Shown here: one piece after another, positions 1-64,000 of the stretch
Position numbering within the stretch: the stretch's first letter is position 1
How the letters are laid out: the number at the start of each line of letters is the position of its first letter
Assembly (NCBI GenBank): GCA_963662445.1
Contig: OY759590.1
Location: 1,388,449-1,452,448, forward strand
DNA from: Desulfarculia bacterium
Lineage (GTDB): Bacteria > Desulfobacterota > Desulfarculia > Adiutricales > JAGVGV01
DNA length: 64,000 nt
Direction of reading: 5' to 3'
The notes under the pieces: model-generated
The model's input: only the letters and a program-made list of their open reading frames with translations
Told to the model about the DNA's origin: nothing
Databases searched by the model: none
Made by a program: the position numbers and the translations under genes

Positions 1-258
1 CTGAACAGCCCTGTGGACCTGCTCCTGACCGACATGGTCATGCCGGACATGAACGGGACCGCCCTGGCCGAACAGGTGGTCAAACTATTCCCCCAGGTAA
101 AGATCGTCTTCATGTCTGGCTACACCGACAAGGATATCGGTCACCCCGGACTGTCCGAGGACGATTTCGACTTTATTCAGAAACCTTTCACCGCGCGGAC
201 CCTGGCCTTGAAGGTGCGCGAGCTGCTGGACTCCGGGGCATCGCAGGAAGAAGATTGA
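1..258 (+). CDS. C-terminal receiver domain of a (hybrid) sensor kinase/response regulator, 5' truncated by window
   Basis: DLLLTDMVMP...MSGY...FIQKPF receiver motifs; frame open from base 1. Confidence 0.85.
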   Translation: MNSPVDLLLTDMVMPDMNGTALAEQVVKLFPQVKIVFMSGYTDKDIGHPGLSEDDFDFIQKPFTARTLALKVRELLDSGASQEED

Positions 259-302
259 GCGGGGGCGGAGGTTCCGGTCGAACCCCGCAGCCCCGGCGTC
301 CC

Positions 303-1253
303 TCAACCGAAAAATCCCCAGACGTATTTCCCGGCCGTGAAGATTATCACCCCGCTCAGCATCCACTTGATGGCGCGGGCAGGGACGAATTTCTGGCACC
401 TGGCCCCCAGGTACATCCCGGCCATGCCGCCCAGTCCGAACAACACCCCCAGCAGCCAGTCCGGAGCCACGGAAGTCTGGGGATAGAACGGCGCGATGAT
501 CTGGTAGAAAGCCACTCCGGCCACGGAAGTGACAAAGGTGCCCATCAAGGCCGCTCCAGCCACGGTGTAGACCGGCAGGTGAAAGAACGAGACGAAAAAC
601 GGGGCGATAATGGCGCCGCCGCCTATGCCGTAGATGCCGCCGACAATGCCCACGATGAAGCTCAGGGTCGAAATGCCCCAGATGCTGACCTCGAATTCCT
701 CGCCGTAAAAACTGTAGCCCAGCCGCCGCAGGTCAAACATGGTGATTCTGACCGTGGGCAGGGTTTCGCCCTTACCCCCTGCTGCTGTCTGCCGGTGGCG
801 CCTGACCAATTCCTGGAATCGTTTCTCCCCGGCTTCCTTGGCTATCCCGGCTATCTTTTTGCCGGTCAGGTCGCGGACCATCCTGAGCCCGATGTACAGG
901 AGGACGCAGGCGGCGAAGAGCTTGAATATCCTGGGGTCCGGCAGCCAGGCCACCCTGACGAGGGCTCCGATGAAGACTCCAGGCAGGGTCCCGGCCACCA
1001 CGATCATGGTCAGAGGCCAGACCATGCGGCCTTCCCGGTAGTAGCGGTAAACCCCGCTGGGGATGGCTACGATGTTGAAAAGCTGGTTGGTGGCGCTGAC
1101 CGAGGGGTTGGTGTAGCCCAGGAAAGACATCTGAAAAGGGAGGAGGAGAAACGCTCCGGAGACGCCGCCCATGGAAGTGAAAAAGGATATAACCATGGCC
1201 ACCAGGGGTGGAATCCAGGGGGAGACTTCTATCCCTGCGGTTGGGAAGAACAT
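303..1253 (-). CDS. Sulfite exporter TauE/SafE family membrane protein
   Basis: Hydrophobic; repeated GVSGAFLLLP / GIGGGAIIAP motifs; ATG at 1253 preferred over the longer ORF. Confidence 0.85.
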   Translation of the reverse strand: MFFPTAGIEVSPWIPPLVAMVISFFTSMGGVSGAFLLLPFQMSFLGYTNPSVSATNQLFNIVAIPSGVYRYYREGRMVWPLTMIVVAGTLPGVFIGALVRVAWLPDPRIFKLFAACVLLYIGLRMVRDLTGKKIAGIAKEAGEKRFQELVRRHRQTAAGGKGETLPTVRITMFDLRRLGYSFYGEEFEVSIWGISTLSFIVGIVGGIYGIGGGAIIAPFFVSFFHLPVYTVAGAALMGTFVTSVAGVAFYQIIAPFYPQTSVAPDWLLGVLFGLGGMAGMYLGARCQKFVPARAIKWMLSGVIIFTAGKYVWGFFG

Positions 1254-1512
1254 TTTCGCGAACTCCTTGTGCTGGTTGATCCTGGGACAAGAGGCACGCA
1301 AATAATTAAATTCGTGTCTATAACATAGCAGGCAAGCCGCCGCAGGTCAAGACCTTTCTTTAATGGCTGAAAGAAGGCTTGCGGATGGAGCGGTTTTGGT
1401 GGAGAATGATCGCTTAAAACAAGGGAGAAAGACCTTGCCAAGGCCAGTTCCTTCTGTTATTAAAAACCAAGTTTTGTCCGGCCCCCAGGGGGCCTGAGGC
1501 CTATCTCGCCAC

Positions 1513-2457
1513 ATGGTCATGCGCCCCACCCCCGTCGCGGCAATAGATCTGGGTTCCAACACCGTACGCCTTCTGGTGGCTTCGGCTCAGGGCGAGGGCA
1601 TAACCCGACACTTAGTGCGCCAAGAAACGACTCGCTTGGGACAGGCCCTGCGTCCAGGGGATTTTTTTATTCCGGAGGCCAGGGAACGGACCTGGCGGGT
1701 GCTGGAGAGTTTCAGGGAGTCCGCGGCCGCCCTGGGAGCAGGGAGGATTTTAGTCGGAGCCACCATGGCCGTACGCCAGGCGGCGGACGGCCTGGAGTTC
1801 ATGGACACTATCCGCCGCGATCTGGGGTGCGAGACTCTTATTCTGAGCGGGACTCAGGAGGCGGAGGTTAGTACGGCCGGAGTGCTGACGGCCTTGAAGC
1901 CCATACCCGAGCGGGCTGTTGTTTTCGATCTGGGCGGCCGGAGTACTGAATTCGCCTTGACGGCAAAAGGCCGTATAGAGGGAAGCGTCAGCCTGCCGCT
2001 GGGCGCGTTGGCTTTGAGCGAAGCCCACTTGCGGACCGACCCGCCTGCGGAGGCTGAAACAGCCGCCTGCCGGGAGGCGGCTAAGGCTATACTGGTCAAC
2101 GGCCTTTCTCCACTGGCGGAGAAGGCTTACGGAGCGGTGCTGGTGGGCACGGCCGGCACGACCACGACTCTGGCGGCCATGGCCCAGGGGCTGAAGGAAT
2201 ACCGGCCCGAGCTGATTGATAATTTTCGTTTGGACAGGGCGGCGTTGTCCAACCTGTTCGAGCGTATGGGTTCACTGCCGGCGGCTGAACGGGCCCGGCT
2301 GGACGGTCTGCCTTCCGACCGGGCGGACGTTATCCTGGGCGGAGCCGCCGCGGTTTTGGAGATTATGGATTTCCTCAAGACAGAACGCCTGATTGTCAGC
2401 GACGCCGGTCTACTGGAAGGCATCTGGCTGCTGGCCTCGGGATTAAGGAGCTTATGA
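1513..2457 (+). CDS. ppx: Ppx/GppA family exopolyphosphatase
   Basis: AAIDLGSNT, DLGGRSTE, GTAGT and SDAGLLEG motifs. Confidence 0.9.
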   Translation: MVMRPTPVAAIDLGSNTVRLLVASAQGEGITRHLVRQETTRLGQALRPGDFFIPEARERTWRVLESFRESAAALGAGRILVGATMAVRQAADGLEFMDTIRRDLGCETLILSGTQEAEVSTAGVLTALKPIPERAVVFDLGGRSTEFALTAKGRIEGSVSLPLGALALSEAHLRTDPPAEAETAACREAAKAILVNGLSPLAEKAYGAVLVGTAGTTTTLAAMAQGLKEYRPELIDNFRLDRAALSNLFERMGSLPAAERARLDGLPSDRADVILGGAAAVLEIMDFLKTERLIVSDAGLLEGIWLLASGLRSL

Positions 2458-3933
<1,476 letters not shown>

Positions 3934-3992
3934 CATTTTCGTTCTTCCGTTTGACCGGACGGGAGAGCGGTTTTATCAGAGAGGGGTCCCGT

Positions 3993-5552
3993 ATGGATCA
4001 GTCCATCCAAGAGCGTGTGATAATCCTGGATTTCGGGTCGCAGTACACGCAGCTTATAGCCCGGCGGGTCCGGGAACTGAAAGTATATTCGGAGATACAT
4101 CCCTGTACGATTACGCTGGAGGAACTGAAAGCCCTGGCTCCGGCGGCCCTGATTCTTTCCGGCGGCCCGTCGGCTGTCTACGAAGAGGATTCGCCCACGG
4201 TTGATCCGGCCATATTCGATCTGGGCCTGCCGGTGCTGGGCATCTGTTACGGCATGCAGCTCATGACGCACCTGATGGGCGGCAAGGTCGATGTGTCCAC
4301 TCACCGTGAGTATGGCCCGGCCGAACTGATAGTGGATGACTTCAGCGACCTTTTTTACGGCCTGGACGACGAAAAAGCGCCTCTCCGGGTCTGGATGAGC
4401 CACGGCGACAGGCTGCACGGCCTGGCCCCCGGTTTTCAGACCATCGCCCGCAGCCAGAATTCGCCTTTCGCGGCCATGCGGCACGAATCAGGACGCCTCT
4501 GGGGAGTGCAGTTCCATCCCGAGGTGGTGCATACGCCGCGAGGCAAGGAAGTTCTGAGCAATTTCCTCTTCCGTATCTGCCGTTTGAGCCCGACCTGGAC
4601 CATGGCCAATTTCATCGAGCGGACGGTGGTCCATATGCGCGAACGCATAGGTTCGGAGCGGGTCATCTGCGGGCTCTCCGGCGGCGTGGATTCATCGGTG
4701 ACGGCGGCCTTGCTCCACCGGGCTATCGGGAGCCAGCTTACCGCCATCTTCGTGGACAACGGAGTCCTGCGTCAGGACGAGGCGTCGATGGTGGTGAACA
4801 TGTTCAAAGAGCAGATGCATCTGAACCTGATCCACGTGGACGCTTCCGAGCAGTTCATGAATGAACTGGCCGGGGTCGAGGACCCGGAAAAGAAGAGGAA
4901 GATAATCGGCCACGAATTCATCAAGGTCTTCGAGGCCGAGGCGAAGAAGCTGGGCGAGGTCAAGTATCTGGCTCAGGGCACGCTGTATCCGGACGTCATC
5001 GAGTCTGTTTCCTTCAGGGGCGGGCCGTCCTCGACCATCAAGTCTCACCATAACGTGGGCGGATTGCCGGAAAACATGAAGATGGCCCTGGTGGAGCCTC
5101 TCAGGGAGCTGTTCAAGGATGAAGTCCGCGAACTGGGGATGGAACTGGGCCTGCCGGAGGAGATGGTCTGGCGGCAGCCTTTCCCCGGACCGGGACTGGC
5201 CGTGCGCATACTGGGGGAAGTGACCAGAGAGCGGGCGGACGTCTTGCGTCAGGCCGACGCCATCGTCAGGGAAGAGATACGCAAGGCGGGCCTGTGGAAA
5301 AAGGTCTGGCAGTACTTTGCTGTGCTGCTGCCGGTGCGTACGGTCGGCGTCATGGGCGACCACAGAACCTATGAGAATGTGGCGGCCTTGCGGATCGTGG
5401 ACAGCATAGACGCCATGACCGCCGACTGGACCAGAGTGCCCTATGAGGTCCTGGCGGTGATATCCAACCGCATCATCAACGAGGTCCAAGGCATCAACCG
5501 GGTGGTTTACGACATTTCGTCCAAGCCGCCCAGCACGATAGAGTGGGAGTAG
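3993..5552 (+). CDS. guaA: GMP synthase (glutamine-hydrolysing)
   Basis: [27 protein letters not shown]-terminal KPPSTIEWE. Confidence 0.98.
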
Positions 5553-5619
5553 CGTTCCAAGCCGGCTTACAGTTTTACGAAGCTGAGAGAAAACAGATTC
5601 TACCGAACCTGAAGAGGAG

Positions 5620-5883
5620 ATGGATATGTCCGCCCTGAGCGCAGCATTCACACAAGCCTCGAATGATGTTCAGCAGCTTCCGCAACGACCCGACAACCTG
5701 ACACTGCTCAAATTGTATGCCCTGTTCAAACAGGCCAGCACCGGCGATGCCGATGGCCGGCGGCCGGGTCTGACCAACCCCGTGGGCCGGGCCAAGTATG
5801 ACGCCTGGGCCGGCCTCCAAGGCATGACCTCCGAGGAAGCCATGCAGTCTTACGTGGATCTGGTCAACAGTCTCAAAGGGTGA
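5620..5883 (+). CDS. Acyl-CoA-binding protein (ACBP family)
   Basis: LLKLYALFKQASTGD...GRAKYDAW...AMQSYVDLV signature. Confidence 0.9.
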   Translation: MDMSALSAAFTQASNDVQQLPQRPDNLTLLKLYALFKQASTGDADGRRPGLTNPVGRAKYDAWAGLQGMTSEEAMQSYVDLVNSLKG

Positions 5884-5894
5884 TTCTCCAGACA

Positions 5895-8800
5895 ATGTCC
5901 GATTCATCTTCATTTGTTCATCTGCACGTCCACACGGCTTACAGCCTGCTGGACGGGGCTATCCGCATCAAGGACCTCCTCAAGCAGGCCAAGCAGTACG
6001 GCATGGAGTCCGTGGCCGTTACCGACCACGGCAACATGTTCGGGGCTTTCAAGTTCTACGAGGAGGCCAGAAAGGCGGGGATAAAACCGATCATCGGCTG
6101 CGAGACCTACGTGGCTCCCCGCGGCCGTCAGCGTCGGGACCAGAAGGACCCGATGTACCATCTTGTCCTGCTGGCCATGAACCTGGAGGGGTACGGCAAT
6201 CTTTCCCGGCTGATATCCATAGCCAACCTGGAAGGCTTCTATTACAAGCCCCGGGTGGATTTCGAAATTCTGGAGAAGTATAACGGCGGGCTTATCGCCC
6301 TTTCGGCCTGCCTGCAGGGCCAGGTGCCGCGTCTGATTGTATCGGGGCAGGAGGAAGAGGCTGTGCTGGCCGCCAAGCGTTACGCGGAGATTTTCGACGG
6401 ACGCTTTTATCTGGAGGTGCAGCAGAATTATCTGCCCGAACAGGATGTGGCCAATCGGGGCCTTCTGAAACTCTCCCAAGAGTTGGGTCTGCCCCTGGTG
6501 GCGACGAACGACTGCCATTATCTGCGGCGTCAGGACCACGAGGCTCATGACGTCCTGCTGTGCATTCAGACGGCCAAGACGGTCGATGACGAGAACCGGA
6601 TGCGGTTCACGACCCAGGAGTACTACTTCAAGTCCGGCGAAGAGATGGAGGATCTTTTCCGGGATTTTCCCGGGGCGGTGGCCAACACGGCGGAAGTGGC
6701 GGCGCGCTGCAACCTGGAAATACCGATGGGGGATTATCATTTTCCCGAGTTTCCTCTGGAACCGGGGGAGGATCTCAACAGCCGTCTTTCGGCCGAAGCC
6801 CGTGAAGGACTGGAAGCCAGGTTCAAGGAAATAGCAAGGAACCGGAGCCTCAGCGAAGAAGAAATCAAGGTATACCGGGACCGTTTGGAGTATGAGCTGG
6901 AAGTCATCATCAAGATGGGCTTCCCGGGTTATTTCCTCATCGTGGCCGACTTCATCAACTACGCCAAACGGAACAGGATACCGGTCGGCCCCGGCCGCGG
7001 TTCTGCTGCGGGCAGTCTGGTGGCCTACGCCATGCGCATCACGGACCTGGATCCGCTGCCGTACAACCTGCTTTTTGAGCGTTTCCTGAACGTGGAACGC
7101 ATATCCATGCCTGATATCGACGTGGACTTCTGCACGGACGGCCGGGAGCAGGTCATCCGGTACGTGACGGAGAAGTACGGTGGTCAGGACCATGTTTCGC
7201 AGATCATCACCTTCGGGCAGATGCAGGCCAAGGGAGTCATCCGGGATGTGGGACGCGCTCTGGGCATGCCTTACGGGGAAGTGGACCGCATCGCCAAGCT
7301 GGTGCCCAACCGCCTGAAGATTACCCTGGCGGAGGCTTTGCAAGAGGAACCCAGGTTGGCTCAGGCCACCAAGGACGACCCCAGGGTCGCCAGGCTGATG
7401 GAAGTGGCTCAGAGCCTGGAGGCCTTGCCCCGGCACGCTTCGACCCATGCGGCCGGTGTGGTCATCGGGGACCGCCCATTGGTGGACTACCTGCCCTTGT
7501 ACTGCGTCTCTTCCGACCACGATTCGGGCCAGGACCGGGTGGTGGTGACCCAGTTCGACATGAAGGGTGTGGAAAAGATCGGGCTGGTCAAGTTCGACTT
7601 CCTGGGTCTGAAGACGCTGACCCAGATCAATCAGGTTCTCGAACTGTTGAAATCCCGGGGCGTAGAGGTTGATTTGGACAATCTGGGCGTAATGGATGAT
7701 GCGCCGACCTATGAGTTGCTCAGCTCCGGAGACACCACGGGCGTGTTCCAGCTTGAAAGTTCGGGCATGCGGGAGATTCTGGTCAAGATGCGGCCAAGCT
7801 GCTTCGAGGACATTATCGCCCTGGTGGCCCTTTACCGGCCAGGCCCGTTGAAGAGCGGGATGGTGGACACTTTCATCCAGGCCAAGCACGGCCTTATCCC
7901 GGTGACATACGAGCTGCCCGAGTTGGAGCCCATCCTGAAGGACACCTACGGGGTTATCCTCTATCAGGAACAGGTCATGCAGATTTCCTCGAGGCTGGCC
8001 AGTTATTCCCTGGGCGAAGCCGACCTGCTGCGGCGGGCTATGGGCAAGAAAATTGCCGATGAAATGGCCCAGCAGCGCGGCCGTTTCATGGCCGGAGCGC
8101 ATGAGAATGATTTCGACAAGCAGAAGGCGGCCAAGATCTTCGACCTGATGGCCAACTTCGCCGAATACGGCTTCAACAAGTCCCACAGCGCCGCCTATGC
8201 CCTCATTACTTACCAGACGGCCTACCTGAAGGCGCATTATCCCATCGAGTTCATGGCCGCACTGCTGACCAGTGAAGTCAGCAACCAGGACAAGATTGTC
8301 CGTTTCATCAATGAATGCCGGGGCAAGGGCATCATTGTCCTGCCTCCCGACATCAATGAGAGCAAGATCAATTTCGCGGTGGTGGACGGCCAGATACGCT
8401 TCGGCCTGGCGGCCATCAAAGGCGTGGGGCAGGCGGCCATCGAATCCATTCTGGAAGCGCGGCAGGAAAGGCCCTTTTCCGACCTGTTCGATTTCTGCGA
8501 GCGGGTCGACCTGCGCAAGGTCAACCGCCGGGTTATCGAGGCCCTCATAAAATGCGGAGCCTTTGATTCCACGAAGGTGGACAGGGCCAGGATGTCCGGC
8601 GCCCTGGACGACGCCCTGGAGCGCGGCGCACGCTGTCAGCGTGAACGTGACGAGGGCCAGTGCAATCTCTTCGAAGCCTTGAACGGACAGGAGGAAGCCG
8701 CCCCTATCCGCTGGCCGGAAGTTCAGGAATGGCGCGAATCGTTGCGGTTGGCATACGAAAAGGAGTCTCTGGGTTTCTACATCACCGGTCACCCTTTGGC

Positions 8801-9389
8801 CCGTTTCGAACAGGAGTTGGACAGCCTGACCAATACCACGGCGGAGAAGCTGGCCGAGCTGCCCGACAAAGCCCAGGTCCGCATCGGCGGGGTGGTGGCA
8901 GGCATCTTGATGAAGACGACCAAGAGGGGCGACAGAATGGCCTTTCTGACTGTGGAAGACATGTCCGGCACGGTGGAGGTCATTGTTTTCCCCGATCTTT
9001 TTCAGACCTGCGAGGAGCATCTCGAGGCGGACAAGCCCGTTCTGGTCAGCGGGGAACTGACCATCGACGAAAAAGGCGGTCAGTCGACCAACAAGATCAA
9101 GGCCACGGAGATAGTGCCGCTGGAGTCGGCTCTGGAAAAGCTGGCCCGCCAGGTTATTTTCACTCTGTCCGGAGACAATCTGGACCGTATGTCTTTATTG
9201 AAACTGCGTTCCATCATCGGAAGCCATCCCGGCGAAACCCCGGTTCTGCTGAAATTGTCGGTGCCGGACCAGGGCATCGTATTGATGAAGCTGGAAGACA
9301 AGGTCCGCCCGTCGCGAAGCCTCATCCGCGAATCCAGAGAGGCGCTGGGCGAAAATTCGGTGCTGCTGCGCTACGCCAACGGTCAATGA
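5895..9389 (+). CDS. dnaE: DNA polymerase III alpha subunit
   Basis: PHP domain HLHVHT/TDHGN, GRGSAAGS, PDIDVDF, FNKSH, C-terminal OB fold; alternative GTG start at 5880. Confidence 0.98.
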   Translation: MSDSSSFVHLHVHTAYSLLDGAIRIKDLLKQAKQYGMESVAVTDHGNMFGAFKFYEEARKAGIKPIIGCETYVAPRGRQRRDQKDPMYHLVLLAMNLEGYGNLSRLISIANLEGFYYKPRVDFEILEKYNGGLIALSACLQGQVPRLIVSGQEEEAVLAAKRYAEIFDGRFYLEVQQNYLPEQDVANRGLLKLSQELGLPLVATNDCHYLRRQDHEAHDVLLCIQTAKTVDDENRMRFTTQEYYFKSGEEMEDLFRDFPGAVANTAEVAARCNLEIPMGDYHFPEFPLEPGEDLNSRLSAEAREGLEARFKEIARNRSLSEEEIKVYRDRLEYELEVIIKMGFPGYFLIVADFINYAKRNRIPVGPGRGSAAGSLVAYAMRITDLDPLPYNLLFERFLNVERISMPDIDVDFCTDGREQVIRYVTEKYGGQDHVSQIITFGQMQAKGVIRDVGRALGMPYGEVDRIAKLVPNRLKITLAEALQEEPRLAQATKDDPRVARLMEVAQSLEALPRHASTHAAGVVIGDRPLVDYLPLYCVSSDHDSGQDRVVVTQFDMKGVEKIGLVKFDFLGLKTLTQINQVLELLKSRGVEVDLDNLGVMDDAPTYELLSSGDTTGVFQLESSGMREILVKMRPSCFEDIIALVALYRPGPLKSGMVDTFIQAKHGLIPVTYELPELEPILKDTYGVILYQEQVMQISSRLASYSLGEADLLRRAMGKKIADEMAQQRGRFMAGAHENDFDKQKAAKIFDLMANFAEYGFNKSHSAAYALITYQTAYLKAHYPIEFMAALLTSEVSNQDKIVRFINECRGKGIIVLPPDINESKINFAVVDGQIRFGLAAIKGVGQAAIESILEARQERPFSDLFDFCERVDLRKVNRRVIEALIKCGAFDSTKVDRARMSGALDDALERGARCQRERDEGQCNLFEALNGQEEAAPIRWPEVQEWRESLRLAYEKESLGFYITGHPLARFEQELDSLTNTTAEKLAELPDKAQVRIGGVVAGILMKTTKRGDRMAFLTVEDMSGTVEVIVFPDLFQTCEEHLEADKPVLVSGELTIDEKGGQSTNKIKATEIVPLESALEKLARQVIFTLSGDNLDRMSLLKLRSIIGSHPGETPVLLKLSVPDQGIVLMKLEDKVRPSRSLIRESREALGENSVLLRYANGQ

Positions 9390-9423
9390 TGGACCGGGAG
9401 CAGCCAACGGGGACTGGAGATTG

Positions 9424-10167
9424 GTGAAAGACGAAGGGAGTTCGGACCGTTCGGTTTACCGCGGCCGGGTGCGTGCCGATGGCCTGACCGGATTTTCGGT
9501 GCGGGTGGAACAGACCGACCTTTTCATCCGGGCGGCGGCCGAACTGACCGAAAAGGCCCTGGACATTGTTCTGCTCGGCCGCAGGCGCATCGAGTCCTGG
9601 GGCCTGGAGCACCCTGACTTCTATTCCAGCCTGAAACCTCTGCCGGATTCTCCCCTGGCCCCTCCGCCGGTGCGGGCGATGCTGCGGGCCGGGCGCCTGG
9701 CCGGGACCGGCCCCATGGCCGCCGTGGCCGGGGCCATGGCCGAGTTCGTGGGCTCGGGCCTCCTGCCTCATTCACCTGAAGGCGTGATCGTGGAAAACGG
9801 CGGCGACGTTTATCTGAACGTCCCCCGCGAAGTGACGGCGGGCCTGTTTGCCGGAGCTTCGCCATTGTCGCTGAAGGTGGGATTCCGGTTCACCCCCGAA
9901 ATGATGCCGCTGGGGGTCTGCACTTCTTCCGGCACAGTGGGACATTCGCTCAGTCTGGGGCGGGCGGACGCGGCCCTGGTGGCGGCCCGGTCAACGGCCG
10001 TGGCGGACGCCGCAGCTACAGCCCTGGGCAACCGGGTCCGCAACAGGCAGGACATCGAGCCCGCCCTGGAATGGGTCCTGACCGTGGAAGGAGTGATTGG
10101 CGCGGCCGTGGTCCTGGGCGAAGACTTCGGCCTGTCCGGCGGCCTGAATCTGGTTTCCCTGACTTAA
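9424..10167 (+). CDS. UPF0280 family (ApbE-like) protein
   Basis: GPMAAVAGA, VENGGD, CTSSGTVGHSLSLGRAD, ADAAAT motifs. Confidence 0.85.
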   Translation: MKDEGSSDRSVYRGRVRADGLTGFSVRVEQTDLFIRAAAELTEKALDIVLLGRRRIESWGLEHPDFYSSLKPLPDSPLAPPPVRAMLRAGRLAGTGPMAAVAGAMAEFVGSGLLPHSPEGVIVENGGDVYLNVPREVTAGLFAGASPLSLKVGFRFTPEMMPLGVCTSSGTVGHSLSLGRADAALVAARSTAVADAAATALGNRVRNRQDIEPALEWVLTVEGVIGAAVVLGEDFGLSGGLNLVSLT

Positions 10168-11399
10168 TCTTCGTCCGGATATCTCTCTCTGATGGAACGT
10201 ATGACATCCAGGCGGGAGAAGAACAGTTCTATCAGCTCGGGGTCGAAATGGCTCCCGGCGTCTTTTTCCAGGATATCCAGGGCGTCTTTCTCCTCCCAGG
10301 CCGGTTTGTAGACGCGCTGTGAACATAGGGCGTCGTAGACATCGGCAATGGCGACGATACGGCCGTACAGGGGAATCTCCTTGCCGGCCTTGCCCTTGGG
10401 CCTGCCATCCGGGGTTTCGTAGCCGGGCAGCGGGCGGCCGGTTTCCATATCCACGTATCCCGGATAACCCAGTCCATTCCACTTTTCGTGGTGGTTGACC
10501 GCTACTTCGGCGGCGGCGTCGTCGAATTCCGATCTTTTGTCCTTGAAAAGGCGTCCGCCCATGAGGGTATGTTCCTTCATGACGTTGAATTCCTCTTCCG
10601 TGAATCTTCCCGGCTTTTTGAGTATGGTGTCCGAGATGCCGACCTTGCCCACGTCGTGGAGCATGGCGGCCATGCGCAGGATATCGCGTTTGGCGTCTAT
10701 TTCTTCACGGGAAAATCCCTGCTTCTGCGCCCATTTTTCATACAATTCCACGGAATAGGAGGCGACCCGGTTGACATGCGCCCCGGTTTCCTTGGGATCG
10801 CGCATTTCGGCCATGCGGATCATCCGGAGAATGATGTCGCGGGTCATGCGGGCCTTTTCCAGGGCCACGGTGGCGGTGGAGGCAAAATGGGCCATCATCT
10901 TTTCGTCTTCCCGGGAAAATGAGATGATGCGCCCCCTGTCGTCCCGGGCGTTGATTATCTGGAGGACGCCGACCACGTCGGCCCGGCTGGTGGCCAGAGG
11001 CAAGGTCAGCATGGACTGGGTGTGATATCCTGTGGTTTCATCGAACTGGCGGCTGAAGCTGTAGGGCACGGAGTTGTCCAGTTCATAAACGTCCTTGAGA
11101 TTGAGGGGGCGTCCGGCGGTGGCCACCCATCCGGCGATGCTGTTTTCGTCGACCGGGATGGCGAAGGTGGAGTAGACCAGTTTTTCACCACTTGGCAGCC
11201 TTTCCTGCAAGGTGGCGTTCTGGGTGTAGGTGAAGCGGAGATCGCGGTCATGGCGGATGTAGATGGAGCCTGCGTCGGCGTTGACGAAACGGCGGGCTTC
11301 GCTGAGTATGCGCTCCATCAGAATATCCAGGTCGGAGAGGCGGTTCAGTTGAGCGCCCAGATTGGTCAGGGCGTCCAGTTTCTGCTCTGCTGTCAGCAT
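10164..11399 (-). CDS. GAF + HD-GYP domain phosphohydrolase (probable cyclic-dinucleotide phosphodiesterase)
   Basis: N-terminal GAF; ETGAH, LHDVGK, HHEKWNGLGYP, ADVYDAL. Confidence 0.9.
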   Translation of the reverse strand: MLTAEQKLDALTNLGAQLNRLSDLDILMERILSEARRFVNADAGSIYIRHDRDLRFTYTQNATLQERLPSGEKLVYSTFAIPVDENSIAGWVATAGRPLNLKDVYELDNSVPYSFSRQFDETTGYHTQSMLTLPLATSRADVVGVLQIINARDDRGRIISFSREDEKMMAHFASTATVALEKARMTRDIILRMIRMAEMRDPKETGAHVNRVASYSVELYEKWAQKQGFSREEIDAKRDILRMAAMLHDVGKVGISDTILKKPGRFTEEEFNVMKEHTLMGGRLFKDKRSEFDDAAAEVAVNHHEKWNGLGYPGYVDMETGRPLPGYETPDGRPKGKAGKEIPLYGRIVAIADVYDALCSQRVYKPAWEEKDALDILEKDAGSHFDPELIELFFSRLDVIRSIRERYPDED

Positions 11400-11530
11400 G
11401 GCCTAAACTCCGTGAGGGGCGGACGACTGGTCCGCAGCCTGGTTTCCCCAGGATAGGGTTTATGGAATATTATAAACAAAAAACACCTGTTTGACACCCC
11501 AAGCCGTTTTGCGAGGTGAAAGAGCGTGCT

Positions 11531-12229
11531 TTACGGGCCGGGCCAGAGAGAGAGTTGGCCGTCGGCGTATGGTTCCACCAAACCGGGTTCATCAATGGCG
11601 GTACTGTTGACCCTGGGGGACACGCTGTGCATTTCCAGGGTTGCCTCCGGGCAGGGTCTGAAGATGCGGGCCAGTTCATCGGGGCCGGTGGCGGAGGGGT
11701 CGAGCCAGAGCCGGTAATCATCCGGAGCAACGACTACAGGCATGCGGTCATGAAGCCGCCCGACCAGACTGTTGGCGCTGGTGGTCAGGATGGCGGACGT
11801 GGACACTGTTTCGCCTTCGGGGGAGCGCCAGATTTCCCAGATTCCGGCCAGGGCCAGAGGCTTTCCGTCGCTGCGGCGGATGAAAAAGGGCTCCTTCCGG
11901 CCCGACCTGCGGGACCATTCGAAGAAGCCGCTGGCCGGGATCAGAGCCCGGCGGTGTTGGAAGGCCAGCCGGAAAGCCGGCTTTTCAGCGGCTGTTTCGG
12001 CACGGGCGTTGATGAAGCGGGCCCCCGCCGAGGCGTCCTTGGCCCAGAAGGGAATAAGCCCCCAGCGGAGGAAGACGAGTTCGCGGCCTTGTCCGGCGGC
12101 GGAGCGGATCACGGCCAGGGGCTGGGTGGGGGCCACGTTGTAACGGGGTTTCAGGCCCGGATCGGCGGCCAGCCCGAATTCACGGGCAAGTTGCTCGAAC
12201 CGGGCGGACAAGGCCAGCCTGCCGCACAT
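11531..12229 (-). CDS. SOS response-associated peptidase (SRAP/YedK, abasic-site processing)
   Basis: MCGR N-terminus, RYNVAPTQ, WGLIPFW, NARAET, HDRMPV. Confidence 0.93.
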   Translation of the reverse strand: MCGRLALSARFEQLAREFGLAADPGLKPRYNVAPTQPLAVIRSAAGQGRELVFLRWGLIPFWAKDASAGARFINARAETAAEKPAFRLAFQHRRALIPASGFFEWSRRSGRKEPFFIRRSDGKPLALAGIWEIWRSPEGETVSTSAILTTSANSLVGRLHDRMPVVVAPDDYRLWLDPSATGPDELARIFRPCPEATLEMHSVSPRVNSTAIDEPGLVEPYADGQLSLWPGP

Positions 12230-12245
12230 AGATACTTCTCCCTGC

Positions 12246-12938
12246 TCACATGATGAGCCACATAAGGAAAGGGGTTATCAGGGCCGTGGCCAGGCCGTTG
12301 AGGCAGATGGCCAATCCGGCGGCGGCGCCCTGGAGTTCGCCTTCTTCAACTGCGCGGGCTGTCCCTATGCCGTGAGAAGCCGCCCCCATGGCCAAGCCGA
12401 AGGCCGTGGGACTCCTGACGCCGATGAGCCGGAGAAAGGCCGGACCGGCCACGGCTCCCAGTATCCCGGTGGCGATGACCAGCGCGGCGGTCAGAGGTTC
12501 CAGGCCGCCGATCTTGGCGGCTATACCCATGGCGATGGGCGTGGTCACCGATTTGGGGGCCAGCGAGGCGACGACTTCCACGGGCGCGCCCAAAAGCCTG
12601 GCCGTCAGGGCCGCCGAGAGGACTCCGACCACGCTGCCCACGGCCAGGGAAATCAGCATGGCCCTGCCCTGTTTTCTGATCTCTTCAATCTGGCGGTAGA
12701 GGGGAGCGCCTAGGGCGACAACGGCTGGTCCGAGAAAGAAGCTGATGAGCTTTCCGCCCTGATTGTAGGTCTGGTAGTCAAGCCCCGTCGTCCTGAGAAT
12801 GACGATCAGGACGGCGATGGAGACCATGACCGGATTGAAGAGGGCCAGATGAAAACGTCCGTAGAGCTTTTGGGCCAAGTGATAGACGAGAAAGGTCAGG
12901 GCCACGGCGAAAAGGGGCGAGCGGATAAGGCCGGTCAT
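12246..12938 (-). CDS. lrgB: LrgB/CidB family membrane protein
   Basis: LGPAVVAL, PKSVTTPIA, SHGIGTARA. Confidence 0.9.
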   Translation of the reverse strand: MTGLIRSPLFAVALTFLVYHLAQKLYGRFHLALFNPVMVSIAVLIVILRTTGLDYQTYNQGGKLISFFLGPAVVALGAPLYRQIEEIRKQGRAMLISLAVGSVVGVLSAALTARLLGAPVEVVASLAPKSVTTPIAMGIAAKIGGLEPLTAALVIATGILGAVAGPAFLRLIGVRSPTAFGLAMGAASHGIGTARAVEEGELQGAAAGLAICLNGLATALITPFLMWLIM

Positions 12939-13270
12939 TTTTTCCCCAATGTTTGCTGAAGCAGTCCGACGACGGCCAGAACCATGAAGGTGCCGAGCAG
13001 CAACGAGAGGCCAATGGCCAGCCATTGGCCTCGGATAAGGTCGAAATAGAGCATAAGCCCCACACCGGGAGGGACGAAGAGGAAAGCCATGTTTCGGACC
13101 AGGACATCAGCGGCCGGAGCCACGTCCTGGATTCTGATGAGGTTTAGGGAGAGCGCTGCGGTGAGCAGGACCATGCCGATGACGCTGCCGGGCACGGGCA
13201 GACCGCTCAGACGGGAAGCGGCTTCACCGAGAAATTGAAAAAAAAAGATGTAAGCCAGACTTTTTATCAC
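12935..13270 (-). CDS. lrgA: CidA/LrgA family holin-like protein
   Basis: PVPGSVIGM, LFVPPGVG; overlaps the lrgB start; GTG start inferred. Confidence 0.88.
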   Translation of the reverse strand: MIKSLAYIFFFQFLGEAASRLSGLPVPGSVIGMVLLTAALSLNLIRIQDVAPAADVLVRNMAFLFVPPGVGLMLYFDLIRGQWLAIGLSLLLGTFMVLAVVGLLQQTLGKK

Positions 13271-13370
13271 CGCAACATCTTTATCCCTTGAGTAGCGAAC
13301 GGGTATACAATTAGCAGGTCGGGGCGGGGCAGTCAATCGGCCTCTGGTTTGTCACCGTCAATTCGGCCGG

Positions 13371-13390
13371 CTGTCACATTTATGTTACAT
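13371..13390 (+). promoter_or_regulatory. Pho box upstream of phoB
   Basis: CTGTCACATTTATGTTACAT: GTCAC/GTTAC units 11 bp apart. Confidence 0.7.
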
Positions 13391-13474
13391 TAAAGTACAA
13401 TAATACGTAGTTTAAGGCGGTGTAGGACCGCAGCAGACTACGCGGCAAGGCCGTGAACCAAGCGAGGTGCCACA

Positions 13475-14161
13475 GTGCAACCGACCGTATTAGTTGTTGA
13501 GGACGAACAGGATATTCTTGACGTTGTGGACTACAATCTCCAGCAGGCCGGTTTCCGGGTCCTGAAGGCCATGAACGGGATCGATGCGGTCAATCTGGTC
13601 AAAAAGGAGCGGCCGGAAATGGTCGTGCTCGACCTGATGCTGCCCGGCCTGGACGGCAAGGAGGTTTGCCGCCGGATTCGTCAGGAAGACAAGACGCGGC
13701 GTATTCCCGTACTCATTCTGACGGCCAAGGCCGAGGAAGTGGACCGCATAATCGGTTTTGAAATCGGGGCTGACGATTATATGACCAAGCCTTTCAGCCC
13801 GAGAGAGCTGGTGCTGCGGGTTCAGGCCGTGCTGAGGCGGACCATGGATCAGCCCGCGCCGTCGGCCAGGCTGGCTTTCCCCGGTCTGCTGATCGACCTG
13901 GAAAAACACAGGGTGGAGGTCAAGGGTGAAGAGGTGGTGCTGACGGCCACAGAGTTCAACCTGCTGCACCACCTGGCTTCTCGCCCTGGCCGGGTGCAGA
14001 GCCGGGATGTGCTGCTGGATCAGGTTTGGGGTTACCCCTATGAAGGCTACGCCCGGACGGTCGATACACACGTCCGGCGTCTGCGCAAGAAACTTGGCCC
14101 CGAAAAGGAACGTATCGAGACCATCAGAGGCGTCGGATACCGTTTCAGAGAAGAGATATGA
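13475..14161 (+). CDS. phoB: OmpR/PhoB family response regulator (phosphate regulon)
   Basis: Receiver + winged helix (RTVDTHVRRLRKKL, TIRGVGY); next to phoR and pst genes. Confidence 0.88.
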   Translation: MQPTVLVVEDEQDILDVVDYNLQQAGFRVLKAMNGIDAVNLVKKERPEMVVLDLMLPGLDGKEVCRRIRQEDKTRRIPVLILTAKAEEVDRIIGFEIGADDYMTKPFSPRELVLRVQAVLRRTMDQPAPSARLAFPGLLIDLEKHRVEVKGEEVVLTATEFNLLHHLASRPGRVQSRDVLLDQVWGYPYEGYARTVDTHVRRLRKKLGPEKERIETIRGVGYRFREEI

Positions 14162-15936
14162 AGCTGCGTCTCTCCTTTCAGGCCTGGATACTGACCGGAA
14201 CACTGCTGGCGGTCATCTGCACCCTGGCCTTTGTGGGAGTCTTCCTGGAACAAAGCCTGCGGGGGAAGATGACCGACAACCTGCGCATTTCACTGCTTGA
14301 TCAGTGCACTCTGATCGGTGAAGTCGCTCGGGACCGCTGGAACGAGGGACAATCGGTCCAGGAGACGGACTACCTGGCGGACTATCTGGGCCGGAAGATG
14401 GGCATCCGCGTGACCTTCATCCGCCCTGACGGGAAAGTGCTGGGCGACTCCGAAGTGCCGTCAGAGGCCATAGGCGCCTTGGAGAGTCACGCAGGAAGAC
14501 CGGAAGTGACGGCGGCCCTGTCCGATGGACAAGGCTGGAGTCTCCGCAGAAGCAGCACCCTGGGCGATGACCTGATGTACGTGACGCACCTTTTGGGGAC
14601 TTCCGCTGAGCCGAGGCTGATTATCAGGGCGGCCCTGTCGGTCAGGCAGGTGGAGGAAGTGCTTTCCGGCCTGCAGGGCTTGATACTGTGGGCCTCGCTG
14701 CTAGGCGTGCTTCTGTCTGTCGGAGTCTCCCTGCTGGTCTCCTTTCGCCTGAGCCGCCCGGTCAAGGATCTGACCCGCACGGCCCAAAGCATCTCATCCG
14801 GCGACCTTGACCAGCGTCTGCGGCATTATCCTAATCACGAAATCGGCGACCTGGGCCGGGCCTTCGACCAGATGGCCGACAACCTTCAGGAAGAAATTCA
14901 TGCCGTGACCCGTGCACGGGACCGGCTTGAAGCCGTCTTGCGGGGCATGGTGGAGGGCGTGCTGGTGACCAACAGCGCGGGCCGGGTCACCATGATCAAC
15001 AAAGCCCTGGGCTCCATGCTCGACCTGCGGGCCGATCCGGTGGGGCGGATGCCTTCGGAGATACTGAGAAGCCCGGCCCTGATAGAGGCCTTGCAGCGGA
15101 TATCCCCGGACAACCCTTTCGCCTCGGTGGAGATAAGAACCCTGGGGGGCAAACCGCACGTCCTGGAAGTGGATGTGGCTCTCCTGCCTGGCGAAGGCCC
15201 CAGAGGCGGCGTGGTGGCCGTATTTCACGACATAACCGAAAGAAAGCGCCTGGAAGAGATGCGCCGCGACTTTGTGGCCAACGTCTCGCACGAATTGAGA
15301 ACCCCGCTGGCGGCCATCAGGGCTTCGGTGGAGACCCTGCTGGACGGGGCCTTGTCCGATCCCAAGTTCGGCCGACAGTTCACCGAAGTGATTAAGAGGC
15401 ACACCAACAGGCTGGAAGACATAGTCGAGGACCTGCTGGAACTGGCCAGGCTGGAATCAGGTGCAATCACCGCTGCTTCACCGGAAAATCTGCGGGCGGC
15501 GGGCCTTGTTGAAAGCTCCCTTAATGCGGTATCCGAACTGGCCGCGGCCAGAGGCGTGATGCTGGATTCCGGACTGTCCGACGATACGCTTGTTTTTCCG
15601 GGGGACCGGCGTCAGTTGGAGAACGCGGTGGTCAACCTGCTGGAAAACGCCGTCAAGTATACCGAACCCGGAGGACGGGTGGAGTTGAAAGTTTTTCAGG
15701 ACAGCGGGCAGGTTCACATAGCGGTCAGGGATACCGGCATAGGCATTCCGCAGGAGCATCTGCCCAGAATATTCGAACGCTTTTACCGGGTGGACAAGAA
15801 CCGTTCACGAGAAATGGGCGGCACCGGGCTGGGCCTGGCCATCGTCAAACACGTAGCCCAGGTTCATCACGGCCGGGTGACGGTGGACAGCATGCCGGGC
15901 AAAGGCAGCACTTTCGAGTTGATAATCCCCGCCTGA
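14158..15936 (+). CDS. phoR: PhoR-type sensor histidine kinase (HAMP-PAS-HisKA-HATPase)
   Basis: DFVANVSHELRTPL, FERFYRVDKNRSR, GGTGLGL. Confidence 0.9.
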   Translation: MKLRLSFQAWILTGTLLAVICTLAFVGVFLEQSLRGKMTDNLRISLLDQCTLIGEVARDRWNEGQSVQETDYLADYLGRKMGIRVTFIRPDGKVLGDSEVPSEAIGALESHAGRPEVTAALSDGQGWSLRRSSTLGDDLMYVTHLLGTSAEPRLIIRAALSVRQVEEVLSGLQGLILWASLLGVLLSVGVSLLVSFRLSRPVKDLTRTAQSISSGDLDQRLRHYPNHEIGDLGRAFDQMADNLQEEIHAVTRARDRLEAVLRGMVEGVLVTNSAGRVTMINKALGSMLDLRADPVGRMPSEILRSPALIEALQRISPDNPFASVEIRTLGGKPHVLEVDVALLPGEGPRGGVVAVFHDITERKRLEEMRRDFVANVSHELRTPLAAIRASVETLLDGALSDPKFGRQFTEVIKRHTNRLEDIVEDLLELARLESGAITAASPENLRAAGLVESSLNAVSELAAARGVMLDSGLSDDTLVFPGDRRQLENAVVNLLENAVKYTEPGGRVELKVFQDSGQVHIAVRDTGIGIPQEHLPRIFERFYRVDKNRSREMGGTGLGLAIVKHVAQVHHGRVTVDSMPGKGSTFELIIPA

Positions 15937-15940
15937 TAAT

Positions 15941-15978
15941 ATGGGGGCGGTTTCCGCCCCCAGGCTTGCGCCTGGACC
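15941..15978 (-). repeat. Hairpin pair after phoR, including one unit of the GGTCCAGGC-N4-GCCTGGGG palindromic repeat
   Basis: TGGGGGCGG-TTT-CCGCCCCCA hairpin; 15958-15978 reverse complement GGTCCAGGCGCAAGCCTGGGG matches units at 46195 and 59652. Confidence 0.6.
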
Positions 15979-16163
15979 CATTACGAGGGCTCCCGCCCCT
16001 TGCCGGACTGCGTCCGGAGTTGTTTCCGTGGGGCCCAGACTCAAGTGCACCGCTGGTCACTGCCACCGGGCCGCCAACTGCAACACACGCCAATGTCGTT
16101 ATAATTCCCCGATATAATAATATTATTAAGAAAAAAAATCCTTTTCATCTTTCTTCCAGGCAA

Positions 16164-16194
16164 TGTCACTGGCGCGTCATGATTCCGTCACAAT
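16164..16194 (+). promoter_or_regulatory. Triple Pho box upstream of pstS
   Basis: GTCA at 16165, 16176 and 16187 (exact 11-bp period). Confidence 0.8.
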
Positions 16195-16298
16195 AGGGGC
16201 CTATCCTTGCTTACAACATTGACTGAGGAAACAACCGGCCGGTTGGCCGGGTTGAAAATTTAGGAATCATGTCAGAAACAAAATTGGAGGAAAAGAGA

Positions 16299-17126
16299 AT
16301 GAAAAAAACCCTGAAAATGGCTGTTACGCTGGTCGTGGCGGCTTCCATCTGCGCCTTTGGCTTCACTCCCGGCATGGCCGCGGAAAAGATTTCCATAACC
16401 GGTTCGACAACGGTTCTGCCCATCGCTCAGAAGGCGGCGGAAGACTTCATGAAGAAGCACGCCGATGTACAGATTTCCGTGGCCGGTACGGGTTCGGGCG
16501 ACGGCATCAAAGCCATCATCGACGGCACCGCCGACATCGGCGACTCTTCCCGGGACATGAAAGACAAGGAAAAAGACCTGGCTAAGGAAAAGGGTGTGAC
16601 TCCGGTCCGCCACACCGTGGCCCTGGACTGCATCGTGCCTGTGGTTCATCCCGCCAACCCGGTATCCGGCCTGACCGTGGAACAGCTCAAAGACATGTAT
16701 ACCGGCAAGATAAAGAACTGGAAGGAAGTCGGCGGCGAAGACAAGCCCATAGTGGTCATCTCCCGTGATTCCAGTTCCGGCACCTTTGAAGTCTGGAACG
16801 AGAAAATACTGGATAAGGAAAGAGTCCGTCCCGACGCCCAGATGCAGGCTTCCAACGGCGCTGTGGCCCAGGCTGTGGCTGGCAACAAGTTCGCCATGGG
16901 CTATGTGGGCATAGGCTACCTCAACGACAACCTGAAGCCCCTGACGGTCAACGGCGTGGCTGCTTCTCCTCAGGCCGCAGCCGATGGTTCCTTCGCGGTC
17001 TCCCGCGCCCTGTTCATGTTCACCCGCGGCGAGCCCACCGGAGTGGTCAAGGACTTCATCGACTTTGTCAAGGGTCCCGAAGGTCAGAAGATCGTGGTGG
17101 AGGAAGGTTTCGTCGCCATCCCCTAA
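16299..17126 (+). CDS. pstS: Phosphate ABC transporter substrate-binding protein
   Basis: Signal peptide, GSTTV, GSGDG, SSSGT; GGAGG RBS. Confidence 0.95.
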   Translation: MKKTLKMAVTLVVAASICAFGFTPGMAAEKISITGSTTVLPIAQKAAEDFMKKHADVQISVAGTGSGDGIKAIIDGTADIGDSSRDMKDKEKDLAKEKGVTPVRHTVALDCIVPVVHPANPVSGLTVEQLKDMYTGKIKNWKEVGGEDKPIVVISRDSSSGTFEVWNEKILDKERVRPDAQMQASNGAVAQAVAGNKFAMGYVGIGYLNDNLKPLTVNGVAASPQAAADGSFAVSRALFMFTRGEPTGVVKDFIDFVKGPEGQKIVVEEGFVAIP

Positions 17127-17149
17127 CCGCTTGACATAAATAGTATTAG

Positions 17150-17184
17150 AAAACGGCCGGCCTTTCAGGACCGGCCGTTTTTTT
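17150..17184 (+). terminator. Rho-independent terminator after pstS
   Basis: AAAACGGCCGG...CCGGCCGTTTTTTT. Confidence 0.8.
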
Positions 17185-17187
17185 ATC

Positions 17188-17208
17188 CTGTAACAATCAT
17201 GTCACATT
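17188..17208 (+). promoter_or_regulatory. Pho box upstream of pstC
   Basis: CTGTAACAATCATGTCACAT: GTAAC 17190 / GTCAC 17201. Confidence 0.65.
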
Positions 17209-17300
17209 GCAGACATACAGCCGCCAAGCCTTGGTTATAGATTGTTTTGTCGGTAAATAACGAAGCCGGCCCTGGAGCCGGAGATTGGTATAATCTTTAC

Positions 17301-18293
17301 ATGGGCAAGAGGTTGAAATTGGATTCAGCAAGTTACGAAGCAACGGCGGACGAGGCCATGGGCGAACCCCTCGAGGATTCCTGCCGGCCACCGCTGGAGT
17401 TGACACCTCTGACCGATCGTGGCGATGCCCGCGTCAGACGCATCTTTCTGGGTCTGGCCTCGGTCTCCGTCCTGATAATGGGTCTGATCGTCATCTTTCT
17501 TTTCCGGGAGGGGCTGGGCCTTTTCCGGACGGTGCCTGTGGCCGATTTCCTGACCAGAAGCGACTGGTACCCGACCTACGACCCGGCCGGTTTCGGCGTG
17601 TTGGCCCTGATCGCCGGTTCCCTTTCCGTGACGGCCATTTCCTCGCTTATCGCGGTGCCCCTGGGGGTAGGCTCGGCCATTTACCTGGCCGGGGTGTCGA
17701 ACAGGCGGGTGAGGGAATGGGTCAAGCCGGCCATAGAGCTGCTGGCCAGCCTGCCTTCAGTGGTCCTGGGTTTCGTGGGTATGGTCGTCATGGCGCCCAT
17801 GCTGCAGGAATGGCTGGATATTCCCACCGGCCTGAACATACTGAACGCTTCGCTGATGCTGGCCCTGATGGCCATACCGACCATATGCAGCATCTCCGAG
17901 GACGCCCTGCACAATGTACCGCGGGAGTGGGCCGAGGCTTCATACGCCCTGGGCGCGACCCAATGGGAAACCTTGGTCAAGGTCTATGTTCCCGGAGCTC
18001 TTTCGGGCATCGGCACGGCGGTTATACTGGGCATGTCCCGGGCCATGGGTGAGACCATGGTCGTGCTTATGGTGGCCGGCGGCGCGGCCCAGATACCTTC
18101 GAGTATCTTCGATTCGGTCAGGCCTCTGCCGGCGACCATTGCTGCGGAGATGGGCGAAACTCCATTCGGCAGTGAACATTACTTCGCCCTGTTCGCCATC
18201 GGCATTGTCCTGTTTGTCATAACCCTGGTCTTCAACCTGGTGGCGGCCTACGTTTCGCGGCGCTTCCAGCAGAGAGGTTCGGCCACGCTATGA
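17301..18293 (+). CDS. pstC: Phosphate ABC transporter permease PstC
   Basis: ELLASLPSVVLG, EASYALGAT, RAMGETM; start uncertain (ATG 17301 or TTG 17319). Confidence 0.93.
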   Translation: MGKRLKLDSASYEATADEAMGEPLEDSCRPPLELTPLTDRGDARVRRIFLGLASVSVLIMGLIVIFLFREGLGLFRTVPVADFLTRSDWYPTYDPAGFGVLALIAGSLSVTAISSLIAVPLGVGSAIYLAGVSNRRVREWVKPAIELLASLPSVVLGFVGMVVMAPMLQEWLDIPTGLNILNASLMLALMAIPTICSISEDALHNVPREWAEASYALGATQWETLVKVYVPGALSGIGTAVILGMSRAMGETMVVLMVAGGAAQIPSSIFDSVRPLPATIAAEMGETPFGSEHYFALFAIGIVLFVITLVFNLVAAYVSRRFQQRGSATL

Positions 18294-19159
18294 GCTGGCA
18301 TTCGATCAAAGCCCGTAAGCTGCGCCAGAAAGCGGCTTTCTGGGTATTCCGGGGCGCCATGGCCCTGGTGGTGGGATCCCTGGGCGGCATCATTGTCTTT
18401 ATCGTGGCCCACGGCATAAGCGCGATAAGCTGGGAGTTCCTGACCGCCCCCCCACGGGAAGCCATGACCCAGGGCGGCATCTTCCCGGCCATCATGGGCA
18501 CGGTTTATCTGACTATGGGGGCCATCCTGGTGGGCCTGCCCCTTGGAGTGGCTTCGGCCATCTATCTGAGCGAGTATGCCAAGGACGGGAAAACCCTGGC
18601 CGTCATCCGTTTGGGCATCCAGAATCTGGCCGGCGTGCCATCGGTCATCTTCGGCCTGTTCGGACTGGCTCTCTTCTGTATCTTCTTCAAGATGGGGGTG
18701 AGCATCCTGGCCGGTTCCTTGACCTTGGGCATTCTCATTCTGCCCACGATCATCGGCGCGTCGGAAGAGGCTCTGCGGCAGGTGCCCGCCACTTTCCGTG
18801 AAGCTTCACTGGCCCTGGGCGCAACGCGCTGGCAGACCATCCGCAAGGTTGTGCTCCCGGCGGCCCTGCCTGGCGTTCTGACCGGCAGCATTCTGGGCAT
18901 CGGCCGGGCAGCCGGAGAAACGGCCCCGATCATGTTCACTGCGGCGACTTTTTACACTTTGGCCACTCCGACTTCGCCTTTTGACGAAGTCATGGCCCTG
19001 CCTTACCATATTTACGTTCTGGCCACCGCGGGCACGCACATAGACCAGACGAGGCCGTTGCAGTACGGGACGGTTCTGGTTCTGATGACCCTGGTTCTGG
19101 GGTTGTGCCTTTCGGCCATTCTGCTTCGGGCCAGGATGAGAAAGAACAAGAGATGGTAA
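18290..19159 (+). CDS. pstA: Phosphate ABC transporter permease PstA
   Basis: [32 protein letters not shown]. Confidence 0.93.
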
Positions 19160-19944
19160 AAATGGAGAGAAACGCGATGCAGTTGGGCCAGGACCCCATC
19201 ATGAAAGTAAGGAACCTCAAGTTCTTTTACGGGGATTTCCTGGCCCTGAAAAACATAAATATGGATATCCGGCGCAACGAAGTTACGGCCTTTATAGGCC
19301 CTTCCGGTTGCGGTAAATCTACTTTTCTGCGCCTTTTCAACAGGATGAACGACCTTATTCCCGGCACCAGGGTGGAAGGATCCGTGATCTTCGAAGGCAT
19401 GGATCTGTACGGAGCCGGGGTGGACCCGGTGGACATCCGGCGGCGTATCGGCATGGTTTTTCAGAAGCCGAACCCTTTCCCGAAATCCATTTACAACAAC
19501 GTGGCCTATGGGCCGCGTTTGCACGGTCTGAGAGACAAGGACCAGCTTGACGAGATGGTGGTGCAGGCCCTCAAATCGGCGGCCCTGTGGGACGAGGTGG
19601 AAGATATTCTTCAGCAGTCGGCCATGGAACTTTCGGGCGGCCAGCAGCAGCGTCTCTGCATAGCCCGCGCCCTGGCCATGGAACCGGAGGTCCTGCTCAT
19701 GGACGAGCCGACTTCGGCCCTGGACCCCATCGCCACCGCCCGCATAGAGGAACTGGTCAAGGTTCTGAAAGAAAAGTATACTGTAGTAATTGTCACCCAT
19801 AACATGCAGCAGGCCGCCCGGGTCTCGGATGAGACCGCCTTCTTTTATATGGGCGAGCTGGTGGAAAAAGGCTCAACCGAGCAGTTGTTCACCCGGCCCG
19901 AGAAGGAACAGACGGAGCATTATATAACCGGCCGTTTTGGTTGA
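19153..19944 (+). CDS. pstB: Phosphate ABC transporter ATPase
   Basis: [31 protein letters not shown]. Confidence 0.96.
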
Positions 19945-19960
19945 GAGAAAGGAAACCACC

Positions 19961-20644
19961 GTGACGTCCTCTTATTTTCATCTGGAGATAGACAAGATAA
20001 AAGAAGAGATCCTCAAAATGGGCGGTCTCGTGGAGGAAGCTGTTGAGAATGCGACCAGAGCCATACTGAACCGTGACAGCGCCCTGGCCAATGAGGTCAT
20101 CCGCAACGACTTCCGGGTCAATGAGCTGGAGAACACCATCGACCAGCGCTGCGTCAGGCTCATGGCCACGCATCAACCTGTAGCGGTGGACTTGCGCTTT
20201 CTGACTTCGGCCCTGCGCATAAGCACCATCCTGGAACGAACGGCCGACCAGGCGGTCAACATAGCTCAGCGAGCCCTGGCCATGAACGAACTCACGGCCT
20301 TTGACGAGATTCCCCCGCTGCTTCTGCAGATGTCGGATACGGCCAAGGAGATGACCCGCAAGTGCCTGGACGCCTTTGTACAGCACGACACGGCCCTGGC
20401 TTATGAAGTCTGCTGCCAGGACGACGAGTTGGACGAGATGAACCGGACTCTTTTGGAGGATATGATCAAATGGATGATGGGCGAGCAGCGGGTCGTCCGG
20501 CGCGGGGTGGAACTGATTCTGGCCGGGAGGCACCTTGAACGGATCGGGGACCAGGCGACGAACGTGGCCGAATGCGTGGTTTTCATGGTGGAAGGGACCA
20601 TTATCCGTCACCAGGGCGCGGAGCGCTGCCGGGTTAATACTTGA
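19961..20644 (+). CDS. phoU: Phosphate signalling protein PhoU
   Basis: QPVAVDLR, LERTAD and LERIGD repeats. Confidence 0.95.
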   Translation: MTSSYFHLEIDKIKEEILKMGGLVEEAVENATRAILNRDSALANEVIRNDFRVNELENTIDQRCVRLMATHQPVAVDLRFLTSALRISTILERTADQAVNIAQRALAMNELTAFDEIPPLLLQMSDTAKEMTRKCLDAFVQHDTALAYEVCCQDDELDEMNRTLLEDMIKWMMGEQRVVRRGVELILAGRHLERIGDQATNVAECVVFMVEGTIIRHQGAERCRVNT

Positions 20645-20689
20645 TGATGTTTTCCAGCGTCCATTCCCTCTCTGCCCGGAGGGGGGATA

Positions 20690-21017
20690 CAGGCTGTTGA
20701 CAAACCTCTTTGTCTTTTTGATGGGTTTTATCGCTCTGAGTTACACCCGCAAAGCCGATTTCACCGGCTTACCAGTTCTTAGGCGAACATGGACGTTCGC
20801 CCCCCCCGTCGAAGGGCATGGATGCCCGTTCGACGGGTTAAACAGGCCGGGGGTTCCAAGGGGACACGGCCGCTTGGGCGTCCCCTTGGTCTGGGCGGGA
20901 AAGACTATCCGAAGTCTTCGCCATTCGCGGCAGGGGCGAAGCGCCCCGCCTGAACTGTCATCCTCAGAGCCATCTTCATCTTTCAACGGTCTTGGAAGAG
21001 ACTTTGTTGACAGACTC
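20690..21017 (+). mobile_element. MITE copy 1 (IS1182-like ends), flanked by a ~27-bp hairpin direct repeat
   Basis: Left end CAGGCTGTTGACAAA; DR ATTCCCTCTCTGCCCGGAGGGGG(G/A)ATA at 20663-20689 and 21019-21045; homologous to three other copies. Confidence 0.85.
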
Positions 21018-21052
21018 TATTCCCTCTCTGCCCGGAGGGGGAATAATTTTGC

Positions 21053-21081
21053 TTGCATAGAGAACATTTGTTTTCTATAAT
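21053..21081 (+). promoter_or_regulatory. sigma70 promoter of lexA with an overlapping GAAC-N4-GTTT candidate SOS box
   Basis: TTGCAT-17-TATAAT; AGAACATTTGTTTT at 21061-21074 lies in the spacer. Confidence 0.7.
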
Positions 21082-21087
21082 CAAGGC

Positions 21088-21702
21088 ATGGTCGTCACGG
21101 AAAGACAACAGGCAATCTTCGACTTCATCCGGAAATTCCAGGCCCGTGAAGGATTCGGCCCGACCGTGCGCGAAATCTGCCAGGCCATGGGACTGGCTTC
21201 CCCCGGCAGCCTGCTCAAGCATCTGCGGGCTCTGGAGGCTGAAGGACGCTTGACGCGGACGCCGGGCAAGAAACGGACCTGGCAGGCCGCCGGCCGACAG
21301 GCCGGGCGCTTTATCCCCCTGCTGGGGCAGATCGCCGCAGGCACGCCCATCCTGGCCGAGGCAAATCTGGAAGGCGAACTGCCGGTGGATCCCGGCCTTT
21401 TCGGCTGCGACGCTTCCTTCGCCCTGAGAGTCAGGGGCGATTCCATGATCGACGCTCATATCCGCGACGGCGACCTGGCGGTCATCAGGCCTCAGGAAGA
21501 GGCCGAGGACGGGCAGGTGGTGGCGGTGCAGGTGGAGGGACTGGAGCCGGAAGCTACCTTGAAAGTGCTCCGGCGGCGGGAAGAACGGATAGAACTGCAC
21601 GCGGCCAATCCCCGGTACGGGCCTTTGATCTTCGAAGGGGCGGAGCGGGCCAGGGTCAGAATACTGGGTCGTCTGGCGGGGGTCATCCGGCCCCGGCCCT
21701 GA
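21088..21702 (+). CDS. lexA: LexA repressor
   Basis: PTVREI wHTH, Ala-Gly cleavage site IAAGTP, GDSM serine, ATLK lysine. Confidence 0.95.
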   Translation: MVVTERQQAIFDFIRKFQAREGFGPTVREICQAMGLASPGSLLKHLRALEAEGRLTRTPGKKRTWQAAGRQAGRFIPLLGQIAAGTPILAEANLEGELPVDPGLFGCDASFALRVRGDSMIDAHIRDGDLAVIRPQEEAEDGQVVAVQVEGLEPEATLKVLRRREERIELHAANPRYGPLIFEGAERARVRILGRLAGVIRPRP

Positions 21703-21752
21703 ATCTTCCACCAAGATCGGGAAGGTGTGAAAGGCCAGCCTCTTTTTTGGGC

Positions 21753-21782
21753 TTGACTTAAGTGTTTACATGCTATACACTT
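21753..21782 (+). promoter_or_regulatory. MarR gene promoter with palindromic operator
   Basis: TTGACT-17-TACACT; AAGTGT-N11-ACACTT at 21760-21782; related site at 22260-22282. Confidence 0.6.
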
Positions 21783-21787
21783 CGCTT

Positions 21788-22246
21788 ATGTCCAAGCAAG
21801 AAATACAGCCGTTCGCCATCCTCGGCCGTTTCGTCCATCTGGTCAAGATGTGGCAACGGATAGAAAAACAGCCGCGCTTCTTCGGCCTGGACGAGCCCCT
21901 CCACAGTTCCGAGATACACATGATAGAAGTGATCGGGGAACAAAGGGACCTCAGCGTCTCCGATTTGGCCAGGCAGTTGGGCATAACCAAGGGCGCTGTG
22001 TCTCAAACAATTAAAAAGATAGAAAAAAAAGGAATGATAGTCAAAGATGCCGACCCGGACAATGCTTCCAGGGCACTGGTCAGCCTGACCGCCAAGGGCA
22101 AGCTGGCCTATTATGCCCATGCCCACTGGCATGAAAAGATGGATGGCGGCTTCCGGGATTATTTTACCAGCCTGCCGCAGGACAAGCTGGCTTTTCTGGA
22201 TGAATTTCTGACCCAGGTGGAGAAGTTTTTTCAGAAGAGGATCTAG
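21788..22246 (+). CDS. MarR family transcriptional regulator
   Basis: SEIHMI...VSDLARQLGITKGAVSQTIKKIEKKG...LTAKG. Confidence 0.9.
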   Translation: MSKQEIQPFAILGRFVHLVKMWQRIEKQPRFFGLDEPLHSSEIHMIEVIGEQRDLSVSDLARQLGITKGAVSQTIKKIEKKGMIVKDADPDNASRALVSLTAKGKLAYYAHAHWHEKMDGGFRDYFTSLPQDKLAFLDEFLTQVEKFFQKRI

Positions 22247-22259
22247 TTTTTTTTCACTA

Positions 22260-22282
22260 AAGAGTTAAGTTGCTAAACACTT
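22260..22282 (+). promoter_or_regulatory. Second candidate MarR operator upstream of the methyltransferase
   Basis: AAGAGTTAAGTTGCTAAACACTT shares GCTAWACACTT with 21760-21782. Confidence 0.55.
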
Positions 22283-22301
22283 ATAGGGGAAAGGAAATAG
22301 A

Positions 22302-22859
22302 ATGATGTCCATATTCACCGGAAGCCGCATGGATCGCATGCCGGATGTAGCCTTCAGGGGCATGTCCCTGCTTTTCTGGATAAGGGACCGTTTTGTCGCC
22401 GTCAGCCGTCTCCTGGAAGAATTTGACCTCCAACCCGGCCAGACCGTCATCGACTATGGCTGCGGGCCGGGATCATACATCGCGGGGGCTTCCCGCCTGG
22501 TGGGACCGGCGGGCCGCGTCTGGGCCGTGGACATCCATGAACTGGCTGTCCAGGCCGTGGAACGCAGGATAATCAGGGAAAAACTGAACAATGTCTCGGC
22601 CTGCCTGGCTCCGGACGGCGCATGTCCCTTGCCTGCGGATACGGCCGACCGGGTTTATGCCCTGGACATGTTCCACATGGTCAGAGACACAGGAGCTTTT
22701 CTGAGAGAAATAAACCGTCTGACCAAGCCGTCCGGACTTCTCTATATCGACAACGGCCACCAGTCCCGCCGCGAGGCCCGCCGCAAGATAATGGAATCCT
22801 CCGCCTGGGAAATTGTCGAGGAATCCCCCCGGTTCATGAGGTGCCGACCGGTAAAATAG
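22302..22859 (+). CDS. Class I SAM-dependent methyltransferase
   Basis: VIDYGCGPG motif I, AVDI motif II. Confidence 0.85.
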   Translation: MMSIFTGSRMDRMPDVAFRGMSLLFWIRDRFVAVSRLLEEFDLQPGQTVIDYGCGPGSYIAGASRLVGPAGRVWAVDIHELAVQAVERRIIREKLNNVSACLAPDGACPLPADTADRVYALDMFHMVRDTGAFLREINRLTKPSGLLYIDNGHQSRREARRKIMESSAWEIVEESPRFMRCRPVK

Positions 22860-22875
22860 GAAAGGAAACAGGATG

Positions 22876-23415
22876 TTAGCTTTCGCAGAAATTTGAACAC
22901 TCGAAAACCGCGTAAGCCAGATGTATGCGGGCCGCTTTCTCCTTTTGCTTCTCCGTCAGCCGGGGAAAATCCAGTTCCCCGATCAGGCGCTCAGCCTCCG
23001 CCCTGGTGGGGATGGCTTCGAAACCGGTCCCGGCCACCCGGCCCGAGGCCGTTTCCAGAAGCTCCGCCTCCACGCCGTTGGTTACCACCGTATAAGGCGG
23101 CATGACCTCGAAAGCCAGCCGGGAAGCGGCTATGGCTTCCTGTTCCCTGGTCACCAATGATCCTCGGGCGCACTTGACGGTCAGCAGAGGCCTCCCGTCA
23201 ATAATTACCGACAGTTCCGCACGGCCCGGTTTCCTTTCATCGCCCAAGGCAACCTCAAAAAAACGGTCCACCTCTATATCGGCTGGCGCATATCCTTTTT
23301 CTTCAACAAGCAGACGTTCCAGCTTCTGGCGTATCTGCTCATCGTCGCAATCGGGCATATCCCTTCCGGTCAGATAGTCCTTGATCGTCCCGCCGGTCAG
23401 ACTGCAATAGCTCAT
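22876..23415 (-). CDS. Stand-alone type I restriction HsdR N-terminal-like domain protein
   Basis: EQIRQKLERLLVEEKGY...VVTNG pattern. Confidence 0.7.
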   Translation of the reverse strand: MSYCSLTGGTIKDYLTGRDMPDCDDEQIRQKLERLLVEEKGYAPADIEVDRFFEVALGDERKPGRAELSVIIDGRPLLTVKCARGSLVTREQEAIAASRLAFEVMPPYTVVTNGVEAELLETASGRVAGTGFEAIPTRAEAERLIGELDFPRLTEKQKEKAARIHLAYAVFECSNFCES

Positions 23416-23603
23416 GTCTTCACCACCCTTGTCTCGTGATTATAATCTATATCCCCGGCCGCCGATTTCAACCCGGAGGAGCGGCCCCGGCCTTTTCTAT
23501 GAAGTCAGGCCGCCAGGCTTGATGGGGAAGCGGCTTACCCATTGATTTTATCCCGGGAATACAGTATGTCTTAAAGCAAATTTTCGGAGCAAGGTGAGTG
23601 CAT

Positions 23604-24359
23604 ATGTCCAAAATCGGGCGAAACGACCCCTGTCCCTGCGGAAGCGGTAAAAAATTCAAAAACTGCCACATGGACCGTGAGGAAGAACTTGTAGCCAAGC
23701 GTCTGGAAGGCCTGCCCGAAGGCACGGCCGAAAAGATCTGCGGCCTGCCGGAAGTCTCCTACGGCCGGTGCCGGGAGATAATGGACCGGCTCAACCTGGC
23801 CGAACTCACCGGGACGCCTACCGGCCTGCGCTTCATCGACCTGGAAGCCTACCTTAAACTAGGCTTTGTCCCCAAGGAACCGCCCAAGAATCTGTCCGCG
23901 ATGAGCGCCGGACAGATGGTCAACCCTTTCAAAACCATTCAAGCCGACCCGGACCATATCTACCTGGCTTTGACTCCGGCGGTGAGCGACTCCACTCTGA
24001 TTCACCAGATCGCTCATGCCCTGGACTACCTGGCCGGCTCAAAAATCAACCCCGGACTGGCCGGACCGCTGAGTCTGGAGCTGGAACTGCCCTCCGAACT
24101 CATTGAACACCCAAGGGAATTCGGACGCTGGCTGGAATTCCTGCGTAACGAATTCGGTGTGGAAATGGACGCAGAAGACACCATCGTCAGTTTTCTCTAT
24201 GAAAAAGGTTACCTGATCCCCGGCGAAATCATCGCTTCCAACAAAATGGACCTGCTCGAAGGCATGGCCAAGCGGACAATTGCCTTCCTCAAGGACAGCC
24301 GGTCCGAAATAGACGCCCTCATCCGCAACCGCGTCGGATATATGGAAAATCAGGCCTGA
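23604..24359 (+). CDS. SEC-C metal-binding domain protein with an HQxxH region
   Basis: IGRNDPCPCGSGKKFKNCH; LIHQIAHALD. Confidence 0.8.
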   Translation: MSKIGRNDPCPCGSGKKFKNCHMDREEELVAKRLEGLPEGTAEKICGLPEVSYGRCREIMDRLNLAELTGTPTGLRFIDLEAYLKLGFVPKEPPKNLSAMSAGQMVNPFKTIQADPDHIYLALTPAVSDSTLIHQIAHALDYLAGSKINPGLAGPLSLELELPSELIEHPREFGRWLEFLRNEFGVEMDAEDTIVSFLYEKGYLIPGEIIASNKMDLLEGMAKRTIAFLKDSRSEIDALIRNRVGYMENQA

Positions 24360-24382
24360 ACCTCCGCCGCGAAGAATATATT

Positions 24383-24415
24383 CAGCAGTTTCCAGGAGAA
24401 ACCTGGAAACTGCTG
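24383..24415 (+). terminator. Stem-loop after the SEC-C gene
   Basis: CAGCAGTTTCCAGG-AGAAA-CCTGGAAACTGCTG, perfect 14-bp stem. Confidence 0.65.
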
Positions 24416-24468
24416 TTCATGAAAAAAGGTTCCCCGACCCGATAAATAACCGGGATAATCTCCCGGCT

Positions 24469-24780
24469 CAGACTGTTGACAACCCTCTTTGTTGTCTTTA
24501 TCAACCTGACCGGAACCCCAAAGCCGATTTTCCGGTTTCCCCATTCTTTGGCGAACATGGACGTTCGCCCCCCGGCGAAGGGCATGGATGCCCGTTCGAC
24601 GGGTTAAAAAGGCCGGGGGTTCCAAGGGGACGCGGCCGCCTGGGCGTCCCCTTGGTCTGGGCGGGAAAGACTGGCCGAAGTCATCACACGTTGCGGCAGG
24701 GGCGAAGCACCCCGCCTGTATAGTTGCTCTCGGAGCCTTCTTCTCTTTCAACGGCTTTGGGGGGCTTTGTCAACAAGCTC
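24469..24780 (+). mobile_element. MITE copy 2, flanked by a 17-bp hairpin direct repeat
   Basis: CAGACTGTTGACAA ... TTGTCAACAAGCTC; DR CCGGGATAATCTCCCGG at 24450-24466 and 24783-24799. Confidence 0.88.
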
Positions 24781-25078
24781 AGCCGGGATAATCTCCCGGT
24801 TTTCCGCGCCCATATTCTCCAGACCGTTCACATTCTCATTGTTTCCGGTCCGCAGGGACCCGGTTTTTCGGTCACCTGTCCGCCTGATTTCCCGGCGCAC
24901 CGGTGGACCGGCTGTACGGATGTCTGGTCCGCACAAAGCATTTTTTGTTTATTTTCAGTTGGATTATGCGGAGTTTGTTTATGTTGGTATATACTAGTTA
25001 CATCGTTTCCGATATGAGCCAGAAACCGGCTGGACATTTTCGGTAGTGCGGAAGTAACAAGCCAAAGGAGAAGGGGAG

Positions 25079-25309
25079 ATGAAGGAACTGCTCAAGTACG
25101 TAGCGGAGGCGCTGGTGGACCATCCTGAACAGGTATTTGTCACCGAGGTGGTTGGACAGCAATCCATTGTTCTGGAGTTGAAGGTCGCCAAGGAAGACAT
25201 GGGCAAGGTTATCGGCAAGGGAGGACAGACGGCCAACGCCATCAGGAATCTTTTGAGCGCCGCTTCCGGCAAGCAACAGAAGCGTTTTGTCTTGGAGATA
25301 CTGGACTAA
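25079..25309 (+). CDS. khpA: KH-domain RNA-binding protein KhpA
   Basis: LVDHPE...[17 protein letters not shown]; strong RBS. Confidence 0.9.
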
Positions 25310-25452
25310 AACGCAGCTTTTGTCTGCCTGAACCGGGAGGGTGCGTTCGGGAAAGGCTGCAACATTACTGAAAATAATAAACCCCGGCCAGAGTGGACGG
25401 GGTTATGAACTGCTTTGAAGGGCGGCCGGCGGCCGCCCTTGTTTTATGGATT

Positions 25453-27411
25453 TCAGTCGAGCAGAGAATTGATGAAGCAGCCGCCGCTGCTGCCGCTGGC
25501 TCCGCCGCCGGTCCGGGAGGCCGGGGCGCCGGGGTCGACGATACGTCCGTCGGCGGCCAGATCGGCGTCGCCCTTGGCGCCGTCGGTCAGATTGAGGGTG
25601 ATAGTGGTGACGCCGGGCTGCTGGTCGATCTCCGCGCCGACGCCGTCGGCCAGTCCGAAATCGTACCAGTGGTTGGCCGCGTTGTCCGGGGTGGGACCGT
25701 ATTTATAGTATTCGTTGAGGGTGACCCTGAGTTCGTGCAGGATAAGCACAACCTGGGTGGAAGCTCCGGCAGCCAGACCTTCGACGGTGAAGGCGAAACC
25801 GCCCAGGGGGCAGGAGATGCGCTCCGGCAGGTTTTCCTGGTCCGGGGCCGGGAAAAAGGAGACGCTGCTCAGAGCCGTACCGTCTTCGGAAACCAGGGTG
25901 GCCCAGCCGCCGGCGTTATCCTGGAAGGTGGCCACATTGTCCTGCTGGGAATCCGGCAGGCCGTCGTCATTGCCGTCGCCGTTGTTGGGGCCGGCGTCTT
26001 CCAGCTCGTCGCTGACGCCGTCGGTGTCGGTATCCGGGCCGAAGACGGCGGTGACGGTCTGGTCGCCGGTGATGGTGACCACGGCCGGGCCGCTGCCCAT
26101 GCCGGTTACGCCCGTCCAGCCTTCAAAGGCCGACCCGGCTTCGGGAATGGCGGTCAGGGTGACCTGTGAACCGGTGGCGAAACTATGGGAACCCTGGTCG
26201 GCGCAGTCGATGCCAACCGGGGAACTGACCACCCGCCCCGCGCCGGAGCCGGATATTTCCACGTTCAGCACGCTGGGGTAGAAGATGGCCACGCCGTTGG
26301 GGTTAAGGGCATCCGTCAGGGTGATGAGGGAAGAACTGAAATCCGCCGTGTTCAGCAGCAGAAGCTGGTTGTTGTTCACCCCTTGAGGATTGGAGGCCAG
26401 CAGTTGTGTTCCGTCCGGGGTAATGGCCAGGGTTTCGACGCCGAAAAACTGTCCGGTGGTGGCTACAGGCAGGTCGGCCACGCCCGTGCCGCCCAGGGTG
26501 ACGTCGCCGGGGCCGTTGACTTGCAGCCAGGCCATCTGATCGACCGGCACGGGGTCAGCAGAGGGATCGGCGGTGCTGGTTCTGATGTAGGCCTTGGTTC
26601 CGTCAGGGGAGAAGACCACTGTCTGGGCGTTCCCCGGCAGGCCGTCCACGCTGCCGGTCAGGGCCAGGACGCCGTTGGTCAGGGAAAAGACCTGGATATT
26701 CTTGTTAAAGGCCACGGGGACCAGGACCGTGCGCCCGTCAGGGCTGACGGCCACGTTGAGAGGGCGATTGGCAGCGGGCGGGTCGCCCGAATCGGGCAGG
26801 GCGATGGCTGTCTCACTCTCCAGGCCGGTGCGGTCGGCGTTGACCGGGCCGTAGATGACTTGCCCGCCAAAATAGTCAATAATAATGACCGTTCCGCCGT
26901 CCGGGCTGATGGCCGTGGCCGCGGCGTAGCGCTGGTCGGTGGTGACCGGATCGACGGCCAGGGTGTAAGTGGCGACCGTGTTGTCGGCCAGGTTGATGAA
27001 GTCCAGCCCGCTGCTAAAACCGCCGTCGGTGACCACGGCCCAGGAGGCGTCCGGGGCGACGGTGATATCCTCGGCAAACATGGAAATATCGATCTGGGCG
27101 GCGACTGAGGGGTTGGCCGGGTCGGTCAGATCGACCCGGAAGACCTTACTGTCGCCGAAATTGGAAACCAGGGCGTAGTTGTCGCCCCGGTTCACCACGG
27201 CCACGTCCAGCAGCTGTCCGCCGGCCGTCCCCAACTCGCCCTGGAGCAGGGGGCCGTAGACGGTGGGGGGAGTGGTCCCCAGGTCGATGGTGTACAGTTC
27301 GGCCTCCTGTTCCGCCACCACGGCCCAGGGTTCGGCCGAAACCAGGGAAGATGTCCCGAGCAGCAGGGCAACAGCCAGAGTCAGAAACAGCAATCCTTTA
27401 CAGTGTTTCAT
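25453..27411 (-). CDS. Secreted/surface protein: YncE-like beta-propeller, bacterial repeat, choice-of-anchor U-like domain, Gly-rich GGCFI C-terminal sorting tail
   Basis: Signal peptide; repeated (S/T)PDG blades; YYKYGPTPDN...TDGAKGDAD...IVDPG; ends GGGASGSSGGCFINSLLD. Confidence 0.75.
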   Translation of the reverse strand: MKHCKGLLFLTLAVALLLGTSSLVSAEPWAVVAEQEAELYTIDLGTTPPTVYGPLLQGELGTAGGQLLDVAVVNRGDNYALVSNFGDSKVFRVDLTDPANPSVAAQIDISMFAEDITVAPDASWAVVTDGGFSSGLDFINLADNTVATYTLAVDPVTTDQRYAAATAISPDGGTVIIIDYFGGQVIYGPVNADRTGLESETAIALPDSGDPPAANRPLNVAVSPDGRTVLVPVAFNKNIQVFSLTNGVLALTGSVDGLPGNAQTVVFSPDGTKAYIRTSTADPSADPVPVDQMAWLQVNGPGDVTLGGTGVADLPVATTGQFFGVETLAITPDGTQLLASNPQGVNNNQLLLLNTADFSSSLITLTDALNPNGVAIFYPSVLNVEISGSGAGRVVSSPVGIDCADQGSHSFATGSQVTLTAIPEAGSAFEGWTGVTGMGSGPAVVTITGDQTVTAVFGPDTDTDGVSDELEDAGPNNGDGNDDGLPDSQQDNVATFQDNAGGWATLVSEDGTALSSVSFFPAPDQENLPERISCPLGGFAFTVEGLAAGASTQVVLILHELRVTLNEYYKYGPTPDNAANHWYDFGLADGVGAEIDQQPGVTTITLNLTDGAKGDADLAADGRIVDPGAPASRTGGGASGSSGGCFINSLLD

Positions 27412-27709
27412 CAGTCACCTCGGTGAATGTAGGGGCTCCCCGGCTGGAGAAAACCCCGGAAAAGAGTTTTACAAGCCCGCAAAACCAGATAAGAAACAGT
27501 CAACCATCTGCAATCTGATCAATACTCCGCTGCGGCGCGGGCCGCTTTTGGTTGTTGGGGGAAAATACATTGGATAGAACAGGTTTGCCCCGGACCAGGC
27601 AGGCCGATAAACCCGTCCGGCAGGCCAACCGGCTCCTTTTTATCAGAGAATCAGGGAAAAAAGCAAGAAACATCAGCAGGCTGGTGAGCGTCGAGAATCC
27701 TGAAGGAAC

Positions 27710-29137
27710 TTATTCGCCAGCCGTTCCTTCAGAATTAATGCCGAATATTTTCAGCCATTTCCAGACAGTAACCCGGCTGACCCCCAGCAGGGCGGCGGCC
27801 CGCGACTGATTCCCCCCGGTCCGGGCCAGGGCCTCCAGCAGGGCCTCCCGGCGGGCTTCGGGGCCGGGCCGGAGTTTGAGACCGGCCTGGTTTGCCGATG
27901 TTTTTTCATCCCGAGAGGGGACGGCGGGTGACGAACCGGTCAGGTGCGGGGGGAGTTGGTCCAGGCGGACAGGGCCGCCTTCGCTGAGCACCCAGGCGTA
28001 TTCGAGGGCCCCTTTCAGTTGCCGGACGTTGCCGGGCCAGGCGTGGCGGAGGAAGAGGTCCATGACCGGGCCGCTGAGACCGGGGATGTCCTTGGGGTGG
28101 CGTTCGTGCATGGCCTGCAGGAAATGCTCCGCCAGCAGGGGAATGTCTTCGGTCCGTTCCCGCAGGGGCGGCAGGTGGATGGGGATGATGTTGATGCGGA
28201 AGAAGAGGTCGCCCCGGAAGCGCTTTTCCGCCACCAGGCTTTCCAGGTGGCGGTGAGTGGCGGCGATGACCCGGACGTCGATGGGAATGGGCCGGTGGTC
28301 GCCGACGCGTTCAAGCTGCTTGGATTCGATGATCCGCAGGAGCTTGACCTGGGTGGTGAGGGGCATGTCGCCGATTTCATCCAGGAAGATGTCCCCGCCG
28401 TGGGCGGCTTCGAAACGGCCCTGCCGGTGGCGGTAGGCCCCGGTGAAGGCGCCTTTGACGTGGCCGAAGAGTTCGCTTTCGAGGATGGATTCGTTCAGGG
28501 CCGCGCAGTTGAGCTGGATGAAGGGGCCGTCCGGGCTGCGGCCGAGGTCGTGGATGGCTTGCGCAGCCAGTTCCTTGCCGGTGCCGCTTTCCCCGTAGAT
28601 GATGATGGGACCGCCCGACTGGGCGGCTTTTTCCATGATGGCAAAAGCTCTCCGCATGGCCGGGGAGCGGCCGACCAGACCGTGAAAGCCGTGATCGCCG
28701 TCTAAGCGTCGGGATAGTTCGAGGATCTTTCTTTCCCTGCGTTCCAGTTCGGAAATGTCGGTCAGGGTCTCCACCACGCCGATGACCCGGCCCCGGGCAT
28801 CCTTGAGCTGGGAAGCGTTCTTGAGCACGGTCAGGTACGAACCGTCCTTGCGGATCATGCGGCAGCGGCGGCTTTCCACGTTTTCGTTGCCCGGATCGAA
28901 CAGGCGGCACCACTGGTCCGTGTCCGGGCTGAGAACCAGTTCGCAGGCGTCGCAGTTGAAGATGGTGCAGGCCTGTCCGAGCATTTCTCCAGTCTGAAAG
29001 CCGGTCATTTTTTCCAGGGCCTGGTTGGCGACCTGAACCCGGCCGTCCCGCCCGACCACCAACAGTCCCTCGGACATCGTGTCGATGATCTCCGGCCAAT
29101 GGGCGTTCAGCCCTTCGCCTTTCTGTCTGGCTCCCAT
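27710..29137 (-). CDS. PAS-domain sigma54-dependent transcriptional activator
   Basis: GESGTGKE, GAFTGA, WPGNVRQL, Fis HTH; Cys-rich PAS domain. Confidence 0.92.
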   Translation of the reverse strand: MGARQKGEGLNAHWPEIIDTMSEGLLVVGRDGRVQVANQALEKMTGFQTGEMLGQACTIFNCDACELVLSPDTDQWCRLFDPGNENVESRRCRMIRKDGSYLTVLKNASQLKDARGRVIGVVETLTDISELERRERKILELSRRLDGDHGFHGLVGRSPAMRRAFAIMEKAAQSGGPIIIYGESGTGKELAAQAIHDLGRSPDGPFIQLNCAALNESILESELFGHVKGAFTGAYRHRQGRFEAAHGGDIFLDEIGDMPLTTQVKLLRIIESKQLERVGDHRPIPIDVRVIAATHRHLESLVAEKRFRGDLFFRINIIPIHLPPLRERTEDIPLLAEHFLQAMHERHPKDIPGLSGPVMDLFLRHAWPGNVRQLKGALEYAWVLSEGGPVRLDQLPPHLTGSSPAVPSRDEKTSANQAGLKLRPGPEARREALLEALARTGGNQSRAAALLGVSRVTVWKWLKIFGINSEGTAGE

Positions 29138-29180
29138 ATGCCACTCTCCCCGCGCCTGTTGATTATGGACCCCGATCGAC

Positions 29181-29258
29181 TATTGTTAACAATATAGCAC
29201 AGACGACAACGTTAATGTTTGCATTAATATTATCGGTCACTGTTAATGTGATTAACAG
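29181..29258. promoter_or_regulatory. Candidate enhancer (UAS) palindromes for the sigma54 activator
   Basis: TATTGTTAACAATA (29181-29194) and CTGTTAAT-GTG-ATTAACAG (29240-29258). Confidence 0.5.
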
Positions 29259-29362
29259 TAGAGGCAACATTCACCGGACACATTATCGGCTCAAGCCTGC
29301 GGTCGAGCAGACCTGCACCCATAAAAATCAGCATGTTGGGCATTTTTTCCGCGGTGGGGCCG

Positions 29363-29379
29363 TTGGTATGCCCTTTGCT
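29363..29379 (+). promoter_or_regulatory. sigma54 -24/-12 promoter of the octaheme cytochrome operon
   Basis: TTGGTATGCCCTTTGCT (GG-N10-GC). Confidence 0.75.
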
Positions 29380-29476
29380 ACCGGTTATACTGCTTTTACA
29401 GGTCAAAGTTAGGGTTCTGTTCGTCCGGGCGGTCCGGTGATCCGTCCCGGTTATCAGTTGTGCCATGGGAGGTTGC

Positions 29477-31111
29477 ATGTCCAGTAAGGTAATAGCCGTG
29501 AAATCGGGAGGAAAGCTGCTGCTCTGGTCTACCGGAGCGCTGTTGGCCATCCTGGCGCTGCTGCTCTCGCCGGCGGCTCGGGCGTCGGTGGGCGACGCGG
29601 AACAGATTCCGCAACGCTGGATGACCACGGACCACGCCAAGCATGAGGCGCTGCAAAAGGAGTTTGCCAGCGGACCGGAAGTGACTCAGGCCTGCCTGAG
29701 CTGCCACACCGAGGCGGCCATGCAGTTCCAGCAGACCATCCACTGGACCTGGCTGGCCCCCACGGCCACGGAAGAGGTCAAGCTGGGCAAGGCCGGACCG
29801 GTGATCAACAATTTCTGCGTCTCGCTGCCGTCCAACGAGCCCCGCTGCACATCGTGCCATGCCGGTTACGGCTGGAAGGACAAGACCTTCGATTTCAGCG
29901 ACCAGGCCAAGGTTGACTGTCTGGTCTGCCACGACCGGACCGGCACCTATGTCAAGTTCCCGGCCGGAGCGGGCAACCCGGTGAGCGAGCCGACCGTGTT
30001 CAAGGCCGACGGCAAGGAGTATCTGCCTCCGGACTGGAACAAGGTGGCCCAGAGCGTGGGCCGCCCGACCCGCGATAACTGCGGAGTGTGTCACTTCTTC
30101 GGCGGCGGCGGCGACGGGGTCAAGCACGGCGACCTGGATTCGTCCATGTTCAAGCCGAACAAGGACCTGGATGTCCACATGGCCTTAGAGGGAGCCAATT
30201 TCACCTGCACCCGCTGCCACACCACGGTCAAACACGAGGTGGCCGGCCGTTCGTACAAGACTCCGGCCACGGACAAGCCGGTCACGCTGCTGGAAGACGA
30301 CCTGGCTTCGCGCATAAGCTGCGTCTCCTGCCACACGGCCAAGTCTCACCAGCCCGGCGTCAAGGCCAACGACCACACGGATAAGGTGGCCTGCCAGTCC
30401 TGCCACATCCCCGAATATGCCCGCAAGCTGCCGACCAAGATGTATTGGGACTGGTCCACGGCGGGCAAGATGAAGGACGGCAAGCCTTACAAGGAACCCG
30501 GCCCCCTGGAGAGGCCGTCTTATGACTCCATGAAGGGCAACTTCGTCTGGGGCAAGGACGTGGTTCCCGAGTACCGCTGGTGGAACGGGGCCATGGAAAA
30601 CGTCATGGCCGGAACCCCCATCGATCCCACCCGGACGGTCAACCTGACGGTTATCCTCGGGGAGATGGGCGACGGCCGCAGCCTGATCTATCCTTTCAAG
30701 ATCCACCGGGGCAAGACCATGTATGATCAGGCCAACAAGACCATGGTCGTGCCCAAGCTCTTCGGCAAGAAGGAAGACGGAGCCTACTGGGGCGGCTGGG
30801 ACTGGCCCAGGTCCATTCAGGCAGGCATGGACTACGTGGGCCTGCCTTTCAGCGGCCAGGTCGGCTTTGTCGAAACCGAATACGCCTTCCCCATCACTCA
30901 TCAGGTCGCACCCAAGGAGAATGTAGTCTCCTGTGAGGAATGTCACAGCCGGGGCGGCCGCCTGGCCAATCTGGGCGGGTTCTATATGCCTGGACGCGAC
31001 GCGAACCAAGGACTTAACACCGTGGGCTGGCTGGTGATCATCGGCTCTCTGGCCGGGGTCTTCATCCACGGCGCGGTGCGGGTGGTCGCCCGCAAAAGGA
31101 ACGGGAAGTAG
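29477..31111 (+). CDS. Octaheme c-type cytochrome, tetrathionate reductase (OTR) family, with C-terminal membrane anchor
   Basis: Eight CxxCH (CLSCH, CTSCH, CLVCH, CGVCH, CTRCH, CVSCH, CQSCH, CEECH); INNFC; GGGGDGVKHGDLD. Confidence 0.92.
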   Translation: MSSKVIAVKSGGKLLLWSTGALLAILALLLSPAARASVGDAEQIPQRWMTTDHAKHEALQKEFASGPEVTQACLSCHTEAAMQFQQTIHWTWLAPTATEEVKLGKAGPVINNFCVSLPSNEPRCTSCHAGYGWKDKTFDFSDQAKVDCLVCHDRTGTYVKFPAGAGNPVSEPTVFKADGKEYLPPDWNKVAQSVGRPTRDNCGVCHFFGGGGDGVKHGDLDSSMFKPNKDLDVHMALEGANFTCTRCHTTVKHEVAGRSYKTPATDKPVTLLEDDLASRISCVSCHTAKSHQPGVKANDHTDKVACQSCHIPEYARKLPTKMYWDWSTAGKMKDGKPYKEPGPLERPSYDSMKGNFVWGKDVVPEYRWWNGAMENVMAGTPIDPTRTVNLTVILGEMGDGRSLIYPFKIHRGKTMYDQANKTMVVPKLFGKKEDGAYWGGWDWPRSIQAGMDYVGLPFSGQVGFVETEYAFPITHQVAPKENVVSCEECHSRGGRLANLGGFYMPGRDANQGLNTVGWLVIIGSLAGVFIHGAVRVVARKRNGK

Positions 31112-31122
31112 GAGGAAGAGCC

Positions 31123-31743
31123 ATGAGTGAAAACGGCATGAGAAAAATCTACCTGTACACCCGTTTCGAGCGTTTCTGGCACTGGACCCAGACCCTGCTC
31201 ATCCTGCTGCTGCTTATTACCGGCTATGAACTGCACGGGGTGTACAAGCTGTTCGGCTTCCACGCCGCCCACGACATACATCTTTACAGCGGATGGGCCT
31301 GGATCATCCTCTATGCTTTCATTATTTTCTGGCTGGCCACCACGGGCGAATGGAAGCAGTACATCCCGACCACCCGGCGGATTATGGAAGTGGCCCGGTA
31401 TTATATGATCGGCATCTTCAGAGGTGAACCTCACCCGGTGCCCAAGAGCGAACGGGCCAAGCACAACCCCTTGCAGAGAATGACCTATCTCCTCATAGCC
31501 ATTCTCATTCTGCCGGTGCAGATGGTTTCCGGCTACGTGTATTACAGCTACAACTCCTGGACTGCCTGGGGCTGGGAAAGCCTGGCCCTAGGAACAGTGG
31601 CCTTCATCCACATGGCCGGGGCCTTCGCCATTCTGGCCTTCCTGATCGTGCATGTCTACATGACCACCACCGGCCACAGCCTGCTCTGCCATTTCAACGC
31701 CATGTGCTCGGGGTGGGAAGAGGTCCCGGACGCCAAGAAATAG
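31123..31743 (+). CDS. Cytochrome b/b6 domain membrane subunit (PhsC/HyaC-like)
   Basis: ERFWHW, KHNPLQR, four TM helices with His ligands. Confidence 0.9.
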   Translation: MSENGMRKIYLYTRFERFWHWTQTLLILLLLITGYELHGVYKLFGFHAAHDIHLYSGWAWIILYAFIIFWLATTGEWKQYIPTTRRIMEVARYYMIGIFRGEPHPVPKSERAKHNPLQRMTYLLIAILILPVQMVSGYVYYSYNSWTAWGWESLALGTVAFIHMAGAFAILAFLIVHVYMTTTGHSLLCHFNAMCSGWEEVPDAKK

Positions 31744-31784
31744 ACCGCCCTCGGCCTCCGCTGACGGCGGACCGTGAATTCCGG

Positions 31785-31812
31785 AAAACCCCGTCCCGGA
31801 GGGCGGGGTTTT
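31785..31812 (+). terminator. Rho-independent terminator
   Basis: AAAACCCCGTCC-CGGA-GGGCGGGGTTTT. Confidence 0.75.
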
Positions 31813-31982
31813 GTTTACCCCGGCCGTGCGTCCTCTTCACGGCCCTCCGCCCCGCCGGATTATTTTTCACGACAAAATACTTGCGAATCAAGGCGTTAGG
31901 CCGGATGGAATTATCAGGCATAGCATTTTCCTATAAGCATTGATATTTTAAATACAGCAACCATTGACAAAGGAGGATGTGC

Positions 31983-32693
31983 ATGACGGAAGCCAAAGAC
32001 GGTTGCGTCCAACCCGCCGCCGGACCGATAGCTCCACAATCGGCGGATTCGAACATTAAACAGGAAACAGCACCCAAGGAGGAAAGCAAAATGGTGGCTC
32101 GTGTCGGCCGGCCCGCTCCGGACTTTGAAGCCGGCGCCTATTTCGGCGGCGGTTTTAAGAACATCAAACTATCGGACTATAAAGGAAAATGGGTGGTCCT
32201 CTGCTTCTATCCGGGTGATTTCACCTTTGTCTGACCGACCGAGTTGACTGCGGTCGCAGTCAAGTACAACGAGTTGAAGGCCCTGGGAGTGGAAGTCCTG
32301 GCCATGAGTACGGACAGCCGTTTTGTCCACAAAATCTGGCAGGAGGAAGAACTCTCCAAGATGGTCGAGGGCGGGGTGCCTTTCCCCATGCTTTCCGACG
32401 CGGGAGGCCGTATCGGCTCGGCCTATGGCGTTTACGAGGAAGCGGCCGGCGTCGACATCCGGGGCCGGTTTCTGATCAACCCCGAGGGAATCATCATGGC
32501 CATGGAGGTCATGACCCCGGAAGTGGGGCGCAATGTCGGCGAACTCTTCCGGCAGGTTCAGGCTTTTCTGCACGTAGCCGCTACGGGTGAAGTCACTCCC
32601 TCCGGCTGGACTCCCGGCAAACCGACTCTCAAGCCCGGCCCTGCCCTGGCCGGCAAGGTCTGGAAGGAATGGAAACCGGACCTGGCCTTCTGA
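31983..32693 (+). CDS. prxU: Selenocysteine-containing peroxiredoxin (AhpC-like PrxU); UGA 32232-32234 read as Sec
   Basis: [15 protein letters not shown] places UGA at the peroxidatic Cys; frame continues to 32693; SECIS-like hairpin follows. Confidence 0.93.
32244..32263 (+). promoter_or_regulatory. Bacterial SECIS element of prxU
   Basis: TTGACTGC-GGTC-GCAGTCAA; G-containing loop starts about 18 nt after UGA. Confidence 0.8.
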
Positions 32694-32755
32694 TGGTTGC
32701 GATGTGAAAATGACGGCGTGCGCCGCTGGCGGCGGCGCGGCCGGAATGAAACATA

Positions 32756-32785
32756 AGACCCCGCCGGGAGAATCCCGGCGGGGTC
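32756..32785. terminator. Hairpin between convergent prxU and cytochrome genes
   Basis: GACCCCGCCGGGA-GAA-TCCCGGCGGGGTC. Confidence 0.7.
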
Positions 32786-32872
32786 CATTGAAAAGGCGGC
32801 CCAAAGATCAGGGGGGAGTTTCTGGTGTCCGTGTTTCCCGATGGGTAGCCGGACCCCGTGATTCAGCGTGAA

Positions 32873-33616
32873 CTATTTATCTTTGGCCGGCTGCGCCGCC
32901 TTTGCTTCCGGCATGGTCATTTCAAACTTGGGATGACATTCCAGGCAATAGGCCTTGGATTCGCTGTGAGCATAATGGCAGACATTGCACTCGATTTCGC
33001 CCAGATGGGAGTTATGCGGATTCCGGTCGGCGAACTCCGCCGGAGTGGTCTTCTTTATCAAATCCTCCATCGGGCCGTGACAGATCAGGCAACGGCTGCT
33101 TTCCACCGTATCGCCCAACGAGGGCATGTTCTTGCCGTGACAGGCCTGACAGGTCACATCCTTCCGGGAATGAATGGCGTCCAGCATATCCGAATCGGCC
33201 CACGAGACCGTGGAGTCTTTGATAAGCCCCAGATTCTTTTCCGTCGGTTTGCCCAGAATCAACTGGGAACCCTTTATTCCTAAGCCTTCCTTTTCAGTCC
33301 AGACATGGCAATCCAGGCAGGCGACGCCAGCATCCTTTTTCGCATGGATACGGTGCAGGAAGGCCGAGTATGGTTTGGCCGCGGCTTCATCGGTCAGTTC
33401 CGCTTTGTGGCAGGCGGAACACTCCTGGCCGTCGGCCGTGGGCTGGTGCTTTTCAGGCAACAGTTCCTTCAGTGTGTCATGACAGGCCAGACAGCTTGAG
33501 GCGGGTGCGGTCGCCGCTGCGGCCCGGTCCGCCGGGCCAGGTCCCCACAGCAGAACCCCAAGACAGAAACAGGCGATGAGAACCTTAGGCAGTCGAAGCA
33601 TACTTGAATTCCTCAC
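32873..33616 (-). CDS. Periplasmic 7-heme cytochrome c (heme partner of the flavoprotein)
   Basis: Signal peptide; CLACH, CSACH, CLDCH, CQACH, CLICH, CNVCH, CLECH; NPHNSH. Confidence 0.9.
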   Translation of the reverse strand: MRNSSMLRLPKVLIACFCLGVLLWGPGPADRAAAATAPASSCLACHDTLKELLPEKHQPTADGQECSACHKAELTDEAAAKPYSAFLHRIHAKKDAGVACLDCHVWTEKEGLGIKGSQLILGKPTEKNLGLIKDSTVSWADSDMLDAIHSRKDVTCQACHGKNMPSLGDTVESSRCLICHGPMEDLIKKTTPAEFADRNPHNSHLGEIECNVCHYAHSESKAYCLECHPKFEMTMPEAKAAQPAKDK

Positions 33617-33672
33617 TTACAGGAGATGGGTCGGCCGGGGCCGAAGCCCCGGCCTTTGGGTCAGAACAGTAA

Positions 33673-35232
33673 TCAGGCTTTTTCCTTGGAGGCATTGATA
33701 CCAGCCACACGGCCGAAAACAGTACAATCGGCGGTGGCGTTGCTGCCGAGACGGTTAGAGCCGTGGATGCCGCCGGTGATTTCGCCGGCCGCATACAGCT
33801 TGGGAATTACGTCGCCCCAGATGTCGATGACTTGGGCCGAAGTGTTGATGCGGAGACCGCCCATGGTGTGGTGCACGGCCGGCCACTGGGCCACGGCGTA
33901 GAACGGGCCTTCCTTCATGGGAACCATCTTGGTGGTGATGGGCTTGTTGAAGTCCGGGTCCTTGCCGTCGGCCAGGTATTTGTTGTGTGTGTTGATCGTC
34001 TCTTCCAGGGCACTGCCCGGCACGCCGATCTTCTTGGCCAGTTCGGCCAGGGATTCGGCCTGGATGAAACGGCCCTTGGCCATGCCCTTTTCCACTTCTT
34101 CCTTGGTGCCCATCAGGGGGATCAGTTTCTCGTTGAAGATGGAGAAGGTCGGTTTGCTGCCGGTGTTGATGGCCGCACGGGAACAGACATCCCGGCGTTC
34201 CAGTTCGCTGACATACCGTTTGCCGTTCTTGTCAACGTAGACAATGCCGTAGCCCGGTCCTCTGAAGGGGTAGACGGCCGGGGAATCCAGGATGCCGGTT
34301 TCCGGCTCGGCAAAGGGATAGAGCTGAATGAAGGCCATCTGCAGGCTGTCCGCGCCGATGGCCTGGGCGTAACGGATCATTTCGCCGGTCGCGCCCTTGT
34401 GGTTGGTGCAGTTGAAATCGGGAGTGACGCTGGGGTTGAAATCCTGACGCATCTTGACATCCCAACTGAAACCGCCGGAAGCCAGAATCAGGGCCTTGCC
34501 GATCTTGATGTTGTGCTTGCCCTTCTTCGTTTCCACCTCGACGCCCAAAACCGGACCGTCCATGGCCTGACGCCAGATCCAGGTCACTTTGGTGCCGAGT
34601 TGGATCTTGGCGCCCTTGGCCAGAGCGATCTTCTTCAGGGCCTCGGTGAAGCCCCGGCCGATGCCTTCCTGGCAGGTGCGGGTGCGGTAGGATGAGTGTC
34701 CGCCGGTTCTGTTGACCAGGTCGCGCAGCTTGAGGCCGCCTTCGTCGATCATCCAGTTCAGAGCCTCGGGCGAGCCTTTGACAAAGACTTCCACCAGGGA
34801 CTGGTTGCCGTAAAAGTCGCCGCCCTTCAGTGTGTCCTTAAGGTGCGTCTCGACGCTGTCTTCGCCCAGATTGTGTTTCTGGCGCAGTTGCAGCTTGTCG
34901 TCCCAGGCCGCGTATTCGCCGCCGTTGATGATGGAGTTGCCGCCGTAAGTGGGCATCTTGTCCAGGATGACCGTTTTGCAGCCCCGTCCGGCCGCTTCGG
35001 CCGCCGCCGCCAGACCGGCGAACCCGGTCCCGATTATCAGGACCTCAATCTCGTCATCCCACTGGGTGGGGACGGTTTTGGCCTCGGCCGCGTGAGCCAT
35101 GCCGTGCAGGTTGAGGGCAAATGGTGCGGCCGCCGCGATCAGGCCCATGCCTGCCGCGCCCTTCAGGAGCTTGCGGCGATCCATGTTCACTTCCGCTGCT
35201 TTGTTCATCCGGTCTTTTTCTGTTTCCTTCAT
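33673..35232 (-). CDS. Tat-exported flavocytochrome c flavin subunit (FccA/UrdA superfamily, urocanate reductase-like)
   Basis: DRRKLLK Tat motif, GTGFAG, GGNS, IQLYP, ELERRD, HHTMGG, GSNRLGSNA. Confidence 0.88.
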   Translation of the reverse strand: MKETEKDRMNKAAEVNMDRRKLLKGAAGMGLIAAAAPFALNLHGMAHAAEAKTVPTQWDDEIEVLIIGTGFAGLAAAAEAAGRGCKTVILDKMPTYGGNSIINGGEYAAWDDKLQLRQKHNLGEDSVETHLKDTLKGGDFYGNQSLVEVFVKGSPEALNWMIDEGGLKLRDLVNRTGGHSSYRTRTCQEGIGRGFTEALKKIALAKGAKIQLGTKVTWIWRQAMDGPVLGVEVETKKGKHNIKIGKALILASGGFSWDVKMRQDFNPSVTPDFNCTNHKGATGEMIRYAQAIGADSLQMAFIQLYPFAEPETGILDSPAVYPFRGPGYGIVYVDKNGKRYVSELERRDVCSRAAINTGSKPTFSIFNEKLIPLMGTKEEVEKGMAKGRFIQAESLAELAKKIGVPGSALEETINTHNKYLADGKDPDFNKPITTKMVPMKEGPFYAVAQWPAVHHTMGGLRINTSAQVIDIWGDVIPKLYAAGEITGGIHGSNRLGSNATADCTVFGRVAGINASKEKA

Positions 35233-35279
35233 GAGTAGTCTCCTTAGGTTTATTGGGTAAAAACGGCCTTTCTCTCGGC

Positions 35280-35642
35280 CTAAGTGTTCATTGTCGTTCC
35301 CGGCCCCGAAGCCGGTCCGCCGCGGTTATGGCCCGCAACGTTCGCATCCGGCCCGAGGGCGGTGGGTTCCAGGCGGACCCAGATCATGTGATTGACCAGC
35401 CCCAGATCCTTGAATTCACGAACCAGGGTCAGGCCGGGGGCGCTGCCCTGCAACTGCACCTCGTCGGTATTCCAGAAAAGCTGGAGCGAAAAATCCATCC
35501 GGCTGGAAGGCTCGCAGTAGGCCTCAATGCCCCGGAGTCCCGGGAGTCCGGCCAGGCCGTCGGCCGCCTCCGTCAGGATGTGCGACACATCCTGATCCTG
35601 ATTCCGCGATGTTCTCAGTCGTATGGTTTCCAGCCACTCCAT
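35280..35642 (-). CDS. Hypothetical protein, first gene of the flavocytochrome operon
   Basis: 120-aa ORF between the sigma54 promoter and the flavoprotein gene. Confidence 0.7.
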   Translation of the reverse strand: MEWLETIRLRTSRNQDQDVSHILTEAADGLAGLPGLRGIEAYCEPSSRMDFSLQLFWNTDEVQLQGSAPGLTLVREFKDLGLVNHMIWVRLEPTALGPDANVAGHNRGGPASGPGTTMNT

Positions 35643-35672
35643 GTGAAATCACTCACTTCTGAACTCAGACGA

Positions 35673-35689
35673 AGCATGAATCGTGCCCT
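35673..35689 (-). promoter_or_regulatory. sigma54 -24/-12 promoter of the flavocytochrome operon
   Basis: Minus strand reads AGGGCACGATTCATGCT (GG-N10-GC). Confidence 0.7.
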
Positions 35690-35860
35690 GAAAAAATAAC
35701 TGCAATATCAGCGTGTTGCAATTTGGTTTGACTGGTTCTGTCTTATTTGGCAGAAATGTGCTATCCTATTTGACAGATCGTGCTGTATCTGTCATTTTTG
35801 ACAGGTAGGCCTCCGCTCAAATGGGGCGGCTTCACAAAATATTCCTCCGGGAGGACGAAA

Positions 35861-37405
35861 TTGCCCCAAAGTGATGAAACATTCTTCCGGCAGTTCACCC
35901 TGCGCATCTGCGGAAGCCTGGAAATCGAACGCTCCCTGTGGGAGTGCCTTGTCTACATCAGAAACTTTTTCCCGGCCGACGAACTGGTGCTGACCGTCTA
36001 CGATCCGTCCATGGGGGCTGTGGTGGTGGTGGCCACGGCCGACCAGGACGGCGGTGTGGTTCACAACCACCGTATCGCCCTGGCTCCGGAAGTCCGGGCC
36101 AGCATTGAAAGGGCCTCCGGCATGCCTCGGGTGAGGACTTTGGAGAATGCCGAAGCCGACTCCATCATCCGGCCCCTGGCTCTGGCCATGGGCTGGCCGC
36201 CCAGCGGCGTGATGGTCAACAGGCTGATGATCAGAGGGCACTACATTGGCGCGCTGACCGTCCGCAGTGAAGGGGCAGTCTATTCCCCCGAGAACGCCCG
36301 CCTCTGGGGGCTCATCAATGAACCTGCGGCCATCGCGCTGGCCAACAGCCAGCGGCACCGGGAAATTCTGGAACTCAAGGAACGCCTTTCCGACGACAAC
36401 CGCTATCTGCAGAAGGAATTGCGCCGCATCGCCGGGGACGAGATCGTCGGCGCGGATTTCGGGCTGCGGGAGGTCATGGACCGGGTGCGTCACGTGGCCC
36501 CTCTCTCGTCCCCGGTGCTGCTCCAGGGCGAGACAGGCACCGGCAAGGAGGTCATCGCCAACGCGATTCACAACCTTTCACCGCGCAGCAAGGAGCCTTT
36601 CATCAAGGTCAACTGCGGGGCCATTCCGGAAACGCTGATCGACAGCGAACTTTTCGGGCATGAGCGTGGGGCGTTCACCGGGGCCATCAGCCGCAAAAGG
36701 GGGCGGTTTGAGCGGGCTCACAACGGGACAATTTTTCTCGACGAAATAGGCGAACTGCCCATTCAGGCCCAGGTCCGGCTGCTGCGGGTGCTTCAGGAAA
36801 AGGAAATAGAGCGGGTGGGCGGCACCGAATCCATCAGGGTCAACATCCGGGTCATCTCCGGCACTCACCGCGATCTGGAGGACATGGTGGTCAGGGGTGA
36901 GTTCCGCGAGGACCTGTATTACCGCCTCAAGGTCTTTCCCATCTCCATTCCGACCCTCCGGGACCGCAAGGCCGACATCCCCGTGCTGGTTCAGTACCTG
37001 ATGAAAAGGAAATCCCAGGAAATGGGCCTCAACTGGATTCCCAGGCTGGCCCCCGGAGCCATGGACCGGCTCATGGGCTACGACTGGCCGGGTAATGTCC
37101 GGGAACTGGAAAACGCCGTGGAAAGGGCCTTGATTCTGTCGGACGGCAAGCCTCTGGACTTCAGCGAAGTGACGCCGGTGGACAGCGAGGCGGTCAGAAG
37201 GACCGGCCTGCCTTTCAACCCCCAGGTCCTGTACCTGGATTCGGTGGTCGCCCGGCACATCCGGCGGGTAGTGGAATCCGTGGAGGGCCGGATCGAAGGT
37301 TCCGGGGGAGCGGCCGACCTTCTGGGCGTCAACCCCTCCACCCTGCGCCATAAGATGAGGAAACTGAGGATTCCTTTCGGGAGAAAAGCCCCCCGGAAGG
37401 ACTGA
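35861..37405 (+). CDS. GAF-domain sigma54-dependent activator (FhlA-like)
   Basis: [25 protein letters not shown]-terminal HTH; TTG start after GGAGGA inferred. Confidence 0.92.
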
Positions 37406-37454
37406 ACCCGTTGTGGCGGCTCCGGTCGCTGGCCGGAAACCCGGCGGTCTCGAT

Positions 37455-37895
37455 TTACACTTCCGTGGAAATTGCTTGCAGGATTTTCAATTTGAGCGAT
37501 TCATTGTCCATGTTGTCATAGATCACGGCCTCGACCGTTTCACGCAACAGGTCCTTGCCGATCCTTCCGGCGGCGACATGGTAGCTGATGTTTTCCATTT
37601 CGTGAATAAACCGTTTAGCGACAAAGACATATCCGTTGAGCAACAGGAACTGCGCCCCAAGAGAAATCGCTATCCGCTTGTTGCCGTCTTCAAAGCAGTG
37701 GAACTTGGCGGCGCAGAAAAACAAATGGGTCAGCTTGTCTTCGAATGACGGATAATAGTCATCGTTTTTGATGTGTTCCAGAACGCTTTCAAGTCTGCCC
37801 ATGTCCAAATGCCCAATCGCCCCGCCGCCGCTGATTTCCACGGTCTTACGGTGGACCTCCACGGCTTGTTCCAGCGTGAGGTAGGTAATCGGCAT
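37455..37895 (-). CDS. Fic/Doc family (death-on-curing type) toxin
   Basis: HCFEDGNKR motif; TGATG coupling to the upstream gene. Confidence 0.9.
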   Translation of the reverse strand: MPITYLTLEQAVEVHRKTVEISGGGAIGHLDMGRLESVLEHIKNDDYYPSFEDKLTHLFFCAAKFHCFEDGNKRIAISLGAQFLLLNGYVFVAKRFIHEMENISYHVAAGRIGKDLLRETVEAVIYDNMDNESLKLKILQAISTEV

Positions 37896-38914
37896 CACCC
37901 ACGCTCCTTGAGCCTCTTGAGCACATCCTTTGCTTCTGACAGCCGTTCGACAAGCTCCTTGCTCTTTTCCCCGAGAAACCGCTCGAATTCATCGGCCTGG
38001 AGCGGGGTGATGTATTCCTTCAACTGCAGATGAAGGGCGTCCCTAAAGGCCATATCCCGGCTGGCCATTTTGTGACGGGCGCTTTCCACCAGGGGTTTCC
38101 AGTGGGCTTGATTCTCGAATCCGGCAAATAGCTCGTCAACTTCAAACGAGGTGAGCCGCTCTCCCTTTTTTTCGAAAGCCGCTTCCAGCACTTTGGCGAA
38201 GCCATACTCATAGGAAGATACGAGGTCAAGGATTTCAGAGTAAAAAGTATCCCTTACCTTGTCCTTGTCTTTGAGCCGCAGAATTTTTCTGTATTCCTGG
38301 GCGTTTTCGCGGAAGATGCTGACGTATATTCGGTTGGTGTACATGGGGTATTTGAACTTTCCCATGTCCACGTAGTCCCTCAGGGCATTGGTGAAGTCTT
38401 TCCGGTAGTTTTCTTCCCGGAAATAGGCGAAGACGAAGTCTTCGTCCCTTTGGTTGATATATTTGGTCGCGCCGCCGGTGCGCTGGTTTATGGTGTCGAT
38501 GACGATGTCCAGAATGGTCTGGCGGAGAAGCCTGGCCCGCTCACTCTCAGCCAGGAGCATGGAAATATTCAGAAATGCCCGAAAATCGAAGATTCCTATC
38601 TGCGGCGTTTTGTTAACGACATCAATGTCGCGAACATCTTGTTCTTTTACAGCTAATTTGAACTCTTTCAACCGGTTACCCTTTATCACCTCGTAACCGT
38701 TTCGGAGAAGTTCATCGCCGAACCTTTCTAAATACCGGTCGATTGTTCTCGGGTCCACCTCAAAAAAGCGGGCAACTTGCTCTTTGACCACGCGAGCGGC
38801 TCCTTCAAAAATAACACCCTGAATTGGAGCCGCTTTTTTGATTTCCTGAACAGCATAAGGGTTGTTCAGGATATTCTGGCGTTCAAGTTCGGAGTTGGTC
38901 AGATCCTTGTCCAT
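37895..38914 (-). CDS. 339-aa putative DNA-binding protein, partner of Doc
   Basis: HTH-like VARFFEVDPRTIDRY; RBS AGGGGAGAGG; coupled to the Doc gene. Confidence 0.8.
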   Translation of the reverse strand: MDKDLTNSELERQNILNNPYAVQEIKKAAPIQGVIFEGAARVVKEQVARFFEVDPRTIDRYLERFGDELLRNGYEVIKGNRLKEFKLAVKEQDVRDIDVVNKTPQIGIFDFRAFLNISMLLAESERARLLRQTILDIVIDTINQRTGGATKYINQRDEDFVFAYFREENYRKDFTNALRDYVDMGKFKYPMYTNRIYVSIFRENAQEYRKILRLKDKDKVRDTFYSEILDLVSSYEYGFAKVLEAAFEKKGERLTSFEVDELFAGFENQAHWKPLVESARHKMASRDMAFRDALHLQLKEYITPLQADEFERFLGEKSKELVERLSEAKDVLKRLKERG

Positions 38915-38924
38915 GGCCTCTCCC

Positions 38925-39062
38925 CTAAACATTCCGGAAGACGATCTGTCCGGCTTTGTCCCTGCCCTGGTTGCGGGCGGCAAAGGTCTGGACCGCGTTG
39001 GCCCGGCTGGCCGAGGCGATGTCCATTGAAGGCAGGGCCATGGTTCCCGGCATATCTTTCAT
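38925..39062 (-). CDS. Possible 45-aa ORF leading the Doc module
   Basis: MKDMPGTMALPSMDIASASRANAVQTFAARNQGRDKAGQIVFRNV; GGAG RBS; stop 10 nt before the next ATG. Confidence 0.35.
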   Translation of the reverse strand: MKDMPGTMALPSMDIASASRANAVQTFAARNQGRDKAGQIVFRNV

Positions 39063-39367
39063 GCTTCAATCTCCATTAAACAATGAGCAATGGACACAAG
39101 AACGGTTTGCCTGTTCAGCGGTAAAGTCTATTGACCGTTTTATCGGGGTTCCGGTTGCCATGGCCGGGCCGCCGGTAATCATTGGAACTCCCGCAGACTA
39201 TGGATATTTTCGCTTCAATGACTGAATACTAAAACTTTGCCGTAATCAGGTCAAGCAGCGACGGGACCACTGCGCCTTCATCTGTTGCCCTTGCGGGTCG
39301 TTCCGCATATAATCGGGGCAGTCTTTATATTACCCGGAACTTTCATCCACCAATCAGGCGGGGCGAA

Positions 39368-40705
39368 TTGATCAACGATCTTCTGCAAAACAGAATTGTG
39401 TCCGAATGGCTGGACCTGCTGCACAAATGGCTGGTTCAGGACCTGCTGGTCGTCAGCAACCTCATTCAGGCCCTGGTGCTGCTGCTGGTCCTGGCCCTGG
39501 GCTGGCGGCTGGGCCGGAAGGCGCGGGTCTACCTGAACGAACGGGTGGCACCGCACTTGACCGGCAAGCCTCATTTGACCAATATCTTTCAGAGCCTGGT
39601 CAAGTTGCAGCCCTTTATCTGCTCCCTGGTCCTGCTCTGGATAGCGGGCCTTATTCTGGGCCGGTTCTATCCGCCGTCCTTCCTCATCGGTCTGGTGCAG
39701 ACCCTCCTGCTGGCCTGGGTGGTCATTCAACTGCTCAGTTCGCTCATCCTGGACAGGCTCTGGTCCCGGGTCATCGCCGCCCTGGCCTGGACCTTCGCCG
39801 CCCTGCACATTGTCGGCGCTCTGGGGCCGGCCCTGGAGTTTCTTGACAGTTTCGGTCTGACCGTGGGCGCGGTGCGCCTGACCGTCCTTTCCCTCATCAA
39901 GGCCGTGGTCGTGCTGGTGGCCATGCTCAAACTGGGCAACTGGCTGGCCGATTATCTGGAAAACAAGCTGAAAGACATCGAAGGCCTTTCTCCTTCGGCC
40001 AATGTGCTGCTGAGCAAGGCCATCAAGATCACCACCCTGACCATTGTGGTGATTATCGCTCTTAACAGCGTGGGCATAGACCTGACCGCCCTGGCGGTCT
40101 TCAGCGGCGCGGTGGGCGTGGGCGTCGGCTTCGGCTTGCAGAAGGTAGTGGCCAACCTGATCAGCGGCATCATCCTGCTGGTGGACAAGTCCATCAAGCC
40201 TGGGGACGTGATTCAGGTCGGCGATGTGTTCGGCTGGATCACCGACCTGCGGGGCCGGTATATCTCGGTGGCTACGCGGGACGGCAAGGAATACCTGATT
40301 CCCAACGAGGACCTCATCACCCAGCAGGTGGTCAACTGGTCGTACAGCAACCGCAATGTGCGGGTCAGGATTCCGGTGGGCATTTCCTACAAGGCCGACC
40401 CTCACCGGGCCATAGAGCTGATTCTGGCCGCCGCCGCCAGCCGGGGGCGGGTCCTGTCCGACCCCAGGCCGGTCTGCAATCTGGCCGGGTTCGGCGACAA
40501 TTCGATTGATCTGGAACTGAGATTCTGGATAGACGATCCTCAGAACGGGCTGGCCAACATCAGGAGCGAAATCCTGCTGGATATCTGGGACCGTTTCCGG
40601 GAGTCCGGCATAGAGATACCTTTTCCGCAGCGGGATGTGCATCTGGATATCCAGTCGCTTGACGGGCTCAAGGAACTGCTCGGCCGCCGGGACCCGGCGG
40701 AGTGA
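39368..40705 (+). CDS. MscS family mechanosensitive channel
   Basis: GAVGVGVGFGLQKVVANLISG, GDVI, IPNE, IEIPFPQRD. Confidence 0.92.
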   Translation: MINDLLQNRIVSEWLDLLHKWLVQDLLVVSNLIQALVLLLVLALGWRLGRKARVYLNERVAPHLTGKPHLTNIFQSLVKLQPFICSLVLLWIAGLILGRFYPPSFLIGLVQTLLLAWVVIQLLSSLILDRLWSRVIAALAWTFAALHIVGALGPALEFLDSFGLTVGAVRLTVLSLIKAVVVLVAMLKLGNWLADYLENKLKDIEGLSPSANVLLSKAIKITTLTIVVIIALNSVGIDLTALAVFSGAVGVGVGFGLQKVVANLISGIILLVDKSIKPGDVIQVGDVFGWITDLRGRYISVATRDGKEYLIPNEDLITQQVVNWSYSNRNVRVRIPVGISYKADPHRAIELILAAAASRGRVLSDPRPVCNLAGFGDNSIDLELRFWIDDPQNGLANIRSEILLDIWDRFRESGIEIPFPQRDVHLDIQSLDGLKELLGRRDPAE

Positions 40706-40765
40706 AGATGCCCCGGCCCGTCTCTTGATTATCGGCTTCGAACACCGGGAAAACAGGGAGACTGC

Positions 40766-42055
40766 ATGCGGGCGCTGCTCATTTCGGCTAATCAGGAAGA
40801 TGTGAATATGGCCGCCTTGCCCCTGGGGCTGGCCCTGGTGGCGGCGGCGGCCGAACGGGCCGGCCACGAGGTGGAACTGCTGGACCTGATGAGGGCCGAC
40901 AACGCCCGGGGTCGGACGGCGGAAGCGGTCCGGCGCTTTCAGCCGGAAGCCGTCGGCATATCCGTCCGCAATATCGACGACCAGAACATGCTGAAACCAC
41001 GGTTTCTGCTGGAACAGGCCAGGGCGGTGGTGGACGCCTGCCGGGAAAATTCGTCGGCCCCGCTGATTCTGGGCGGCGCGGGATACAGCATTTTTCCCAA
41101 AGCGGCTTTGGATTTTCTCGGCGCGGACATGGGCGTTCAGGGTGAAGGCGAGTGGGCCTTTGCGGAAATTCTGCGGCGCTTGCAGGCCGGTGAATCCCTG
41201 GAGGGTCTGCCCGGCCTGTATCTGCCCGGCCAAGACCGGGCGGCGGCCCGGCGGTTTTCCCCCAACCTGGATGATCTGCCTTGGGCGGGGGTGGCCCGCT
41301 GGCTGACTTCGGTCCGGAAAGACGACAGCCTGATGCTGCCCGTGCAGACCCGGCGCGGCTGTCCCATGAGGTGCTCTTACTGCTCGACGCCGGTTATAGA
41401 AGGCACGGCCATCCGGCGCTGTTCGCCGGAACTGGCCGCCGGGACAGTCGCGGGTTACGTGGCGTCCGGCTTCCGGAAAATTTTCTTCACTGACAACACC
41501 TTCAATCTGCCCCCGTCCTTCGCTAAGGCTTTCTGCCGGGGGCTGATAGCGGCGGGAGTCAAGCCCGCCTGGAACTGTATCGTCTATCCGGGGCGGCTGG
41601 ACGAAGAGCTGGCTTCCCTGCTGGCCGGGGCCGGGTGCGTCTCGGTCAGTCTGGGCTTCGAGAGCGGCGACGACGAGATGCTGGCCCGCCTGAACAAGCG
41701 TTTCACTTCCGCCGATGTGGCCCGTGACCGGCGCATTCTGGCCGAGGCCGGGATAAGCGTCATGGGTTTTCTGATGCTGGGGGCGCCGGGAGAGACCAGG
41801 GAGTCGGTCCTGAGGAGTCTGGATTTCATCGACCGGATCAAGCCGGACATATTCCGGCTGACCATGGGGGTTCGCATCTACCCTTACACTCCTCTGGCCG
41901 GGCATGCCCTGACCAGAGGTCTCATCGCTCCCGGCGACGACCTGCTCCAACCAACATTCTATCTGGAGCCTGGCCTGGAAGACTGGCTGCCGGAGACTCT
42001 GGAAGCCTGGGCGGCGGGCCGGACCGATTGTCTGGGGGATATCCGGAGGGGTTGA
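40766..42055 (+). CDS. B12-binding domain radical SAM protein (class B methyltransferase-like)
   Basis: PLGLAL...GISVRNIDD...ILGGAG; RGCPMRCSYC. Confidence 0.9.
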   Translation: MRALLISANQEDVNMAALPLGLALVAAAAERAGHEVELLDLMRADNARGRTAEAVRRFQPEAVGISVRNIDDQNMLKPRFLLEQARAVVDACRENSSAPLILGGAGYSIFPKAALDFLGADMGVQGEGEWAFAEILRRLQAGESLEGLPGLYLPGQDRAAARRFSPNLDDLPWAGVARWLTSVRKDDSLMLPVQTRRGCPMRCSYCSTPVIEGTAIRRCSPELAAGTVAGYVASGFRKIFFTDNTFNLPPSFAKAFCRGLIAAGVKPAWNCIVYPGRLDEELASLLAGAGCVSVSLGFESGDDEMLARLNKRFTSADVARDRRILAEAGISVMGFLMLGAPGETRESVLRSLDFIDRIKPDIFRLTMGVRIYPYTPLAGHALTRGLIAPGDDLLQPTFYLEPGLEDWLPETLEAWAAGRTDCLGDIRRG

Positions 42056-42107
42056 TCCGGGGCTGGCCGGGGCGCGGCCTGATTGCCCCGGCCCAAGCCT
42101 GATGCGG

Positions 42108-42692
42108 TTACGGCCTCCACGCGGTCAGGCCGCTGGTGTCGTTGGCCGACAGCCACTCCCGCCACTGGTCCACAGTGCGGACGCCGCCGGAAATGACGGC
42201 CCGGTACAGGTGAATGGATATGCAGGACAGGGACTTGTCTTCGGCCATTTTTCCCTTCAGATGGATAATTGCCTGACGCAGCTCGGGATTAAGCGCCCGG
42301 CGGATGGGCTCCACCAGGTATTCGGCCCGGGGCAGGGGGTAGTCCTCGGGAGCCGACCACATATCGACCTTCCACTCCCCGCCTTCTTCATCGCGGCAGA
42401 GGAGCTGCCAGTACAGGGCCTGGTCCGGCGTGGCCAGGGCGTTGACAAACATGGTCTGGGTCACCCGGGGATGCAGGGCGCAGGCCCGGAGGACCTCGAA
42501 CCCGTCTTCTATCCTCAACTTCGGGCAGTATATCTCCATGTCGATATCCCGGGCATACATCAGGTCGTAAGCCAGTGCGCCGACGATCACGGGGCGTCCG
42601 AAGACGCCCCACCGCTCCACCAGTTTCAGTTCATCCAATAATCTTTCGGCCGTGGCTTTCCGGGCCGCGGCCAGCCGCAGGCAGTCGTTCAT
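42108..42692 (-). CDS. Hypothetical protein, nucleotidyltransferase (Pol beta)-like
   Basis: VGALAYDLMYARDIDMEI (G[SA]-x-DxD) and WKVDMW. Confidence 0.65.
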   Translation of the reverse strand: MNDCLRLAAARKATAERLLDELKLVERWGVFGRPVIVGALAYDLMYARDIDMEIYCPKLRIEDGFEVLRACALHPRVTQTMFVNALATPDQALYWQLLCRDEEGGEWKVDMWSAPEDYPLPRAEYLVEPIRRALNPELRQAIIHLKGKMAEDKSLSCISIHLYRAVISGGVRTVDQWREWLSANDTSGLTAWRP

Positions 42693-42719
42693 GGTTCTTC
42701 TCCTTTTTTCAGGCGGCAA

Positions 42720-43475
42720 TCAGAGTTGCAGTCTGGTGCAGATGTAGGTCAGACAGCGCGGAAATTCGGATAGTTTTTCATCTATGCGGAATCCGGCCCG
42801 TTCGAGCAGACCGTCCATTATCCAGTCGAAAGTGCTGTATTCGTCGCGGATGTGCACGACGGTCTCTTCGGCCATGGCTTCTCCGGCCTCGGACCTCATG
42901 CCTTCCACCCAAGCGTCCATTTCCCGATAGTAATCCCGGAGCGGGAACGAGAAGACCACGTCGAAGAGGTGAAGCCGCCCGCCGGGGCGGAGCATTCCGG
43001 CCAGCCGGGTCAGGGCGGCGCCCTTCCAGAAATCCGGCAGGTGGTGCAGGGCCGCCACCGAGACAATGGCGTCGGCCGGTTCGCCTATGTGCCGGTAGGT
43101 CAGAAATCCGGCCTGGTGGGTATCAATGTTGGCCAGGCCCTGTTGCCGGGCCTTGTCCCGGCAGATGTCCAGCATGGCTGGTGAGATATCCACGGCGTGG
43201 ACTCGGCGGCAATGGCGGGCGGCGGTCAGGGCGAAGGCTCCGGTGCCGCAGCCCAGGTCGATGACCGAATCGCCGGAGCCCAGGCCTAAACGTTCGATGA
43301 CGAGCAGGGCGTCTTTTTCAAAGTCCCGGAAGGCGGCGTGCTGGCGGTCGTACTCTTCGGCCACCCGGCGGTCGGCATAATCCACCCCCGAGTGCCTCAT
43401 CTCCGGGAACTGCCACAAAGGCTCTCCGGCGGTAAGCGTCTGCGTGTTGTCTCTATCCGGAATTTTTTCGCTCAC
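42720..43475 (-). CDS. Class I SAM-dependent methyltransferase
   Basis: VIDLGCGTG, AVDISPAML, ALHHLPD. Confidence 0.88.
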   Translation of the reverse strand: MSEKIPDRDNTQTLTAGEPLWQFPEMRHSGVDYADRRVAEEYDRQHAAFRDFEKDALLVIERLGLGSGDSVIDLGCGTGAFALTAARHCRRVHAVDISPAMLDICRDKARQQGLANIDTHQAGFLTYRHIGEPADAIVSVAALHHLPDFWKGAALTRLAGMLRPGGRLHLFDVVFSFPLRDYYREMDAWVEGMRSEAGEAMAEETVVHIRDEYSTFDWIMDGLLERAGFRIDEKLSEFPRCLTYICTRLQL

Positions 43476-43535
43476 AGTCCGAATCTCCGGGATACAGCGT
43501 CAGCGGTTCCAGTGGTGCGGCGGTTTACAGAAGGT

Positions 43536-43988
43536 TCAGCCCAGCTCGATGATGGACTTGGTCACCCGGGCCAGGGCGATCAGGTTTTCTCCAGCCCAGG
43601 CCTCGCTTTCGCAAAAGGCCAGACGCTTGCCCAGCTTGCGGACCCGGCCCTGAAAGACGACCGGTTGGCCCAACCGGGCCGGTTGCAGGACCGAGCAATG
43701 AATGTCGTGGGTCACGGCCTCCTGCCTGTCGGTCAGGCAGGGGAGCAGGGCGGCGTAAGCGGCTACGTCCAGAATCGAGTAAATTATCCCGCCGTGGAGC
43801 ACCCCCGAACCATTGCGGACGTTCTCCATGGGAGTGAATTCGATTTCCGCCCGGCCGGGTTCGGCGCAGTTGAGCTTGAGGCCCAGAAAATTATGAAAAG
43901 GCGACTCAGCCAGCAGGGCCGAGCGCCGGGCCAGTTCCTCCGGGCTCAACCTCGCCTGTAACGCCTTTGGGCTTGCCGTCATGTGCAC
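43536..43988 (-). CDS. PaaI family thioesterase
   Basis: NGSGVLHGGIIYSILD hotdog-fold motif. Confidence 0.88.
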   Translation of the reverse strand: MHMTASPKALQARLSPEELARRSALLAESPFHNFLGLKLNCAEPGRAEIEFTPMENVRNGSGVLHGGIIYSILDVAAYAALLPCLTDRQEAVTHDIHCSVLQPARLGQPVVFQGRVRKLGKRLAFCESEAWAGENLIALARVTKSIIELG

Positions 43989-44254
43989 TTGCCTCCAGAA
44001 TCAGCCTGACCGCCGGATTATTTCGCCTAACATAATGAAAACCGGAACATAGTCAAGAGTAATCGGTCCGGCGCAGACGAAAAAAAACGCCTGCGGCGGC
44101 ATTTTTTTCCGGCTCCGTCACATTGAAGAGCTGTGGCCGGATTCCCGTAGGTCTTGACTGGACGGGGAAAACAAGAGAAAATACAGTGTTGGCTTGTTTT
44201 TTGCTCTCAAATATGCTGAAAGAAATGGCCTGAAATTTATCAGAGTGTGCCGGG

Positions 44255-44929
44255 ATGAGTCAGGACGGTCAAAACAACAAACAGATGGTCATACGCGAAC
44301 AGCGGGTTATCACTGATTGCGCGGTGGAAATCATCCGCTCCATCCACAGGCGGCGAGGGAAACCCTTGCAGCCGCGGGACCGTATGGCCCTGAAGCTGCT
44401 CACTCCGAAAAATTCGGCATTGCTGCTCAGAAACGGCACCAAGACCCTGGGCTGCCGGCAGATAAATTTTGAAATTCTGACGGACGACCTGGGCCTGGGG
44501 GCTCATCGGCTGACCCCCACCGGGGTGCATGTCTACAACCCGGACAAAGGCTGGTGGAGCGACCATTATGGCCTCGGAGAATTTCTCTGGAATCTGCGCC
44601 TCAAGGAAGACCCCAAGGAAGGCATGGCCAGAATTCTGGATCACCTTTTCAAGTTCAAGATGAAAAGCCTGTTCGGAGCCACGGCCGATTTTCAGCTCAA
44701 GGAGAGGTTCAAAACCATTGCCGCCAATGTGGACCGGGGGCTGAAGCTGTACGTGGAGCGCGAGGACGGGGCCGTGGAAACGACCCTGCGGCGCATGGTC
44801 CGGGCCAAGGCCATGTACTCGCCGAAGGATTTGGGCCTGCCGGTGCCGGATGACGGTCTGGGGCGGACGGTGCTCATTTTCGGCAAAAACCAGCATTACG
44901 GCATAAGTTTTTCCATCGAAAAGATCTGA
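44255..44929 (+). CDS. Hypothetical protein
   Basis: 224-aa ORF filling the gap, with host-like codon usage; no motif recognised. Confidence 0.7.
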   Translation: MSQDGQNNKQMVIREQRVITDCAVEIIRSIHRRRGKPLQPRDRMALKLLTPKNSALLLRNGTKTLGCRQINFEILTDDLGLGAHRLTPTGVHVYNPDKGWWSDHYGLGEFLWNLRLKEDPKEGMARILDHLFKFKMKSLFGATADFQLKERFKTIAANVDRGLKLYVEREDGAVETTLRRMVRAKAMYSPKDLGLPVPDDGLGRTVLIFGKNQHYGISFSIEKI

Positions 44930-45051
44930 ACCAGGCCCCTTTTTTACCTTTCTCGTATCTCCCGCCGATTTTTCCGGACCAGCGGCCTGCTTGGGCCAAG
45001 ACTACCAGATATCTTTACAGCGTTGGACGGAGTATGACCTGTTCGCGGGGC

Positions 45052-45918
45052 TCAGGCCGTTTTACCGGTCGAGTCCAGGGCCAGTATGATCCCGCTGGCG
45101 ATAACCAGAACCCCGCCCAGAACCTGTCTCAAGGCCACAGCCTCACCGAAAAGCAGAAAACCCAGGGCCGCGCCCATGACTATTTCCGACATGCCGATGA
45201 CGCCGACTTCGGCGGAAGCGATGGAAGAGAGGGATTTGCACAGGGAGAGCTGGGCCAGGGCGGCGGTCACGGCTATGGCGGCCAGGGCCAGCCCTCCGGC
45301 CATGGTCAAGGGCTGATGATTCCCGCCCAGGGTCAGGGCGCCCAGGGAGACGAAAGCTCCGGCCAGGCAGAAATAGAAGAAGGGAGTCAGGGCGTTGTTG
45401 TCCCGGCTGTAGCGGCGGACCATGGTCAGGGCCAGGCCCTGCAGGAGGCCCGCGCCGACTCCGACCGCGTGCCCCCAATGCAGCCCCCCGCCGAGTTCTC
45501 CCGGCCAGAGGATGAAGCCGGTGCCGCAGAAAGCCAGGCCGATCAGCCCCCAGAGCTTCAGACTGGTCTTTTCTCCGCAGAGAAAAGGCGAAAAAAGGGC
45601 GGCGAAAGCGGGATACAGATAAAGCAGAAGCAGGGCTTCGAAGATGGGCAGCCTGATGAGAGCCACGGTCAGGCAGATGACGCCTGCGACCGTGGTCAGT
45701 CCGGTCAGGAGCATGGCCGCACGGTTCCGGCCCAGGAGGCTGAGTCCCATTTTTCTGGCCAGCAGAACGGTCAGCAGCAAGCCGAAGGCGGCTCTGGCCA
45801 GAAGCATCTGCCACGGTGTGAGTCCTGCCGATGAAAAACGGGTGATAAGGTCGAAGAGGGCGGCGAAGACGGCGGCGGAAAAGGCGAAGGCCAGGCCCTG
45901 GATTTTTCTTTCCTGCAC
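45052..45918 (-). CDS. DMT/EamA family transporter
   Basis: About 10 TM helices in two repeats. Confidence 0.85.
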   Translation of the reverse strand: MQERKIQGLAFAFSAAVFAALFDLITRFSSAGLTPWQMLLARAAFGLLLTVLLARKMGLSLLGRNRAAMLLTGLTTVAGVICLTVALIRLPIFEALLLLYLYPAFAALFSPFLCGEKTSLKLWGLIGLAFCGTGFILWPGELGGGLHWGHAVGVGAGLLQGLALTMVRRYSRDNNALTPFFYFCLAGAFVSLGALTLGGNHQPLTMAGGLALAAIAVTAALAQLSLCKSLSSIASAEVGVIGMSEIVMGAALGFLLFGEAVALRQVLGGVLVIASGIILALDSTGKTA

Positions 45919-46146
45919 GTGAGAGGACCTCGCTGGTAAACAGGCTTTGCCCGCGCCGTATTGTCAGGCCTTGGGCGGATACGGGGGAGCGTCTGTGCGC
46001 CGGAGAGTTCAGTGGTCCGGAGCTGCTAAAATCTAATATATCAGCAAGCAGGTGTGGCGGCAATGAGAATCGGCGGCAGGAATATCTGGTGAAAGTGCCG
46101 TGTTATCAATGTATTATTGGTGAAGCCAGGAGGACGGTATCCCATA

Positions 46147-46270
46147 GGGGGCAGCGACCAACGGGAGCGCCGGGGGCAAAGCCCCCGGAAGAAGGTCCAG
46201 GCGACAGCCTGGGGTGCAGGCGGCAGCCTGGGGTGCAGGCGGCAGCCTGGGGTGAGGGGCGGATAGCCTC
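46147..46270 (+). repeat. Palindromic REP-like element with three tandem 19-bp units
   Basis: GGGGGCAGCGACCAACGGGAGCG head; (CAGGCGRCAGCCTGGGGTG)x3 at 46198-46254; homologous to 59604-59672. Confidence 0.8.
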
Positions 46271-46277
46271 GGTTCCG

Positions 46278-47501
46278 TCAGTTCTCGAAGCGGTGGGTTT
46301 GGACCCGGGGCACCAGCATCAGGACGCCCAGCTTTTTCATCGCTTCATCCTCGGCGGCCAGGCATATTTTCTTCATCTCATTGATGACCTTGGCGGCAAA
46401 GGTCCGGCCCCAGAACCAGTCGGCCAGCGCCGAGCTGTCGGTGGTCTGGCCCGGTTGGATGGCCAGGGCCTCGAAATAGGCGGCCTTGACATCTTCCACG
46501 GCCAGTTTGAGGGCCGTCGCCTGAGACTGGCCGGGCAGCCAGTTGTCGTATCGGCTTCCCCGGACAAAACCGGCCAGAAAATCCACGGTCTCTTCCAGTT
46601 CGTGTCCGGTGGTCCCGCTGGTGGTGCGTCCCTTCCTTTCCCTGGCCAGATCGAACCAGGTGCGCATTTGCAGGGCTTCGGCCCGGAAATCGGCCAGCAG
46701 GCGTTCGATGGGTGACAGTTGCTCTTCCGGTTGAGGAAAGCTGACCGGGCAGGCCGGCAGCACGGCTTCGGAAGAAGAAGCGGGGGCTTCCTCGGGGAAA
46801 TCGGCCAGCACAGGGCCTGATCCGGCTTCCAGGAGATTGAGGGCTCCGAGCAGCACCCGCATCTGAAATTCCGGGTTGTCCGGTACGCCGAAGGGGCGAC
46901 CAAGTTCAAAAGGAACCCACAACGCACGGGGCGGCCTTATGGCTTCGGTGTGCTCCCTGACCAGGCTGATATGAGTGGTGGCCAGCCCGGCTTCTTCCAG
47001 GTGATGGGCCAGCGCGCCCACGGCGCGCGTGCAGAGAGGTCAGACCGGGGCCAGCAGCACGGCGTCGACGCCTTCGCCTTTCATGATGCCTGCCAGTTCA
47101 CGGGCCGGTGCGGCCAGTTGTTCCGGCGTGGCCGCGCCCATGAAGGAATAATGACAGGAGGCCAGGGAGCCTATCCGGCCCTGGGCGGCCAGTTCCCGGA
47201 GGCGGTCCAGGGGGAAGACCACGTTGAGGTCCCGCTGAAAGCCTGTCCGGTCGAAATTGGTGGAGATGTGGCTCATGACCAGATCGCCGGGTGACGTGTC
47301 GGTCGGGATGACGCGGTAATCGGCCGCGCCCGGAGTGAAGGGGCGGTCGTTTCGGCGGTGGAGCCCGGCCGTGGAGATGAAGGCCAGTCTGCGTTCTGAC
47401 AACGGTGGGCCGGTGACCCAGGGTTGTGTTTCGTAAGTGGGGCAGGCGACGGCCAGCAGGTGGTTGCGTTCACATTCGGGCATGCGGTCGAGTCGGGCCA
47501 T
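46278..47501 (-). CDS. Selenoprotein: D-proline/glycine reductase component B (PrdB-like) domain with UxxC plus C-terminal extension; UGA 47042-47040 read as Sec154; 407 aa
   Basis: ISTAGLH, DLNVVFPLDRLREL, HYSFMG, then LLAPV-TGA-PLCTRAVG in frame with ORF 46278..47021 (RPPRAL, LGRPFG). Confidence 0.88.
47012..47028 (-). promoter_or_regulatory. Bacterial SECIS-like hairpin of the PrdB-like gene
   Basis: GCGCGCC-GTG-GGCGCGC; loop begins 18 nt after UGA. Confidence 0.7.
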
Positions 47502-47593
47502 TGGCGGTTCCTCGGTCGGGAGAAATGGAGCCCTGTCCGTCAGGCGGGCTGCTTGGCATTATAGCTTTCCCGGCCGCTGTTGTTCCACAATTA

Positions 47594-48517
47594 TCAGCGG
47601 ATGACTCTTTTTCTCAGCCAGATCATCAGGCGGCCGTCGATGGCGGCCAGACCCAGGGCGATGAGACCCATACCTGCAGCGTGCTGGCAGGACAGGACTT
47701 CACCCAGAAAAACCGCTCCGAGGAACGAGGCGCTGACCGGGATGAGCAGGGTTACCAGCAGGATGTTGGTTGCCCCGGCCGAGGCCAGTATTCTGAAGTA
47801 GATCAGATAGGCTCCGGCGGTGCATATCACGGCCAGGCAGAGAACCGAGCCCAAGGCCGCCGGGCCGGGCACGGGCAGGGTCCAGGGGCGGTCCGCCCAC
47901 AGGGTCAGGGGCAGCAGCAACAACGCTCCTGAAGCGACCTGGCCCGCGGCCGTGACCAGAGGCGGCAGATGACGGAACCTGCGGCCGAAGATACCGGCCA
48001 GGGCGTAGGAAAAGCCCGCACCCAGGACGGCCAGTTGGGCCGCCAGATTCATTCCCAGCCCTCTGAGTGCTTCCGGTCCGATCAGAACCGCCACTCCGGC
48101 CAGTCCCAGACAGACGCCAAGCATCTTTTTGCCGGTCAGACGCTCGTCCCGGGTCAGGCAGTGGGCCAGCAGGACGGTGAAGACCGGCGTGGCGGCGTTG
48201 AGGATGGAAGCCAGGCCGCTGCCTATCCTGTTCTGTCCCCAGACTATGAGGCAGAAAGGGATCATGTTGTTCAGCGCCCCCATCAGGAAAAAGGACAGCC
48301 AGAGGCCCGGCGAACGGGGCAGGCTTCTGCCCAGGGCGTAGACCATTATAATCAGAATGATTCCGCCCAACGAAACCCGCCCAAAGACAATGGTCAGCGT
48401 CGGCAGGTCGGCCAGGGCGATTTTGTTGAAGAAAAACGAGCCGCCCCAGATTACGGACAGCAGTAACAGCAGAGCCCACTCCACCGGACTCATTGTGGTT
48501 CTTATACCTTCGTGCAC
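47594..48517 (-). CDS. DMT/EamA family transporter
   Basis: IWGGSFFF, GLASILNAATP, duplicated EamA repeats. Confidence 0.9.
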   Translation of the reverse strand: MHEGIRTTMSPVEWALLLLLSVIWGGSFFFNKIALADLPTLTIVFGRVSLGGIILIIMVYALGRSLPRSPGLWLSFFLMGALNNMIPFCLIVWGQNRIGSGLASILNAATPVFTVLLAHCLTRDERLTGKKMLGVCLGLAGVAVLIGPEALRGLGMNLAAQLAVLGAGFSYALAGIFGRRFRHLPPLVTAAGQVASGALLLLPLTLWADRPWTLPVPGPAALGSVLCLAVICTAGAYLIYFRILASAGATNILLVTLLIPVSASFLGAVFLGEVLSCQHAAGMGLIALGLAAIDGRLMIWLRKRVIR

Positions 48518-48872
48518 GTTGACAACCTCTGTGTCGGATGACGCGGTATTATGCCCGGAAATGCCTCCATTGGCACTTGGTTTATTTTAACCTGCTCAAG
48601 TTCTGTCCGGGATGTTTCGGACTGGAAAGGCGGAAGGGCTGCCGGTGAAAGTCATGGAGCCCGGCTCTTCCTTCGGGACGCCGCACCCAACTGAGAAGAG
48701 ACAGATCAACCGGCGGATTTTCTTATCCTTGACAGGTGGAAAGGCTCCGCCGTATTCTTTTTTCGTCAATTCCCTTGTTTCCTTGCAATAAGATGCTGTT
48801 CAGCAGTCAAAACCTGCGGCGGCAACCTTTCTCCGGCTCCGAGTTCATCATCCCGGAGGGCTGACCATCGGC

Positions 48873-49283
48873 ATGGCCAGGAAAATATTCATCGGCGCGC
48901 CTCTTTCCACCTGGGAACAACGGGCTTTCAGCCAAAGGCTGAAAGAGGTCCTGTCCGAAGCCGGGCACGACGTGACCCTGCCTCAGGACTTCAAGGACGA
49001 GAAAAACGGCCTTGGGCTGACAGCCGCGTGGCGTCGGGCCGTGGAGTCTGCCGATCTGGTGCTGGCTTTGACGGACAGCGGGGATGTGGACCCGGCGGCA
49101 GGGTTCATCATGGGGCTGGCCTGCGCCTTGGGCGTGCCCATTGTGGAGTTGAGGACGGATTTCAATCCCCGGCGGGGCACTGCTCCGGAGACGGACCGCC
49201 TGCTGGAAAGCGCGGCAGGCAAAACCGTCTTGGCAACCGGCAACGTTTTCAGCGATGCGGTCAAGGCAGTGGAAGATGAGTGA
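48873..49283 (+). CDS. Nucleoside 2-deoxyribosyltransferase-like protein
   Basis: IFIGAPL, LPQD, ADLVLA...DVDP...GLACALGVP...RTD. Confidence 0.7.
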   Translation: MARKIFIGAPLSTWEQRAFSQRLKEVLSEAGHDVTLPQDFKDEKNGLGLTAAWRRAVESADLVLALTDSGDVDPAAGFIMGLACALGVPIVELRTDFNPRRGTAPETDRLLESAAGKTVLATGNVFSDAVKAVEDE

Positions 49284-49547
49284 CCGGAAGAATGAACTCA
49301 GCAGACGATTAATCTGATTACCGGCTACCGGCGGGAAGGCCTGCAATCTTTCAGCCGGGGCCATGGCGCCTGTCATGGCTGGCCGCCCTGGCGAGACGGT
49401 TGGCAGAACAAGCCAGCCGGAGCTCTTCATCACCGTCTTTTTTTACGCCTCGTCTCATTAAGCCGCAAGCCTGCCGAACAAAACAGATTGACCTGGCGGG
49501 ACTTCCGGATTTAGATTGTGACCGCAGCGTCGTCCAAGGAGAGAACG

Positions 49548-49988
49548 ATGAATCCCGTAGATGAAGCAGTGCGGTTTTTCGGCGGCGATATGATCTGTTC
49601 TCAGGCGATTCTGGCCTCCTTCGGACGCCGGTACGGCCTGGACGAAACCCTGGCCCGACGGGTTGCCCGGGCTTTCGGGGGCGGCGCCGGCCTTCTGGGG
49701 CGGACCTGCGGAGCGGTAAACGGGGCGTTGATGGTCCTGGGGCTGGCCATTCCGGGCGAGGACGAACGGGCGGCCAGGGCCGTGGTGTACGAAGCAACCC
49801 GCTTTTTTGTCAGCCGCTTTGAAAAACGGACAGGGACAACTGTCTGCCGGGAACTGCTCGGCGTGGACGTGAGCACGGAAGACGGATACCGGCAAGCCAG
49901 GGAGCGTAATCTGTTCGGCGTGAAATGCCCGGCCATCATCCGCATGGCGGGGGAGGTGCTGCAGGAAACCATGGATGAATACTGTTGA
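49548..49988 (+). CDS. C-GCAxxG-C-C family putative redox protein
   Basis: CSQA, AFGGG, TCGAVNG, VCRELLG, KC. Confidence 0.88.
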   Translation: MNPVDEAVRFFGGDMICSQAILASFGRRYGLDETLARRVARAFGGGAGLLGRTCGAVNGALMVLGLAIPGEDERAARAVVYEATRFFVSRFEKRTGTTVCRELLGVDVSTEDGYRQARERNLFGVKCPAIIRMAGEVLQETMDEYC

Positions 49989-50306
49989 GCTTCGCGCCTG
50001 GCCCGCTTTTCAGACTGATCGGGTGCTGAACATTGTTCGCAGCCGTGGCCGGCGATTCCGGCCTGTCCAGCTTGGCCACCCGCCATTTTTTTCCCCGAAG
50101 ATAATGAATTGAAATAATGAATACAATTCATTTTATCGGCTCGGTCAGGCCCAGTCCGGGGAAATATTCAGGCAAGCTCCCGGCAATTCTGATAAAGTTT
50201 TATTCATCCGCCGTTGATTGAGGTCTGATGCAAACAGATGCTTCGGGACGGCGGTGCAGAGACGGCAGGATTATCCGCAGAAAGGAAAAAACAGAAGAGT
50301 GCAGTC

Positions 50307-52094
50307 ATGACCAAACATCCCCATTCGTTTCATATACCGGTGATGGGTACGGGGTTCACCATTGATACGCCGCTTAAAGTGGCGCGGTACGGTATTTCGT
50401 CGGTTATCTCCCTGGTCGATGATGTTTTGATAGAAAAGGTCCGTAAATACCACTGCCAGCGCCTTAATGAGCCTTACGAGCCCATTGAGGCCGGTGTGCC
50501 GGACTCCAGAGCGCACCGCATCACGGCTTACCTGAATCTGCTGGACCGGCTGGTCCGGCGGCAGGTTACGGATTTGCAGGCTTCGTCTTTTGAAGGGAAT
50601 GGCGAAATCCGCCGCTATTATGACCTGCTGCCGGAGACGGACCTGAAGAAGCAGTACCGTAAGATGCTGGCGGAGACCGATGAAAAGGAAAAGGCTAGGC
50701 TTCAGGATGAATTGCGCCTCCAGGCTGTGCCCGGCAGTATTGACGTAAACATCATGACCAAGCTGGATTGTGATACTTACCGGAACGGAGAGAAGCAGCC
50801 GCCCGAGTATTCCGGGGCCATGTCCGCTCTGCGCGGCTATGCTCAAAGCACTTTGCGTTCTGCCATTGTCTTTTCGGCCGGCATCAGCCAGCGCCTCTAC
50901 GGATACGCCGCTCAGTTCGAGGATTTTTTTCCGGACAAGGCCGGCAATTTCATCAAGGAAATTGTGCTGAAGGTCAGCGATTACCGTTCGGCCCTCATTC
51001 AGGGTAAGTTTCTGGCCAACCGGGGTTTGTGGGTGGCCGAGTTCCGGGTCGAGTCCGGATTGAACTGCGGCGGCCACGCTTTTCTGAATCCCGGGCACCT
51101 GCTGGGGCCGGTCCTGGAGGAGTTCAAGGAGAAGCGGCGGGAGCTTTACGAAACCCAGTTGAAAGTCTACGAAAAAGCCCTGTCCGGGATGGGCCGTCCT
51201 TTGGACCAAGCTCCGCCGCAGGCGCGTCTGACCGTGCAGGGCGGCATCGGGACTGCGGGCGAGAACGATTTTCTGCTTAATTTTTACCAGGTCGACAGCA
51301 CTGGGTGGGGGACGCCTTTCCTGCTGGTCCCGGAAGCGACCAATGTGGACCAGGAGCATCTGGATCGTCTTATCCACGCGAAGAAGGAAGACGTGTATTT
51401 GAGCAACTCCTCGCCTTTGGGCGTGCCGTATTGGAGCCTGCGGACTTCTTACAGTGAAGAGGCCCGACGGCGGCGCATTCAGGAAGGCCATCCCGGCAGC
51501 CCTTGCCCCAACAAGCTGCTGGCTACTAACGCGGAATTCACCAAAATTCCCATCTGTCCGGCCTCCCGCCTGTATGTGAAGCGCAAGCTGGAACATCTGC
51601 CCGAGGAAGGGCTCTCTCCTGAGCAGTTGGCCGTAGTCAAGGCACTGGTTCTGGAAAAGACCTGCATCTGTCACGACTTGGCCGGGAGCGCCACCTTGAA
51701 GTACGGAATCGACCAGGACGCGACGCCTTCGGTCTGCTGCGGTCCGAATATACTGAATTTCAAAAAGATAGTCTCGCTTGAGGATATGGTGGGGCATATC
51801 TACGGCAGAATGTCGCTGCTGGCCAATTCCGACCGCCCGAACATGTTTCTTGAGGAGATCAGGCTCTATGTGGAGCAACTCCGGAAAGAGATGAAAGAAT
51901 TTTCCGATGGCCTGCAATCACGCCAGCAAAGTTATCTGGCCGGTTTTAAAAAGAATCTGTTGAGCGGGATTGAATACTACCGGGGGATGACCCGGCAGTT
52001 CATCGAGGACCAGCGGGACCGTTTTCTGGAAGAACTTAAATCCTTGCAGCAGGAAATAGAGATGATGTCCCTGCCCCGCCCGGCGGAAGGCTGA
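50307..52094 (+). CDS. Hypothetical protein, possible FMN TIM-barrel (NMO/FabK-like) with Cys cluster
   Basis: IPVMG, ESGLNCGGHA, VQGGIG, GWGTPFL; CP...CP...CICH...CC. Confidence 0.7.
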   Translation: MTKHPHSFHIPVMGTGFTIDTPLKVARYGISSVISLVDDVLIEKVRKYHCQRLNEPYEPIEAGVPDSRAHRITAYLNLLDRLVRRQVTDLQASSFEGNGEIRRYYDLLPETDLKKQYRKMLAETDEKEKARLQDELRLQAVPGSIDVNIMTKLDCDTYRNGEKQPPEYSGAMSALRGYAQSTLRSAIVFSAGISQRLYGYAAQFEDFFPDKAGNFIKEIVLKVSDYRSALIQGKFLANRGLWVAEFRVESGLNCGGHAFLNPGHLLGPVLEEFKEKRRELYETQLKVYEKALSGMGRPLDQAPPQARLTVQGGIGTAGENDFLLNFYQVDSTGWGTPFLLVPEATNVDQEHLDRLIHAKKEDVYLSNSSPLGVPYWSLRTSYSEEARRRRIQEGHPGSPCPNKLLATNAEFTKIPICPASRLYVKRKLEHLPEEGLSPEQLAVVKALVLEKTCICHDLAGSATLKYGIDQDATPSVCCGPNILNFKKIVSLEDMVGHIYGRMSLLANSDRPNMFLEEIRLYVEQLRKEMKEFSDGLQSRQQSYLAGFKKNLLSGIEYYRGMTRQFIEDQRDRFLEELKSLQQEIEMMSLPRPAEG

Positions 52095-52141
52095 TTCCGG
52101 GACAGAGATCAAAGAAAGTGGGGCGGCTTGGCCGCCCCACA

Positions 52142-52496
52142 CAGACTGTTGACAACCCTCTTTGTTTTCTTGCTGGGTTTTATCGGTCTTATCTACACCC
52201 CCAAAGCCGATTTTCCGGGTTCCCCTTTCTTCGGCGAACACGGATGTTCGCCCCCCGTCGAAGGGCATGGATGCCCGTTCGACGGGTTAAAAAAGGCCGG
52301 GGGTTCCAAGGGGACGCGGCCGCTTGGGCGTCACCTTGGTCTGAGCGGGAAAGAATGTCCGAAGTCATAGCCCTCTGCGGCAGGGGCGAAGCACCCCGCC
52401 TGAACAATCAGGCCCGGAGCCGTCTTCTCTTTTTCTTATCTTCAACTTTCTGTCCTGCTGTTCTTTCCGGAAATGCAAATTATGTCCGACAACCTT
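52142..52496 (+). mobile_element. MITE copy 3 in a bidirectional terminator, with a 19-22 bp hairpin direct repeat
   Basis: CAGACTGTTGACAA left end; degenerate right end; DR TGGGGCGGCTTGGCCGCCC at 52119-52137 and 52497-52515. Confidence 0.85.
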
Positions 52497-52539
52497 TGGG
52501 GCGGCTTGGCCGCCCACTTCTTTCCGGTGCCTGGCGGTG

Positions 52540-53997
52540 CTAGGACGCCGTAACCACCCTGTTGCGGCCTGATTCCTTGGCCTGGTACATGGCCTGGTCG
52601 GCCAGATGAAGAAGCTGCTCTGTCTCAGCCGTGCCATCCTCGGTGGTGGCCGCGCCTATGCTGACCGTAAGATTGAGCTGGCCGTGTTCGGTAGACAAAA
52701 CCGTCGACTCCACCTGACGCCTGATACGTTCGGCCACCAGAACCGCTTCATCCAGGTCAGTTTCCGGCAGGATGGCCACAAACTCCTCGCCGCCCAGGCG
52801 GCCGAGCATGTCCGAGGCCCGGAGTGAAGCCTGGATGGTTTCGGCCAGCATGACCAGGGCCTGGTCACCCGTCTGATGACCGTAGTTGTCATTGATGGAT
52901 TTGAAGTGGTCGGCGTCGATCATCAGCAGGCTGTACTGGTGATGGTGTCTGCCTGCCCGTATGGATTCGGCTTTCAGATTGCTCATGAGCTGGCGGCGGT
53001 TGGCGATCTGAGTCAGTTCATCGACGGTGGCCAGGACTTCCATGCGGCGCTGGAAATAGTTGACGGTCAGGACGACTATGACCAGAATCAGGCCGGAGGC
53101 CAAGAGCCCCACGGCGGTATTGGTGAAGAGAACCGAGCGAATGTCCTGCAGCGTGTCATCTTCTTTCTGCTCCACCACCAGATACCAGTCGAAACTGGGA
53201 AAATAACGGGCCGAAAGATAGACTTGCCGGCCGTTACGGGTGTATTCGAAACTTTCCGAATCGGATTTTTTCTTCAGTATTTCCCTGGCTATTTCCCTGA
53301 GCCCTTCCAGGTCGGCCATGGAGACTTTCTCGATCAGCGACTGGTCAGGGTGGACCTGGATCAGCCCGGAAGAGTCGGTCAGATAGACTGTGCAGTCGTA
53401 TTTTTTTTGATAATCGGCCAGGATACCGCCGATCTGCTTCATATTCAAACCCACCCCGGCCACCCCGAGAAAACGGCCCTGGTAATCCAGCAAACGGTGG
53501 TTGATGAAGATGGCCAGATTGCCGGCCGAGGCTTCGTCGGTATCCACGTCCAGTTCCATGTCCACGTTTTTATCTTTGAAGCCGTAATACCAGACGTCGT
53601 GGTTGTCATCGATGCTGACGGATTTCAGCACTCCGCCGTAGTAGTAATACTTCGAGGTTCGGTCGGAGACAAAAAAGGCGGTGAAGAAACCGTATTTTTT
53701 GCTTATCTCCTGGAGATATTTTGTTATTTCATCTATGTTTTTTTCGCCGCCCACAGACCAGTCCTTGAGGAACGTGTCGTTGGCCATCAGCGAAGAAACG
53801 TAAATAGGCATCATTAGGTCGTTCTGGATATCCGACAGGATGTTGTTGCTGATGAGAGGAAGAGTCTGGTTAAGGACGCCCGAACGGAAATGATTTTTGG
53901 AAACCAGGTAGCTGATGAGGCTGGTGGAAAAGAAGGCCAGGACCAGCAGGATGCTCAGAATCAGGACCAGTTTCGTCCGAATACTCATTTGTCTCAT
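52540..53997 (-). CDS. Cache-sensor diguanylate cyclase
   Basis: TM-periplasmic-TM; DELT, DADHFKSIND, RLGGEEF; start uncertain. Confidence 0.92.
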   Translation of the reverse strand: MRQMSIRTKLVLILSILLVLAFFSTSLISYLVSKNHFRSGVLNQTLPLISNNILSDIQNDLMMPIYVSSLMANDTFLKDWSVGGEKNIDEITKYLQEISKKYGFFTAFFVSDRTSKYYYYGGVLKSVSIDDNHDVWYYGFKDKNVDMELDVDTDEASAGNLAIFINHRLLDYQGRFLGVAGVGLNMKQIGGILADYQKKYDCTVYLTDSSGLIQVHPDQSLIEKVSMADLEGLREIAREILKKKSDSESFEYTRNGRQVYLSARYFPSFDWYLVVEQKEDDTLQDIRSVLFTNTAVGLLASGLILVIVVLTVNYFQRRMEVLATVDELTQIANRRQLMSNLKAESIRAGRHHHQYSLLMIDADHFKSINDNYGHQTGDQALVMLAETIQASLRASDMLGRLGGEEFVAILPETDLDEAVLVAERIRRQVESTVLSTEHGQLNLTVSIGAATTEDGTAETEQLLHLADQAMYQAKESGRNRVVTAS

Positions 53998-54121
53998 GCG
54001 GATTGTCAACCTCATGTCTGATCGCGGAAACGCGGTGCTGAATACCGATATATATAAATTTTGCCACGTCGTGGCCCGATCACGAAAAATCTCACTTCCC
54101 GGCTTACCCGCTACTTCATGC

Positions 54122-54160
54122 TGCGCCATTTTACGGACTGTCATTTTACGGACTGGCGCA
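54122..54160. repeat. 14-bp tandem duplication inside an inverted repeat
   Basis: CATTTTACGGACTG at 54127 and 54142, bounded by TGCGCCA...TGGCGCA. Confidence 0.6.
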
Positions 54161-54277
54161 TGGTCTGTATTCTTAGCATAATATCATAGTTCCTTGTCCA
54201 CGGATTTGTGGCAAATGCTGATTTGTTGTGTGGCCGTATATGGCCATATATTAGAAGTTGATTCATGGAGGAAATGA

Positions 54278-54724
54278 ATGAACGGGTTGGAATCGCGCCT
54301 GTCTGACAAATCGGTCAAGCCCGATGAGCAGATTCTCAGCGGCTGGCTGGGCCAGGCTGCTCACGCTCGCTGGCGAAGTCTGCTTGAAATAATCGACTTG
54401 AAATATCCGGGTGTCTTCGCCCCCGATTGGGTTTATGGCGGCCGGAAGCACGGCTGGGGGCTGCGTTATAAAAAGTCGAAGTCCTTCTGTACCCTGATTC
54501 CTGAGCGCGGGCGGTTTTTGCTTCAGATTGTTATCGGCGGAGCGGAACGCGAAAAGGCCGAGGCTGTTCTTCCTGAATTGTTTTCCCATGTGCGCCGGGA
54601 CTACGAGACAGCGGCTGTCTACCACGACGGCAAATGGATGTTGACGGAGGTGGACAGCGAAGATGCTCTGGCGGATGTGGAACGCCTGCTGAGCATCAAG
54701 CGTAAACCTGAAAATTCGGTCTGA
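54278..54724 (+). CDS. DUF3788-like protein
   Basis: W...GWGLRYKKSKSFCTLIP...YHDGKW. Confidence 0.8.
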   Translation: MNGLESRLSDKSVKPDEQILSGWLGQAAHARWRSLLEIIDLKYPGVFAPDWVYGGRKHGWGLRYKKSKSFCTLIPERGRFLLQIVIGGAEREKAEAVLPELFSHVRRDYETAAVYHDGKWMLTEVDSEDALADVERLLSIKRKPENSV

Positions 54725-54837
54725 AAAGGTTTTGCGGGAAAGACTTCCGGAGGGATTCTTTTCAAGTCTGCGAGCCGTCCCGCCGATATAGCCGTATAAC
54801 CTGTTTTCGCCCGGAAAGGCCTCGGAAAGGACTATTC

Positions 54838-55101
54838 ATGACCGAACTAAGCCCCATCGACCGTCTCTTGCGCACAGACAATGTACTGGAATACGACGGC
54901 AACCTCCAGGCCGACGCCCGGCGGGCCGGGCGGATGTTTGAAACATTCAATAAAGTCAATGAAACCATATCCCATCCGGATCAGGCCGGTCCTTCCATGA
55001 GCGATGTTCTGAGGGAGAGTTTCGAGATCAACAAGGAAATACTGACCGAGGCCCTGAAACTGAACCCGGCCAAAGGACTGGCGGTGGATACTTACGCCTG
55101 A
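54838..55101 (+). CDS. Small hypothetical protein with a YjfB-like C-terminal KGLAVDTYA
   Basis: 87-aa ORF with AAGGA RBS. Confidence 0.6.
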   Translation: MTELSPIDRLLRTDNVLEYDGNLQADARRAGRMFETFNKVNETISHPDQAGPSMSDVLRESFEINKEILTEALKLNPAKGLAVDTYA

Positions 55102-55281
55102 GTCTGCCGGCCTCCCTGGTTGCTCTTCTTTTTTGTTTTCATTGTCTGCTCCCAGATAAGCCCGCCGGGATCTTCCTTGCCGCTCTCCGGAAAAATTTCC
55201 TCCGGCTCTGCATCTGTTGCTGGAGTAAATTTTTACCCCGGCAAAGAGAGCTGGTATTCATAAAACCCTGAACTGTTTATG

Positions 55282-55313
55282 AAAAAGCCCGGCCGGGAAT
55301 TCCGGCCGGGCCT
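55282..55313. terminator. Terminator hairpin downstream of oadB
   Basis: AAAAAGCCCGGCCGG-GAATT-CCGGCCGGGCCTT. Confidence 0.65.
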
Positions 55314-55338
55314 TGTTATGGCGTGTACGGGAGAGACG

Positions 55339-56478
55339 TCAGATAATGGCCATGGCCTGAAGGACCGAGAGCATGATGGAGGCGGCCATGACCGAGCCAA
55401 TCTGGCCCGAGGTATTGGCAGCCATGGCGTGCATGAGCAGGTAGCCGCGCTTGTTGGCCTTGGAGCCTTCAACCTGGACCACCCTGGCGGCCATGGGATA
55501 GGCCGAGATGCCGGCTGCGCCGATGAGAGGGTTGACCTTGCCGCCCGTGAGCAGGCACATCAGCTTGCCGAAAAGGACTCCGACCACCGTATCCAGACAG
55601 ATGGCGATGAAGCCGAGGCCCAGAACCAGCAGGGTTTTGCCGGTCAGGAAGGCCTGTCCGTCCATGGTGGCCCCGATGGTTATGCCCAGAAGCAGCGTGA
55701 CGATGTTGGTCAGTTCGTTGGCTGCGGTGTTGGTCAGTCGCTGGACCACGCCGCATTCCTTCATCAGATTACCGAACATGATCATGCCCATGAGAGGCGC
55801 GCCAAAGGGGGCGATGAGGCAGGTCAGGACGGTAACGGCGATTGGAAAGACCACCAGGGCCGTTTTGGAGACCGTGGGCTTGAGGGTCGTCATGGCAATC
55901 TTGCGCTCTTTTTCCGTGGTCAGCAGGCGCATGATCGGCGGCTGGATGAGGGGCACCAGGGCCATGTACGAGTAGGCGGCTACCGAAACCTGCCCCAGGA
56001 GATGAGGTGCGTATTTACTGGTCACGTAAATGGACGTCGGACCGTCGCAGGCTCCGATTATGCCCGTGGCCACGGCTTCCAGAGGCGTGAAGCCGATAAG
56101 CAGGGCCAGGATGAGGGTCAGAAAGATGCCGAACTGCCCGGCCGCGCCCAGAAGGAATATCTTGGGGTTTTCCAGCAGAGGCGTGAAATCGGTCATGGCT
56201 CCTATGCCGATAAAGATGAGGCAGGGGAAGACTTCGGTGATAACGCCGAAGTTGTAAAAATGTCTGAACAGGCCTTCTTCAGCCATCAGGCCGCTTAAGG
56301 GGATATTGACCAGAAGGCAACCGAAGCCGATGGGCAGCAGCAGAAGCGGTTCGAAGCCCTTTTTGACGCCAAGGTAGATAAGCACCGACCCTATGATCAT
56401 CATAATGACCGCTTGCGGGGTGAGAGCCGCGAAACCGATGACCAATCCGCCCATTCCGTTCAATACTGATTCCAGCAT
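55339..56478 (-). CDS. oadB: Na+-translocating decarboxylase beta subunit
   Basis: EPLLLLPIGFG, GAAGQFGIF, IIGACDGPT, YSYMALVP, SAYPMAAR. Confidence 0.93.
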   Translation of the reverse strand: MLESVLNGMGGLVIGFAALTPQAVIMMIIGSVLIYLGVKKGFEPLLLLPIGFGCLLVNIPLSGLMAEEGLFRHFYNFGVITEVFPCLIFIGIGAMTDFTPLLENPKIFLLGAAGQFGIFLTLILALLIGFTPLEAVATGIIGACDGPTSIYVTSKYAPHLLGQVSVAAYSYMALVPLIQPPIMRLLTTEKERKIAMTTLKPTVSKTALVVFPIAVTVLTCLIAPFGAPLMGMIMFGNLMKECGVVQRLTNTAANELTNIVTLLLGITIGATMDGQAFLTGKTLLVLGLGFIAICLDTVVGVLFGKLMCLLTGGKVNPLIGAAGISAYPMAARVVQVEGSKANKRGYLLMHAMAANTSGQIGSVMAASIMLSVLQAMAII

Positions 56479-56491
56479 GTCCGCCCCTCCT

Positions 56492-56644
56492 TTATTCCCG
56501 AACTTCCGGTGAAGTCTTGGGGGAGGCCTCGCGGGGAAAGATTCGCTTGAGAATCTGGACCATCAGGGAAAGGACATAGAGGCTGACCAGAGTGCCGCCG
56601 GTTCCGGTTATCAGCATGGTCAAGCCGAATTCCAGTTTACTCAT
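56492..56644 (-). CDS. OadG-like small membrane subunit (50 aa, absent from the ORF track)
   Basis: MSKLEFGLTMLITGTGGTLVSLYVLSLMVQILKRIFPREASPKTSPEVRE; one TM helix, GGAG RBS, directly upstream of oadB. Confidence 0.8.
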   Translation of the reverse strand: MSKLEFGLTMLITGTGGTLVSLYVLSLMVQILKRIFPREASPKTSPEVRE

Positions 56645-57104
56645 GTCTTCACTCCAGAAAAGATAAGGGTTGGTGATTGAAGGGAACCGCGGGGGCAGGG
56701 TTGCGCTTCGGACAGCAAAACAGTCGGCTGTTATAGCTCAGGTCCGGCAAGAGTCAACAACAGCCGGAGTAGACTCAATCGTCACTAAATAATTCCTGCC
56801 AGGCTATGCCGGTCCCATTGTCCAATGCTCCATGGCCACTCAGAGTCCTGTACCAAGGAAACATTATCATTCTGAAATGAAACCAGGCCTGCGTCAATGT
56901 ATTTCGGGGGCGGGAGCAAGCGAACGTCCCTTTTGGTCGGAAAAAACAGAGAAAAAGCGGCCTGCCGGATAGATGGCGAGCTAACAAAAACCCCGTCGAA
57001 AAAGACGTGGGGGCGGCACTCTGTCCGTATGAATGCGGTTTTGTGTTCTGAGATGCGGAATTAATTCAGTGTTTGGGCGGCCGGGGGACGGCCGCCCGGA
57101 AGGA

Positions 57105-58475
57105 TTATCCCAATAATCTTTTCAGCCATTTCAGGTTGTTGCCGTAAGGCGGATAGAGCAGGGACAGGTCGGGCCGGAGTCTTTTATCCAATATGCCTTT
57201 CCGGTGCGAGAAGGCCTCAAAGCCGTAATGTCCGTGGTAACAGCCCATTCCGCTGTTGCCCACTCCGCCGAAGGGTAGGTTTTTATTGACGAACTGCATC
57301 AAACCAGCGTTGACGCAGCCGCCGCCGAAGGAAATTTCGGTCATGATTCTCTCAGCCCACTTCCTGTTTCGGGAAAAGGCATACAGGGCCAGGGGCTTTT
57401 CCATGCGCTTCAGCCTGTCTATTAACTCGCCGATTGATTTGTAGGTCAGGACCGGCAGGATGGGGCCGAAGATTTCTTCCCCCATGATCGGGCTCTCCCA
57501 AGCGACATTATCCAGAATGACCGGTTCAATGTAGAGATCGTTCCGGTCATGCCGTCCGCCGCAGACGGTTTGGCCGGAATCGAGCAGGCCGGTCAGGCGG
57601 TCGAAATGACGTTCGTTGATGATGCGGGCGTAATCCGGGGAGACCTGCGGGTCTTGACCGTAGAAGCGGCGGATCGTCTGCGCCAGCTCGTCCAGCAGGA
57701 GGGCCTTACCGTCCTCCGGTACCAGCAGGTAGTCCGGAGCGACGCAAGTCTGGCCGGCGTTGAAGAACTTGGCCCAGACGATGCGCCGGGCGGTGGTTTC
57801 CATGTCTATGTCCCTGTCGACTATGCACGGGCTTTTTCCACCCAGCTCCAGGAGCACGGGGGTGAGGTGTCTGGCGGCCGCCTCCATGACTATTTTGCCG
57901 ACCTCGGGGCTGCCGGTGAAGCAGATGAAATCGAATCTCTGGCGGAGAACTTCCCGGGAACTCTCGCCTTCCCCATGCAGGGCGGTGCAGTATTCCGGCG
58001 GAAAAATGGAGCGGATGATGTCGGCTATGATCGCGGAAGTAGCCGGGGCGAAGCGGGAAGGCTTGAGAACGGCGCAGTTGCCGGCGGCCAAGGCGTGAAC
58101 CAGAGGGTGGAGGCATGTGCCGAAGGGATAATTCCAGGGCGCGATGACCAGGCAGACCCCGTACGGTTCATAGATGACCTTGCTGGCCGCCGGGGCCAGG
58201 GCCAGGGGGGTGCACAGCCGTTTGGTCCTGGACCAGCGGGGCAGGTGCTTGATCGTGTAATCTATTTCCGACAGTACGGTGGCGATGTCGCTGGCATAGG
58301 CCTCCTGGGCGGGCTTGCGCAGGTCCTGATGCAGGGCGGCCAGGATTTCTTCTGTGCGTTCCCGTATCGCCGTGCGTAATTTTTTCAGGGCCTGAAGGCG
58401 AAAATCCAGAGGCCTGCTCTGGCCGGTGATAAAGTATTCTCTCTGGTTGTCGACAATTCTTTGCAGATCGGTCAT
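57105..58475 (-). CDS. Aldehyde dehydrogenase (ALDH3-like)
   Basis: PWNYP, FTGS, LELGGKSP, NAGQTCVAPD, EEIFGP. Confidence 0.95.
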   Translation of the reverse strand: MTDLQRIVDNQREYFITGQSRPLDFRLQALKKLRTAIRERTEEILAALHQDLRKPAQEAYASDIATVLSEIDYTIKHLPRWSRTKRLCTPLALAPAASKVIYEPYGVCLVIAPWNYPFGTCLHPLVHALAAGNCAVLKPSRFAPATSAIIADIIRSIFPPEYCTALHGEGESSREVLRQRFDFICFTGSPEVGKIVMEAAARHLTPVLLELGGKSPCIVDRDIDMETTARRIVWAKFFNAGQTCVAPDYLLVPEDGKALLLDELAQTIRRFYGQDPQVSPDYARIINERHFDRLTGLLDSGQTVCGGRHDRNDLYIEPVILDNVAWESPIMGEEIFGPILPVLTYKSIGELIDRLKRMEKPLALYAFSRNRKWAERIMTEISFGGGCVNAGLMQFVNKNLPFGGVGNSGMGCYHGHYGFEAFSHRKGILDKRLRPDLSLLYPPYGNNLKWLKRLLG

Positions 58476-58705
58476 TGGTCATCTCCCGTAGGCAGTAAAT
58501 GAGAAGCAGAAAAATAATCCGTGCCCAGGCCGCCGGGCGCTCCCTGGCGAGGTTTTTCCGGCATAAAATCAGGGCGGCGGCCAGGGCCATTTTCTATCGG
58601 ACGGTCCGGGGTGCGGCGCATGAGCACGTTCGCCCGGAAGGCCGGTTTGACTGTTGGCGTCCATGGTGTTTTTATTTTGTGCCGGGCTTTGGTTTTAGTT
58701 TCCAT
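58472..58705 (-). CDS. Uncertain 77-aa ORF (or long leader) between MarR and ALDH
   Basis: ATGA overlap with the ALDH start; no family recognised. Confidence 0.3.
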   Translation of the reverse strand: METKTKARHKIKTPWTPTVKPAFRANVLMRRTPDRPIENGPGRRPDFMPEKPRQGAPGGLGTDYFSASHLLPTGDDQ

Positions 58706-58709
58706 GTAA

Positions 58710-58729
58710 TTAGTTAAATGAATAAACTA
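58710..58729. promoter_or_regulatory. Candidate MarR operator upstream of the ALDH unit
   Basis: TAGTT-N9-AACTA; same motif at 59188-59206. Confidence 0.65.
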
Positions 58730-58750
58730 TATTGGCAAAAAAAATTTAAT

Positions 58751-59173
58751 TTACAGTTTAAGTTTGTCCAGCAACTCGACCAGGTTTTCAAATTCAAGGC
58801 CGTCAAGGCTTCGGCGTATGCGCTGGACAAACCCGATATTGGCGTTCCGGTAGACGCCGGCTATCTTGGCCCCTTTTTCGGTCAGGCCGATAAAATGGAC
58901 CCGGCGGTCGTCCGGGGACTGTTCCTTGTATGCGCAGCCTTCCTTGATCATCCGCTTGACCATGGCGGTGATGGCCGGCTTGGTCAGGCCCAGGCGTTCG
59001 GCCAGTTCAGTGGAAGACAAGGTGCCGGTTTCCCCTATGACGTTGAGGTAATAGAAATACCTGATCGGCAGATCGCCTCCGTCGATATGCTGAAGGGCCT
59101 TGACCTTCTCCGCGGTAATGGCGTTCTCGATTTTTTCGAGCAGCACCATGAGTTTTTTTTCGAGGTGACACAT
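58751..59173 (-). CDS. MarR family transcriptional regulator
   Basis: ELAERLGLTKPAITAMVKRM...DDRR...LTEKG. Confidence 0.9.
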   Translation of the reverse strand: MCHLEKKLMVLLEKIENAITAEKVKALQHIDGGDLPIRYFYYLNVIGETGTLSSTELAERLGLTKPAITAMVKRMIKEGCAYKEQSPDDRRVHFIGLTEKGAKIAGVYRNANIGFVQRIRRSLDGLEFENLVELLDKLKL

Positions 59174-59186
59174 GAGCGGCCTCAAG

Positions 59187-59207
59187 TTAGTTCATTAAAT
59201 TAACTAA
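59187..59207. promoter_or_regulatory. Candidate autoregulatory MarR operator
   Basis: TTAGTT-N9-AACTAA just upstream of marR; TTGACA on the minus strand at 59227-59232. Confidence 0.65.
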
Positions 59208-59345
59208 TATCCCCGGAAAGCGTTTTTGTCAAGAGTCTATCCCGGCGAAATCGGGGGGCAGTTGCAAAAAGAACAACGCCGCCCAAGAAAACGGCATTCT
59301 GTTGTCAACCGTAGGTGGAGAGAAACGGGCTTGGGGATGTATGGT

Positions 59346-59752
59346 GAGACTGTTGACAAACCCCTTTGTTGTCTTTATCAAGCTGACCTGCACCCCAAAA
59401 CGCTGTTTTTCCGGTTTCCCCTTTCTTCGGCGAACATGGATGTTCGCCCCCGGCGAAGGGCACGGATGCCCGTTCGACGGGTTAAAATAGGCCGGGGGTT
59501 CCAAGGGGACGCGGCCGCTTGGGCGTCCCCTTGGTCTGGCAGGCTTTCGCCTGCACCCGGCTCCGGAGGCTGACGCCTCCGGTATTATATTGCGGCTATA
59601 CGCGGGGGCAGCGACCAGCGGGAGCGCTGGGGGCGGCCAGCCCCCAGAGTTGGTCCAGGCGACAGCCTGGGGCGAAGCACCCCGCCTGCATAGTTGCTTT
59701 CGGAGCCTTCTTCTCTTTCAACGGCCTTTGAGGGGACTTTGTCAACAAGCTG
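59346..59752 (+). mobile_element. MITE copy 4 (composite; carries the second repeat family; no direct repeat)
   Basis: GAGACTGTTGACAAA ... TTTGTCAACAAGCTG; abuts hairpin CTGAAGGGAGGC-CGTA-GCCTCCCTTCAG on the right side only. Confidence 0.85.
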
Positions 59753-59860
59753 AAGGGAGGCCGTAGCCTCCCTTCAGTGCGGCCGACAGGTTCAGCTTCA
59801 ACTTCACCGTACCGCTTTCCATTTCGACCGCTGGTGAATCAAGATCCCTGAACCGTGCGC

Positions 59861-60655
59861 TCAGGCCAGCATGGCCGGCAAGGGCGGGAGTATGGCTTCC
59901 AGAAGATTGGTGAAGGCCGGGTGGGTAATGCTCCCGGTCTCGTCCATCCGGTCCATCTGTCCGACTATCCGCCCTTCGTCGAGAACCACCAGGCGGTCGG
60001 CCATTCTCAACAGGACGCGGATATCGTGGGAGATAAAGAGGTAGGCCGTTCCCGTCTCCCGTTGCAGGTCTGTCAGCAGTTCCATAACCTTGGCCTGGAT
60101 GAGCATGTCCAGGCTGCTGACCGCTTCGTCCAGAACTATCAGACTCGGCGACAGGGAGATGGCCCTGGCGATGCACACCCGCTGCAATTCTCCGCCGCTG
60201 AACTGGTGAGGCAGCTTATCCGCCGCCTCCGGACGCAGGCCGACCCTTTCCAACAGATGCACGACCTTCTCTCGCATGCTGGTTGGAGAAAGTTGTTCGA
60301 AATTCCTGATAGGCTCGGCGATGATCCTTCCGGCCGTCCAGCGCGGATTGACCGAGCCGAAGGAATTCTGAAAGACCACCTGGATGTTTTTGCGGTATTC
60401 CCGGTAGTCCTGCTCCGGCAGAGACTTGACCGGTCTGCCGTTGAAGAGGACTTCGCCGGAGTCGGGCCGTTCCAGTCCCAGGGCGATGCGTCCCAGGGTG
60501 CTTTTCCCGGAACCACTCCTGCCCAGCAACCCCAGGCAGCAGCCCGGCTCCAGGGAGAGGTCGACATCCTTCAGGACTTCAAAGCGTTCCCGCATCCCGA
60601 ACAGGCCGCCACGGCGGTAGGATTTGCGTATCTGTTTCAACTCCAGCAGAGACAT
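59861..60655 (-). CDS. nikE: Nickel/peptide ABC transporter ATPase (NikE-like)
   Basis: GRSGSGKST, FSGGELQR, LDEAVSSLD. Confidence 0.85.
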   Translation of the reverse strand: MSLLELKQIRKSYRRGGLFGMRERFEVLKDVDLSLEPGCCLGLLGRSGSGKSTLGRIALGLERPDSGEVLFNGRPVKSLPEQDYREYRKNIQVVFQNSFGSVNPRWTAGRIIAEPIRNFEQLSPTSMREKVVHLLERVGLRPEAADKLPHQFSGGELQRVCIARAISLSPSLIVLDEAVSSLDMLIQAKVMELLTDLQRETGTAYLFISHDIRVLLRMADRLVVLDEGRIVGQMDRMDETGSITHPAFTNLLEAILPPLPAMLA

Positions 60656-60668
60656 GTCGTTTCCTTTT

Positions 60669-61535
60669 TCAGCCTGCCACGGCCAAGGCCGGTATTTCGT
60701 GCTCCCTGGCGCCGTTGGCTTTCATAAACCGGTTCAGGGCGGGACCGTAGAGGCTCAGATGAGCCTGCATGAGGGCCTGGGTGTATGGATGGCGGTTTTG
60801 AGTGAAAATGTCGCCCACCGTTCCCGATTCGACGATCTCGCCATTCTGCATCACGGCCACCTTGTCGGCCAGCCGGGCGATGACGCTCAGATCATGGGTG
60901 ACCAGCAGGATGGAGACGCCGTGCCTTTCCCTGACCCCGGCCAACAGGTCCAGTATCCTGGCCTGGGAAACCACATCCAGGTCCGTGGTCGGTTCGTCCG
61001 CAATGAGCAGCGAGACATTCATGGTCAGGGCCAGAGCCACCATCACCCGTTGCAGCATCCCGCCGCTCATCTGGAAGGGATACAGGTCAAGTATGTCCCG
61101 GGGCCGGTCGAAGCCCACTTCCACCAGGGCGGCGTCAAGCCTTTCTGCGGTCACTTCCCTTGGCTTGAAGCCGTGGGAGGCCAGAGTCTCCTTGAAATGG
61201 TGCCGTATCGTGAAAACGGAATCGAAACAGCTCATGGGATTCTGCAGAATCATGGCCGCTTTCCGGCCACGGAAAGCCCTCATCTCAGCCTCATCCAGGT
61301 CCCTGAGCGGGCGTCCGTCCAGGCATATATCTCCGGAGACCTGCCTGATTCCGTTGGGCAGCAGGCCCATGACGGCCAGACAGGAAAGAGACTTCCCGCA
61401 GCCGCTTTCACCTATCAGCCCCATGATCTCGTCCTGGTTCACCGAAAAGCTGACTTCCTTGACCAGAAGCCTTTCCGTCTTTCCGCTTCCCAGGGACAAG
61501 GACAGGTTTTCCACGGACAATCTAATCTTGGACAT
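60669..61535 (-). CDS. nikD: Nickel/peptide ABC transporter ATPase (NikD-like)
   Basis: GESGCGKS, MSGGMLQR, ADEPTTDLD. Confidence 0.85.
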   Translation of the reverse strand: MSKIRLSVENLSLSLGSGKTERLLVKEVSFSVNQDEIMGLIGESGCGKSLSCLAVMGLLPNGIRQVSGDICLDGRPLRDLDEAEMRAFRGRKAAMILQNPMSCFDSVFTIRHHFKETLASHGFKPREVTAERLDAALVEVGFDRPRDILDLYPFQMSGGMLQRVMVALALTMNVSLLIADEPTTDLDVVSQARILDLLAGVRERHGVSILLVTHDLSVIARLADKVAVMQNGEIVESGTVGDIFTQNRHPYTQALMQAHLSLYGPALNRFMKANGAREHEIPALAVAG

Positions 61536-61537
61536 GG

Positions 61538-62374
61538 TCAGACCCCCTCGTTGCGGATGGTCGGATCCAGGCTGTCCCTCAACGCATCACTGGGAATATT
61601 GAAGGCCAGGACCGACAGGAAGATCATCAGGCCCGGATACATGAGCAGTTCCGGTTGAGTCCAGATGTACTGTCTTGCATCGTTGATCATCACTCCCCAC
61701 TCCGGAGTCGGCGGCTGCACTCCAAGGCCAAGGAAAGAAAGCCCGGAGACGTGCAGCATCATGTGGCCTATGTCCAGGGTGGCCAGAATGACCAGTTGAG
61801 CCAGCACGGGCGGAGCTAGGTGCCGGATGATGATGCTCAGGGGCCGGGTGCCCGCCACTTTGGCGTACAGGATGTATTCCCTGTTTTTAAGACTCAGGAC
61901 CAACCCGCGGATGATTCGGGCGTACCAGGCCCAGTGGGTCAGCACTATGGCCAGAATTACGTTGACCATGCCTGTGCCCAGCACTCCGATCAGGAACATG
62001 GCCAGGATGAAGGTAGGGAAGGTCAGAAAGACCTCGCAGATACGCATGAAAAGCGAATCCACCCAGCCCCCGGCGTACCCGGCCAGGCATCCGACCACCA
62101 GGCTGGAGAGCATGACCAGGTTGATTATGATGAAAACCGACCCCATGGAGGTGCGGGCTCCCCAGATAAGCCGGGACAGGATGTCCCGGCCCAGGTGGTC
62201 CGTACCCAGAAGGTTCTGCGAACTCGGCGGCGACAGCTTGCGGCTCAGGTCCACATCGTCCGGGTTGCAGGGGGCCAGCCAGGGCGCCAGCAGGGCCATG
62301 GCCAGAACCATGACTATGACCGGCAAGGCGAACCAGATCATTTTTCTTTTCAGAAGGGATTTGAATACGTTCAT
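61538..62374 (-). CDS. nikC: Nickel ABC transporter permease (NikC-like)
   Basis: LGTDHLGRD, ATLDIGHMMLHV, PEWG. Confidence 0.88.
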   Translation of the reverse strand: MNVFKSLLKRKMIWFALPVIVMVLAMALLAPWLAPCNPDDVDLSRKLSPPSSQNLLGTDHLGRDILSRLIWGARTSMGSVFIIINLVMLSSLVVGCLAGYAGGWVDSLFMRICEVFLTFPTFILAMFLIGVLGTGMVNVILAIVLTHWAWYARIIRGLVLSLKNREYILYAKVAGTRPLSIIIRHLAPPVLAQLVILATLDIGHMMLHVSGLSFLGLGVQPPTPEWGVMINDARQYIWTQPELLMYPGLMIFLSVLAFNIPSDALRDSLDPTIRNEGV

Positions 62375-63315
62375 GACGCCGACCCTCCCTCGTAACGTAT
62401 TCTCGGGTCCAGCCAAGCGTACATAATGTCCACGACCAGATTGCAGACCACAAAGATAACCGTCATTATCAGAATGAAACACTGCATCACCGGGAAATCC
62501 CGGTTATAGATGGCCGACATGGCGTAACGTCCCACACCCGGCCAGGCGAAGATTATCTCCACCACCACGGCCCCGCCCAGCATCTCGCCAATGTGCATGC
62601 CTACGGCCGTGACCACCGGAATCATGGAATTCTTCATGACGTGCCGCCCGATGACCCACTTTTCCAATACCCCCCGGATCCGTGCGTAAAGGACCGAGCG
62701 GGTGTTCATCTGTTCCAGCATGCTCGTCCTGATCAGGCGGGTGTTTATACACATGGACATAAGGGACAGGGTAATGGCCGGCATGATGACGTGTGCCGGG
62801 CCGCCCATGCCCAGGGCCGGCAGCCAGCCCAGCTTGACTGCAAAGACATAAACCAGCAGGAAACCCAGCCAGAAGGCTGGAGTGGATACCCCTGTGTAGG
62901 CCAGAACCCTGGTCAGTTGGTCCGGCCAGCGGTCTTTTTTCAAAGCCGAAATCATGCCCAGCGGCAGGCTCAGCCCCAGGTAGAGGAGAAGTGAGACCGC
63001 CCCCAGATACAGGGTATTGGGCAGGTAGAAAAGGAGTCTTTCCACCACCGGAGCGCCGGTGACGTAGGAAATGCCGAAATCCAGGTGCAAGGCCTTCCAG
63101 AGCCAGTCGAAATACTGCACCAGAAGCGGCCGGTTGAGCCCTAGCTGCTCCCGCACCGCTGCCAGCGCCTCGTCGGTCGGCGGAATCTGGGAAAGGCGAA
63201 GATAGGACATGGCCGGATCGTTTTCTCCCAGGCGGAGGATCAGGAAAACAATCACCGATACGGCCAGCAACAAGGGAATCAGAAGCAGAATTCTGCGTAA
63301 AATATATCTCAGCAT
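62371..63315 (-). CDS. nikB: Nickel ABC transporter permease (NikB-like)
   Basis: MLRYILRRILL, DPAMSYLRLS, MHIGEMLGG, DPRIR. Confidence 0.88.
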   Translation of the reverse strand: MLRYILRRILLLIPLLLAVSVIVFLILRLGENDPAMSYLRLSQIPPTDEALAAVREQLGLNRPLLVQYFDWLWKALHLDFGISYVTGAPVVERLLFYLPNTLYLGAVSLLLYLGLSLPLGMISALKKDRWPDQLTRVLAYTGVSTPAFWLGFLLVYVFAVKLGWLPALGMGGPAHVIMPAITLSLMSMCINTRLIRTSMLEQMNTRSVLYARIRGVLEKWVIGRHVMKNSMIPVVTAVGMHIGEMLGGAVVVEIIFAWPGVGRYAMSAIYNRDFPVMQCFILIMTVIFVVCNLVVDIMYAWLDPRIRYEGGSAS

Positions 63316-63367
63316 GCTCTTCCCGCCATCTGGGCGGCCGGGAATTTTCCCGGCCGCCGGTTTCAGC

Positions 63368-64000
63368 CTATTGCTTGACCATGTCCTCGAAGGGGATTTC
63401 CGACTTGGTCTGTCCATAAACCACGTTGGACAGGTCGGCCCGGTGGACCACCAGCCCGGTTGTGTAGCTGATGGGCAGGTAGACGGCCTGTTCGTGGAGC
63501 GTGGTCAGAATTTTCCGGTACAGTTCCCGGCGTTCAGCCTCATCCACGGTGATGAGAACCCGGCTGATCATCCCGTCTATCTCGGCTTTCATCGGCAGGC
63601 CGGACTGAGCCTGGTAATCCGCGTGGGAAGGAGTCCTCATGGAGCTTGAATAGGAATGGGGATCATAAGGCGGCCCCCAGGTGTCGTTGAAAATAAGATC
63701 GAATTCACCGGCTTTTTGTCTCTTGTAGTAGCTGTCCTTTTCCTCGCCGAGCAGGTTGGCCTTTATTCCCACCTTGCCCAGATCGGCCTGCAGCACTTCG
63801 GCCACCGATTTCTGCACCGCGTCGTTGCCGACAAAGCACAGATCCACAGCCAGAATTTCTCCGTTGCGGGTCCGGAACTTCTCGCCGCCCGCCAGCTTCC
63901 AGCCTGCCTCGTCCAGAATTCTGCCCGCCTCGGCCTGGTCATAGGCGAATGGAAGCAGGTCGATGCCGCAATAAGGGATGTTTTTCGGATACAGGGTGTC
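63368..64000 (-). CDS. nikA: Nickel ABC transporter substrate-binding protein (NikA-like), 5' part outside the window
   Basis: TWGPPYDPHS, SHADYQAQ, HEQAVYLPISY, EIPFE. Confidence 0.88.
   Translation of the reverse strand, partial: DTLYPKNIPYCGIDLLPFAYDQAEAGRILDEAGWKLAGGEKFRTRNGEILAVDLCFVGNDAVQKSVAEVLQADLGKVGIKANLLGEEKDSYYKRQKAGEFDLIFNDTWGPPYDPHSYSSSMRTPSHADYQAQSGLPMKAEIDGMISRVLITVDEAERRELYRKILTTLHEQAVYLPISYTTGLVVHRADLSNVVYGQTKSEIPFEDMVKQ

Follow-up and report, generated by a model that had tools for sequence, protein, structure and literature searches.

Why does one stretch of a bacterial chromosome hold the same non-coding repeat at four places, each time placed against a small hairpin, and by what means did the repeat arrive there? 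The window, i.e., the whole stretch of 64,000 nucleotides analysed from the genome of a Desulfarculia bacterium, contains four homologous repeats (c1 to c4), all on the + strand and about 329, 312, 355, and 407 bp in length. They are a gene-less miniature transposon (MITE) derived from the IS1182 family, landing on terminator-like hairpins. The best explanation, to which we give a probability of roughly 85%, is an IS1182-type MITE that duplicates its whole target hairpin and is moved in trans. A preliminary description made from the letters of the window had placed the four copies, the inverted ends, and the hairpin repeats that flank them, and all of these were found again at the same positions. 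The features are as follows.

20663..20689, no strand: left hairpin copy of c1 (target-site duplication), 27 bp with 1 mismatch against 21019-21045, fold of -15.6 kcal/mol
20690..21018, + strand: MITE copy c1, about 329 bp, with a variant right end (alignment, profile match)
20782-20952, + strand: cargo module in c1 (covariance model R1)
21019..21045, no strand: right hairpin copy of c1, retaining its T-rich tail (repeat and fold); 21018-21045 is terminator-like by consensus scan
24450..24466, no strand: left hairpin copy of c2, 17 bp exact, or 21 bp with 2 mismatches, fold of -9.3 kcal/mol
24469..24780, + strand: MITE copy c2, 312 bp (alignment, profile match)
24550..24718, + strand: structured cargo module in c2 (covariance model R1)
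24783..24799, no strand: right hairpin copy of c2 (direct repeat, fold)
46147..46214, + strand: 68-bp fragment matching the MITE family (genome 1434595-1434662)
52119..52137, no strand: left hairpin copy of c3, between convergent genes, 19 bp exact, or about 21-22 bp with one indel, fold of -13.7 kcal/mol
52142..52496, + strand: MITE copy c3, 355 bp, with an alternative right arm (alignment, family listing)
52233-52402, + strand: cargo module in c3 (covariance model R1)
52497..52515, no strand: right hairpin copy of c3 (direct repeat, fold)
59346..59752, + strand: MITE copy c4, of the 407-bp class, enlarged by about 92 bases that derive from a second repeat family
from 59429, + strand: cargo module in c4, interrupted (covariance model R1)
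59753..59774, no strand: hairpin abutting the right end of c4, with no left counterpart (repeat score 6)

The four copies align end to end, with a mean column identity of 66% when the unrelated flanks are included. Left ends of the window copies read (C/G)AG(A/G)CTGTTGACAA. In c2 and c4 the right end is TTTGTCAACAAGCT, while c1 and c3 carry variant right ends; the alternative right arm of c3 recurs at genome positions 3428255 and 3613179. The terminal inverted repeats (TIRs) are thus short and imperfect and can be written as 5'-CAGACTGTTGACAAA ... TTTGTCAACAAGCT(C/G)-3'. When the left end CAGACTGTTGACAAA is set against the reverse complement of the right end, GAGCTTGTTGACAAA, the repeat is imperfect at positions 1, 4, and 5, and the final base is C in most copies where a perfect inverted repeat would require G. 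A perfect -35-like hexamer is seen at the tip, in the left arm. A promoter within this arm was considered and dropped, since the consensus scan called none, and the same scan called no inward promoter in the MITE arms.

The elements belong to a large family, as the preliminary description had expected from the density in the window: a profile search (nhmmer) gave 112 matches genome-wide, 48 of them full-length copies of 311-443 bp, and the family occupies 29,108 bases, 0.60% of the 4.83-Mb genome. The commonest size class is 312 bp, represented by c2, and a class of 400-412 bp accounts for 15 of the 48. Each of the 48 lies outside the rough gene calls, although ORFs of 80-180 aa overlap copies, and no transposase was found inside MITE copies by whole-genome six-frame searches with PF13751, PF05598, and NF033551. 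A length below about 600 bp, many copies, TIRs, no internal transposase, and a target-site duplication together place the family in the MITE class. Copies are about 89% alike and no two are identical; the family is old and has probably lost its mobility here.

A direct repeat scoring at least 12 flanks 28 of the 48 full copies, compared with 1 of 223 control pairings, in which the left flank of one copy was paired with the right flank of another, and the pattern at c1-c3 is therefore beyond chance. The 28 repeats measure 13-43 bp (median 22.5), 24 of them contain a stem of at least 5 bp, and in 23 of these 24 hairpins at most 2 nt are left unpaired at either end of the repeat. Stems are short and GC-rich (6-11 bp), and a T-rich tail or an A-rich lead is present in 22 of the 28. 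From copy to copy the duplicated hairpins are wholly different in sequence, but within a copy the two flanks agree. The reading of the preliminary description, that structure rather than sequence is the target, agrees with these unrelated hairpins whose feet coincide with the repeat ends. Its account of the window copies was also borne out, because the unrelated repeats flanking c1, c2, and c3 all fold, c4 has a hairpin on the right side only and no repeat, and the hairpin repeats that it proposed to look for at other copies are present genome-wide.

Twenty of the 48 full copies, c4 among them, have no clear flanking repeat, and several shortened copies retain a hairpin at the left end only. 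Decay or rearrangement fits the missing repeats; alternatively, insertion may have occurred at these sites without duplication. One might suppose from the one-sided hairpins of c4 and the truncated copies that the flanking hairpins belong to the element itself or arise by local recombination and are not duplications of the target. This is hardly credible, the least probable of the readings considered here: hairpins are unrelated between copies and match within a copy, sites without an insertion hold exactly one copy of the same hairpin (see below), and the pattern recurs, around yet different hairpins, in full-length IS1182 relatives from other genera.

The sites themselves are gene ends. All 48 full copies are intergenic, with at least one gene 3' end adjoining in 44, and by the rough gene calls each window copy adjoins at least one; the left hairpin of c1, for example, starts 19 nt past the end of the + strand ORF 19937-20644. 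Fifteen of the 48 lie between convergent genes, compared with 369 of 2582 spacers that are convergent genome-wide. The preliminary description held that each flank keeps a terminator. This stands only in part: the distal hairpin copy of c1 is terminator-like by the scan, but only the distal copy was so called, and the gene-proximal copy is left without its T-tract unless this lies within the repeat.

Empty sites could be observed within the genome. At genome position 3282410, a MITE sits in a member of a second repeat family, of which 44 uninterrupted copies span the site; a single 22-bp hairpin is present in each of the four uninterrupted copies displayed, whereas at the filled site it stands on each side of the MITE. 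The same pattern of one versus two hairpins is found at 4291721 against 5 paralogues. The comparison of empty with filled sites, suggested in the preliminary description as a check in related genomes, came out within this genome as it foresaw. Contigs of two related strains lack c1 and one hairpin copy (joint 20654 to 21011), and since the last 8 nt of c1 remain in this allele, it more likely represents a secondary loss than a never-occupied site, as judged from the joint. Both c2 junctions are covered in related strains X3 and X4. Other joints among the related-strain contigs (20710 to 24517, etc., with letters between) were rejected as rearrangements and assigned to cross-mapping of family copies. 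X5 and the runs of small share were left out of any claim on strain or habitat.

The assignment to IS1182, which the preliminary description had already suggested, is upheld by the tips. The terminal 14-17 nt of the MITE are the tips of elements that encode an IS1182 transposase, whole or as a remnant, and comparison of 15 termini gave nine invariant positions and one nearly invariant position among the first 14. In Dethiosulfatarculus sandiegensis, a deleted IS1182 element of 1029 bp shares its terminal 14 nt with the MITE; its three ORF pieces match NF033551 at 24-65, 67-165, and 391-484 of 488, and also match DUF772 and DDE_Tnp_1_6. A second copy of this element is flanked by a duplicated terminator hairpin of 22 bp. 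A search within the class with a 120-aa piece as query found only weak relatives, at 27-49% identity. Full-length relatives of 1.6 kb with the same tips occur in Marinobacter sp. S6332, M. litoralis, Rhodospirillales MAGs, and Azospirillum. One of them (Marinobacter) has a gene for a 502-aa protein, whose score on NF033551 is 477 bits (cut-off 270), and the full-length relatives carry whole-hairpin duplications of 21-24 bp.

No such partner resides in the genome that carries the MITE. Six-frame searches with the same three models found no IS1182 transposase in it, the one weak match being an IS5 remnant. Inverted pairs of the 10-nt tip core spaced 600-4000 bp apart numbered 34, none of which encloses a transposase with proper ends, and there is no autonomous copy with the exact MITE tips in this genome. 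The family is therefore an orphan here, and as neither the element nor the genome has an IS1182 transposase, it is a derivative of the IS1182 family and not itself an IS. The view of the preliminary description that the element is non-autonomous thus holds for the entire genome. Furthermore, a DNA search of 40 related genomes, the nearest of which are other genera, did not find the MITE and gave three matches of about 45 nt only (E of 4.7e-4 or weaker), and a plasmid collection gave no match. The proposed mobilisation in trans draws on the similarity of the tips to elements of other taxa.

Could another resident transposase have moved the MITE, with the likeness to IS1182 tips being coincidental? 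Self-comparison for repeats of at least 500 bp disclosed, besides paralogous genes, an IS256-family element in two copies, and the IS5-family remnant is also present. This reading is very improbable. The inverted repeats of the IS256 element are unrelated and its duplications measure 8 bp, and the IS5 piece is a C-terminal half only (positions 113-257 of 258) with no MITE tips nearby. In addition, the tips agree with IS1182 elements that were delimited independently, and those elements show the same hairpin duplications.

In the preferred reading of an IS1182-type MITE, a DDE transposase of this type, since lost from the genome, would have moved the copies in trans. Its target would be a DNA hairpin or palindrome and not a sequence, in most cases the GC-rich stem of an intrinsic terminator downstream of a gene. 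The enzyme may attack a cruciform, once extruded, at its 5' feet, and filling of the two single-stranded gaps would then copy the entire hairpin, so that the duplication would be as long as the hairpin (13-43 bp). The cost to the host is probably low. Short GC-rich stems of 6-11 bp extrude as cruciforms with difficulty, whereas single strands fold readily. The same MITE may thus have recognised a hairpin in single-stranded DNA, on the lagging-strand template at a fork or during transcription; the flanking repeats, the empty sites, and the stem data fit either target alike. We regard this variant as unlikely. Orientation is unbiased with respect to replichore (16 plus/12 minus versus 10 plus/10 minus, p = 0.77; the comparison has low power) and to the adjoining gene (15 of >M> versus 14 of <M<), which is a weak point against it. 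Another weak point is that a two-sided duplication needs joining on both strands, for which a two-fold symmetric cruciform is the simplest substrate in the model drawn in PMC5678879.

The cargo between the ends is the less expected part, and of all the pieces only this one could open new ground. About 170 nt long, it is a structured module comprising three conserved hairpins and a closing helix, and covariance model R1 scores the window modules at 197-204 bits. The same model found 24 copies in a genome of another genus of the same family, and IS1182 tips are absent within 200 nt of the five that were inspected. In an alignment that had been fitted to model R1, both partners vary in 26 of the 44 pairs and pairing holds in 96.9% of cells, compared with 3-8 pairs and 39-55% in slid controls. 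No Rfam family matched at its gathering score anywhere in the window, the best sub-threshold match reaching 13 bits against gathering scores of 36-50, and the three-block module pattern, in that exact form, had 0 matches in metagenome contigs. Identification of the cargo as a REPIN/RAYT, an IS200-IS605 derivative, an IS110 bridge RNA, or a TnpB guide RNA was rejected because there is no resident enzyme: the genome has no match to PF01797 (Y1 transposase), PF01548 (IS110 DEDD transposase), or PF07282 (TnpB).

Tentatively, then, and at some risk of error, the cargo may be an undescribed structured nucleic-acid module, whose structure is kept across two genera and whose sequence hardly is, multi-copy in both, and captured here between IS1182 ends and multiplied to about 50 or more positions downstream of genes. 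A related possibility, doubtful but slightly more probable than a single-stranded target, is that the module is the primary entity with its own function or means of spread, and that the IS1182 ends are secondary and amplified it here. Eleven of 69 module-containing matches lack both transposon arms, some of them in tandem, and the tip-free copies in the other genus and the strong covariation point the same way. However, such a view adds to the MITE reading of the 48 copies with ends and duplications and does not contradict it, and the arms without an inward promoter, the lack of an Rfam family, the empty metagenome scan, and pair counts taken from an alignment fitted to the model all weigh against it. 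If the module is a functional RNA (a 3'-UTR stabiliser, a processing site, or a protein-binding element) or a self-spreading DNA, the transposon would be its vehicle to dozens of transcription units.

As a whole, the MITE family offers a clean, high-copy natural record of structure-directed transposition, with 28 sequence-unrelated targets available for defining what the transposase reads. It indicates that terminators can absorb insertions with little damage, and it explains for annotation the paired "double terminators" lying 300-400 bp apart in this lineage. The nearest known systems are the IS1182 elements with tips CAGAYTGCTGACAAA...TTTGTCAGCAATCTG, which share with the MITE the terminal 14-17 nt, insertion directly against hairpins, and whole-hairpin duplication; a named IS having precisely such tips may already be listed in ISfinder or TnPedia. 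They are about 1.6 kb long and encode a 502-aa transposase, whereas the MITE has 311-443 bp and none; the subterminal hairpin of the IS left end is absent from the MITE, which instead carries the unrelated structured module.

Hairpin targeting by IS1182 members is already published, so that the habit is real but known for the family, and insertion at hairpins or palindromes with a duplication of variable length, the family trait as these reports describe it, is found in the MITE as well (PMC3098183, PMC4923244, PMC5678879). Two further papers, bioRxiv 10.1101/2024.06.02.596822 and PMC6053426, have no bearing on the targeting of hairpins. In Clostridium botulinum group III and C. novyi, the insertion sites of ISCbo5/ISBma2 are described, with a single exception, as gene-end hairpins, presumed terminators (PMC3098183). 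By this description ISCbo5 resembles the MITE in its use of hairpins at gene ends, but it is an autonomous IS of Firmicutes (PMC3098183). The MITEs of Methanosarcina acetivorans (160 and 169 bp, with ISMac2 as partner) are likewise non-autonomous with an IS1182-family partner, but the direct repeats given for them measure 4 and 0 bp, and the account that lists them reports no hairpin duplication (PMC3852290). In staphylococci, IS1272 and the composite TnSha1 are described as targeting terminator hairpins by structure, with no sequence consensus and in both orientations (PMC4923244, PMC5678879). According to the same accounts, the stem-loop is partly or wholly removed or replaced by IS1272 without duplication, whereas the MITE duplicates the whole stem-loop; a hairpin stands on both sides of 24 of the 48 copies, unlike the outcome of an IS1272-type replacement. 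Attack at the 5' feet of a cruciform with the entire stem-loop being duplicated appears as pathway b of a model, drawn as a possibility only (PMC5678879, Fig 13 legend). In contrast to IS1272, the MITE pattern is that of the pathway b alternative (PMC5678879): it is the target hairpin, not the enzyme, that determines how long the duplication is, in agreement with a stem-loop duplication pathway that had only been sketched for IS1182.

The preliminary description had reported four homologous non-coding elements on one strand, three of them flanked by hairpin-forming direct repeats and the fourth by a hairpin on one side, and reading, alignment and folding of the sequence bore this out. The copies of this MITE, a small transposase-less element, lie in the window as follows:

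20690–21018, + strand, MITE copy c1, read and aligned
24469–24780, + strand, MITE copy c2, read and aligned
52142–52496, + strand, MITE copy c3, read and aligned
59346–59752, + strand, MITE copy c4, read and aligned

Their left tips are (C/G)AG(A/G)CTGTTGACAA; the right tips of c2 and c4 are TTTGTCAACAAGCT followed by C or G, and the right arms of c1 and c3 are variant. The direct repeats, 27 bp around c1, 17 bp (or 21 bp with two mismatches) around c2 and 19 bp (or about 21–22 bp with an indel) around c3, are mutually unrelated in sequence and each folds into a hairpin, and c4 abuts a hairpin on its right side only. Near c2, a perfect 14-pair hairpin (24383–24415), terminator-like on the minus strand by a consensus scan, separates the c2 target hairpin from an ORF that ends at 24359, and is unused by the MITE as a target.

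The genome holding the window is a single contig of 4.83 Mb with 57.7% G+C. A profile made from the four copies has 112 matches there at E ≤1e-5, 48 of them full-length, in agreement with the high abundance expected earlier, and the family occupies 29,108 bases (0.60% of the genome). Full copies fall into classes of 310–330 bp (25/48) and 400–412 bp (15/48), the latter enlarged by about 92 bases that derive from a second repeat family, while the remaining eight have other sizes. This second family is hairpin-rich, about 90–130 bp long and present in more than 40 copies, for example at genome positions 2038033–2038143 and 1447979–1448089. It is inserted within the 406-bp MITE subfamily and is found in c4 at about 59543–59668 of the window; the reverse nesting, a MITE inside a hairpin of the second family, occurs at genome positions 3282410 and 4425534.

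Flanks were examined by the best gapless match between 45 nt on each side of every full copy, with 223 pairings of flanks from different copies as control. A score of at least 12 was reached by 28 of the 48 copies and by one control (medians, 15.5 vs 5). These 28 repeats are 13–43 bp long (median 22.5), 24 of them have a stem of at least 5 bp, and in 22 the hairpin is followed by a T-rich tail or preceded by an A-rich lead. In 23 of the 24 hairpin repeats at most 2 nt are unpaired at either end, indicating that the duplication spans the hairpin from foot to foot. Since the duplicated segment coincides with the hairpin whatever its sequence or length, both strand-transfer sites must be set by structure, which supports the earlier suggestion that structure rather than sequence is recognized. 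One copy (genome 3006115–3006810) sits inside a short tandem array of hairpin-bearing units with a period of about 66 bp, and its apparent 43-bp flanking repeat is partly this array.

By a rough codon-usage gene call made for this analysis, all 48 full copies are intergenic and at least one gene 3′ end adjoins 44 of them; convergent-gene spacers hold 15 copies (369 of 2582 spacers genome-wide) and divergent ones four (461 of 2582). Orientation is indifferent both to the neighboring gene (15 vs 14) and to the replichore (16 plus and 12 minus vs 10 plus and 10 minus, p = 0.77); that all four window copies point the same way is therefore a matter of chance.

Sites without the element were sought by reconstructing 28 putative empty sites and searching them against the same genome. 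The copy at 3282410 is nested in the second repeat family, of which 44 uninterrupted copies span the site; each of the four displayed has one 22-bp hairpin, whereas the filled site has the hairpin on both sides. The copy at 4291721 gives the same pattern against five paralogs. Furthermore, the c1 locus is polymorphic between close strains. Both c1 junctions are covered in X1, a public sequencing run resembling the source, while in two related strains about 2% diverged from the window (runs X3 and X4), both of which have c2, a contig joins 20654 to 21011, omitting 356 bp that correspond to c1 plus one hairpin copy. This short allele could be read as a site never occupied, but it retains 8 nt that match the final 8 nt of the c1 right end exactly, which argues for secondary loss; it looks like an excision footprint, most simply explained by slippage of replication between the paired hairpins. 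Under either reading of the c1 locus, one hairpin accompanies the absence of the element and two its presence.

The source of the mobilizing activity was sought genome-wide. Six-frame searches with PF13751 and PF05598 detected no IS1182-type transposase in this genome. A search with NF033551, the IS1182 transposase profile, gave a single match of 17 bits, which was rejected because the matching piece belongs to an IS5-family transposase (its C-terminal half). Transposase genes of other families in the genome are:

genome 4298283–4298945 (locus L094, 1231–1893), IS5-family transposase remnant, C-terminal half only, NF033580, 112.7 bits
genome 929117–930492 and 2189706–2191081 (loci L001, L002), IS256-family element of 1376 bp, present twice, Transposase_mut, 377 bits

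Surroundings of the IS5-family remnant are rich in paralogous repeats. The IS256-family element has ends unrelated to the MITE tips and 8-bp target duplications, with a MITE-core copy about 200 bp away from one of the two.

PF13751 was found in 58 of the 95 genomes of the class. A scan for the 12-nt tip motif (up to two mismatches) over the 30 PF13751 loci listed gave eight matches, about the chance expectation, and an inverted pair at one locus only, in Dethiosulfatarculus sandiegensis. The 1029-bp element there, for which a second, 94% identical copy gave an independent delimitation of both ends, terminates in (C)AGATTGCTGACAAACC ... GGACTTTGTCAACAGTCT, so that the reverse complement of its right end equals the MITE left end across 14 nt. 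Three ORF pieces match NF033551 at 24–65, 67–165 and 391–484 of 488 (36, 87 and 98 bits), with DUF772 and DDE_Tnp_1_6 also matched; this is an IS1182-family element with an internal deletion. A duplicated 22-bp hairpin, followed by a T-run, brackets its second copy. Relatives of its 120-aa ORF piece were found at 18 loci, in 12 of which the tip core (up to one mismatch) lies upstream of the gene by the distance expected; the tip CAGAYTG(C/T)(T/C)GACAAA is abutted by a hairpin in seven of the eight left flanks displayed, the exception, L068, having an off-position motif match. Two insertions in Marinobacter sp. S6332 have matching hairpins of 22 and 24 bp at both ends, the ends being on different scaffolds, and one element in M. 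litoralis has a 21–22 bp hairpin on both sides. One full-length relative codes for a protein of 502 aa, with a score of 477 bits against NF033551 (cut-off 270). Among 15 aligned termini, nine of the first 14 positions are invariant and one nearly so. Because tips and hairpin-duplicating behavior are shared, the MITE is, judged by these features, a member of this IS1182-family clade whose partner is missing from its own genome. The reading as a non-autonomous IS1182-type element is thereby strengthened, and a transposase between such tips was found as a remnant in D. sandiegensis and whole in a full-length relative elsewhere, with none in the genome of the window.

It had been proposed that each flank keeps a terminator and insertion is nearly harmless. 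The consensus scan finds only the distal of the two c1 hairpin copies terminator-like; the gene-side copy loses its T-tract and is followed by the element, and such copies keep A/T extensions only where the repeat includes them, as several do. Transcription would thus probably run on into the element and end at the distal copy, and the proposal of a terminator on each flank holds only in part. The cost to the host is still low, as no coding sequence is struck. Short-class copies have a mean identity of 89% (77–97%), none being identical, mismatches between the paired halves of the duplications number 17 in 637 positions (2.7%), and a clear flanking repeat is gone in 20 of the 48 full copies. 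All this marks the family as an old burst, in keeping with loss of the transposase.

The most novel thread is the structured core of about 170 nt, a cargo module composed of conserved hairpins, found at:

window 24550–24718 (in c2), 20782–20952 and 52233–52402, cargo module
genome 2194309–2194860 and 4441103–4444448 (loci L002, L008), further module sites
loci L085, L087, L089, L091 and L093 of G001, a different genus within the same family, cargo module

Among the 69 profile matches containing the module, 51 have both transposon arms, seven have one and 11 none; some armless copies form tandem 344-bp units. A covariance model made from 17 module copies matches two of the 95 class genomes, its own and that of G001, where 24 matches (E 6.7e-12 to 2.1e-6) appeared after a DNA search had shown almost nothing. 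In its own genome alone, both-sided changes occur in 4 of 44 predicted pairs and are confined to one subfamily. When 17 sequences drawn from the two genomes are compared, pairing holds in 96.9% of cells (39–55% with partners slid) and both-sided changes occur in 26 of 44 pairs (3–8 with partners slid), in an alignment fitted to the model, which favors pairing counts; the gap is hard to ascribe to fitting alone, and 0 of 500 shuffles attain the observed pairing and covariation values. Several G-U pairs on the + strand point to this as the strand that would fold. No IS1182 tips lie within 200 nt of the five G001 copies inspected, whose flanks differ from those of the MITE and are common among themselves. 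No Rfam family matches the module, no Y1, IS110 or TnpB genes were found in its own genome, and no metagenome contig matched the three-block module pattern. Near the module copies at L085, L087 and L093 there is a further short palindromic repeat of the GGTTCCCAAGCT..AGCTTGGGAACC type, suggesting several hairpin repeat families in the G001 genome.

In standard DDE chemistry, a target duplication arises when the 3′ ends of the transposon attack both target strands with a 5′ stagger. In the MITE the stagger would span the whole palindrome, each strand being joined at its own stem's 5′ foot. If the palindrome were extruded as a cruciform, the two target phosphates would be two-fold symmetric and close together, and both could be within reach of a transposase dimer whose normal stagger is short. 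We infer this cruciform step, as well as mobilization in trans. Some IS1182 members are reportedly palindrome-targeting, according to 2015 work of Siguier and colleagues to which both staphylococcal papers (PMC4923244 and PMC5678879) refer. Attack at the 5′ feet with the entire stem-loop being duplicated corresponds to pathway b of PMC5678879 (Fig 13), where it is drawn as an alternative to the documented stem-loop replacement by IS1272. Other reports state that TnSha1 and IS1272 target hairpins and partly delete them (PMC4923244), that every ISCbo5 site except one is a hairpin at the end of a gene (PMC3098183), and that Methanosarcina acetivorans has IS1182-related MITEs whose repeats are 4 bp long or absent (PMC3852290). 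In contrast to the replacement documented for IS1272 in PMC5678879, the whole hairpin is duplicated here; the element is a MITE of the IS1182 family that exhibits the known hairpin-targeting habit of this family in a duplicating form.

Follow-up and report, generated by a model that had tools for sequence, protein, structure and literature searches.

A probable stand-alone PrdB-like selenoprotein of a widespread long family, hidden in two adjacent open reading frames

Introduction

Two adjacent open reading frames on the minus strand of the window (by which we mean the whole stretch of 64,000 nucleotides analysed, from a Desulfarculia bacterium) raise the question of whether they are one gene with an internal UGA read as selenocysteine (Sec) and, if they are, what a PrdB-like protein might do with an additional C-terminal domain, no recognisable reductase partners and a transporter gene on either side. 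In the Prd system, as described in the available part of the source, PrdB uses its selenocysteine for an attack on the C-alpha of pyruvoyl-bound D-proline and PrdC re-reduces the enzyme (PMC11229817). A first-pass annotation, made by reading the window sequence, had proposed a hidden, distinct and possibly self-sufficient Sec oxidoreductase whose substrate is transported. Here we follow up that proposal by comparing the gene, its product and its neighbourhood with those of its relatives. The features of the locus are collected in Table 1.

Table 1. Features of the selenoprotein locus and its surroundings; positions are those of the window unless another locus is named.
Feature	Position	Strand	Remarks
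Selenoprotein gene	46278..47501	minus	407 codons + terminal TGA; ATG at 47501
Sec codon UGA, residue 154	47040..47042	minus	motif PV-U-P-x-C-TR; U154-P-L-C157 = UxxC
SECIS-like hairpin	47012..47028	minus	7-bp GC stem 47028-47022/47018-47012, GUG loop 47021-47019
Cys20 of N-terminal Cys-Pro motif	47442..47444	minus	C in 76/81; conserved but dispensable
PrdB-like alpha/beta domain, residues 33-225	46827..47405	minus	TIGR04483; carries U154, C157
Flexible linker, residues 243-258	46728..46775	minus	pLDDT <50; Cys251-Pro252 (Cys251 codon 46751..46749)
Predicted family-specific all-helical C-terminal domain, residues 264-405	46287..46712	minus	AlphaFold2; pLDDT 93.6 when modelled alone
Upstream EamA/DMT transporter gene	47594-48517	minus	PF00892, E 2.8e-43; context only
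Downstream EamA/DMT transporter gene	45052-45918	minus	PF00892, E 1.1e-20; context only
Short stand-alone PrdB-like gene (example)	869-1612 of locus L085	minus	further examples in G009, G001 and G002

Results

One reading frame interrupted by a single TGA

The open reading frames 47040..47501(-) and 46278..47021(-) are in the same frame and are split by a single TGA at 47042..47040. If this TGA is read as U, the product of 407 residues contains the junction DAVLLAPV-U-PLC-TRAVGALAHH and meets no further internal stop; GAGGAA precedes the ATG of the gene. Translation therefore bore out the one frame joined by LLAPV-UGA-PLC that the first-pass annotation had described, and its account of a 407-residue product with about 165 extra C-terminal residues following a PACPVSF linker was accurate throughout. 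That the selenoprotein was hidden also proved right, as the public protein collection carries for this genome only the 247-aa piece that follows the TGA (P0002).

A search of species-representative genomes (one per species) gave 604 pattern matches, 588 of which encode relatives, and the best 80 loci were kept for comparison. In every one of these best 80 of at least 588 relatives the match to the window protein is a single HSP in one frame covering about residues 1-400, with a TGA at the aligned codon (80/80) and conserved coding sequence on both sides of it; the loci come from several phyla. Since the frame and the TGA at the aligned codon are kept in 80 of 80 homologous loci, the arrangement is far beyond what chance would give, and homologues made up of two separate genes in different frames, which would have spoken for two genes, were not seen among them. 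The only exception to the rule of no other stop is a TAG at codon 403 in L093, which is probably the true end of that gene. Identity to the window protein over residues 1 to about 405, the C-terminal helical domain included, is 42-62% for the 80 loci and for the forms that have Cys in place of Sec, and the collinear similarity takes in the motifs PV-U/C-PxC-TR and ACP; both ends of the protein are likewise conserved in homologues, with MARLD.. at the start and ..VPRxQxHRF at the end.

Searched with a word index, the protein collection returned 1466 matches. Among the 120 listed, 110 (P0002 being one) are of 228-266 aa and cover the post-TGA part only. Of the 10 longer ones, seven have Cys at the Sec column of alignment A1 and three are gapped there. 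The seven (P0003, P0004, P0006, P0007, P0008, P0012 and P0036) are full-length proteins with PV-C-xx-C-TR, so that homologues were found both with UGA and with Cys at position 154, as the first-pass annotation had suggested looking for. The relatives come from Desulfobacterota, Geobacter, Pseudomonadales, Alphaproteobacteria, Dehalococcoidia and SAR324, which are non-Stickland taxa and include marine lineages. In a set of 40 relatives the occurrence of the long form is patchy, with full-length matches in G008, G009, G011, G015 and G017 and a partial match in G013, and the best identity there (56%) is not above that to other phyla (up to 62%).

A conserved hairpin follows the UGA

A spacer of 11 nt lies between the UGA and the stem of the hairpin, and 18 nt lie between the UGA and its loop, in agreement with the GC-rich hairpin and the loop spacing noted at first pass, and the structure is present in the minimum-energy fold. 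In alignment A4 (81 sequences, of which 77 are distinct) 90.2% of the 539 pair cells are standard-paired, as against 30.6-58.6% in a control in which the 3' arm was moved by 1-3 columns. Compensatory changes occur at three of the seven stem pairs (in one sequence each), a number reached by 8 of 500 shuffles; the overall covariation score, 0.090, is the same as the shuffled mean of 0.090 and was reached by 235 of 500 shuffles. The stem pair 17-29 is mismatched (G-G) in 35 of the 77 sequences because the codon at that place is Gly and not Ala. The lowest third-position entropies among 76 conserved four-fold columns are those of T158, R159, A160 and G162, which are the stem codons (H 0.29-0.67 versus a gene median of 1.67, and 1.65 for the loop codon V161), and this is selection on the RNA and not on the protein. 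With covariation no better than in shuffles, the support from the RNA consists of the kept pairing, the synonymous constraint and the three single compensatory cells. The 91-nt region folded as a single sequence is not more stable than shuffles (z -0.58), and an Rfam search of 46800-47200 at permissive E-values gave two chance-level rows, neither of them a SECIS family.

The genome is one complete contig of 4.83 Mb. The Sec machinery, which the first-pass annotation had left to be confirmed, is present in it: a tRNA-Sec was found, together with selA, selB and selD (628, 375 and 364 bits), the proteins all scoring above curated cut-offs. As a separate observation, selD of this genome carries a Sec-type TGA of its own, followed by a hairpin.

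Domain composition, predicted structure and conserved residues

The best family model is TIGR04483 (PrdB; E 1e-31), which aligns with its positions 26-219 of 238 but gives 110.2 bits against an equivalog cut-off of 300, in keeping with the earlier description of the protein as PrdB-like; it is not PrdB itself. The next NCBIfam models, GrdH, GrdF and GrdB, match only residues of about 78-205, and TIGR01918 gives 49.2 bits against a subfamily cut-off of 65.45. Pfam PF07355 (GRDB) is matched with 38 bits, above its gathering score of 22, over residues 80-151 only (72 residues).

An AlphaFold2 model built on a 54-sequence alignment (pLDDT 88.5, pTM 0.87) has three parts: an alpha/beta domain (residues 1-240), which is confidently predicted and Rossmann-like, a disordered stretch (243-258) and an all-helical domain (264-405). 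With pLDDT of 97-98 around residues 140-160 the joined protein is predicted as one domain across the TGA junction. VIA-align of the whole model gave generic Rossmann-like LacI/PBP/SDR matches (Z 7-8.8, residues 32-240), and PrdB or GrdB structures were absent from its rows; Foldseek of the whole model against the PDB gave no match at E <= 0.001, and the full-length protein, run through phmmer on PDB sequences, found only a chance match (E 0.25).

The extra C-terminal domain claimed at first pass is conserved in the homologues and has a confident predicted fold, and the structural check then suggested returned a folded helical domain that has no convincing structural neighbour. On its own this domain reached a best Z of 5.5 with VIA and a best E of 1.6 with Foldseek against solved structures, and the ESM Atlas gave no usable match to it; as modelled it is a helical domain of no recognisable fold, although a missing match is not proof of a new one. 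A phmmer search of 1.84 billion representatives with the helical domain found 451 proteins, the best 150 of which are all of 291 aa or less and carry it C-terminally. This makes them after-TGA fragments of the long PrdB-like family, and other architectures of the domain were not found among these best 150 of 451 matches. Fused forms of 715-2040 aa were not found either, which is weak evidence.

P152, U154, P155 and C157 are invariant in all 81 members, and C251-P252 is kept in 80 of them, C251 sitting in the sole disordered stretch of the otherwise confident two-domain model. C20 is missing from five of the 81 and also from the Cys forms P0006-P0008 and P0012. Beyond the Cys/Sec set the conserved polar residues are R63, D84, N93, H117, R192 and R202, with many Arg, Asp and His.

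Partner subunits and neighbouring genes

As the first-pass annotation had claimed for the vicinity of the gene, prdA, grdE and grdA are missing, here over the complete single-contig genome: neither PF09338 (PrdA/GrdE) nor PF04723 (GrdA) has a match, and no cognate prdA operon was seen. The PF04723 result, for which no positive control gave a match, is the weaker of the two, and GrdC was not detectable alongside GrdA and GrdE. As a positive control for PF09338, five other chromosome-scale genomes with the long-form family were searched, and it was found in two of them (G001 and G002) and absent from three, so that the search is valid and the partner dispensable. In none of the six cases is the PF09338 gene closer than 0.23 Mb to the long-form gene, and in G001 each PF09338 gene has a GrdB-like selenoprotein gene of its own beside it, at a great distance from the long form.

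The two flanking co-oriented EamA/DMT genes described at first pass were confirmed by PF00892 matches. The upstream one is separated from the selenoprotein gene by 92 nt, with a promoter-like site just 5' of the selenoprotein gene, and the downstream one by about 360 nt containing a tandem repeat. When 654 flanking ORFs of the 81 loci were clustered, no neighbour family occurred in more than 8 of the 81 loci and the neighbours in the window belonged to none of the recurrent clusters. A Pfam scan of the 142 nearest-neighbour ORFs of the 80 other loci (8 of 150 were dropped) found EamA, PF09338, GrdA and thioredoxin in none of the 142. The EamA flanks are real but peculiar to this genome.

What recurs is found in a minority of loci. 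A MEDS+HTH_17 regulator is present in eight and lies directly downstream (<=71 nt, same strand) in five. Class-I pyridine-nucleotide disulfide oxidoreductases are encoded within 5 kb in 7 of the 81 loci; at L016 and L090 one is the immediate same-strand neighbour of the gene, and a DedA/VTT domain is fused to the oxidoreductase or paired with it in L016, L029 and L090. Other minority neighbours are genes for FMN reductases, CMD/AhpD-like proteins, glyoxalase, GST and nitroreductase, and L065, L072 and L088 have NADPH-generating pentose-phosphate genes next to the selenoprotein gene.

Discussion

The comparison of homologous loci indicates that the two adjacent ORFs are a single real gene in which the internal UGA encodes selenocysteine, and on this evidence we regard it as a genuine selenoprotein gene with little reservation. 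Reading of UGA-154 by SelB is supported by the conserved hairpin and the full Sec machinery. What was annotated as two 'hypothetical' fragments in this genome should be repaired to one selenoprotein of 407 residues. The reading that we favour for the whole locus, to which we give a probability of roughly 0.6, is that this intact gene of the 'long' family encodes a self-contained selenol/thiol reductase and that the EamA genes beside it are there by coincidence. The stand-alone character proposed at first pass is supported in that partner genes, conserved neighbours and fused forms were all not found in the searches described above.

By analogy with the attack of the PrdB Sec on the C-alpha of D-proline, the U154 selenolate would attack the electrophilic centre of a small substrate directly, after which C157 would resolve the adduct to leave an Se-S bond. 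Cys251 of the mobile linker, together with Cys20 where it is present, could then take over the bond or oxidising equivalent, a relay role suggested by conservation, and might pass it on to thioredoxin or to a flavoprotein disulfide reductase that depends on NAD(P)H. The disulfide oxidoreductases near the gene in 7 loci and the pentose-phosphate genes in three would suit such a reductant, although redox-type neighbours are a minority. The helical C-terminal domain would pack on the catalytic domain in the place of the PrdA/GrdE partner, and it is by standing in the partner's place that it would make the enzyme self-contained, as we propose. Homology, residue conservation and the location of C251 in a disordered stretch are what point to this scheme, and it could also be that the long family needs a partner whose gene is never close by. 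The triad U154/C157/C251 and the family-specific domain offer concrete targets for trapping experiments.

A more specific version, which we consider rather unlikely as it stands, is that the protein is a self-sufficient, single-polypeptide selenoenzyme of reductive bond cleavage. The helical domain would then replace the substrate-presenting subunit PrdA/GrdE, and the mobile Cys251 arm would replace GrdA/PrdC as an internal electron relay. The substrate would be an abundant small molecule whose leaving group adjoins a carboxylate or a comparable electrophilic carbon; candidates are halo-acids and osmolytes of the betaine or sulfonium type. If true, cleavage of such an abundant molecule would explain why, in marine and sediment bacteria, the family ranks among the commonest selenoproteins.

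It is also conceivable, if rather improbable, that the protein does not turn over a substrate at all but acts as a redox sensor or chaperone, or binds selenium or metal, with U154, C157 and C251 serving as ligands. Three near-invariant chalcogen residues (with C20 in addition) would suit such a role, as would a family-specific helical domain of no recognised fold and the lack of any recognisable substrate-binding partner, and the DedA(VTT)-flavoprotein reductase genes beside the gene in three loci might point to metalloid handling. Set against this, the alpha/beta domain is homologous to catalytic B proteins, and the invariant R63, D84, N93, H117, R192 and R202 suggest a pocket. Selenocysteine is, moreover, usually kept for catalysis.

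That the enzyme acts on a metabolite moved by the flanking EamA/DMT transporters, the three genes forming one module, was the first-pass suggestion as to its substrate. Co-orientation of both flanks and the short upstream gap are what such a module would have, but the nearest neighbours of the other loci include no EamA gene, no neighbour in the window belongs to a recurrent cluster, and both the promoter-like site just upstream and the repeat-containing gap downstream separate the genes; as the best of 40 relatives is only 56% identical there is also no close kin for synteny. We consider a substrate carried by these transporters very unlikely.

We hold it to be highly improbable that the protein serves a classical reductase of D-proline, glycine or betaine as its B subunit, with pyruvoyl or A-protein partners elsewhere in the genome. 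The order of family matches (PrdB, then GrdH, GrdF and GrdB) and the PF09338 genes in two of the five other family-holding genomes would be expected of such a subunit. Against it are the failure of PF09338 and PF04723 to match anywhere in a complete genome, the absence of PF09338 from the other three genomes, the pairing of the G001 PF09338 genes with GrdB-like genes of their own, a score far under the TIGR04483 cut-off and one under that of TIGR01918, and an extra domain that PrdB does not have. Least credible of all is that the TGA is a true stop between two separate genes or in a pseudogene, as gene callers (which give two ORFs), the deposited 247-aa piece and the lack of an Rfam SECIS family might suggest, given that frame, single TGA and flanking sequence are kept in 80 of 80 homologues from several phyla, that the Cys forms continue through the Sec position, that the hairpin and the synonymous-site constraint fall exactly after the TGA and that AlphaFold2 joins both sides in one domain.

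The gene, on the sequence comparisons, is a further member of a widespread, long-catalogued and functionally uncharacterised 'long' stand-alone PrdB-like family. The family is very common, with at least 588 relatives in species-representative genomes, and is nearly always cut short by gene callers. Our literature searches found no paper characterising the long form. The literature match for a 'GrdB-like' selenoprotein was, from the available part of its text, a paper on fluoroacetate dehalorespiration. The available parts of two marine surveys do describe a 'PrdB' family of similar kind: in the Sargasso Sea 'Proline reductase PrdB' (UxxC, pfam07355), with 42 genes, is among the most abundant families (PMC1088965), and the GOS survey counted 235 Sec sequences of 'PrdB' and 110 Cys homologues (PMC2398784). 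In excerpts of reviews from 2022 and 2026 the entry is 'D-proline reductase TIGR04483' alone, and a separate long form does not appear. A Cys form is already named 'glycine/sarcosine/betaine reductase selenoprotein B family protein' at NCBI. The novelty implied by the first-pass word 'distinct' was overstated, the full-length Cys forms having a name and an abundant marine 'PrdB' UxxC family having been listed since 2005. Surveys label the family 'proline reductase' despite the absent partner subunit, and the name is probably wrong.

Comparison with known systems places the window protein as follows. It is like the marine 'PrdB' family in its pfam07355 match, its UxxC motif, its abundance outside the clostridia and its Cys homologues; the available parts of the marine papers do not separate a long form and do not mention the C-terminal domain, and on a comparison of descriptions their descriptors and taxa fit the long family. 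With PrdB it is homologous over residues 33-225, the Sec of its UxxC motif being residue 154 where that of Clostridioides difficile PrdB is U151 (PMC11229817, from the part of the text available). Unlike PrdB, for which the profile has 238 positions (about 240 residues), it adds a linker and a helical domain of 140 residues, and its gene occurs in a genome that has no PrdA and in non-Stickland taxa; in three genomes searched no protein exceeded the PrdB cut-off of TIGR04483. GrdB, GrdF and GrdH share with it the core around the Sec. Its Pfam GRDB score lies above the gathering score and its TIGR01918 score below the subfamily cut-off; of GrdB only the last 75 or so PF07355 positions (273-345 of 347) are matched and the N-terminal part of about 270 residues is missing here. 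The short stand-alone PrdB-like selenoproteins (about 250-300 aa) share with it the catalytic domain, have one in-frame TGA and can likewise stand with no PF09338 gene beside them; their identity to the window protein is 32-36% over residues of about 30-236, they score higher on TIGR04483 (139-173 bits) and they have no helical C-terminal domain like that of the long family.

Neighbours of the long form

At three of the homologous loci of the long form (the stand-alone PrdB-like selenoprotein, 407 residues in the window), a DedA/VTT membrane domain is fused to or adjoins a class-I pyridine-nucleotide disulfide oxidoreductase near the selenoprotein gene (see table), and this neighbour may be the reductant of the long form or may link it to metalloid handling. 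In Desulfobulbaceae and Desulfurivibrio MAGs (L065, L072 and L088) the gene is surrounded by oxidative pentose-phosphate genes (G6PD, 6PGD and transaldolase), and an FMN reductase gene is also found among the neighbours there; such a context supplies NADPH. A regulator gene combining MEDS (DcmR-type sensory) and HTH_17 domains lies near the selenoprotein gene, always in the same orientation, at 8 of the 81 loci (directly downstream in five of these eight), which suggests dedicated regulation in one clade. The gene immediately upstream in a Methyloligellaceae genome (L083) is selA, encoding selenocysteine synthase.

In the window, about 360 nt separate the selenoprotein gene from the EamA transporter gene downstream of it, and this gap contains a tandem repeat (19-bp unit GGTGCAGGCGGCAGCCTGG, 3.2 copies, 95% matches). 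Downstream of the repeat two long minus-strand ORFs overlap in different frames. Pfam assigns EamA only to the 288-aa ORF; the 306-aa ORF gave no match in the Pfam scan and is probably spurious.

Coordinates of the features described
Feature	Location	Strand	Position
DedA/VTT + disulfide oxidoreductase	L016 3594-5836	long form's	directly adjoins long form
DedA/VTT + disulfide oxidoreductase	L090 3685-5979	long form's	directly adjoins long form
DedA/VTT + disulfide oxidoreductase	L029 2771-5104	long form's	1.2 kb downstream of long form
MEDS + HTH_17 regulator	L052, L073, L080, L086, L087, L094	selenoprotein gene's	downstream
MEDS + HTH_17 regulator	L037, L057	selenoprotein gene's	about 1.1 kb upstream
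selA	L083 4431-5867	-	
Tandem repeat	window 46194-46254		
EamA ORF (288 aa)	window 45052-45918	-	
306-aa ORF	window 45143-46063	-	
selD, source genome	G000:C1:2047587 (L011)		outside window
Short PrdB-like gene	L085 869-1612	-	4.4 kb upstream of long form
PF09338 + GrdB-like pairs, Entotheonella	G001:C1 near 1.40, 2.38 and 4.56 Mb (L096-L100, L121)		
Long form, Entotheonella	G001, 2.139 Mb		separate from the pairs

Other selenoprotein genes

The selD gene of the source genome has an in-frame TGA (context ...RAAG-U-AAKLGPGDL) with a hairpin 3' of it, which makes the selenophosphate synthetase of this organism itself a selenoprotein. The Entotheonella genome is rich in B-type selenoprotein paralogues: besides the long form it holds three PF09338 (GrdE/PrdA-like) genes, each adjoined by a GrdB-like gene with one TGA. 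A short PrdB-like gene (about 240 aa), also split by one TGA, accompanies the long form in a Clostridiales MAG (L085) and scores 173 bits against the PrdB model TIGR04483, higher than the long form.
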